A DNA stretch of 33,467 nt, from NCBI GenBank assembly GCA_023246725.1, contig JAHFHV010000005.1, forward strand, positions 1 to 33,467, given 5' to 3'. Below are positions 1 through 33,467 of this stretch, in pieces (within the stretch, counting starts at the first letter, position 1; the number at the start of each line of letters is the position of its first letter). A program made the translations under genes and the position numbers. Below the pieces are notes generated by a model. The model searched no databases and was not told the origin of the DNA. It saw only the letters and a list, made by a program, of their open reading frames with translations. The stretch comes from Candidatus Magasanikiibacteriota bacterium (GTDB taxonomy: Bacteria > Patescibacteriota > Patescibacteriia > Magasanikbacterales > GWA2-37-8).

Positions 1-2
1 CC

Positions 3-629
3 GGGTTCGTGACGCACGTGCTGCGCGCCCATTATTTAGAAAACAATAAAATTGACATCGCCAAAAAACTGTTTATTGTCTCACCTGCCAAAATGCTGCG
101 CTGGCTTATTACGCATCTGCGGCCAATTGAAAACATTGACGTTAAAACCTATGCGAACGATAAAAATAGCCTGCAAATTATCGGGCAGAGCGCCGGGTAT
201 GATTATAGCAAAGTAATGGCCGGAGATGTTATTATACTACTGGATAAAACCTTGCCGTTCCAATGTAATCACATTATGCTCGTGACGGATGTGAAACCAT
301 TTGTCATTCCGAATCCCCGCCCTCGGGGTGAGGAATCTCTGTCTCAACCACCAAACGACGGACAGAGATCCCTCGTCGCCGCGAGGCTCGCTCGGGATGA
401 CAGTGGAGAGAGCCAACGAGTGATGATCAATTACGCCCACTCCCGCGCCTGGGCTACCGAAGGTACATACGGCCATGGCGTGAGTGAAGGAAAAATTGAA
501 AGTACTGCTCCAGGAAAAAATGTACTCGCCCAAACCTGGACCGAACAAAATAAAACCGGTGAAGCAAACGAAACATACACAGAAGCCAAAACCGCGCGGG
601 TGATTGAAATACGGCGGCTCAAGGTCTAG
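3..629 (+). CDS. NlpC/P60-like hypothetical protein, 5'-truncated by the window edge; contains a 33-aa palindromic-element insertion
   Basis: Frame is open from the window start and reads (S)GFVTHVL, resembling the DCSGFV motif; later GDVIIL and HIML resemble the NlpC/P60 strand and His. The catalytic Cys would lie outside the window. Confidence 0.5.
   Translation, partial: GFVTHVLRAHYLENNKIDIAKKLFIVSPAKMLRWLITHLRPIENIDVKTYANDKNSLQIIGQSAGYDYSKVMAGDVIILLDKTLPFQCNHIMLVTDVKPFVIPNPRPRGEESLSQPPNDGQRSLVAARLARDDSGESQRVMINYAHSRAWATEGTYGHGVSEGKIESTAPGKNVLAQTWTEQNKTGEANETYTEAKTARVIEIRRLKV
302..402. repeat. TGTCAT...ATGACA palindromic element (MITE/RPE-like), in-frame in CDS
   Basis: Terminal IR TGTCATTCCGA/TCGGGATGACA and internal IR ATCTCTGTC/GACAGAGAT; the 99-nt core 303-401 translates VIPNPRPR...ARLARDD. 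Confidence 0.9.
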
Positions 630-730
630 TGTCATTGCGAGCGAAGCGAAGCAATCCCTTTGTTTTCAGAGCAGTACTGAATGCAGGGGGATCGCCACGC
701 CCCCCGCAGTGCGGGGGGCTCGCGATGACA
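630..730. repeat. TGTCAT...ATGACA palindromic element, intergenic
   Basis: TGTCATTGCGAGCGAAGCGAAGCAATC...GCTCGCGATGACA terminal IR directly after the TAG of the first gene. Confidence 0.9.
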
Positions 731-735
731 CGTTT

Positions 736-1857
736 ATGACCACAGAATCATTATTACTACTCAAACAATCGTTAAGCTTCTTAATTGGCGCCACGGCTTT
801 GGCATTTTTGTGGGCGCCGCTTTTGACCAAATTTTTGTATAAATATAAAATTACCCGCCGCGGCGATTATGATTTTACTTTACAAGGCGAAAAAAAACAC
901 AAAGCCGGCACGCCCATAATGGGTGGGCTCCTGGTGGTTGGCACCGTGGCGGTTATTACCGTGTTATTTAACTGGCAACGCCGCTATACCTACGTGCCCA
1001 TTGGCGTTATGGGGATTGCGGCAATGCTGGGCGGCGCGGATGACCTCCTAACTATCTTCGGCGGCACGCGGCGCCTGCGCAGTCTTAAGCATCGCCTTAA
1101 CCTAATTAAAGTGCATAACCAATGGCCCATGAAATTATGGCACGCGCTGGCGATTCCGTGGACAACCTTTCGCGAAGCAGTAAGTATTTTTGGTTCCAAA
1201 CAAGAGCGCGGCATCCAGGTGCACGAAAAATTAATTCTGCAATTTGTGGCTGGCGCCATTACCGCCTGGTGGATTTACGTAAAACTGGGCGAGAGTTGGC
1301 ACACCTTGTGGATTCCATTCCACGGGGTCATACCCATTGGTTGGTGGATTATCCCCATTATTATTTTCTTTGTAATGTTTACCGCCAACGCCGTTAACGT
1401 GGCCGATGGGCTGGATGGCCTGGCGGGCGGGTCTTTAATTAGCGCGTTCGCGGGGCTCACCATTTTGAGCTGGATTGAAGGTCGCACCGCGTTTATGCCC
1501 CTGAACGCCACGGTGGTGGGCGCGCTGATTGCCTACACGTACTTCAACATTAAGCCGGCGCGCTTTCAAATGGGCGACGTGGGCTCGCTTGGCCTTGGCG
1601 CGCTACTCGCTATTAACGCCATTGCGCTTAACCGCACGCTATTGTTATTATTTTTTGGATTTATTTTTTACGTGGAAATTTGTTCAGTAATTATTCAAGT
1701 GCTGTCGCGGCATTTGTTTGGAAAAAGAGTTTTTAAAATGTCTCCCCTGCACCACCATTTTGAGATTAAAGGGTGGAGTGAAGAAAAAATTGTCACGCGC
1801 TTTTGGCTTATTCAGGCGTTTGTGGTAACGGTGGGTATTTGGTTGGCACTAAACTAG
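736..1857 (+). CDS. mraY: Phospho-N-acetylmuramoyl-pentapeptide transferase
   Basis: KAGTPIMGG, GGADD, NAVNVADGLDGL, PARFQMGDVGSL, SPLHHHFE and WSEEKIV motifs. Start set at ATG 736 because the ORF-track extension from 604 is the repeat element. Confidence 0.95.
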   Translation: MTTESLLLLKQSLSFLIGATALAFLWAPLLTKFLYKYKITRRGDYDFTLQGEKKHKAGTPIMGGLLVVGTVAVITVLFNWQRRYTYVPIGVMGIAAMLGGADDLLTIFGGTRRLRSLKHRLNLIKVHNQWPMKLWHALAIPWTTFREAVSIFGSKQERGIQVHEKLILQFVAGAITAWWIYVKLGESWHTLWIPFHGVIPIGWWIIPIIIFFVMFTANAVNVADGLDGLAGGSLISAFAGLTILSWIEGRTAFMPLNATVVGALIAYTYFNIKPARFQMGDVGSLGLGALLAINAIALNRTLLLLFFGFIFYVEICSVIIQVLSRHLFGKRVFKMSPLHHHFEIKGWSEEKIVTRFWLIQAFVVTVGIWLALN

Positions 1858-1865
1858 AACATATT

Positions 1866-1943
1866 TGACAGATTGTGAGACGGATACAAACAAATATGAA
1901 CGATCACATCCGTAAAATCTGTCTTACAATCTGTAAAATCTGT
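1866..1943. repeat. Intergenic ACAGATT/AATCTGT inverted and tandem short repeat
   Basis: GACAGATT...CGGAT / ATCCG...AATCTGTC, with AATCTGT repeated three times; a similar element lies at 22946-23014. Confidence 0.6.
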
Positions 1944-1959
1944 TAACGCAAGGTTTGCT

Positions 1960-2805
1960 ATGCCATACCTAAAGTGGGACGAAAAAATTATTACTGACTT
2001 TTCCGATAGCAACATTAACTCCTTATACAACCAGGGTTATGTTTTTACCCGTCAAAAGAAAGGCTCGATGAACCAAACCCGGAGCTTGCGGATTGATTTA
2101 GAAAAATTTGAATTATCCAGCGAAAACCGCCGCGTGCTCCGCAAAACAGAAGAAGTAAAAATGGAAACCAGTCCACTCCCTCTAAAATCCCCTCCCCTCT
2201 TAGGGGAGGGGCCAGGGGCGGGGTATTATGATTGGACGATTGGAAAATTAGGCAAAGATTTTTATGACACCAAATTTGGAGACAAGACTCCTGCACCGCA
2301 CCGGAGCGGAGCGACTGGTGCAGTGTTTTCCGCAAATAAAATAAAAGAACTAATGACTGAAGTGGAGAAGAGTAATTTTAATGTGGTGTTGGTGTATAAA
2401 TTGACCAACGCCGTAGGGGACGCAGATCTGCGTCCCCTACACGATGACGATAACGTTGTAGGGGTTCAAAAATTTGAAACCCTACCGAGGGCGAATATCA
2501 ATTCGCCACTACACGAGACGATCGGCTATGTGATTTGCTACCAAAACCCCGCAGTCCTCCACTACTGTTACCCGTTCTACCGCCTTTCCCCTTTACCCTT
2601 TCCCCTTTCACCCAACACCGGCCTCGGCATGATGCTGAAAGCAATCGTTTGGGCAAAAGAAAATAACAAAAAATATTTTTACCTCGGCTCTTTCCAACGG
2701 CCGAGTGATACGTACAAATTACAGTTTGCGGGGCTGGAGTGGTGGGATGGAAAAGAGTGGAAAAATGATTTGGATGAATTAAAAAATATGCTCAAAAATT
2801 TATGA
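1960..2805 (+). CDS. Arginyl/leucyl-tRNA-protein transferase (ATE/Bpt)-like GNAT-fold protein with several repeat-derived insertions
   Basis: LYNQGYVFTR, RSLRIDLEKFELSSENRRVLRK and LGMMLKAIVWAKENNKKYFYLG..YK resemble ATE N- and C-terminal motifs. Confidence 0.65.
   Translation: MPYLKWDEKIITDFSDSNINSLYNQGYVFTRQKKGSMNQTRSLRIDLEKFELSSENRRVLRKTEEVKMETSPLPLKSPPLLGEGPGAGYYDWTIGKLGKDFYDTKFGDKTPAPHRSGATGAVFSANKIKELMTEVEKSNFNVVLVYKLTNAVGDADLRPLHDDDNVVGVQKFETLPRANINSPLHETIGYVICYQNPAVLHYCYPFYRLSPLPFPLSPNTGLGMMLKAIVWAKENNKKYFYLGSFQRPSDTYKLQFAGLEWWDGKEWKNDLDELKNMLKNL
2413..2512. repeat. Cluster of GTAG-family REP-like palindromes inside CDS
   Basis: Perfect 28-bp palindrome GTAGGGGACGCAGA|TCTGCGTCCCCTAC (2413-2440), near-perfect 28-bp GTAGGGGTTCAAAA|ATTTGAAACCCTAC (2458-2485), degenerate third copy (2487-2512). 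Confidence 0.85.
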
Positions 2806-3200
2806 ATAAAATAGTAAAATTTGGTTTAGTGATTAAACGTAATGATAAATTTTTAATAAATAGAAAATACGGAACAAAGCTTTTTTTAATGCCTGGCGGC
2901 AAACCCAAAGCAGATGAGTCTATCGAAAATTGTCTGATTCGTGAAATTAAAGAAGAACATAATGTTGATGTAATAGAAAAATCCTTACATTTTTTTGGAG
3001 AATTTGAAGATACCGCAGCAAATGAGCCCAACACTATTATTTCAATGGGTGTTTACACCGGAGAAATTATTGGCGAACCGAGTATCAATTCTGAAATTGA
3101 GGAACAAAGATGGTTTGGCAGAAACGATAACCACGATATTCTTTCGCCGATAATTAAGAACAAAATTTTACCGACACTTATTAGAAATAACATTATCTAA
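2802..3200 (+). CDS. NUDIX hydrolase
   Basis: Nudix box GGKPKADESIENCLIREIKEEHNV; ATGA overlap with the upstream gene. Confidence 0.9.
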   Translation: MNKIVKFGLVIKRNDKFLINRKYGTKLFLMPGGKPKADESIENCLIREIKEEHNVDVIEKSLHFFGEFEDTAANEPNTIISMGVYTGEIIGEPSINSEIEEQRWFGRNDNHDILSPIIKNKILPTLIRNNII

Positions 3201-3244
3201 AGATTCGTAATTCGTTCATAATTCGTAACTATTCGTTTAAATTT

Positions 3245-4792
3245 GTGCAAAACAAAAGAATACATTTTATCGGTATCTGCGGGGTCGCTATGAGCGCCTT
3301 GGCTTTGGCGTTTAAGCGTGAAGGCTCCGACGCTTCGGTCGGAGTAAATTGGGAAGTAACCGGAAGCGATGTAGGGTTTTATCCACCAGTCTCAACGCAT
3401 CTTAAAAATGCTGGCGTGGATTATTATGCTGGGTGGCATGTTGATAAAATGATTGCAAATGGCACCCCCGATCTCGTCGTTGTTGGCAATGTGGCCAGTT
3501 CCACTAACCCCGAATGGCTCTACGTGCAAAAAAATAAATTAAATTATAAATCCTACCCCGAAGTGATTGCCGAACATTTTATTAAACCAAATTCCATTGT
3601 CTGCGCCGGCACGTATGGCAAATCCACTTCCACCGCCATTTTAACCTGGGTATTAACCGAAGCCGGCTATGACCCGAGCTTTATGTTTGGTGGCATCGCG
3701 CAAAGCGGCATGCCCTCCGCCGCTATGTCTAATTCTAACTGGAGCGTAACCGAAGGCGATGAATACAAAGCCTCGCGCTGGGACAATGGCCCAAAATTTG
3801 CCTACTACTCCCCTACTCATTTACTTTTGACGTCCGTAGTGTGGGACCATGCCGATGTGTACCACACGGAAGAAGATTACATTGCCGCGTTTCAAAAATT
3901 AATTGATTTGGTGCCAACCACGGGCCTGCGCGTTGTTTCGGAAAAAGCCTTGCCGGTTTTAAATTTTAGTCCGGCCATTATGACCTCTACTGTTACGTAC
4001 GGCCGCGATCCATCAAATGACTATATGTACGGCGGGATCAATCAATCGACCAAAGGCATACAATTCACCATTACTCACAGAATAACTAATAACCAATATC
4101 TAATATCTTCATCGTGCCTGGGCGAATATATGGCGGACAACATAACTGGTTGTTTCGCGCTGGCGCACAAAATAGGCATTGCGCCGGAAAAAATTATTGC
4201 CGCGATTGCCAGTTTCCCGGGTATGAAACGGCGTTTAGAAAAGCGCTACCAAAATGGTGTGGTTATTTTTGATGACATCGCGCATTCGCCAAGCAAAGCC
4301 CGCGCGATTTTGCAGACGCTCCGAGAAGTATATGCGAGACCCCTCCATATTCCCTTTGCAAAACCACGAGACCCCTCCACTGTCCTCCCCTTAAAAGGGG
4401 AGGAGGCGATTCCTCCCCTCCTTTCAAGGAGGGGACGGGAGGAGTGGTCTGGCTTGCCCAAAATTTACGCCATTTTTGAACCCAACACCGGCAACCGCCG
4501 GCCGCAAGCTGCCAGCTGGTATGACGGGGCGTTTACATCAGCCGACGAAATGATTATTCCGCGCCTGACTAAAATTAAAATTGATGCCAAAGAAGAAGCG
4601 CCATTTGAAGGCGACCATCTGGCAAAAATAATCGGCAAGACGCAACCGCACACCACGTACATTCCTGACGACGAAAAATTAATTACCTACATACAACAAA
4701 AAATACAACCGGGTGATGTGGTTGTATTTATGGGAAGCCACGGGTTTAGGGGGATGATTGATCGGCTTGTTGCCGCAATGTCAAAATCCTAA
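3245..4792 (+). CDS. mpl: Mur ligase family protein, Mpl/MurC-like
   Basis: HFIGICGVAM, AGTYGKSTST P-loop, EGDEY, WDHAD, GMKRRLE, DDIAHSP, IFEP and GDVVVFMG motifs. Closer to the Mpl pattern than MurC, but the distinction is uncertain. Confidence 0.8.
   Translation: MQNKRIHFIGICGVAMSALALAFKREGSDASVGVNWEVTGSDVGFYPPVSTHLKNAGVDYYAGWHVDKMIANGTPDLVVVGNVASSTNPEWLYVQKNKLNYKSYPEVIAEHFIKPNSIVCAGTYGKSTSTAILTWVLTEAGYDPSFMFGGIAQSGMPSAAMSNSNWSVTEGDEYKASRWDNGPKFAYYSPTHLLLTSVVWDHADVYHTEEDYIAAFQKLIDLVPTTGLRVVSEKALPVLNFSPAIMTSTVTYGRDPSNDYMYGGINQSTKGIQFTITHRITNNQYLISSSCLGEYMADNITGCFALAHKIGIAPEKIIAAIASFPGMKRRLEKRYQNGVVIFDDIAHSPSKARAILQTLREVYARPLHIPFAKPRDPSTVLPLKGEEAIPPLLSRRGREEWSGLPKIYAIFEPNTGNRRPQAASWYDGAFTSADEMIIPRLTKIKIDAKEEAPFEGDHLAKIIGKTQPHTTYIPDDEKLITYIQQKIQPGDVVVFMGSHGFRGMIDRLVAAMSKS
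4369..4450. repeat. AGACC...GGTCT twin-hairpin (CCCTCC family) element, in-frame in mpl
   Basis: Hairpins TCCTCCCCTT-AA-AAGGGGAGGA and TCCCCTCCTT-TC-AAGGAGGGGA inside terminal AGACC/GGTCT. Confidence 0.85.
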
Positions 4793-4889
4793 TGCCAAAT
4801 GTCAAATCAAATCCAAAATCCCAATATCAAAATTCAAATTTTGAACTTTGAGCTTGGTTTGACATTTGAAATTTGTTATTTGATATTTC
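4777..4889. repeat. AT-rich heptamer-based inverted repeat element
   Basis: AATGTCAAAATCC...AAATGTCAAATC...TTTGAGCTTG.TTTGACATTTGAAATTTG; a close homolog lies at 32426-32532. Contains the mpl stop codon. Confidence 0.85.
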
Positions 4890-4893
4890 GAAA

Positions 4894-5058
4894 CTATTTC
4901 CCTTCATCCACAATTTCCGCCGCCACTTCGTCTCCGGTCGTATCGGTAATCTGAAGAGTAATGCCACACATGCCGCACTCCACCACGTCTTCTTCTTTAA
5001 GATCCGGGTGGCCAAGGAGCGAAACATCGTTTTTACATTCTGGACAAGTTAGGTGCAT
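4894..5058 (-). CDS. LysW-like zinc-ribbon small protein
   Basis: MHLTCPEC...EDVVECGMCGITLQI, acidic, 54 aa from ATG 5058; ends VDEGK rather than EDWGE. Confidence 0.7.
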   Translation of the reverse strand: MHLTCPECKNDVSLLGHPDLKEEDVVECGMCGITLQITDTTGDEVAAEIVDEGK

Positions 5059-5126
5059 AGGTATAGGATTAAAAGCAAAACTTTGCAAATACGATTATAC
5101 TCTATAACTGGATTCGTGGCAAGACT

Positions 5127-6119
5127 ATGAAAACCCCCCAACTCCCCCACCCTAAACTCGCCAAAGCCTTGAGTCTACCAGATGAACTGTGGCTCAAACG
5201 CGAAGACCTGCACCATTACGGCTCGCACAAGGGCCGGTCAATTCCCTTAATGATAAACGAATATCGCAAACAAGGCGTAACGAATTTTATTATTTCCTCC
5301 TCCGGCAACGCGGCCTTGGCGGCAATACTCGCCATACAAAAATGTAACCAAAACGCCAAGGGAGAACCGTTGAAGCTGACGGTGCTGGTGGGAGAAAAGA
5401 TTAATACAGAAAAATTTCAAATGATTGCGAAGAATCAAGAATCAGAAATTATGAATCAAGGAGTAGTTGTTGTTGAACAGTGTGCGCGGCCGAAACAAAC
5501 CGCGTTCCAAATGGAAAAAGAGGGGAAAGGGAACTCCGCAAATGCGGGCGGGGTAAAATGGCTGCGCCAATCCACCGATGATATGGCGCTGGTTGGCTAC
5601 CAAGAGCTGGCCGGTGAACTGACAAAAATTCCCAATCTCGCCGCGGTATTTATCCCCACCTCATCCGGAACAACCGCGCAAGGACTCTACGAAGGCTTCT
5701 CGGCTCTAGGTTTGAATCCAGAAATTCATATTGTGCAGACGGAAGAGTGTCATCCGATGGTCAATGTGTCGGCAACCACCCCTGACCCCTCCTTGGTAAG
5801 GAGGGGAGACGCGTTATCCCCTCCTTACCAAGGAGGGGTGGTCGCCTTCGGCGACCGGGGTGGTGGGAGCCTCGCCACCGCGATTGTGGATAAAATAGCG
5901 CATCGGAAAAATAAAATTCTGGAGATATTAAAAATCAGCCAGGGGGCGGGCTGGGTGGCCAGTAATCAAGAAATCAAAGAATCAATAAAACTCACCAAAG
6001 AAAAAACCGGAATTGAGATTTCGCCAAATAGCGCGCTCTCTGTTGTGGGCTTAACCCAAGCCATCGCGTCTGGAAAAAAATGGGACGGGGCGGTGGTGTG
6101 TTTGGTGACGGGGCGGTAA
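5127..6119 (+). CDS. PLP-dependent fold-type II enzyme (threonine synthase/dehydratase-like)
   Basis: KTP, LWLKREDLHHYGSHKGR (PLP lysine), SSSGNAA, IPTSSGTT and CLVTG motifs. Confidence 0.85.
   Translation: MKTPQLPHPKLAKALSLPDELWLKREDLHHYGSHKGRSIPLMINEYRKQGVTNFIISSSGNAALAAILAIQKCNQNAKGEPLKLTVLVGEKINTEKFQMIAKNQESEIMNQGVVVVEQCARPKQTAFQMEKEGKGNSANAGGVKWLRQSTDDMALVGYQELAGELTKIPNLAAVFIPTSSGTTAQGLYEGFSALGLNPEIHIVQTEECHPMVNVSATTPDPSLVRRGDALSPPYQGGVVAFGDRGGGSLATAIVDKIAHRKNKILEILKISQGAGWVASNQEIKESIKLTKEKTGIEISPNSALSVVGLTQAIASGKKWDGAVVCLVTGR
5775..5864. repeat. ACCACCCC...GGGGTGGT multi-hairpin element, in-frame (30 aa)
   Basis: Two 22-nt hairpins that are exact reverse complements of each other, plus GGTCGCC-TTCG-GCGACC, within an 8-bp terminal IR; exactly 90 nt. 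Confidence 0.9.
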
Positions 6120-6183
6120 TACGATACACGTATAACGATACAACTCGATTGTGTATCGTTTTATGTGTATCTTGTCTCGTGTT
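6118..6183. repeat. CGATACA/TGTATCG intergenic inverted repeat between convergent genes
   Basis: The reverse complement of the right arm, ACACGAGACAAGATACACATAAAACGATACA, matches 23218-23248 with 3 mismatches. Confidence 0.75.
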
Positions 6184-8190
6184 TTAGTTCGCGCTCATCA
6201 CCACAATCTCATCTTTGCCTTCAAAATTTACATCCGCCGCACCTAAGCTAAACGTTTGCTTGCCAAAAAATCCCTTAAGCGGAAATTGGTTTTTTAATTT
6301 ACCGGCAAGCGTAAATAATTTAACTGCTGGCGCGGAGCTGGCTGTTGGCACGGCGGCTACTTCAACTACACTGTCCCCATTAAAATCTCCGGCCGCGACG
6401 CTCACAGGAACGCGGAGCGTACCAAACGGAAACCACCGTTTGGTTATTTTAGTTAATTGAGAATTATACACAAATATCTCCGAACGCGCGCCAGAACCGG
6501 TGCCCACCACCGCGGCGGCTTCTTTACCAGGCGCTTCGGCAATGGCCACCGAGAAACCGCCGGCATATTTAATGCCTAATGGGTACACGGCCTGTTTTAA
6601 AATACTACCGCGATAATCGTAGAGCATAATATGGTTGCCTTTGGAGGGGGCCACCAGGAGCTGGGCCGCCGTAACGCCTAAAAGACGACCGGCCGCCAGG
6701 TTAATGGCGCCGGTAAAACCCTTCCCAAAGGGATAATCGCTAAACAGGAGCGTGCCCTGGCCGCTAAAAATTTCCAGTTTGTTTTTGGTTGCCACCACTT
6801 TTTCTTCCCGGCCGTCGCCGTCTAAATCCGCGTTATATATCTTGACGCCGCCCGGCTGTCCGTCTTCAAAAATAAAAAATCCGTTACGCGCGCGTTTGCC
6901 GTCCGGCTTATAAAACCGCGCGAACGTGCCGTTATTAAACCATACATCCGGAACGGTCTTAAACGTTTTAAACATTAAGAGGCCGTCATGCGGCTGGAGT
7001 ACCACCTGGCTCGTAATACTGCCATCATTTACTTTCGTGTCCTGCGTGCCAATAATTTTTTCGTATTCGCCGCCCAAGTCAACCGTTTGTTTTTGGTCGG
7101 TAGAATTAACCAGCGCCACGCCGTGGGTAAAATCCCGTCGCCACACATCATCCTGATACAGCGGACGGGCATTGGCAGATTGCGGCGGGCCAACCGGGTC
7201 GCCGAGTTTTACGCCGTACTCATCATACCACCATTTTTGGCCGTGATCCTGGTCGCCGTAATCAAACGCGTAATACCCTTTGCCAAGAAGCGCGCTCGCC
7301 AGCCCAAAACGCATGGAGGCATAATTATCGCGCCGACCGGAATTAAGGGTGGTACGGTTAATAATCATAAGGCGGGGCGTGGGGCTCCCGTCCTCAAAAA
7401 ATTTATAAATATTCATGGTGCCGCTCCAGCCGCCGGAGTTGGGAAAATTTTCTAGCATGAGTCCATTCAATTCATCGCGGTATACTTTACTGCCACCGTT
7501 GCCCACAATACTATAGCGATTATTCGTCAACCGGCGCGTTTCATTGTATAAAAATTTCATGCCCGCCCGCCAATGGTCGTCAATATTTTGGTCGGCTGTG
7601 CCATCACCATCTAAATCAACATTAGCTCCGCTAAACCAGGTAATGCCGTCAAACGCGTTGTCATAAAACACCCCGTCCCAAAGGCCTGTTCCCAAAAGTT
7701 CCGTGGCGGTAAAACGCGCCAGCACGGCGTTAAAGCGGTCGCCGCTCACCACCGGGCTATTGTCCGCCACGTTAAGAAGCGTGGTGCCGGGCCAGAACGA
7801 AACCTTTTCGCCGTCCGGGCGGCTTACGTACCACTCCTTCGCGATCTGGCTCGCCAATTTGCGCCGCAGAATGCTGCCGCCATACGCCGCATCATTGCGT
7901 ATTTCTTCCGAGGTAATATACACGAGTAAAATAATATTTTGATTTAACTGGCGAAGTTTCTCAAGCTGCGGGCGGCTGGTAATTTGCGTTTCCATGTCTA
8001 ATACCAGCACATCCCATTTGGCAAGCTCCACCACTTCGCTTTCAGTTATATTCCCATGCAGATAATAATTGGCCAGCCGCGGGAAATTATCCTCGGCGTT
8101 TCCGCGGGATGAAAATGGCGAAGCAAAGGCAAAAATAAAGAGCCCAAGGAAGATCGCGGTAATAATGCGGTAGGTTCGAGCTGACATCAT
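6184..8190 (-). CDS. Secreted putative glycoside hydrolase (TIM-barrel-like) with C-terminal FG-GAP-like repeats
   Basis: N-terminal signal/TM; LAKWDVLVLD, WDGVFYDN, GLMLENF, WWYDEY and VWRRDFTHGVALVN; ADLDGDGREE, AAGDFNGD and DVNFEGKDEIV repeats. Confidence 0.7.
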   Translation of the reverse strand: MMSARTYRIITAIFLGLFIFAFASPFSSRGNAEDNFPRLANYYLHGNITESEVVELAKWDVLVLDMETQITSRPQLEKLRQLNQNIILLVYITSEEIRNDAAYGGSILRRKLASQIAKEWYVSRPDGEKVSFWPGTTLLNVADNSPVVSGDRFNAVLARFTATELLGTGLWDGVFYDNAFDGITWFSGANVDLDGDGTADQNIDDHWRAGMKFLYNETRRLTNNRYSIVGNGGSKVYRDELNGLMLENFPNSGGWSGTMNIYKFFEDGSPTPRLMIINRTTLNSGRRDNYASMRFGLASALLGKGYYAFDYGDQDHGQKWWYDEYGVKLGDPVGPPQSANARPLYQDDVWRRDFTHGVALVNSTDQKQTVDLGGEYEKIIGTQDTKVNDGSITSQVVLQPHDGLLMFKTFKTVPDVWFNNGTFARFYKPDGKRARNGFFIFEDGQPGGVKIYNADLDGDGREEKVVATKNKLEIFSGQGTLLFSDYPFGKGFTGAINLAAGRLLGVTAAQLLVAPSKGNHIMLYDYRGSILKQAVYPLGIKYAGGFSVAIAEAPGKEAAAVVGTGSGARSEIFVYNSQLTKITKRWFPFGTLRVPVSVAAGDFNGDSVVEVAAVPTASSAPAVKLFTLAGKLKNQFPLKGFFGKQTFSLGAADVNFEGKDEIVVMSAN

Positions 8191-8200
8191 AAAACATATT

Positions 8201-8278
8201 TGTCATTCTGAGCGTAGCGAAGAATCTGTTTGGTTACAAGGCGAGCGAACCAGATCCTTCGTTTCACTCAGGATGACA
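8201..8278. repeat. TGTCAT...ATGACA palindromic element overlapping a glycosyltransferase 3' end
   Basis: TGTCATTCTGAGCGTAGCGAAGAATCTG...CAGATCCTTCGTTTCACTCAGGATGACA. Confidence 0.9.
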
Positions 8279-9368
8279 GTTGGCTGTACATCTGCTCAAG
8301 CTTGCGAATATGATCCCCAATCGAAAAATGCTCTTTTGCGTACGCCCGCCCCGCCTCTGCTAAACCAACTGCTTCGTCATGATTATCAAAAACATTCTTG
8401 AGCGTTTGGGCTAAAGCGTTGGTATCGCCAACCGGTACCACATAACCCGTTTTCCCATTGGTGATAAGCCCTACTCCCGCGGCCTGGCTCGCGACCACCA
8501 GCCGGCCGGCCGCCATTGCCTCCATTACTACCAAGCTCATCCCCTCCCATAGCGATGGCTGTATCACCACGTCAACCGCCTCAAACGCGGCAGGCATGTC
8601 TATAACAGCGCCACGCCAGCGTATGCGTTCGCTTATTCCCCACCCTTCAGCAATCTCGCGCAATTGGTTTTCTCCACTCCCAACGCCAAAAATATCCAGC
8701 GTCCAATTTATATTATTTTGTATATGCTTTAACTCATTCAACGCCAAAAATAAATCTCTATGTCCTTTTTGTTTTTCTAAACGCCCAACAATGGCCAACC
8801 GCACCGTAGGTTCCTTAAGCATATTGCTGGTCGGAACAGACAGCCACCGAGATAAATCTATCCCATTTGGTATCAAGCTGACTTTGTTGCATTGAACACC
8901 AAAATTGTTCATAGCATATTTAGCCACCGCCGGAGACACTGCTATAACTTGATCCGCTTTTTTAAGAATGAGACGCCACAGCGCGCGTTTGAGAAACGGC
9001 GTATGATGTTCAACGTTATGGAGCGTGGAAATCCAAACAACTTTTTTGCCCAGCCGCCGCTTAGCCACATACCCCGCCAAGTCCGCACTTAGCAGGTGGG
9101 TATGAATAATTTCCGGCTTAAGAATATCAATATACGTTTTAAGTTGAGCCAGAACGCCCCACCGCCCGCCCATTTTTTTCGCGGACCCGATCCACAGCTT
9201 GTCTTGATTGGTAAAACGCTGTTGCAATTCTCCGCCATCAACCACGCTGGCTGTATACATGTCGTAAAATTTTGGATCTAGCTTGTTATAATACTCGGAA
9301 ACTAAAACCTCCGCCCCGCCCAGGATAAGACGGGGAATAATATGGAGGATTTTTTTTGGTTGAGACAT
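8268..9368 (-). CDS. Glycosyltransferase family 4
   Basis: GGAE, IIHTH, TLHN, IPNGID, GRLEKQKG and PSLWEGMSLVVMEAMAAG motifs. Confidence 0.93.
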   Translation of the reverse strand: MSQPKKILHIIPRLILGGAEVLVSEYYNKLDPKFYDMYTASVVDGGELQQRFTNQDKLWIGSAKKMGGRWGVLAQLKTYIDILKPEIIHTHLLSADLAGYVAKRRLGKKVVWISTLHNVEHHTPFLKRALWRLILKKADQVIAVSPAVAKYAMNNFGVQCNKVSLIPNGIDLSRWLSVPTSNMLKEPTVRLAIVGRLEKQKGHRDLFLALNELKHIQNNINWTLDIFGVGSGENQLREIAEGWGISERIRWRGAVIDMPAAFEAVDVVIQPSLWEGMSLVVMEAMAAGRLVVASQAAGVGLITNGKTGYVVPVGDTNALAQTLKNVFDNHDEAVGLAEAGRAYAKEHFSIGDHIRKLEQMYSQLSS

Positions 9369-9370
9369 AA

Positions 9371-10852
9371 TTACATTTCAGTAACAATCCGGCGCCGCCC
9401 CGCAACTGCGGGGGTTTTAAAATTAATGACGAGGCGAGTCCAATGAGTGTCTTTGCGGTATAAAATTGACTGCGCGATGGCCAGTGAAATAGGCACCCAC
9501 ATTTTACTGCTGTAGTATTGGGTATTGAATAATTGAAAAATCAAAGGAGACAGGACTAAAAAGAAAGAAACAAAATAAGCCGAACGCGCCTCCTCGGTAT
9601 AATTGGCATCGCGGTAACGCAAGAGGATGGTGCGAATAATCCATGCCATAAAAATCCCAAAGGTAATCAGCCCGATAATGCCTTGTTCGGCGAGGAGTTT
9701 TTGCACCACGCCATGCGCGTCGAGGGGCGCGCCAAATTCTAAACTAAATACGCTAATATCAGCGAGGCGCTCCACAAACGTGCCCGCCCCTTGGCCTACA
9801 ATGGGGTGCTGTCGCCACAAATACAGGGCAATATCGGTTAAGGAAAGCCGGGCGGCCGTGGAACCAGCCGCGGCGCTGCTGGTTACCAAAAAATATACTA
9901 AATATATAAATGCCGGCGCGGCCACCAGGAGCGCCCACCACCACTCTTTAAGCAAACTTCTCCACGAACGGTGTTCGCGAGTAAGATAGAAAAAAATAAC
10001 CGCTTCCAAGGCTAGCGTTACCCAAGCCGCGCGCGAGAGTGTCAAAAGCCCGATTATAAACATAAACCCAGTTGTGAGCGTGAGCCAGCGTTTAACTGTA
10101 ATGTCTAAGGCGGCGCGCCAAAAATACAGCCACAAGGGCAGGGTGGTCGTGATCACTTCGGCTAAAAAAATATGGTTATCGCCAAAAGGATTCCACCCCC
10201 ATAAGCTTACCGGAACAGCGCGCGAAAAACCCTGGCCAAGCACAAGATGAGACACGATAGATAACCCCCCAAGCATGGCTCCCCCCAACCCCACCGCGGC
10301 TAAAATGTAGAGACTTATCTGCCATATTTTTTTATTCTCAACAATGTTGGCCCCAAGCACAACGTACCCAACATAAAAAAGGAGAATGAAGTGAGCGATG
10401 TATTTAAGACTCACTCCGCGCTCCACCGATAGCTCTGGGATAAGAGACAAGGCCGCGCTCCCCAAAAAAAACAAAAACCAAATCAAGCCCGGCGCGTACA
10501 AACTTACTTTTTCGCCGGCGCCGTACTGGCGCAAGGTCTGAATAGTAAAAGCAAGCAGAAGCATTACCGCCCAAAATTCCACCACGGGCGCGTGCATGGC
10601 ATAGAGCCACGGATATTCCGGGAGCCAATTATGGAGCCACGCAAGAGATAACTCCCAGCGAATCAGGGGAGACAAAGCCACCAGCACAAACCAACCGACT
10701 AACAAATAACGGGATAACAGCCAGACAAACCCCATAGCCAAAAGAATTAAAAGAGCAATTAAAAGTTGAGGAACAAAAAAACTTGCGATCGTTATTATGG
10801 TCGCTCCAATAAGCAAAAATGCAGGCAGTGGACTAACTTCCTCGGCTGGCAT
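9371..10852 (-). CDS. O-antigen ligase/polymerase (Wzy_C-like) membrane protein
   Basis: Multiple TM segments; LTLSRAAW, R..L...A..LW..HPIVGQGAG and DAH....LLAEQGIIG motifs. Confidence 0.85.
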   Translation of the reverse strand: MPAEEVSPLPAFLLIGATIITIASFFVPQLLIALLILLAMGFVWLLSRYLLVGWFVLVALSPLIRWELSLAWLHNWLPEYPWLYAMHAPVVEFWAVMLLLAFTIQTLRQYGAGEKVSLYAPGLIWFLFFLGSAALSLIPELSVERGVSLKYIAHFILLFYVGYVVLGANIVENKKIWQISLYILAAVGLGGAMLGGLSIVSHLVLGQGFSRAVPVSLWGWNPFGDNHIFLAEVITTTLPLWLYFWRAALDITVKRWLTLTTGFMFIIGLLTLSRAAWVTLALEAVIFFYLTREHRSWRSLLKEWWWALLVAAPAFIYLVYFLVTSSAAAGSTAARLSLTDIALYLWRQHPIVGQGAGTFVERLADISVFSLEFGAPLDAHGVVQKLLAEQGIIGLITFGIFMAWIIRTILLRYRDANYTEEARSAYFVSFFLVLSPLIFQLFNTQYYSSKMWVPISLAIAQSILYRKDTHWTRLVINFKTPAVAGRRRIVTEM

Positions 10853-10927
10853 AATTATTATAATGATAACAAAAAAAAGCCGTTTTGTCTAACAACAAAC
10901 GGCCTTATCTAACGGCACCAACCGCGT

Positions 10928-11019
10928 TGTCATCCTGAACGTAGTGAAGGATCTCTGTCTCAAACCGCCTTATAATCGTTTGCTTCGGACAGAGATTCTT
11001 CGTTTCACTCAGAATGACA
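10928..11019. repeat. TGTCAT...ATGACA palindromic element overlapping a glycosyltransferase 3' end
   Basis: TGTCATCCTGAACGTAGTGAAGGATCTCTGTC...GACAGAGATTCTTCGTTTCACTCAGAATGACA; the inner arms match the element at 302. Confidence 0.9.
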
Positions 11020-12096
11020 GGCGCGCTGATACGCCTCCTCATACTTCCGGGCCATCGCCTCAACTCCAAAATGCTCCGCGGCATAGTTTCTGGCCGCGCG
11101 CGCCAAAGCCACCGCGGCTTCCGTGTGTTCAAAGCACCACGTTAAACGCTCGGCCAAAGCGCGCGGACTAACCGGAGAAAATAAAATGCCGGTCTCACTA
11201 TCCCTAATAACTTCGAAAAGGCCGCCTACTCGGCTGGCCACTACCACTCTTCCCGCGGCCGCGGCTTCCATGGCTACTACCCCCAAGCCCTCCCAGCGCG
11301 ATGGCACTATTACAATATCATTTTGTTCCAAAAGAACGCGCACATTGGTAACCGGCGGTAAAAAAATGACGCGGCTGTTAAGATTAAGCCGCGCGGTGAG
11401 GAGGCGCAATTTTTTCTCCCAATCGCCCGCCCCTGCAATTGTTAATTTCCAAGGAAACTCCGTAAGCCGAGATAGCGCCTGAAGCGCGACATCCTGCCCC
11501 TTTTGCTTGGTGAGGCGGCCGAGGATTAAAAGTTTAAATGGCGGAACCAAAGTCTTGAGTGTTGTAATTTGACTGTACTGCTCCACTGGTACGCCAGGAC
11601 GGATGACTTCAATTTTATTGGGGCTAATTCCATAGCGCTTGCCCAGGTCAAAGGCAATCGCGCCCGAGGTAGCCGTGTACAGTACAGAATAATTTTTAAG
11701 ATAACGCTTAATACCGGCTTTAACAAAACCTTCCGGCACATTAATATTATGTTCCGTGGTAATAACCGGAATGTTGAGGCGGTGCGCGGCGACTCGCCCC
11801 CACACATCGGCTCCAAACAAATGGGTGTGGACAATGCTCGGCTTGATTTTAGCCAGCTCATTTTGTATGGCGCCAAACAGCCCCCAACTTACCTGGCCGC
11901 GCTTTGGCGCCACAATTACCTCAACATCCTTAGGCTTGATTTGCGCCATCATGTCGGTTTTCTCAAAAAAAATAATAACGGAAAATTTAAATTTTTCCGG
12001 GTCAGCGTAATTAATAATATCCACCACCACCCGCTCGGCTCCGCCAAATGAGAGCGTGGGAATGATGTGGACGACGTGGATACGATCGTCAGGCAT
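11005..12096 (-). CDS. Glycosyltransferase family 4
   Basis: GGAE, IVHTH, TEHN, GRLTKQKG and PSRWEGLGVVAMEAAAAG motifs; paralog of 8268-9368. Confidence 0.93.
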   Translation of the reverse strand: MPDDRIHVVHIIPTLSFGGAERVVVDIINYADPEKFKFSVIIFFEKTDMMAQIKPKDVEVIVAPKRGQVSWGLFGAIQNELAKIKPSIVHTHLFGADVWGRVAAHRLNIPVITTEHNINVPEGFVKAGIKRYLKNYSVLYTATSGAIAFDLGKRYGISPNKIEVIRPGVPVEQYSQITTLKTLVPPFKLLILGRLTKQKGQDVALQALSRLTEFPWKLTIAGAGDWEKKLRLLTARLNLNSRVIFLPPVTNVRVLLEQNDIVIVPSRWEGLGVVAMEAAAAGRVVVASRVGGLFEVIRDSETGILFSPVSPRALAERLTWCFEHTEAAVALARAARNYAAEHFGVEAMARKYEEAYQRACHSE

Positions 12097-12250
12097 AATT
12101 TTGAAAAAATTTTTGTCATCGCCACATTACCGAAGTAATCTTGTCGGTGCAATGGCTCAATTGTTACATTGTTATATTGTTGTAATTATTCTTAATGATA
12201 CTTAGTATAACGCAAAAAAAGCGCTTTGTACATTGGCTTTGTATATTGGC

Positions 12251-12279
12251 TTGACAGCCCCAATAACGCGTGGGATAAT
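12251..12279 (+). promoter_or_regulatory. Sigma70-type promoter
   Basis: TTGACA-17 nt-GATAAT with TG extension, 29 nt upstream of ATG 12308. Confidence 0.65.
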
Positions 12280-12307
12280 AGAGGCGTAATCAAATTCTCC
12301 AAAACCT

Positions 12308-12496
12308 ATGTCTAGCACAACCTATTGCAACAAATGCAAGAAACAAAAAGAAAAAGACGAAAGCTGGAGCCGGATAATGATCTGGAACGGAATTCCCAAA
12401 GAATACAGCGATTCGATCGGTTCCAACACTGATTTTTGTCCGGACTGTAACAAAGAATTTTTCGCAGTTTTTAAAAAATTTTTAAGCGTTAAATAA
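12308..12496 (+). CDS. Small zinc-finger-like hypothetical protein
   Basis: CNKC and CPDC pairs; promoter upstream. Confidence 0.7.
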   Translation: MSSTTYCNKCKKQKEKDESWSRIMIWNGIPKEYSDSIGSNTDFCPDCNKEFFAVFKKFLSVK

Positions 12497-12497
12497 T

Positions 12498-12797
12498 ATG
12501 GAGGAAACAACCTTTAAAGAACTCAAAGAATTTTTGGAGGAAACAATGGTCACCAAAGATGATTTAAAGGATTTAGTCACTAAAGATGATATCCGGGTGC
12601 TCCGTGATGAATTGATAAGTGAAATTAATGGTATTAAAGTTGAGCTCGAAGATATAAAACAATCGTTAGATCGCCTAGAAAAACGCACACGCCAGGATGC
12701 TGATGCGGAAGCCAAAGATATTTTGGATTTAAAAAGACGTGTGGATGAATTGGAAAAACAAATCAAACTTTTTCATGGTATACGCCAACCTGCTTAA
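12498..12797 (+). CDS. Coiled-coil hypothetical protein
   Basis: VTKDDL/VTKDDI repeat and heptad pattern; starts 1 nt after the upstream stop. Confidence 0.75.
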   Translation: MEETTFKELKEFLEETMVTKDDLKDLVTKDDIRVLRDELISEINGIKVELEDIKQSLDRLEKRTRQDADAEAKDILDLKRRVDELEKQIKLFHGIRQPA

Positions 12798-12798
12798 T

Positions 12799-12837
12799 AC
12801 CCCTTCCACTGTCCTCCCCCTAAGAGGGGGAGGAGCC
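12799..12837. repeat. Half copy of the CCCTCC-family element
   Basis: ACCCCTTCCACTGTCCTCCCCCTAAGAGGGGGAGGAG closely matches 4371-4405 inside mpl. Confidence 0.8.
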
Positions 12838-12857
12838 AAGACAACCAAATAAATACA

Positions 12858-12888
12858 CAAAACCCCCAGCGGATGCCGGGGGTTTCGT
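12858..12888 (+). terminator. Probable intrinsic terminator hairpin
   Basis: AAACCCCCAGC-GGAT-GCCGGGGGTTT between convergent genes. Confidence 0.55.
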
Positions 12889-13107
12889 ATTATCATCTGA
12901 AACTATCCAAACCTTTGATGATGTAAGGCGAGAGAAAGAACGTGATAGTTTCATATGAACTTCGGGGGACGGCGGATATGGCCGCCGTCCCCCTCTATAC
13001 TGTCTAGAGCCACGCTTCAGGTGTGTATGACATCCTTAGCGCGAGCCCTTGTGCTCGTTTTTGGCGAGGGGATGAACTTCCCCTTGTTCCCGCGCGGCTA
13101 CGGGAAC

Positions 13108-15399
13108 CTACTGCAGGAGGTCGCACAGGTAGTTGGGGAAACCACCCAGGCAGGCGAACTTGCAGCCCATCTCGAGGGGGGTCTTCCCCTGGAAGATGGT
13201 GTGCGGGTCGAACGCCTCGCGCATGTTGGCGCACCAGTCCCCTCCCTTGGGGAGGTTGGGGTCCGGACGCCAGTCGCCCACCACGAGCCACACGATGTTC
13301 TCGGCGGGATACGACTGGACGTTGAACGCCACCTTCTCGAGGGTCGACACGCACCAGGAGAGGATCTGTCCGATCGACACCCACGGACCGTTGGGGATGC
13401 CCTTGCCGAGTCCGTTGTCCGGCCCCTTGGAACCCTGGAACTGCCAGCCCGTCTTGACCACGAGGGTCTTCTGGTTCTGGCAGGCCTGCTGGACCTGGCA
13501 CGCGCCGTTGACGCACGCCTGTCCCTGCTGGCACACCTTGCCGCACCCCCCACAGTTCGAGGTGTCGGTGTTGGTGTTGACGCAGACATTACCGCACTGC
13601 GTCAGGTTCCCGCATCCGGCGTTGGTGCACAAGCCGTACACGCACATCTGTCCCTGCTGGCAGGCGAACCCGCACTTGCCGCAGTTCTTGGTGTCGGTCC
13701 CCATGTTGACCTCGCACCCGTCCGCCGCCACCTTGTTGCAGTTCGCGAAGCCGAAGTCGCACGTGTCGACGTCACACGTGCTGTTGACGCACTTCGAATC
13801 CGCCTTGAACAGCTGACAGGCCTTGCCGCAGGCCCCGCAGTTCAAGACGTCGCTCGTGGTGGTCACTTCGCAACCGTCCTTGGGAGACAGGTTGCAGTCC
13901 GCGAAGCCGGCGTTGCAAGCGCCGATGCCACAGCTTCCGCTGAGGCACGCCCTGGTTCCGTTCGCAACCGCGGGGCAGGTATTGCCACACTGCCCGCAGT
14001 GGGTGAGGTTGGTGGCGGTGTTGACCTCGCAGCCGTCGCCGAACAGGTTGTTGCAGTCCTGGAACTTCCCGAAGCAGCCCCAGATCTTGCAGCTCCCGCT
14101 CGAGCAGTACGGCGTGGCGTTGGCCGCGATGCAGACGATGCCGCACCCACCGCAGTTCATGGTTTCGTTGTTGATGTCGACGCACGCCCCGTTGCAGAAC
14201 TTGCGGTTCTGCTGGGCGCACCCGACACACACGCCGCCCTGGCAGACCATGTTCGGTGCGCAGGCCTTGTTGCAGCCGCCGCAGTTGAACTGGTCGGTCT
14301 GCTTGTCCACGCACCCCTGGAGGCCGCAGACATCCTGACCCGGGAGGCACGCGTTGGCGCACTTCCCGTTCACGCAGAACAGCCCCTTGGCCGCGCACGA
14401 ATTGCCGCAGCCCCCGCAGTTTCGCCCATCGGTCTGGACATCCGTGCACGAACCGCTGCAGTTCGTCTCGCCCGGCTTGCAGGCGGGGAAACACGAGAAG
14501 AAGGAGCAGACGCTCCCCTGCGGACAGGCGTTGCTGCAACCGCCGCAGTTCTTCCCATCGGAGGAGATGTCCGTGCAGACGTTGCCGCCGCAGTCCTTGA
14601 GACCCTGGTTGAGGTCGCAGAACTTCGGCTGCGCCTGCGACAGGTCGCCGCCGCCCTGGTTCCCCGAGAGATCGACCGCGCCTCCGAGGAGGTCGGCCGC
14701 CATCCCGCCATCGGCGCCCTGGTTGTTCGCCAGGTCCGCCGGGGTGGCGAGATCGGGGTTCATCGTGAGGTCCGCCGCCTGCGCCAGGTCAGGCATGACC
14801 GGCTTGGCGCACACGCCCATGAGGCAGGCGAGGCCGTTGGCGCAGTCGCCGTCGGCGTTGCACGGCTTGCCGTTGCCGCAGCCCTTGCAGGGACCGCCGC
14901 AGTCGGTGTCCGTTTCCCCGCCGTTCTTCACCCCGTCCGTGCAGGTCGGCGGCAGATTGGCGCATGCGCCCGCCACGCACTTCTGCGTGTTGGGATCACA
15001 CACCGTGCCGCACGCCCCGCAGTGGGCCGGGTCCAGCTGGAGATTGGTGCAGACGCCGTTGCAGGCCGTCTGCCCGAGGGGGCAGGAGAACAGGTCGGCC
15101 TCGGGGATGAGGTCGGGCGGGACGGCGACATCCGCCGCCGGCGCCACCGCCAGGTCGGCGGGGCTGATCGGCGTCGCGAGATCGGCCGGCGGCGCGACCC
15201 TGCTGAGGTCGGCGATGTCCGCGACGCACGCGTTGTTGCGGCACACCAGGCTCGGCGAGTGGCAGTCCTCATCGACCGTGCACACGCTGTTCTGGCAGCC
15301 GAGGTTGAAGATCGTCATGAGGCAGACGACCACCGCCGGCGCGAACCACTTCGCGGCCAAGTTCTCCACCACCATGGTGGACTTCCGGTTCCTGTCCAT
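13108..15399 (-). CDS. High-GC cysteine-rich repeat lipoprotein (Stig1-like/myxobacterial-type TDxxNCGxCGxxC repeats)
   Basis: SD AAAGGAG 5 nt before ATG; hydrophobic segment ending NLG-C; about ten CGxCxxxC repeat units, a CTDGVKNGGETDTDCGG unit and P/A-DL linkers; strong G/C third-position bias. Confidence 0.85.
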   Translation of the reverse strand: MDRNRKSTMVVENLAAKWFAPAVVVCLMTIFNLGCQNSVCTVDEDCHSPSLVCRNNACVADIADLSRVAPPADLATPISPADLAVAPAADVAVPPDLIPEADLFSCPLGQTACNGVCTNLQLDPAHCGACGTVCDPNTQKCVAGACANLPPTCTDGVKNGGETDTDCGGPCKGCGNGKPCNADGDCANGLACLMGVCAKPVMPDLAQAADLTMNPDLATPADLANNQGADGGMAADLLGGAVDLSGNQGGGDLSQAQPKFCDLNQGLKDCGGNVCTDISSDGKNCGGCSNACPQGSVCSFFSCFPACKPGETNCSGSCTDVQTDGRNCGGCGNSCAAKGLFCVNGKCANACLPGQDVCGLQGCVDKQTDQFNCGGCNKACAPNMVCQGGVCVGCAQQNRKFCNGACVDINNETMNCGGCGIVCIAANATPYCSSGSCKIWGCFGKFQDCNNLFGDGCEVNTATNLTHCGQCGNTCPAVANGTRACLSGSCGIGACNAGFADCNLSPKDGCEVTTTSDVLNCGACGKACQLFKADSKCVNSTCDVDTCDFGFANCNKVAADGCEVNMGTDTKNCGKCGFACQQGQMCVYGLCTNAGCGNLTQCGNVCVNTNTDTSNCGGCGKVCQQGQACVNGACQVQQACQNQKTLVVKTGWQFQGSKGPDNGLGKGIPNGPWVSIGQILSWCVSTLEKVAFNVQSYPAENIVWLVVGDWRPDPNLPKGGDWCANMREAFDPHTIFQGKTPLEMGCKFACLGGFPNYLCDLLQ

Positions 15400-15850
15400 G
15401 TGAACTCCTTTGAAAAAGCCTTTGCCCGTGCAGGGCTATGCTGATTGATCCAGAAGGAAAATTCCCACCGGCAGCATTCCCCACACGGGGGATTTTCCGT
15501 ATAATCATACCCTTGCACGGAACTAAACCGTAAAAAAATTATGGCCTAATTTCGTGCAAGGGTTATTGGATATTTTTTAAATTGTCAACGAACTATTTTT
15601 AAATCATCAATCAACTTTTACCTTTAACTTTTCAACTTTCAGCTTAATTGATTAATGATCCGTTTGACACTCCCTTAATTATAAAGAGAGGGTCAAATGG
15701 GTGTCGCAGTGTTGGCGCGACCCCCCAGCATGCTCGCTCTTTGTAGAACGAAAGGTTGCCACTGGGACGCCTCGAACGAGGCATCCGAATCAGTAGACCA
15801 TGCTGGCCAGTCGCTGGAACTCCATGGGGAGGTGCGACTGGAGTGAGAGA

Positions 15851-17704
15851 CTACCGAAGCGGGATCTCCTGCCCGATCCACAGCGCGCACTCCGCGTTGG
15901 CGAAGCCGCTCTGGGGGGGTTGGGTCATCCACCCGCCGCCACAGCCCATCTGTAAAAAGAAGTGCTGGGCGCCTGTTCGCTGGCTCGAGATGCCCGGGTA
16001 GAACCGGACTCCCATGCCGACGTTCGTCGACCGCCGAACCAGGACGTCACCGACGTCCGGTCGCTGGAGCTGGGCTTCCAGCCCGACGGTAAAGGTGAGG
16101 AGAATCATGACCGCCTTGTGCACACGATACCCAGCCCCTAGATCGATCGCGAACACGATCTCCTTCTTCCGGCCGTTCGTGCCCACCACGCCGCTCCCGC
16201 CAAAGTACCACTTGTGGCCGAGCTCGAACCCCATCCCCATACCGCCTGCGACTACGAATTCGTCCGAGAGGTGGAGGATGAAGGCCCGGTTCCACCACGA
16301 CTTCGCAATGACGTCGAGGGTGATGTGCACGTAGTTCTCGGAAAGCGGCAGCGGGTTGCAATCCGTGTGGTAGAGCCAGAGGTTCTTCTCCTTGGTAGGA
16401 TAGGGACACATCTGACAATCCACATGATCCCAAGAAAGGTGGGCGGCACCCTTGTATTGACAGAACTTCGGCGCCTCCTTGCACTGCCCGTCAGTGCAAA
16501 TGAGACCGACTTCGCAGTCCGTTTCCACCTTGCAGTGGTCGAACTGCTGGCAACGATTCTTGCAGATCTTGCCGCCGCAGTCCACGTCGGTCTCGTCCTG
16601 GTTCTGAAGCTTGTCGGTGCAGGTAAGATCCGGCGGGGGGGGCGGGAGAGGGCGGAAGAACAGACTGCGGGGAACCTCGCTGGCGCTCCCGAATCCCTCG
16701 ATCGAGCTTTCAGCGTCCGGACCACACAGCGGGGGCAACCCGTCGTGCGGCACGAGCGCTTCACAGCGTGATGTCGTGAGACCCTTTTGAACCCTCTTCG
16801 CCTTGAGAGGATCCTTGGTGCACTCGTGATCGGCATCCTTGATGCAGTCGCCCGGGTCACGGACGATGACACCGTAGCCGGCGGAAGCGCGAGGGTGGCC
16901 GGCGGGCACGTGCTCGCCGGGTGAAACCTTGGGCCAGATCTCCTTTCCGATGGGGGGAGGAGGCACCATCACCGCCTGCCAGTGGCGCAGGCGGCACTGC
17001 TTCACGCCACCATTCTTCTCGCAGTACCCAATGCCGTTCAGATCCTTGGGGCACTCCTCCGGCTTCGTGCAAGTGTCGCCTTCCTTGAGGGAGGGCGGCA
17101 CCGGTACCGCCGGAGGGGGCGCCGGAGCCGACTTGCGCGAAGCGGCCGGGGGCGGCGGAGGCGGTACGGGCGGTGGGGCCACCGCCGGCTGAACGAGCGG
17201 AGGCGGCGGAGGGGGGGGCGGATCAGCCGGAGGCGAAGAGATCACGAGCGTCTGGCAAACATTGTTCTTGCAGACGCCGGACTGACAGTCAATGGAGACC
17301 CTGCACGTCCTTCCATCGGCGCACAGGGGGCACTTGTTGAATTCCCAACCACCACAATCAATGTCCGTCTCGTCGCCGTTCTTGATGTCATCCTGGCAGG
17401 TACCCATCTCGATCGGTTCGACGGGCTCGCTTGCCGGGGCCGCACACACTCCCTTGGCATTGCACTCCAGGCCCTGGTTGCAGTCCTTGGCGCGCTCGCA
17501 GCCCTGACCCTTGCGGCACGGCTGGCAGTTGCTGGTCACGCCGCCGCAGTCCACGTCGGTCTCGTGGTTGTTCTTGATGCCGTCGGTGCAGGTCTCGAGC
17601 GTGCTCTTGACTGCGACGGCCGGGCCGTCGGCGCGCGCGCTGAGCGTGCCGAGCGAGAGGACGACGAACAGGGTGACGAACCAGAACTTCGAGGTCTTGT
17701 TCAT
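15851..17704 (-). CDS. High-GC secreted Cys/Pro-rich protein with possible C-terminal beta-barrel-like domain
   Basis: SD AAGGAG 7 nt before ATG 17704 (MNKTSKFW..., signal peptide ending ARA); three CxDxxxNxxETDxDCGG units; poly-Pro linkers; C-terminal Gly/aromatic amphipathic strands. Confidence 0.8.
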   Translation of the reverse strand: MNKTSKFWFVTLFVVLSLGTLSARADGPAVAVKSTLETCTDGIKNNHETDVDCGGVTSNCQPCRKGQGCERAKDCNQGLECNAKGVCAAPASEPVEPIEMGTCQDDIKNGDETDIDCGGWEFNKCPLCADGRTCRVSIDCQSGVCKNNVCQTLVISSPPADPPPPPPPPLVQPAVAPPPVPPPPPPAASRKSAPAPPPAVPVPPSLKEGDTCTKPEECPKDLNGIGYCEKNGGVKQCRLRHWQAVMVPPPPIGKEIWPKVSPGEHVPAGHPRASAGYGVIVRDPGDCIKDADHECTKDPLKAKRVQKGLTTSRCEALVPHDGLPPLCGPDAESSIEGFGSASEVPRSLFFRPLPPPPPDLTCTDKLQNQDETDVDCGGKICKNRCQQFDHCKVETDCEVGLICTDGQCKEAPKFCQYKGAAHLSWDHVDCQMCPYPTKEKNLWLYHTDCNPLPLSENYVHITLDVIAKSWWNRAFILHLSDEFVVAGGMGMGFELGHKWYFGGSGVVGTNGRKKEIVFAIDLGAGYRVHKAVMILLTFTVGLEAQLQRPDVGDVLVRRSTNVGMGVRFYPGISSQRTGAQHFFLQMGCGGGWMTQPPQSGFANAECALWIGQEIPLR

Positions 17705-17971
17705 GATGTGACTCCTTCGTGGTGTTCGAGAAAAACTCTCCACACAACAAAATCACGAACTCACCATTGAGCCGATCATTTGCCGCGCGGTATCGTCACG
17801 TTTAACTTTTTTTAGTAGTCTCTTGTTTAGTACCCAGCTAAGGCTAATTGGGTACAGGTTTAAAGAGCATGCCCCGTAAGACTCGTTAGAGTTCTGCGGG
17901 AAACTAATGGCCTTAGATTAAACGGCGAAACATTTTCGCCATTTGGTCTAAAGACATCTGGCTTTAAAGCA

Positions 17972-18057
17972 AGACCTCTCTTCCCGTTCTCTTCTTTGCG
18001 AAGGAGAGAAGGAATCGCGACCCTCTCCTCAGCAGAGGAGAGGGCAGGGAGAGGTTT
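17972..18057. repeat. 86-bp CCCTCTCC-family twin-hairpin element, copy 1
   Basis: AGACCTCTC...GGGAGAGGTTT with two internal hairpins; 3 mismatches to 18361-18446. Confidence 0.92.
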
Positions 18058-18185
18058 CGTGGATTTAAAAATCCAACAAAAAACTCTCGTTGAGAGAGCT
18101 TGGCATTTTTTAGCTAATCTGTGGTGGATATTGGCTCTCTCAAAGCACTATCCCACACCTATACACTATACAAATTTAATAGGTC

Positions 18186-18214
18186 ATACTAGCACTAAAC
18201 CCAATTTCTGTCAA
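18186..18214 (-). promoter_or_regulatory. Sigma70-type promoter for the Cys-rich gene
   Basis: Minus strand TTGACA-17 nt-TAGTAT with TGn extension. Confidence 0.55.
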
Positions 18215-18273
18215 GCGATTTTAGGAACTTTTAGGCAACTTTATAGCAATGGCGTTATTTTGGCTAACTATAA

Positions 18274-18301
18274 ACAAAAAACCCTTATCTTAAAATAAGG
18301 G
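18274..18301 (-). terminator. Possible intrinsic terminator
   Basis: CCCTTAT/ATAAGGG stem followed by a T-rich tract on the minus strand. Confidence 0.4.
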
Positions 18302-18360
18302 AAAATAATGTTCAATCACCTGGTAGTGACAGGTCTGGGCCGGTCACTTCACGGCCAGCG

Positions 18361-18446
18361 AGACCTCTCTTCCCGTTCTCTCCTTTGCAAAGGAGAGAAG
18401 GAATCGCGACCCTCTCCTCAGCAGAGGAGAGGGCAGGGAGAGGTCT
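18361..18446. repeat. 86-bp CCCTCTCC-family twin-hairpin element, copy 2
   Basis: AGACCTCTC...GAGAGGTCT terminal IR; direct repeat of 17972-18057. Confidence 0.92.
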
Positions 18447-18456
18447 GTCCGCTCAC

Positions 18457-19050
18457 CTACGTTCTTTTATAATACACTAGCCACAGTACAGCCAAAACCA
18501 TGCCGGCCAAAAGGCCGCCCAGGGTATTGAATATCACATTTGGCCGCCTGAGCCACGGCGAAAGCAAGGGATTATCCACCACTTTAAAAGCAATATCCCC
18601 GCCCACGTAATCGCCGCCTTGCGCCGCCATGGTTTCGGTAACAGCCCGGGCTAAGGCGAGCGAGTCTTGTGAAGTGAAACTATACGTCGTAATTTTTAAA
18701 AGACTGGTGCCGCCCACCACCGTGGCGTTCACATCCCTATTCCACAGTTTGCGCCGGTCACGGTCATTAAGCCTGTTCCAACGAGCCTTATTAAAGGTAA
18801 ACGAACTCGCCATTACTTTATGAAAAAAATCATCGGTCTTAAGCACCTGCACTAAATTGCTGCCAACTTGCTCGGCGCTTTTGGCTTGGGTGTACGGGTC
18901 CACCCCGCTCCGGTCGCGCGATATGATGAGGACCGCGCTTTCCGCGCCATAGGAGGCTGGTAAAACCAAACTAACAACGGCGATTAAAATGGCGACCACT
19001 ACTCCCCAGCCAATGATAAGAGCAAGATGTTTGCGTAAAATAGTGCCCAT
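18457..19050 (-). CDS. Wzz/CpsC-like polysaccharide chain-length determinant family protein
   Basis: N-terminal TM followed by PASYGAESAVLI; C-terminal KVVDNP...RPN and TM. Confidence 0.7.
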   Translation of the reverse strand: MGTILRKHLALIIGWGVVVAILIAVVSLVLPASYGAESAVLIISRDRSGVDPYTQAKSAEQVGSNLVQVLKTDDFFHKVMASSFTFNKARWNRLNDRDRRKLWNRDVNATVVGGTSLLKITTYSFTSQDSLALARAVTETMAAQGGDYVGGDIAFKVVDNPLLSPWLRRPNVIFNTLGGLLAGMVLAVLWLVYYKRT

Positions 19051-19142
19051 AGATTGTTAAGATTAAAAGATTGAAAGATTAAAAGATTGGAGCGAAACAA
19101 TTTCCAACAATCTTTTTTCAGTATAGCATAAACGCTATTTCA

Positions 19143-20231
19143 TCACAACTCCATCACCGGCACCGTCAACTCAATTACTTTTCCCGAACGCAAAACGCTA
19201 ACGCTCACGTTCTTGGCATTTTCCAAAGCACCCCACCACATGTCGGGCCGCACTGCTTCGCCGTTCAGCATCGTAATAACATCGCCGCGGCGTAGCGCCC
19301 CCCCTGGAGTTAAAACTTTGCTAATGGCAAAACCGCTCTGACGCTGGCCTCCTACAATAATCGGCTGTTCGTCATCAAACCAGCCCTGCACGCCCAAACT
19401 GGGGTAGGCAACTTTGCCCTTGCTTAAAACTTGCGGCAAAAGCCGATCAATAATCACCCCCGGTAAAACGATATTGTCTTTTTTTATAAAACCAACTAGC
19501 CGGCCGCCGCCATCCACCACCGACGCCCCTGTCGGAAAAACACCGTCCAACGCATATCCAACCGCCGGTTCATTATCAAGGTGAGGAATAACCCCCAGCC
19601 CCGCGGACCCGGAACGCAATACCGCGCTCTGCCAAACTCCTTTAACTAAAACATATACTTGGCTGATTGACTCTAACCGAGGCGCAAACGTAACCGACCG
19701 GGCCTCGGTGAATTCTAGGGCGGTTGTAGTCGCGGAGGCGGGGCGGGTAATTTTTACATAGGTTAACCCCGCCCGCCCGTCATACACGCTCTGGGTAATT
19801 ATAAAAAGCTGTCCCGATGAACTTAGAAGCTGCCAGCCGCGCGCCGCGCTGACGTTAAAATCTTTTGCGGGGAAGACTGCCCACCCATCGCTCGTGAGTA
19901 TCATGGCCTCCCCTATCTTATCCGCTGGGTTTAAAAATCGAGTCAATCCATCAGTCCCAAGCTTTTGGTATATAGTCAGAACTTCTTGATTCACCGCGGC
20001 CGTCACTTCCGGCGCTAACTCATTCAACCCTGATCTATTGAGCAGAGTCACCACTCCCCCCTGATTAGTAAATACTAAGCCAACCGGCCAAATCCAGCCG
20101 AGCATAATGGCCGCGCCCACCAGGCCGCTCAATAGACTCGCGATGAGGACTGTGGCAAAAATTTTAAATCTAAACCACATCTGGTGGTGGGCAATGCTTA
20201 CGCTCGGAGGCGGAATGTGCGGAGGAAACAT
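19143..20231 (-). CDS. HtrA/S1C-like membrane-anchored protein with PDZ domain, catalytic motifs degenerate
   Basis: N-terminal TM; GEAMILTSDGW, GASVVDGGGRLVG, YPSLGV and GALRRGDVITMLNG motifs. Start taken as ATG 20231. Confidence 0.7.
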   Translation of the reverse strand: MFPPHIPPPSVSIAHHQMWFRFKIFATVLIASLLSGLVGAAIMLGWIWPVGLVFTNQGGVVTLLNRSGLNELAPEVTAAVNQEVLTIYQKLGTDGLTRFLNPADKIGEAMILTSDGWAVFPAKDFNVSAARGWQLLSSSGQLFIITQSVYDGRAGLTYVKITRPASATTTALEFTEARSVTFAPRLESISQVYVLVKGVWQSAVLRSGSAGLGVIPHLDNEPAVGYALDGVFPTGASVVDGGGRLVGFIKKDNIVLPGVIIDRLLPQVLSKGKVAYPSLGVQGWFDDEQPIIVGGQRQSGFAISKVLTPGGALRRGDVITMLNGEAVRPDMWWGALENAKNVSVSVLRSGKVIELTVPVMEL

Positions 20232-20247
20232 AATTAAAAATTTCAAA

Positions 20248-21045
20248 TTACTTCCACCTCACTACAAACAAAATATATATCACAAGGAGGAGCCCGTTGA
20301 TAATCACAAACGGCAATTGTTTTTTAAAATTCAGTCCTCCGGGCGACAAATAAAATCGGCCCATCAGCCACAGCACATACCACCACCAAGTTAACATTAA
20401 ACTGCCCGCAAAATTGCCGATTGATGAAAATAAAACTACCAAGCTGGCTTCCCACAAAAGTATAGCGGATAACCCTAAAAATAACAGCGCGCGGCGCGTT
20501 AGGGGCACTTCATACCGCCGCCACCAAAAACCGCTTAATAGCGTGGGCAGAATTGTGGCCACTGCCGGCAGCCACCAATTAAACCAGGGTACGAGTTGAA
20601 ATACAAATAAGGCCAAAAGACCGCTCCAGATTCCCGCCACCGCCATAACAGTCATGAGGAGGCCGATACGACGATACGGTTTAAGCTCAAACGATAATTC
20701 CCTACTACCAGGAGGAATGAGCCAATACAAAAACGACGGGGACAGGACGCTGACTACGGCCAAGAGATGCCAGGCCACGCTCCAGTCGGTAAATAATACT
20801 AACGGCAAAAGCCCGGCCTCAAAGACCGCTAAAACCAAGACATGCTGCCAGGGGTTTATACTGGGCGGAAAATAAGCGAAACCATAAGCTAACACACTCG
20901 ACAACGCCAAACGAGCCAGGAGCAAAATCGCCAGCCCGGATAGATTGGTTACGCGCTTAAGCAACCAAAAAAATATCAAACCAAAAATAAGCTCGGCGGC
21001 GGCGGCTAGTTTAGGGTGAAGTGAAATTTTTTTGGAAAAAGCCAT
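20248..21045 (-). CDS. Multi-pass membrane hypothetical protein
   Basis: About eight or nine hydrophobic segments; start set at ATG 21045 (MAFSKK). Confidence 0.75.
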   Translation of the reverse strand: MAFSKKISLHPKLAAAAELIFGLIFFWLLKRVTNLSGLAILLLARLALSSVLAYGFAYFPPSINPWQHVLVLAVFEAGLLPLVLFTDWSVAWHLLAVVSVLSPSFLYWLIPPGSRELSFELKPYRRIGLLMTVMAVAGIWSGLLALFVFQLVPWFNWWLPAVATILPTLLSGFWWRRYEVPLTRRALLFLGLSAILLWEASLVVLFSSIGNFAGSLMLTWWWYVLWLMGRFYLSPGGLNFKKQLPFVIINGLLLVIYILFVVRWK

Positions 21046-21109
21046 ACCCAGTTTACCTATACATTCACGAGTGTACCATAGCGCTGTGTAAAAATAAAGA
21101 CCCCGCCCA

Positions 21110-21194
21110 CAGCAACACTTCAACACATCAGCACTACAACACTTAGTGGGGTGTAGCGTTTCGGTGTTGTAGTGTTGTGGTGCTGATGTGTTGT
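21110..21194. repeat. CAACAC/GTGTTG 8-mer-periodic inverted repeat
   Basis: CAACACATCAGCACTACAACACT versus AGTGTTGTGGTGCTGATGTGTTG. Confidence 0.8.
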
Positions 21195-21246
21195 CATGGA
21201 TAATCAGTTGCTTTGGAAAGAAAACAATGGTACCCTAATAATCATT

Positions 21247-21690
21247 ATGCTAAGCCTAGCCCAAAACAAATCCGCCCGCTTTGATTACGATATCCTGGAA
21301 ACCTACGAGGCTGGTTTAGTTTTGTCGGGAGCCGAAACCAAGGCCGTTAAAAACGGACAAATTAATCTCAAGGCTTCGTTTGTCACGTTCCATGGCGGCG
21401 GCGCGCTGTTAACCAACGCGCACATCAGCCCCTACCCATTTGCCAAACAAATCGATTACGACCCAACGCATAGCCGCCCGCTCCTCCTCCACAAAAAAGA
21501 AGTGTCTTATCTTAAAGGCAAATCGCAAGAAGCTGGCTTGACAATTGTGCCCTTAAGCGTGTATACTAAGAACCGCCTCATCAAAGTTGAAATAGCCGTC
21601 GCCCGCGGCCGCAAAGAATACGACAAGCGGGCAGTACTCAAAAAGAGAGATACCGAGAGAGAAATACGTCAGAAATCAGACCGACTCTAG
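21247..21690 (+). CDS. smpB: SsrA-binding protein
   Basis: NKSARFDYDILETYEAGLVLSGAETKA, HISPY, LLLHKKE and ARGRKEYDKR motifs; adjacent to tmRNA. Confidence 0.97.
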   Translation: MLSLAQNKSARFDYDILETYEAGLVLSGAETKAVKNGQINLKASFVTFHGGGALLTNAHISPYPFAKQIDYDPTHSRPLLLHKKEVSYLKGKSQEAGLTIVPLSVYTKNRLIKVEIAVARGRKEYDKRAVLKKRDTEREIRQKSDRL

Positions 21691-21703
21691 AGTGGATACG
21701 TTT

Positions 21704-21830
21704 AAACTCGAAATTCGAAGCACGAAATTCGAAACAAACCCTAATATCAAAAATTCCAATACATTAAAACATTTTGGAATATTTAGATTTTGATATTGTT
21801 TCGTATTTCGGATTTAGAATTTCGGATTTC
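21704..21830. repeat. Heptamer-based (CGAAATT/ATTTCG) inverted repeat element
   Basis: CGAAATTCGAAGCACGAAATTCGAAACAA...TTGTTTCGTATTTCGGATTTAGAATTTCGGATTT. Confidence 0.8.
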
Positions 21831-21837
21831 ACAACTT

Positions 21838-22256
21838 GGGAGTGATCGGTTTCGACAGGAGCGACTCTTGTTATCTGCATACCGAGGCGGCCCCGGCCTC
21901 GTTAATCCAGGGGGCAACTTATAAGTGCCAACTTATATCAAAAGGCAGTAGTTGCCGTTCGCGATTTCGTGAATGGTTTCGCCTTGGCTCCGGCCCTGGC
22001 CTAACAAACGGCTACTGTTTCCCGGAATCTTTAGATACCGGGCATCGCGCTGGCCAGACTTCGTAGCCAACCGCGGTGTCACTCACGAAGTGTAGAGTGC
22101 GCGTACCGCTAGTTGCGCGCCTTCGAAAGCAATACTTAGCTCGACTCTGATTATTTCGTTAGCTCTAAGGTCAGAGTTTAAAATATCAAGCTGGCTATGT
22201 ATGTAGACGGTAACGGCAGCGACTCTTGGACGCGAGTTCGATTCTCGCCACTTCCA
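21838..22256 (+). ncRNA. ssrA: tmRNA
   Basis: 5' GGGAGTGATCGGTTTCGAC pairs with 3' CACTTCC-A (G3:U wobble); T-arm GCGAG-TTCGATT-CTCGC; tag frame 21927-22004 reads ANLYQKAVVAVRDFVNGFALAPALA*. Confidence 0.95.
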
Positions 22257-22270
22257 CTCGACCCAACATA

Positions 22271-22378
22271 ATCCGAATCTGCAAATCTTTATCCGAATCT
22301 ACGAAAATCCTAATACAGCGAATGGCCATTGGTAGATTCGTATATTTGTAGATTCGGCTTGCATTCGTGGATTCGGAT
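22271..22378. repeat. ATCCGAATC/GATTCGGAT inverted and tandem repeat element
   Basis: ATCCGAATCT twice on the left; GTAGATTCG twice and GATTCGGAT on the right. Confidence 0.75.
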
Positions 22379-22393
22379 TACATTATTTGTAGT

Positions 22394-22939
22394 ATGAGAA
22401 TTACTCACCGCCGCAAAAAAGAAGAGCCAAAAAAAAACTACCGCTATAACGAAGCCATTACGGCCCCGGAAGTTTTGGTGCTTGGAAAAACCGGGGAAAA
22501 TTTGGGCGTCATGAAAATTAGGGAGGCCATTGACATGGCCCGTGAATTAGGTTTAGACTTGGTGGAAATAAACCCTCTTACCGCGCCGCCGGTAGCTAAA
22601 ATTATTGACTTTGGGCAACTGCGCTACAGTCAGGAAAAAGAAGCGCGCCTGGCCAAAGCGCGCCAGCACGTGGTAGACATTAAGGGCGTGCGCCTCTCGC
22701 TCCGCATCGGACCGCACGATTTAGGCATTCGCCGCAACCAAACCATTAAGTTTTTAGACGGCGGCGATAAAGTGAAAATTGAAATTATTTTGCGCGGACG
22801 CGAACAGGCCCAGGGGCCCATGGCTGTGGAACTGGTGAAAAATTTCATTGCCTCGGTTAACGCGTTGGTGCCAATTAGAACCGAGCAGACGGTGGAACGC
22901 AACGCGAATAAAGTTACGGCGATCATCACCAAGGCCTAA
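22394..22939 (+). CDS. infC: Translation initiation factor IF-3
   Basis: NEAITAPEV, GLDLVEI, PPVAKIIDFG and GDKVKIEIILRGRE motifs; start probably ATG 22394. Confidence 0.96.
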   Translation: MRITHRRKKEEPKKNYRYNEAITAPEVLVLGKTGENLGVMKIREAIDMARELGLDLVEINPLTAPPVAKIIDFGQLRYSQEKEARLAKARQHVVDIKGVRLSLRIGPHDLGIRRNQTIKFLDGGDKVKIEIILRGREQAQGPMAVELVKNFIASVNALVPIRTEQTVERNANKVTAIITKA

Positions 22940-23020
22940 AATTCAAACAGATTTTGTGAGGATTCAAACTGATTAATCGAATCGGTCTAAATCTTCAACT
23001 AATCTGTCTAAATCATACAT

Positions 23021-23215
23021 ATGCCTAAGCTTAAGACCCACCAAGCCACCGCCAAGCGCTTTAAGCGCACCAAAACCGGCAAAATTTTAAAGCGCACCGC
23101 CGGCCAAAATCATTTTAACGCGCGCGAAAGCGGCAAAGTCGGCCGCAACAAAAAAATTGATCTGGTAATGAGTAAAACCCTCAACCACGTCATGGCCGTT
23201 AACTTACCAAACTAA
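23021..23215 (+). CDS. rpmI: 50S ribosomal protein L35
   Basis: MPKLKTHQATAKRFKRTKTGKI; infC-rpmI-rplT synteny. Confidence 0.97.
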   Translation: MPKLKTHQATAKRFKRTKTGKILKRTAGQNHFNARESGKVGRNKKIDLVMSKTLNHVMAVNLPN

Positions 23216-23285
23216 GCACACGAGACACGATACACACAGAACGATACAAAATATTTGTTTAATATTTGTTTAATATCTTTTCAAT

Positions 23286-23630
23286 ATGACAAGAATTAAA
23301 GGTGGTCTCCTCCACGCCAAACGCCGCCGCGGCATACTAAAACATACCCGTGGTTTCCGCTGGGGGCGCAAATCAAAAATTAAAGTGGCCAAAGTGGCTA
23401 AAATGAAAGCCGGCCAACACGCGTTTAATTCGCGCAAAACCAAAAAACGCCTTAACCGCGGGCTGTGGAACGTTAAAATTAACGCCGCCGCCCGTGAAGT
23501 TGGCGTTTCTTACAGCAAGCTTATCGGCCTCCTTAAAAAGAAAAATATCGGTTTGGACCGAAAAATTTTGGCATCTCTTGGAGAAAAACGCGAAGCCATT
23601 TTCCGCCATCTGGTAAGCCTGGCCAAGTAA
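23286..23630 (+). CDS. rplT: 50S ribosomal protein L20
   Basis: MTRIKGG, LWNVKINAAAR, SYSKLI and LDRKILA motifs. Confidence 0.97.
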   Translation: MTRIKGGLLHAKRRRGILKHTRGFRWGRKSKIKVAKVAKMKAGQHAFNSRKTKKRLNRGLWNVKINAAAREVGVSYSKLIGLLKKKNIGLDRKILASLGEKREAIFRHLVSLAK

Positions 23631-23678
23631 CTACCTGCCCCGTACCGATGGAGCGTGGCGACATTTGATGCGTGGGTC

Positions 23679-23726
23679 TTATCCACACCGTGAATAGTTG
23701 ACAGTAACCAGGAAACGTGCTATACT
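23679..23726 (+). promoter_or_regulatory. DnaA box followed by a sigma70 promoter
   Basis: TTATCCACA at 23679-23687; TTGACA (23698)-17 nt-TATACT (23721). Confidence 0.7.
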
Positions 23727-23732
23727 CAAAAA

Positions 23733-23820
23733 AATACAGACCCTGAGTGTGTCTGGTACCTGGGAGAAACGCCCCCTCCTTCGTTTCTTTCCTTGTGCCA
23801 GACGCACCCAGGGTCTTTTT
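23733..23820 (+). ncRNA. Putative small hairpin RNA with CCCCCUCCUU loop
   Basis: Consensus promoter, a ~33-bp imperfect stem with G:U pairs on the + strand (23738-23816), a U-tract, and no ORF. Confidence 0.6.
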
Positions 23821-23834
23821 GTTAACGGCCTACA

Positions 23835-23864
23835 TTGACAATTGCTTTATGGTTACTGTATAAT
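23835..23864 (+). promoter_or_regulatory. tRNA promoter
   Basis: TTGACA-18 nt-TATAAT upstream of tRNA-Asp. Confidence 0.75.
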
Positions 23865-23902
23865 GAGACAAGTAAATTTTGGGATAGTTTAAAAAATAAT
23901 TT

Positions 23903-23976
23903 GGGACGGTAGTTCAACTGGTTAGAGCACTGCCCTGTCACGGCAGAAGTTGCGGGTTCGAGTCCCGTCCGTCCCG
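23903..23976 (+). tRNA. tRNA-Asp(GTC)
   Basis: Acceptor GGGACGG/CCGTCCC, anticodon arm CTGCC-CTGTCAC-GGCAG, T-loop TTCGAGT, discriminator G; CCA not encoded. Confidence 0.97.
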
Positions 23977-23979
23977 CCG

Positions 23980-24011
23980 AATTCTCTCCCCCAACGAGAG
24001 AATTTTTATTT
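23980..24011. terminator. Terminator-like hairpin between tRNA and the convergent M23 gene
   Basis: AATTCTCTC-loop-GAGAGAATT followed by a T-rich tract. Confidence 0.55.
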
Positions 24012-24671
24012 TAAAAACTCACCAAAATCCAGCCACTCATTAAGCTCGCTTTTGGTTGACGCGTAGCCGCGAATATTCATGGCTTTGCCTTTGTGGATTC
24101 CCAAATGCAAATGCTTTCTCTCGCCGTCGGTTTCCGAACTATTTCCTTCGCCTAAAATTCCAATGTGTTCTTCGACTTTAAGCTGGTCTCCAAGTTTAGT
24201 TAAAATACTCGCGAGGTTAAGATGTCCATACACAACGGTGATCGGCTCTCCCTGAAACTCGCAAAATTGAACCAGCATGCCGCCGTACCCGCTTACGGAG
24301 CCTTTGCGGAGAATCGTTCCGGAACAGATCGCGTTTATGCTAACAGAAGCGTCTTGTTCGCCTGAAAAAATTTCAAAATCAACGCCCGTATGATAACCAC
24401 GGAAGCGTTCCGGCTGGACTGGCGAATTCTGCGGGGAAACAAAGATCCCAAAAAATTTTTTGGTCACCCGCTCTTTGGCGCGGTCAATCGGCATAAAAAA
24501 TGCCGCGACGCTGGACGAAACAGCCGGAAGAGCGGTGGCCGGCTTCTCCGCGCCGCTTGTGGTGGTTGCGCTGCCAGAAAACGGCGTGACAATTGTGCCG
24601 CATCCCGCCAGACTACAAAGTACTCCCGTTGCCAAAAATACAAAACTATAATTATACAATAAAGGCTTCAT
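24006..24671 (-). CDS. M23 family metallopeptidase, putative lipoprotein
   Basis: LAGC lipobox; HTGVD, GYG, YGHL and HLH motifs. Confidence 0.9.
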   Translation of the reverse strand: MKPLLYNYSFVFLATGVLCSLAGCGTIVTPFSGSATTTSGAEKPATALPAVSSSVAAFFMPIDRAKERVTKKFFGIFVSPQNSPVQPERFRGYHTGVDFEIFSGEQDASVSINAICSGTILRKGSVSGYGGMLVQFCEFQGEPITVVYGHLNLASILTKLGDQLKVEEHIGILGEGNSSETDGERKHLHLGIHKGKAMNIRGYASTKSELNEWLDFGEFLK

Positions 24672-24831
24672 AAAATAATCCTAAACAATGGCTTTAGGCC
24701 CATACGGACAGTATATCACAAACTGGATCTTTACAAATTATGGTGAATAAGCTACACTTATTTTAATAATACGCGGCCTATATCCGCGTCCCGCAATTGC
24801 GGGATCCGCGTATATCCGCTTCTATAAATAT

Positions 24832-25320
24832 ATGGCCATAAAAATTTTCGTCACCGGCGGATCATTTGATAAAGAATACGATGAGATTGAAGAAAAGCTC
24901 TTGTTTAAAGATACCCGCATTCCGGAAATTTTAAAACGATCTAGGTGTGGCGTGGAAGTAGATATCCGCACCCTTATGCTAGTAGACAGCCTAGACATAA
25001 CCTTTGCCGACCGCGCGGTGATTGTGGAAAATTGCAAAAACGCCAAAGAGGATAAAATTATTATTACCCACGGCACTTCTACCATGTCCGAAACTGCCAA
25101 AGCAATCGGCCAAGCTAAGCTGGAAAATAAAACAATTGTGCTCACTGGCGCCATGATTCCGTACAAACTTGGCAAGTCCGACGCGATGTTTAACCTCGGC
25201 ACCGCCCTGGCGTTTGTGCAAGCTTTGCCCCCCGGCGTGTACGTGGCCATGAATGGCCGTTGCTTTAATTGGTACAATGTAAAAAAGAATGAAAAACTGG
25301 GAGTATTTGAAGAATTATAA
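24832..25320 (+). CDS. Short asparaginase-domain protein
   Basis: TGGSFDK, DSLD, ITHGTSTM, VLTGAM and SDAMFNL motifs; N-terminal domain only. Confidence 0.88.
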   Translation: MAIKIFVTGGSFDKEYDEIEEKLLFKDTRIPEILKRSRCGVEVDIRTLMLVDSLDITFADRAVIVENCKNAKEDKIIITHGTSTMSETAKAIGQAKLENKTIVLTGAMIPYKLGKSDAMFNLGTALAFVQALPPGVYVAMNGRCFNWYNVKKNEKLGVFEEL

Positions 25321-25344
25321 TCAAGCAAAAATAATTACTAGCGC

Positions 25345-25367
25345 ATCGCTCACCGAGCGATTTTTTT
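25345..25367 (+). terminator. Intrinsic terminator
   Basis: ATCGCTC-ACC-GAGCGAT followed by a T run. Confidence 0.7.
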
Positions 25368-25388
25368 AAACATGCGGCGGGGCGCGGA

Positions 25389-25417
25389 TTGACAAAACCT
25401 TGTCTTTGTACTATGCT
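25389..25417 (+). promoter_or_regulatory. Sigma70-type promoter of the high-GC small-gene cassette
   Basis: TTGACA-17 nt-TATGCT, followed by TGTTCTTTAC (boxA-like) at 25425. Confidence 0.65.
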
Positions 25418-25524
25418 ACCGCGTTGTTCTTTACTATTTCTGCCGTTGTACCGCTTAGTGAATGCTATAGTTAACTAAGCGGCGAAACGGCAGAACCCCA
25501 ACCCCTCTGCCGGGAAAGGAAACC

Positions 25525-25743
25525 TTGGACACGAAGCCCTGGTATACGCGCGCCGCACTCTGGTTCATCATCGGCACCGGTCGCGCGATTCTCAACGTCT
25601 TCATCGTGCTGTGGTGGATCGCGGCGCTCTGTGCTCTCGCCATCCCTCACCCTGTGGGGCCTGCGATCACAGCGATGATGCTGGGCAGCTATTTCCTCAT
25701 CCGCGCCGCCGCGCGCGGGTTCTTCCCGCCCGGTAGATCCTGA
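25525..25743 (+). CDS. High-GC small membrane protein (72 aa)
   Basis: AAAGGA before a TTG start; two hydrophobic segments; TTC/ATC/GC3-biased codons. Confidence 0.65.
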   Translation: MDTKPWYTRAALWFIIGTGRAILNVFIVLWWIAALCALAIPHPVGPAITAMMLGSYFLIRAAARGFFPPGRS

Positions 25744-25784
25744 CCACCGCTCCACGCTCACTGACCCGCCACAAGGAGGGCGAC

Positions 25785-25958
25785 ATGAAGATATTGCGAG
25801 AAATCAGGATTGGGTTCCAGCGGATGAGCCACGCCTGGTTCGTGGTCATCGGCGCCGGATTCGGCGCCGGATTCGCCGCGACCCCGGCCTGGGGTCTCGC
25901 GACGGGCGCCGCCTTCGCGGCGCTGTTCGCCTGGGCCTACAGCAACGAAGCGCGCTAG
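25785..25958 (+). CDS. High-GC small membrane protein (57 aa), absent from the ORF track
   Basis: SD AAGGAGG before ATG; translates MKILREIRIGFQRMSHAWFVVIGAGFGAGFAATPAWGLATGAAFAALFAWAYSNEAR*; GC3 bias; hairpin GCGCGCTAGC/GCTAGCGCGC at the 3' end. Confidence 0.7.
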   Translation: MKILREIRIGFQRMSHAWFVVIGAGFGAGFAATPAWGLATGAAFAALFAWAYSNEAR

Positions 25959-25989
25959 CTTTCCTTTAGAGGGGGCTAGCGCGCACCCC

Positions 25990-28263
<2,274 letters not shown>

Positions 28264-28971
28264 TCACTCTTTAACAAAAAAATATTTTCTTGCTTCGGCA
28301 ATAGTTTTTGGCAGTCGTGGACGACCGTCTTGAGGATGTCTCACTCGCTCCGTATAGGCCAAGTGATTCATCAGCGCCTTAAAATAACGTTCTCCCTTGG
28401 GTTGACGTTCTAAATAATCAAGAACAAACTTTCTATTGCTATATACTTCATCCCCGGCCGCTATATGGAAACGTGATAGCAAAAATGCCGCGAATGCTGT
28501 TGCTAGGTGTGGCCTATCGGCTGACGGGTTTTCGCTCAGTTCGTTATTATCAATCGCTTCAATAAACGCAGTCAAATAAGCTTGGGTCATTTCCGGCGAA
28601 ATATCAACCGCCACCACGGTTGAATTCTCCAAATTCCAAGAAGCCAGTTTTTCCTTCATCGCCTCCCCAAGCTCTTTTAAACGATCCGATCGCGGACGTT
28701 TCAACAATGACATCGGGTGGGGTTTCGGGTCAGGCGGCGCATCGTTAGAATTAAAAAATACAATCGTATCCAAATCCGATTCTGGCCGATCCGTCCCAAG
28801 CACGCGCGACCCAAAAAAACCAAAACCTTTAACTTCTGGAAACTTTTTTTGCACACCAGGTAAAGCGCGCTTTAACCCCTGCATCATACGCAAAGATTCC
28901 TCACTCGGCGCAAAGCGAAATGTGTCTAAATGCCCAGCTCGTTCAGTCATATTAACACTAAAATTAGCCAA
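28264..28971 (-). CDS. Nucleotidyltransferase-domain (pol-beta superfamily) hypothetical protein
   Basis: FFGSRVLGTDRPESDLD (GS...DxD); start uncertain (TTG 28971 or ATG 28950). Confidence 0.7.
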   Translation of the reverse strand: MANFSVNMTERAGHLDTFRFAPSEESLRMMQGLKRALPGVQKKFPEVKGFGFFGSRVLGTDRPESDLDTIVFFNSNDAPPDPKPHPMSLLKRPRSDRLKELGEAMKEKLASWNLENSTVVAVDISPEMTQAYLTAFIEAIDNNELSENPSADRPHLATAFAAFLLSRFHIAAGDEVYSNRKFVLDYLERQPKGERYFKALMNHLAYTERVRHPQDGRPRLPKTIAEARKYFFVKE

Positions 28972-29079
28972 AATAACCTCAATTTTCTGAGTCTATTTTA
29001 CCATATTTTGGAACAACAATCAACCTAAAAACCAATCAAACCAGTATACCCCTCGACTTCGCTCGGGGTGACGTGCGCG

Positions 29080-29949
29080 TCACCAGCCAATCAAATCACT
29101 ATACCAATGGACAATCTGGCTCCCCCAAAACAGCGCCACGAGTGTACCAACCGACAGAAACGTCCCAAAGGGAATTTCGGAACGCATCCCCTTCTTTTTA
29201 AAAATGAGGAGTGGTAAAGCGACCACTGCTCCTAAAATATAACTAATAAACAGCGCCGCCAAAATATTCGGCCAACCAAGGAGCGCGCCCATAAGTACCC
29301 CCAGGCGCACATCCCCACCGCCAATCCAACGGCCCTTAGAGACAATATATTGCAACAGAAAAAACCCGCTGCCCACCGCCATGCCCAAGAGTAGGCTATA
29401 AGCACTAAGCCCTAAGAAAAAATAATTAATAATTAAAGCCACAACCGCGCCAGCCCAAACTAAATTAGATACAATTAAATAATATTTTAAATCGTACACA
29501 AATATTACCGTAAGCAAAGCAAAGAAAAACAAATCACGAAAAATTTCCGCTGGAATAATAATCGAATGATGAAAATCATACCACGCCAAAAAAATAAATC
29601 CGAGCCCCGTCGCAAGCTCAACAAAAAAATAATCCCGCGGAATAGATTTCTTGCAGGTCTTGCATTTGCCCCAAAGCACTATAAAACTAACTAGTGGAAT
29701 ATTCTCAAACCACGCCAGCTTCCGACCGCAATGGACGCAGACACTTCGTCGAGCCAACACCCCCCTGCCCCCCTGCGACCTTTTCGACAAGCTCAAGGTC
29801 GCCTCGAGCGAACTGAGAGGCGCGGGGGGATTCGACGAAACCCCGTAGATTCGCCACATCCATGAATTCAAATAACTGCCCAGTGCAGTTCCCAAAATCA
29901 TAATCAACGCATACCCAAACAAAGGTGGCAAGGAGAAGTTTAAAATCAT
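29080..29949 (-). CDS. pilD: Prepilin peptidase (A24)
   Basis: GSYLN, RSVCVHC, ENIPLVSF, GKCKTC, YDL, GGGD and IPFGTFL motifs. Confidence 0.93.
   Translation of the reverse strand: MILNFSLPPLFGYALIMILGTALGSYLNSWMWRIYGVSSNPPAPLSSLEATLSLSKRSQGGRGVLARRSVCVHCGRKLAWFENIPLVSFIVLWGKCKTCKKSIPRDYFFVELATGLGFIFLAWYDFHHSIIIPAEIFRDLFFFALLTVIFVYDLKYYLIVSNLVWAGAVVALIINYFFLGLSAYSLLLGMAVGSGFFLLQYIVSKGRWIGGGDVRLGVLMGALLGWPNILAALFISYILGAVVALPLLIFKKKGMRSEIPFGTFLSVGTLVALFWGSQIVHWYSDLIGW
29758..29832. repeat. Nested palindromic insertion in pilD
   Basis: C-rich/G-rich outer arms enclosing GCGACCTT-TTCGACAAGCTC-AAGGTCGC and CCTCGAGCGAACTGAGAGG. Confidence 0.75.
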
Positions 29950-29956
29950 AACAAAC

Positions 29957-30036
29957 AGTTATTAGTTATTGGTAATTAGTTATTAGTACGACCGGCCACA
30001 ATCACTACCAATAACCAGTAACTACTAACCAATAAC
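29957..30036. repeat. Heptamer (GTTATTA/TAATAAC-like) inverted repeat
   Basis: AGTTATTAGTTATTGGTAATTAGTTATTAGT versus ACTACCAATAACCAGTAACTACTAACCAATAAC. Confidence 0.75.
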
Positions 30037-30060
30037 GGTAGGTAAACAGATTATATCACA

Positions 30061-30094
30061 AAATAAAAAAGAACACCCCCGAAAGAGGATGTTC
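30061..30094 (-). terminator. Intrinsic terminator after pilin
   Basis: GAACA...TGTTC stem with a T tract on the minus strand. Confidence 0.65.
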
Positions 30095-30106
30095 AATTTA
30101 AAAACT

Positions 30107-30541
30107 TCATTTTCCAATCCCCGTTGGCGTTACTTTAATTGGGCCGGTTAGCCCGTTCACATTGCTCTCTAAGCTCGCGGTAATGGTGTACGTATTGGCT
30201 CCTTTGGTATACACGTAATTGGCGTTTGGGCTCTCCGGGTCAGCCGGAATATTTGGCATGTACGAATTAGCGCACCCGCTTGCCTGCCAGCCTTGGTCAT
30301 TTAAACAGGCCGCGCTGCCCCCTCCCAAAACTACGCTATTGCCAGATGGATAGTCGGTTTTATCGCTATAATATAACTCCAAGGCGCTTTGAAATTGTTT
30401 TAAATCGGATAACCGCTTGGCATCGCGCGCTTTTTGTTTGGCCGAACCCAAAGCCACCACCGCAAGCGTTGACAAAAGTCCAATGATCGCAATCACGACT
30501 AAAAGTTCAATAAGGGTAAAGCCATTTTTTTTCATATTCAT
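30107..30541 (-). CDS. Type IV pilin / GspG-like pseudopilin
   Basis: G|FTLIELLVVIAIIGLL cleavage motif; KARDAKRLSDLKQ..ALELYY and IPADP motifs. Confidence 0.92.
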   Translation of the reverse strand: MNMKKNGFTLIELLVVIAIIGLLSTLAVVALGSAKQKARDAKRLSDLKQFQSALELYYSDKTDYPSGNSVVLGGGSAACLNDQGWQASGCANSYMPNIPADPESPNANYVYTKGANTYTITASLESNVNGLTGPIKVTPTGIGK

Positions 30542-30565
30542 GATAATTTACGAGATAAATGCCAG

Positions 30566-30653
30566 CGAAACCTGCTCCTGCCTCCTCCTTTGCAAAGGAG
30601 GAGCGGCGACGCATCCCTCTCCTTCGCAAAGGAGAGGGTAGGGAGAGGTCTCG
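30566..30653. repeat. CCCTCTCC-family twin-hairpin element, intergenic
   Basis: CGAAACCT...AGGTCTCG with hairpins CTCCTCCTTTGCAAAGGAGGAG and CCCTCTCCTTCGCAAAGGAGAGGG. Confidence 0.9.
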
Positions 30654-30665
30654 TAAATTCAAATT

Positions 30666-31049
30666 TTATAAATGCAAAACCGCGCGCACTTTTTCCACAA
30701 CTTCCGATGGTTTAAAATGCGCTTTAATTAAATAATCCACCGCCCCCGCCTGCAATCCCTTTTCCACGTCATCCTTTTGCCCTAGATTGGTTAAGAGTAT
30801 CACCGGAATTTTTTTAGTGGCGGCTTCGGCTTTTAGTTTCGCGAGTACGCCAAAACCATCTAGCTTAGGGAGTAAAATATCCAAAAGCACAATGTCGGGT
30901 TTTTTCTTTTTGGCGTCTTGCCAGCCTTTTTCGCCGTCACCAGCCACGCTTACCTTAAAACCTTCCATTTCAAACTTTTTCTGATAGATTCCCGCCAAAA
31001 ATGTGTCGTCCTCAACGAGGAGTACGTGAATTTGATTTTTTTCTGCCAT
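30666..31049 (-). CDS. Single-domain response regulator
   Basis: LLVEDD, PDIVLLDILLP, VILLTN and GAVDYLIK motifs. Confidence 0.93.
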   Translation of the reverse strand: MAEKNQIHVLLVEDDTFLAGIYQKKFEMEGFKVSVAGDGEKGWQDAKKKKPDIVLLDILLPKLDGFGVLAKLKAEAATKKIPVILLTNLGQKDDVEKGLQAGAVDYLIKAHFKPSEVVEKVRAVLHL

Positions 31050-31058
31050 ATAAATATC

Positions 31059-31139
31059 AGTTTATAAAGTTATCAAGTTGAAAGTTAAAATGCCACGTTT
31101 ACCTCTTTATAAACCTTATAACTTTACAAACTTTTAACT
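31059..31139. repeat. AAGTT/AACTT periodic inverted repeat
   Basis: AGTTTATAAAGTTATCAAGTTGAAAGTT versus CTTTATAAACCTTATAACTTTACAAACTTTTAACT. Confidence 0.6.
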
Positions 31140-31145
31140 CCTACA

Positions 31146-32357
31146 CTATACCATATTCCTAAGCGTAAGGCCAATGGCTACCGCCATCCGTGGGCCAATG
31201 GAGCGGAGCAGTGGCTTGAGCCGCTCCTGGTACACCACCCGCCCCCACGGGTCGCCAATGTAACATTTTATTTTAAATTTGTCGGCCATCGCATCGGTTA
31301 AATATGGCAAATGCGCCGCGCCGCCGGTAAACACAATCTTTTCCGGTCGTTTTTGCTCGTTGCCGCTTTGGCGCAAATACAAATCAAAACTAAATTCAAT
31401 TTCTTTGGCAATCGGGTCAATAATGCCGTTAAACAAATCAATAAATTTTTCGCGCGGTAGACCGAGGGTGCCGTTAGAAAGAAAAAAACTATCAAACAAA
31501 TCACGTTTCATTTGTTCAATCAAGGTCTCCTCTACCCCTAAAATGCGTTTAAGAATTTGGTTAATGCGGCTGCCGCCCATTTCTATGCTGTGATGCGTAA
31601 TCGGGACGGCGCGATCAATAATAAAAAAGTTCGTGCGCTCGGCGCCAATGTCCACCAGCATGGTTACGGCCATGTCGCGGCCAATCAGAGAACGCGACAG
31701 CGCCATGGACTCCGGCTCTAAAGAATCCAGTTTTAAGCCGGCGGCCCCAAAAATTTTAGTGTAATAAACGACTAACGCGCGCGGCACGGCGTTAACGAGG
31801 ACGCGCTGGCTTTTATCCCCTTCCAAATGCGGCAGTACTTGATAATCCAAAGCGGTTTCTTCTAAACTATAGGGCAATAATTTTTTAACTTCCGCTTTTA
31901 AAATTTTATCAAACTCATCTTTTTTCACCATTGGAATGGTGACAATGGAATGAAACACGCCCGACACCGGTAAACTTACCACCGCCACTTTTGACACCGT
32001 CTTAGCTTGTTGACACACCTCCTTAATCATGGTGGCGTACTTTTCTATTTTTTGCTGGTCTATTTGCGTAGAGGCAGGCTCGGTTTGATTTGTCCCGACG
32101 GCAGTCGAGGATCCCGCTCGCTGCGGGACCGTCATCTGCGCTGGCGAGAGCTCTCCGCTCGTTTGGCTCCGTAATTCATCCACAGACTTTTCCTGCACCG
32201 CTAAAAGATGATGCACATCCTGCGATTCTGAAGTAAAGCCATAGGTAAACAAAACCGGGCGATTTTTTTCCCGCCTTAATTCCACAATTTTTACACCCCC
32301 TGCCCCTAAATCAACCCCCAGGTAGGATTTTAGTTTGCCAAATAACATATACACCAT
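31146..32357 (-). CDS. pilM: Type IV pilus assembly protein PilM
   Basis: LGVDLGAGGVKIVEL, LPY...LDY, LVDIGAERT, FTGGAA and AVAIGLTLR motifs; true start possibly ATG 32348. Confidence 0.92.
   Translation of the reverse strand: MVYMLFGKLKSYLGVDLGAGGVKIVELRREKNRPVLFTYGFTSESQDVHHLLAVQEKSVDELRSQTSGELSPAQMTVPQRAGSSTAVGTNQTEPASTQIDQQKIEKYATMIKEVCQQAKTVSKVAVVSLPVSGVFHSIVTIPMVKKDEFDKILKAEVKKLLPYSLEETALDYQVLPHLEGDKSQRVLVNAVPRALVVYYTKIFGAAGLKLDSLEPESMALSRSLIGRDMAVTMLVDIGAERTNFFIIDRAVPITHHSIEMGGSRINQILKRILGVEETLIEQMKRDLFDSFFLSNGTLGLPREKFIDLFNGIIDPIAKEIEFSFDLYLRQSGNEQKRPEKIVFTGGAAHLPYLTDAMADKFKIKCYIGDPWGRVVYQERLKPLLRSIGPRMAVAIGLTLRNMV
32090..32133. repeat. GTCCCGAC...GCGGGAC element in-frame in pilM
   Basis: 44 nt with 2 mismatches to 26439-26482 in ligA. 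Confidence 0.92.
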
Positions 32358-32425
32358 TATAGCAAGAAATCACCTAACATTACAGGAGCACTGTTGATAA
32401 GTATAGCCAGATAGGATAGAATGGT

Positions 32426-32532
32426 AATGTCAAAATCCAAATGACTAATGTCAAATCAAGTCCAAACTCCAAATGTCAAAATTTTGAATTTTAGATTTTG
32501 AGCTTGTTTTGACATTTGAAATTTGACATTTG
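32426..32532. repeat. AT-rich heptamer-based inverted repeat element
   Basis: Homolog of 4777-4889. Confidence 0.85.
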
Positions 32533-32544
32533 TGATTAACATTT

Positions 32545-33467
32545 ATGCTTCAATTCTACAATACCCTAAAGAGAAAAATTGAGCCGTTCACAGAACCAAA
32601 GAAGAAACAAACTGGCCTCTACACCTGCGGCCCAACCGTATACAACTACGCGCACATTGGTAATTTGAGAACCTATATTTTTGAGGATATTCTTAAACGT
32701 ACGCTTGTATATAACGGTTACAAAGTTAAGCACATCATGAATATAACGGACGTAGGACACTTGACGAGCGATGCCGACGAAGGCGAGGATAAGATGGAAA
32801 AGGGCGCGGCGCGCGAAGGCAAAAGCGCGTGGGAGATTGCTAAATTTTATGAAGCCGCTTTTTTGAACGACCTTAAAGACTTAAACATTTTACCGGCCGA
32901 TAAACTCCCCCGCGCTACCGATCACATTAAAGAACAAATAAAACTGGTAGAGACGCTTGAGAAAAAAGGTTTTACCTATAAAACTTCTGACGGAGTGTAT
33001 TTTGATACATCTAAACTTTCCAATTACGGAAAATTAGCAAACTTAAAAAACCAATCACTCAACGCTGGCTCACGAGTAGAGATGCGCGAAAAAAAACATC
33101 CTACTGACTTCGCACTGTGGAAGATGAGCCACCCAAAGGGGGCTCACCTCGAGCAAGCGAAGCGCGTCGAGAGGCAAATGGAATGGCTTAGCCCCTGGGG
33201 CGTGGGTTTTCCGGGCTGGCATTTAGAATGCTCGGCCATGAGTGTTAAATATCTGGGCCAGCCGTTTGATATTCACACCGGCGGCATTGATCACATCCCC
33301 GTGCATCACACCAACGAAATTGCCCAAAGCGAAGCGGCCACGGGCAAAGAGCTGGCGAAAGTTTGGATGCACGGAGAATTTTTGGTCATTCCAGGTGGTG
33401 ACAAAATGGCTAAATCCGCAGACAACTTTATCACTCTCCAGGCTCTTAAAGACAAAGGCATCTCCCC
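32545..33467 (+). CDS. cysS: Cysteine--tRNA ligase, 3'-truncated by the window edge (not in ORF track)
   Basis: Manual translation: [67 protein letters not shown] and KMAKS. Confidence 0.97.

What the first reader, a model, noticed from the sequence alone, without database searches (positions are those of the whole stretch)
12960..25985. High-GC, SD-bearing genes in a genome whose own genes lack SD sites: possible host-adapted or host-directed cassettes
Seen: four genes (13108-15399, 15851-17704, 25525-25743, 25785-25958) have G/C-ending codons (sampled lines roughly 63% GC or more) and AAGGA(G) sites before the start. Native genes such as rpmI, rplT, cysS, mraY and smpB have AT-rich leaders without SD. 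All four encode secreted or membrane proteins, contain none of the repeat elements, and sit behind AT-rich upstream regions with no integrase or transposase. Known: CPR are host-dependent episymbionts, and such Cys-rich repeats are typical of myxobacteria. Inference (speculative): either horizontal acquisition from a high-GC host, or genes kept tuned for a host's translation machinery, for example delivered as mRNA or DNA.
Basis: partly seen in the sequence, partly recalled or inferred. Interest (0 to 1): 0.85.

Follow-up and report, generated by a model that had tools for sequence, protein, structure and literature searches.

The report
Foreign-style high-GC genes in CPR genome
About 7% of the genes of this tiny groundwater bacterium, including four in this window, are GC-rich imports that keep a classical ribosome-binding site, while its own genes start translation by a different signal, a U just before AUG.

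Summary
In this 1.16 Mb CPR genome (Magasanikbacteria-like by tool labels), my own crude gene caller finds two classes. Native: 902 genes with GC3 about 0.52, no Shine-Dalgarno (SD) enrichment, and T at position -1 of ATG in 552 of 651. H class: 74 gene-sized GC-rich units with GC3 0.68-0.96; 63 of 74 have a strong SD, and 1 of those 63 has T at -1. The 16S anti-SD is intact.

Relatives G001, G020 and G101 (same family) show the same two classes. G396, from another family, does not.

H genes are accessory: 10 of 74 have a homolog in the same-genus genome, against 525 of 902 native genes. They sit in turnover hotspots and have a GC-type amino-acid composition. Where named relatives exist, they are Myxococcales-like. 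Independent contigs bridge the junctions, so this is not a chimera.

Best reading: genes acquired horizontally from GC-rich, SD-using diderm bacteria, possibly the host lineage. Four syntenic H pairs shared with G001 kept their SD, and three of them stayed more GC-rich than simple amelioration predicts. That hints at maintenance.

Nothing supports delivery of these genes to a host. A bS21-like gene with an extended SD suggests Bacteroidia-like gating of SD-led translation; this is untested.

The parts
13108..15399 (-). H-class gene 1. It encodes a 763-aa protein with an N-terminal hydrophobic segment, rich in cysteine-repeat modules (12% Cys). GC is 0.67 and GC3 0.92.
   Evidence: ORF and translation. 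Pfam Stig1: 84.9 bits (cut-off 24.1), 6 stretches. NCBIfam NF041328 MXAN_6577-like: 187.2 bits (cut-off 100). GC3. The single relative in species-representative genomes is a 'delta proteobacterium' MAG at 42% identity.
15405..15410 (-). Shine-Dalgarno AAGGAG, 5 nt upstream of the ATG at 15399. Position -1 is C.
   Evidence: Read from the sequence.
12855..12890 (-). Terminator-like hairpin (16-pair stem followed by a T run), about 220 nt downstream of the gene 1 stop. A GC-rich 3' tail lies between the stop and this hairpin.
   Evidence: One search found 10 terminator-like sites in 12800-18200 against 5.6 expected. This is a consensus match only; function is inferred.
15420..15850 (.). AT-rich spacer between the two large H genes. 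It holds one promoter-like site on the - strand, GCGACA-18-TATAAT at 15707-15678.
   Evidence: One promoter-like site was found against 1.0 expected by chance, so this is weak evidence.
15851..17704 (-). H-class gene 2. It encodes a 617-aa protein with a signal-peptide-like N-terminus, three Cys-rich 'ETDVDCGG' modules, proline-rich linkers and a C-terminal strand-rich domain. GC is 0.64 and GC3 0.80.
   Evidence: ORF. No Pfam or NCBIfam family. The best database relative has 45% identity over 69% of the length. Most other hits share only the repeat modules, and many of these are named Myxococcales or Myxococcota. The AlphaFold model has mean pLDDT 55; the Cys modules reach 85-93, and strands at residues 470-570 have low confidence.
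17712..17717 (-). Shine-Dalgarno AAGGAG, 7 nt upstream of the ATG at 17704. Position -1 is C.
   Evidence: Read from the sequence.
25389..25417 (+). Promoter-like site TTGACA-17-TATGCT, upstream of the mini-gene pair.
   Evidence: One search found 3 sites against 0.5 expected. A TTGACAAAA box lies at the matching place in the G001 slot.
25438..25495 (+). Long leader hairpin in the 5' UTR of the mini-gene pair.
   Evidence: RNA fold of 25415-25535: -42.1 kcal/mol, z = -4.15, 0 of 200 shuffles as stable. A similar stem sequence is present in the G001 slot. No Rfam family reaches its gathering score.
25525..25743 (+). H-class gene 3. It encodes a 72-aa hydrophobic mini-protein with a TTG start preceded by AAAGGAA. 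GC3 is 0.81.
   Evidence: No family found. The matching slot in G001 holds a different 79-aa hydrophobic H gene with no detectable similarity (E = 12).
25785..25958 (+). H-class gene 4. It encodes a 57-aa hydrophobic mini-protein with an ATG start preceded by AAGGAGG. GC3 is 0.86.
   Evidence: No family found.

Best explanation
The four genes belong to a genome-wide class of about 74 'H' genes in this genome. Similar classes occur in at least three other genomes of the same CPR family.

These are horizontally acquired accessory genes from GC-rich, SD-using, probably diderm bacteria. Where relatives carry names they are Myxococcales-like, so the donor may be the host lineage.

Each survives as a gene-sized unit: a short foreign 5' UTR with a strong SD, a GC-rich ORF, and about 60 nt of GC-rich 3' tail. 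Each sits behind an AT-rich region that often carries a TTGACA/TATAAT-type promoter.

Native genes of this lineage start translation without SD, using AT-rich leaders and a U at position -1 of AUG. That U is expected to pair with A37 of the initiator tRNA. The imported genes lack this context, so they stay dependent on SD pairing with the intact anti-SD.

What is shown: the two classes, the boundaries of the units, the patchy distribution and slot turnover, and the signs of foreign origin. What is inferred: who the donor was, that the SD sites are actually used, and why GC3 stays high.
For: 1. Two classes.
- GC3 is bimodal.
- Strong SD is present in 63 of 74 H genes against 11% of 902 native genes.
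- T at -1 of ATG occurs in 552 of 651 native genes, 973 of 4317 internal ATGs, and 1 of 63 SD-led H starts.

2. Units are gene-sized.
- Mean GC rises about 40 nt before the start and falls about 60-70 nt after the stop.
- There are 50 single genes, 9 pairs and 3-gene runs twice.

3. H genes are accessory.
- 10 of 74 H genes against 525 of 902 native genes have a homolog in the 82% of same-genus G001 that I sampled.
- The same slots hold different H genes in the two genomes.

4. Foreign signature.
- R/(R+K) is 0.61 against 0.42, and GARP residues are 0.306 against 0.254.
- 20 of 74 H genes are followed by another SD plus a start codon, in about ten cases with a short ORF of under 40 codons.

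5. Donor hints.
- NF041328 MXAN_6577-like for gene 1.
- Myxococcales or Myxococcota names among the relatives of gene 2.
- The H-class acyl-CoA desaturase is 61% identical to a Myxococcales MAG protein.
- The H-class OmpA/TPR protein matches the C-terminal part of the myxobacterial TraB model (144.5 bits).
- The H class also includes OmpA-type envelope proteins.

6. A vehicle exists in the family.
- G020 carries a 56-kb high-GC island with a serine recombinase, two tyrosine integrases, a TrwB/HerA-like ATPase, a sigma-54 activator, type I R-M genes and an rve transposase.

7. Not an assembly artefact.
- Logan contigs from two runs cover 12807-13929 and 13994-18030 (or 14169-18008) with 0-2 differences.
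- Depth covaries with the flanks.
- The same two-class pattern appears in independent assemblies, including single-contig G020.
Against: - No close donor was found. The best relatives are 42-64% identical. One tested ORFan (443 aa) had no match in 151 genomes of the phylum of the 'delta proteobacterium' MAG.
- The C43:142-762 family has only CPR-labelled relatives.
- Four H genes are syntenic between G000 and G001. By G<->C changes at 4-fold sites they are as old as the native genes (0.34 against 0.33). Three of the four still keep synonymous GC at 0.83-0.98, where a simple neutral model allows at most about 0.76. Plain recent transfer with passive amelioration does not explain them.
- In G000 no recombinase is associated with the cassettes, and H genes are not enriched next to tRNA genes (6 of 74 against 63 of 902 within 500 bp).
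- Only 20 of the 74 H proteins were scanned against Pfam, and only three were searched in the large protein database.
Confidence: 0.7

Rival explanations
1. A maintained, specially translated regulon. This is compatible with a foreign origin. Selection keeps both the SD and the GC-rich body. Most ribosomes would be SD-blind, as in Bacteroidia where bS21, bS18 and bS6 sequester the anti-SD. SD-led H mRNAs would then be read mainly by ribosomes with an exposed anti-SD, so the level of bS21 would gate a set of accessory, partly envelope or host-contact genes.
For: - Native genes lack SD although the anti-SD is intact.
- The bS21-like gene at G000:C20:6301-6543 is a low-GC gene with an extended SD, GAGGTGA, 5 nt before a GTG start.
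- In Flavobacteriales, rpsU carries an extended SD and ribosomes lacking bS21 translate it better. I read this in the abstract starts of PMC9976891, PMC13000453 and PMC7797042 as listed.
- Three of four syntenic H pairs stay GC-rich, with S<->W differences at 4-fold sites of 0.10-0.23 against 0.39 for native genes, at an equal G<->C divergence.
- One H family is known only from CPR and is a GC island in a different slot in a third genus, G008.
- SD is kept and a -1 U was not gained in old H genes.
Against: - The bS21 assignment is below both curated cut-offs (24.9 against 27 bits; 21.8 against 28.95 bits).
- No expression data exist.
- The fourth syntenic pair, OmpA/TPR, behaves as expected for neutral amelioration (synonymous GC 0.71/0.76, S/W 0.36).
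- The neutral model assumes native synonymous sites are neutral, yet native codon use is clearly structured.
- Only 294 4-fold sites in six pairs were available.
- H-gene functions are heterogeneous.
Confidence: 0.2
2. Host-directed genes. The genes are kept in host-style code because they are expressed inside a GC-rich host after transfer of DNA or mRNA.
For: - H genes carry SD and codon use typical of GC-rich bacteria, and some persist through speciation.
- Several encode diderm-type envelope proteins, which are odd for a CPR cell.
Against: - No transfer apparatus, border repeats or clustering are linked to the cassettes in G000. They are scattered over many contigs.
- Their promoter-like sites resemble those upstream of native genes.
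- The organism's own 16S keeps the anti-SD.
- Many H proteins are small, cytoplasmic-looking ORFans.
- I know of no precedent in bacteria-to-bacteria symbiosis (recalled, not searched specifically).
Confidence: 0.02
3. An artefact: chimeric assembly or binning of GC-rich fragments from another organism into CPR contigs.
For: - Many GC-rich stretches lie at contig ends.
- In the window, the public contigs break at repeat elements on both sides of the large H block, at 12807-12835 and 18026-18060.
Against: - Contigs from two runs join the AT-rich native-type spacers to both H genes, and their depth tracks the flanks.
- H genes lie between native genes in G000, G001, G008, G101 and single-contig G020.
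- Four H genes are syntenic in two independent assemblies, with conserved promoter and UTR sequence.
Confidence: 0.02
4. Native fast-evolving genes made GC-rich in place, for example by GC-biased gene conversion at recombination hotspots or by targeted mutagenesis. No foreign origin is involved.
For: - Syntenic H orthologs are far more diverged in protein sequence (31-66%) than their flanking genes (62-89%).
- GC enrichment covers the transcribed unit only.
- Some families are CPR-only.
Against: - This does not explain the strong SD, the missing -1 U, the diderm-type domains, the Myxococcales-like relatives or the 56-kb mobile island in G020.
- G and C are both enriched at third positions, with no strand asymmetry visible in the 4-fold tables.
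Confidence: 0.05

Closest known systems
Compositionally atypical horizontally transferred genes and 'morons' (amelioration framework of Lawrence and Ochman; recalled, not read here)
   Same: Gene-sized units with foreign GC and codon use and their own transcription signals. They are patchy among close relatives and located in turnover hotspots.
   Different: Here the foreign class also differs from the native class in its translation-initiation signal (SD against U(-1)AUG). It recurs across a whole CPR family. At least three syntenic members stayed GC-rich across a species split at which native 4-fold sites are only 40% identical.
Bacteroidia-type SD-blind translation with rpsU autoregulation (PMC7797042, PMC9976891, PMC13000453; abstract starts seen in the listing)
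   Same: Genome-wide lack of SD despite a conserved anti-SD, and a bS21-like gene that carries an extended SD.
   Different: A different phylum. The native signal here is a U at -1, in 79-88% of ATG starts across six genomes, where the abstract of PMC13000457 names upstream adenines for Bacteroidia. About 7% of genes carry a strong SD, where the abstract of PMC13000453 says one gene does in F. johnsoniae. Sequestration of the anti-SD is untested here.
Quadruplet pairing of initiator tRNA A37 with U at mRNA position -1 (PMC10018350; passages read)
   Same: It gives a mechanism by which U at -1 favours initiation.
   Different: In E. coli the effect is a modest modulation. Here U(-1) is nearly universal in native genes and nearly absent from H genes. 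I did not check position 37 of this organism's initiator tRNA.
Integron gene cassettes
   Same: Single-ORF units of foreign composition with structured 3' ends, and variable content in a given slot.
   Different: There is no array and no adjacent integrase. The two PF00589 hits lie elsewhere and are probably Xer-type. The cassettes have their own promoter-like sites and SD. No shared attC-like site was established; only a few recurring 3' motifs were seen by eye.
Myxobacterial cysteine-rich surface proteins (NCBIfam NF041328 MXAN_6577-like; Pfam Stig1) and the 'ETDVDCGG'-module proteins of Myxococcota
   Same: Gene 1 passes both curated cut-offs. Gene 2 shares its repeat modules with hundreds of proteins, many of them named Myxococcales or Myxococcota.
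   Different: They are encoded in a CPR genome. Best identities are only 42-45%. The C-terminal domains have few relatives.

Membership tests
Horizontally acquired xenologs (genomic islets) | Composition and codon use unlike the resident genome | tested here: met
   GC3 is 0.68-0.96 against a native mode of 0.52. Lys AAG is 0.80 against 0.23, and Ile ATC is 0.84 against 0.18.
Horizontally acquired xenologs (genomic islets) | Patchy presence among close relatives | tested here: met
   10 of 74 H genes against 525 of 902 native genes have a homolog in G001, of which 82% was sampled. Gene 2 had only repeat-module matches in 8 of 40 relatives.
Horizontally acquired xenologs (genomic islets) | Closest relatives in another lineage (donor identified) | tested here: inconclusive
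   Named relatives are Myxococcales-like at 42-64% identity for 3 genes. One family is CPR-only. One ORFan had no hit in 151 genomes of the candidate donor phylum. No trees were built.
Horizontally acquired xenologs (genomic islets) | Linked mobility genes | tested here: not met
   None in the window. G000's recombinases are low-GC and not adjacent, with one possible exception near the C11 cluster. The feature is met only for the 56-kb island of G020.
NCBIfam NF041328 MXAN_6577-like cysteine-rich protein (gene 1) | Score above the curated cut-off | tested here: met
   187.2 bits against a cut-off of 100, in 4 stretches.
Pfam PF04885 Stig1 (gene 1) | Score above the gathering threshold | tested here: met
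   84.9 bits against 24.1, in 6 stretches.
Bacteroidia-like SD-blind ribosome system | Native genes lack SD while 16S keeps CCUCC | tested here: met
Bacteroidia-like SD-blind ribosome system | rpsU (bS21) carries an extended SD | tested here: inconclusive
   GAGGTGA lies 5 nt before the GTG start of an 81-aa ORF. The bS21 match is below the cut-off in Pfam (24.9 against 27) and in TIGR00030 (21.8 against 28.95).
Bacteroidia-like SD-blind ribosome system | Anti-SD sequestered by bS21, bS18 and bS6 | not testable with these tools
   This needs a ribosome structure or biochemistry.
Integron cassette array | IntI integrase with attI and an array of attC-bounded cassettes | tested here: not met
   50 of 61 H runs are single genes. 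There are only two PF00589 hits in the genome, neither next to an H cluster.
NCBIfam NF033763 outer membrane exchange protein TraB (H gene C4:25692-26744, outside the window) | Score above the curated cut-off over the full length | tested here: not met
   144.5 bits against a cut-off of 700. Only profile positions 313-501 of 522 are matched.

The most novel reading that the evidence does not exclude
This CPR family runs two translation-initiation channels. Native mRNAs use U(-1)AUG without SD, on ribosomes whose anti-SD is masked. A regulon of GC-rich xenologs of myxobacterial type (about 7% of genes, partly envelope or host-contact proteins) is read only when the anti-SD is exposed, for example on bS21-free ribosomes. 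Selection therefore preserves both SD and GC-rich coding sequence for as long as species diverge. Under this reading the foreign look of these genes works as a regulatory address label and is more than a leftover of transfer.
Probability: 0.18. Interest if true: 0.85.

Novelty: new variant of a known kind. Interest (0 to 1): 0.7.

Why it matters
- It gives a clean natural case in which resident and acquired genes in one cell carry mutually exclusive start signals.
- That makes three questions testable: how SD-independent lineages express foreign genes, why they keep the anti-SD, and whether amelioration can be held back by selection.
- For CPR biology, it points to a steady inflow of envelope and lipid genes from GC-rich diderm bacteria, possibly the hosts. 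The Myxococcales-like affinities are a concrete lead to the unknown host.
- The near-universal U at -1 in native genes is a strong signal that could improve start-site prediction in these genomes.
- I found no paper describing this pattern. I searched with the term sets. PMC9297842 (passages) reports only that part of Parcubacteria lack the anti-SD motif and often lack bS21.

Tried and rejected
Leads that gave nothing or were set aside:
- A metagenome scan for relatives of gene 2 found nothing. The same scan for the C43:142 family found nothing.
- A genome-collection scan with gene 1 returned one locus only.
- ESM Atlas for gene 2: best score 0.84, below the useful range. The outer-membrane beta-barrel lead is therefore unconfirmed.
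- The structure model of gene 2 has mean pLDDT 55. I judged it too poor for a fold search, so none was run.
- Rfam found nothing for the leader hairpin apart from chance miRNA-hairpin matches below gathering score.
- tRNA-adjacent integration: no enrichment.
- A CAACC(A/G) motif in H leaders: CAACCA occurs in 11 of 74 H leaders against 31 of 902 native ones. This is suggestive but I did not pursue it.
- RAPP-type mini-ORFs after H genes: only about 5 cases have an SD, too few to be a class feature.
- RNA evidence: no RNA holder was listed by the look-up of sequencing runs, so expression is unknown.
- The ORFan C33:39285-40616 had no match in 151 genomes of the phylum of G506. There was no positive control, so this empty answer shows little.
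- Promoter-like sites in 12800-18200 are not above chance (1 found against 1.0 expected).
- The class-level search for the C43:142 family found 0 of 400 other genomes.

Limits of method:
- My gene caller is crude (79% coding). Some H calls may have the wrong strand or start.
- Relatives were only partly sampled: G001 822 kb, G020 and G396 400 kb each, G092 and G101 200 kb each.

Full report
**What is in the window**

A 500-nt composition profile shows three GC-rich blocks: 13001-15500 at 0.63-0.69, 16001-17500 at 0.60-0.66, and 25501-26000 at 0.64. The background is 0.38-0.56.

The blocks coincide with four ORFs:
- 13108-15399(-), 763 aa.
- 15851-17704(-), 617 aa from the SD-led ATG. A longer GTG start at 17743 is possible but has no SD.
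- 25525-25743(+), 72 aa.
- 25785-25958(+), 57 aa.

Their GC3 values are 0.92, 0.80, 0.81 and 0.86. The native genes of the window have GC3 of 0.30-0.62.

Each H gene has an SD at normal spacing: AAGGAG, AAGGAG, AAAGGAA and AAGGAGG.

Gene 1 is a cysteine-repeat protein that passes the curated cut-offs of Pfam Stig1 and of NCBIfam NF041328, 'MXAN_6577-like'. Gene 2 and the two mini-proteins match no family.

**The pattern holds genome-wide**

The window is contig C29 of a 1,157,571-bp, 56-contig genome with a mean GC of 0.475. It has 121 separate stretches with GC >= 0.58.

I wrote a two-model codon-usage gene caller, which called 1011 genes covering 79% of the genome. GC3 is bimodal, with a main mode near 0.52 and a second mode at 0.72-0.96. 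I defined 'H' as genes of at least 60 aa with GC3 >= 0.68 (74 genes) and 'L' as the remaining 902.

- With the longest possible start, an SD motif lies at -18 to -4 in 53 of 902 L genes, with a flat positional profile. It lies there in 42 of 74 H genes, with a peak at -12 to -7.
- Allowing any in-frame start within 40 codons, 63 of 74 H genes have a start with anti-SD duplex energy <= -8 kcal/mol. A control built from internal in-frame starts predicts 26%. For L genes the figure is 11%, against 15.5% predicted.
- The 16S gene is 1971 nt long for 1533 model positions. It ends GGATCACCTCCTTTCT, so the anti-SD is intact.

**Native genes carry a second, independent start signal**

Native ATG starts have T at position -1 in 552 of 651 cases. 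Internal in-frame ATGs have it in 973 of 4317 cases. Among the 63 SD-led H starts, T at -1 occurs once; the others are C 36, G 15 and A 11.

The same native bias appears among ATG-start ORFs of at least 200 aa in five relatives: 0.80 in G001, 0.88 in G020, 0.79 in G396, 0.86 in G092 and 0.82 in G101. High-GC3 ORFs in those genomes show 0.00-0.19.

U at -1 is known to favour initiation by pairing with A37 of the initiator tRNA (PMC10018350, passages read). This signal also shows that my native start calls are mostly right, which strengthens the 'no SD' result.

**Anatomy of the H units**

- Averaged over the 74 genes, GC rises about 40 nt before the start codon. It returns to background about 60-70 nt after the stop.
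- The 80 nt after the stop fold more stably than those after L genes (mean -26.8 against -17.3 kcal/mol).
- H genes occur as 50 singles, 9 pairs and 2 triples.
- A full TTGAC[AT]-N16-18-TANNNT pattern lies within 200 nt upstream of 31 of 74 H genes, against 79 of 902 L genes.
- 20 of 74 H genes are followed within about 130 nt by another SD plus a start codon. In about ten cases this opens only a short ORF of under 40 codons. I read these as remnants of donor operons.
- H proteins are richer in Arg, Pro and Ala and poorer in Lys, Ile and Asn. R/(R+K) is 0.61 against 0.42. The GC bias therefore reaches beyond synonymous sites.
- H proteins are not enriched in signal or TM features.
- Of the 20 largest H proteins outside the window, Pfam recognises an OmpA/TPR/TSP3 protein, a radical SAM/SPASM enzyme, an EamA transporter, a fatty-acid desaturase, two haem-oxygenase-like proteins and a phosphoribosyltransferase. 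It also gives three weak, below-threshold matches (TPR repeats, DUF2231, DUF3810). Ten have no match.

**Not an artefact**

Public contigs of two groundwater runs (X1 may be the source sample; X2 is from the same study) cover 12807-13929 and 13994-18030, or 14169-18008, with 0-2 differences. They join the AT-rich spacers to both large H genes. They break only at high-copy repeat elements, at 12807-12835, 18026-18060 and 18359-18447. Depth tracks the flanks in both runs.

Independent assemblies of relatives show the same thing, as described next.

**Relatives**

| Genome | Relation | Sampled | High-GC3 genes | Strong SD, high vs low class |
|---|---|---|---|---|
| G001 | same genus | 822 kb | 61 of 688 | 76% vs 13% (first 332 kb) |
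| G020 | same family, one contig | first 400 kb | 59 of 325 | 49% vs 14% |
| G101 | same family | 200 kb | 12 of 161 | 42% vs 7% |
| G092 | same family | 200 kb | 4 of 162 | 25% vs 11% |
| G396 | same order, other family, GC 0.32 | 400 kb | 1 of 346 | low class also SD-poor |

Most of G020's high-GC3 genes lie in one 56-kb block at 128.5-184.6 kb. That block encodes a large serine recombinase, two tyrosine integrases, a TrwB/HerA-like ATPase, a sigma-54 activator, a SIR2/ORC-CDC6-like protein, type I restriction-modification genes and an rve transposase. GC-rich mobile DNA therefore does enter these genomes.

Tool labels place the lineage in Magasanikbacteria or Uhrbacteria.

**Turnover**

Only 10 of 74 H genes have a homolog in the sampled G001 genes, against 525 of 902 L genes. 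Nine of the ten best hits are themselves H genes there; one weak hit, at 27% identity, is to a low-GC gene.

Gene 2 has no ortholog in 40 relatives; only its repeat modules match.

Several slots bounded by orthologous native genes hold different H genes in G000 and G001. One of these is the window slot between 24832-25320 and ligA. There G001 has a different 79-aa hydrophobic H gene behind a similar TTGACAAAA box and leader hairpin.

**Origin**

- The named relatives of gene 2 are Myxococcales, Myxococcota, Labilithrix or Sandaracinaceae proteins. Most share only the modules. The best full-length hit has 45% identity over 69% of the length.
- Gene 1's single genome-collection relative is a 'delta proteobacterium' MAG at 42% identity.
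- The H desaturase is 61-64% identical to its best hits, and the best named one is from a Myxococcales MAG.
- The H OmpA/TPR protein matches the C-terminal part of the myxobacterial TraB model, far below its cut-off.
- Against this, the C43:142-762 lipoprotein family has only two relatives in 5.8 billion proteins. Both are labelled CPR. It forms 9 clusters among 1.84 billion representatives.
- One ORFan had no match in 151 genomes of the candidate donor phylum.

**Persistence**

Four H genes are syntenic between G000 and G001:
- C43:142-762;
- C4:25692-26744, the OmpA/TPR protein;
- C24:6202-6396;
- C13:10043-10762.

Their protein identity is 31-66%, while the flanking native genes are at 62-89%. 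For the first pair, the promoter box, a leader hairpin, the SD and a 3' hairpin align between the two genomes.

At 4-fold sites within identical residues, native pairs are 40% identical, where saturation would give 28%. The fraction of G<->C swaps among G/C sites is 0.33 in native pairs and 0.34 (76 of 224) in six H pairs. By that clock the H pairs are as old as the native ones. Strong/weak differences are 0.39 in native pairs, but 0.20 in H pairs overall and 0.10 in the C43 pair.

A two-state neutral model calibrated on native synonymous sites predicts synonymous GC of at most about 0.76 today, even if the ancestor was all-GC. Observed values:

| Pair | Synonymous GC, G000 / G001 |
|---|---|
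| C43 | 0.98 / 0.92 |
| C24 | 0.87 / 0.91 |
| C13 | 0.83 / 0.83 |
| OmpA/TPR | 0.71 / 0.76 |

The OmpA/TPR pair fits amelioration; the other three do not. The sample is small, and the model assumes that native synonymous sites are neutral. I therefore treat maintenance as suggested and not shown.

The C43 family member in a third genus, G008, is again a 700-bp island with GC 0.61-0.67 and GC3 0.81, in a different slot.

**A possible gate**

A low-GC ORF at G000:C20 matches bS21 weakly (24.9 and 21.8 bits, both below cut-off). It is preceded by GAGGTGA, 5 nt before its GTG start.

In Bacteroidia, ribosomes are blind to SD because bS21, bS18 and bS6 sequester the anti-SD. rpsU carries an extended SD there, and ribosomes without bS21 translate it better. 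I read this in the abstract starts of PMC7797042, PMC9976891 and PMC13000453 in the listing. By analogy, the H genes of this CPR could be read mainly by ribosomes with an exposed anti-SD. This is inference only.

PMC9297842 (passages) reports that part of Parcubacteria lack the anti-SD motif and often lack bS21. It does not describe two gene classes.

**Verdict**

The best-supported explanation is repeated horizontal acquisition of single genes or small clusters from GC-rich, SD-using diderm bacteria. The available names point towards Myxococcota. Acquisition is followed by trimming down to gene-sized units.

These genes keep the SD because they lack the native start context. Some appear to be held GC-rich by selection or by a biased process.

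The idea of delivery to a host has no support.

Noticed in passing
Genome-wide. In the window, for example the starts at 5127, 8190(-), 9368(-), 10852(-), 12096(-), 12498, 23021 and 23286.: Native ATG starts have T at position -1 in 552 of 651 genes, against 22.5% of internal ATGs. Five relatives show the same (0.79-0.88), including one from another family. This strong start-context signal is absent from the SD-led H genes (1 of 63).
   Followed up: partly
Window 10927-11020, 17972-18055, 18361-18446, 26884-26923 and 30585-30653. See also 302-404 and 8200-8281.: Several families of short palindromic repeat elements are present 8 to 43 times in the genome (14-mer counts, both strands). Public contigs break at them. 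One copy lies inside the ligA ORF (25990-28260), where the translation shows an odd G/P/R-rich insert. This resembles in-frame palindromic-element insertions known from other small genomes (recalled).
   Followed up: no
G000:C4:21136 (+) and G000:C5:38929 (+); also C54 after 12055 and C46:16478.: Mini-ORFs led by an SD, reading MARAPP*, MRTRAPP*, MARAPPRL... and MPRGPP..., lie directly after H-gene stop codons. R-A-P-P resembles known ribosome-arrest motifs (recalled). There are only about five cases.
   Followed up: partly
G020:C1:128551-184623 (loci L037-L040): A 56-kb contiguous high-GC block in a single-contig relative. It carries a serine recombinase, two tyrosine integrases, a TrwB/HerA-like ATPase, a sigma-54 activator, a SIR2/ORC-CDC6-like defence protein, type I R-M genes and an rve transposase. 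It looks like an integrative, possibly conjugative, element of foreign composition.
   Followed up: partly
G000:C20:6301-6543 (L159:1492-1734): A bS21-like gene (below the family cut-offs) with an extended SD, GAGGTGA, and a GTG start, in a genome whose other native genes lack SD. This is the arrangement described for rpsU in Flavobacteriales.
   Followed up: partly
Window 25438-25495 (+), and G001 locus L100 at about 5600-5680 (-).: A long leader hairpin (fold of 25415-25535: -42.1 kcal/mol, z = -4.15) lies upstream of the mini-gene pair. Similar stem sequence and a similar promoter box occur in the same slot of G001, although the downstream ORFs are not detectably homologous. No Rfam family matches.
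   Followed up: partly
G000:C4:25692-26744 (-) and G001 L082:6235-7257: An H-class TPR/TSP3/OmpA protein, syntenic in two species. Its best NCBIfam match is the C-terminal part of myxobacterial outer-membrane-exchange protein TraB (144.5 bits, cut-off 700). This is a lead to a myxobacterial host or donor.
   Followed up: no
3' tails of G000 C9:12107, C12:3013 and C35:4710 (possibly also C16:11237); and of C4:20720, C44:12187 and C4:47716.: By eye, short motifs of about 20-25 nt recur in the GC-rich 3' tails of unrelated H genes. These could be shared donor-side or recombination-site sequences. They were not tested statistically.
   Followed up: no
G000:C36:7014-8984: The 16S rRNA gene spans 1971 nt for 1533 model positions, so it carries insertions, as is common in CPR.
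   Followed up: no
Window 21838-22259 (+) and 23903-23978 (+): A tmRNA gene (tag peptide ANLYQKAVVAVRDFVNGFALAPALA) and a tRNA-Asp gene. Both are ordinary.
   Followed up: no
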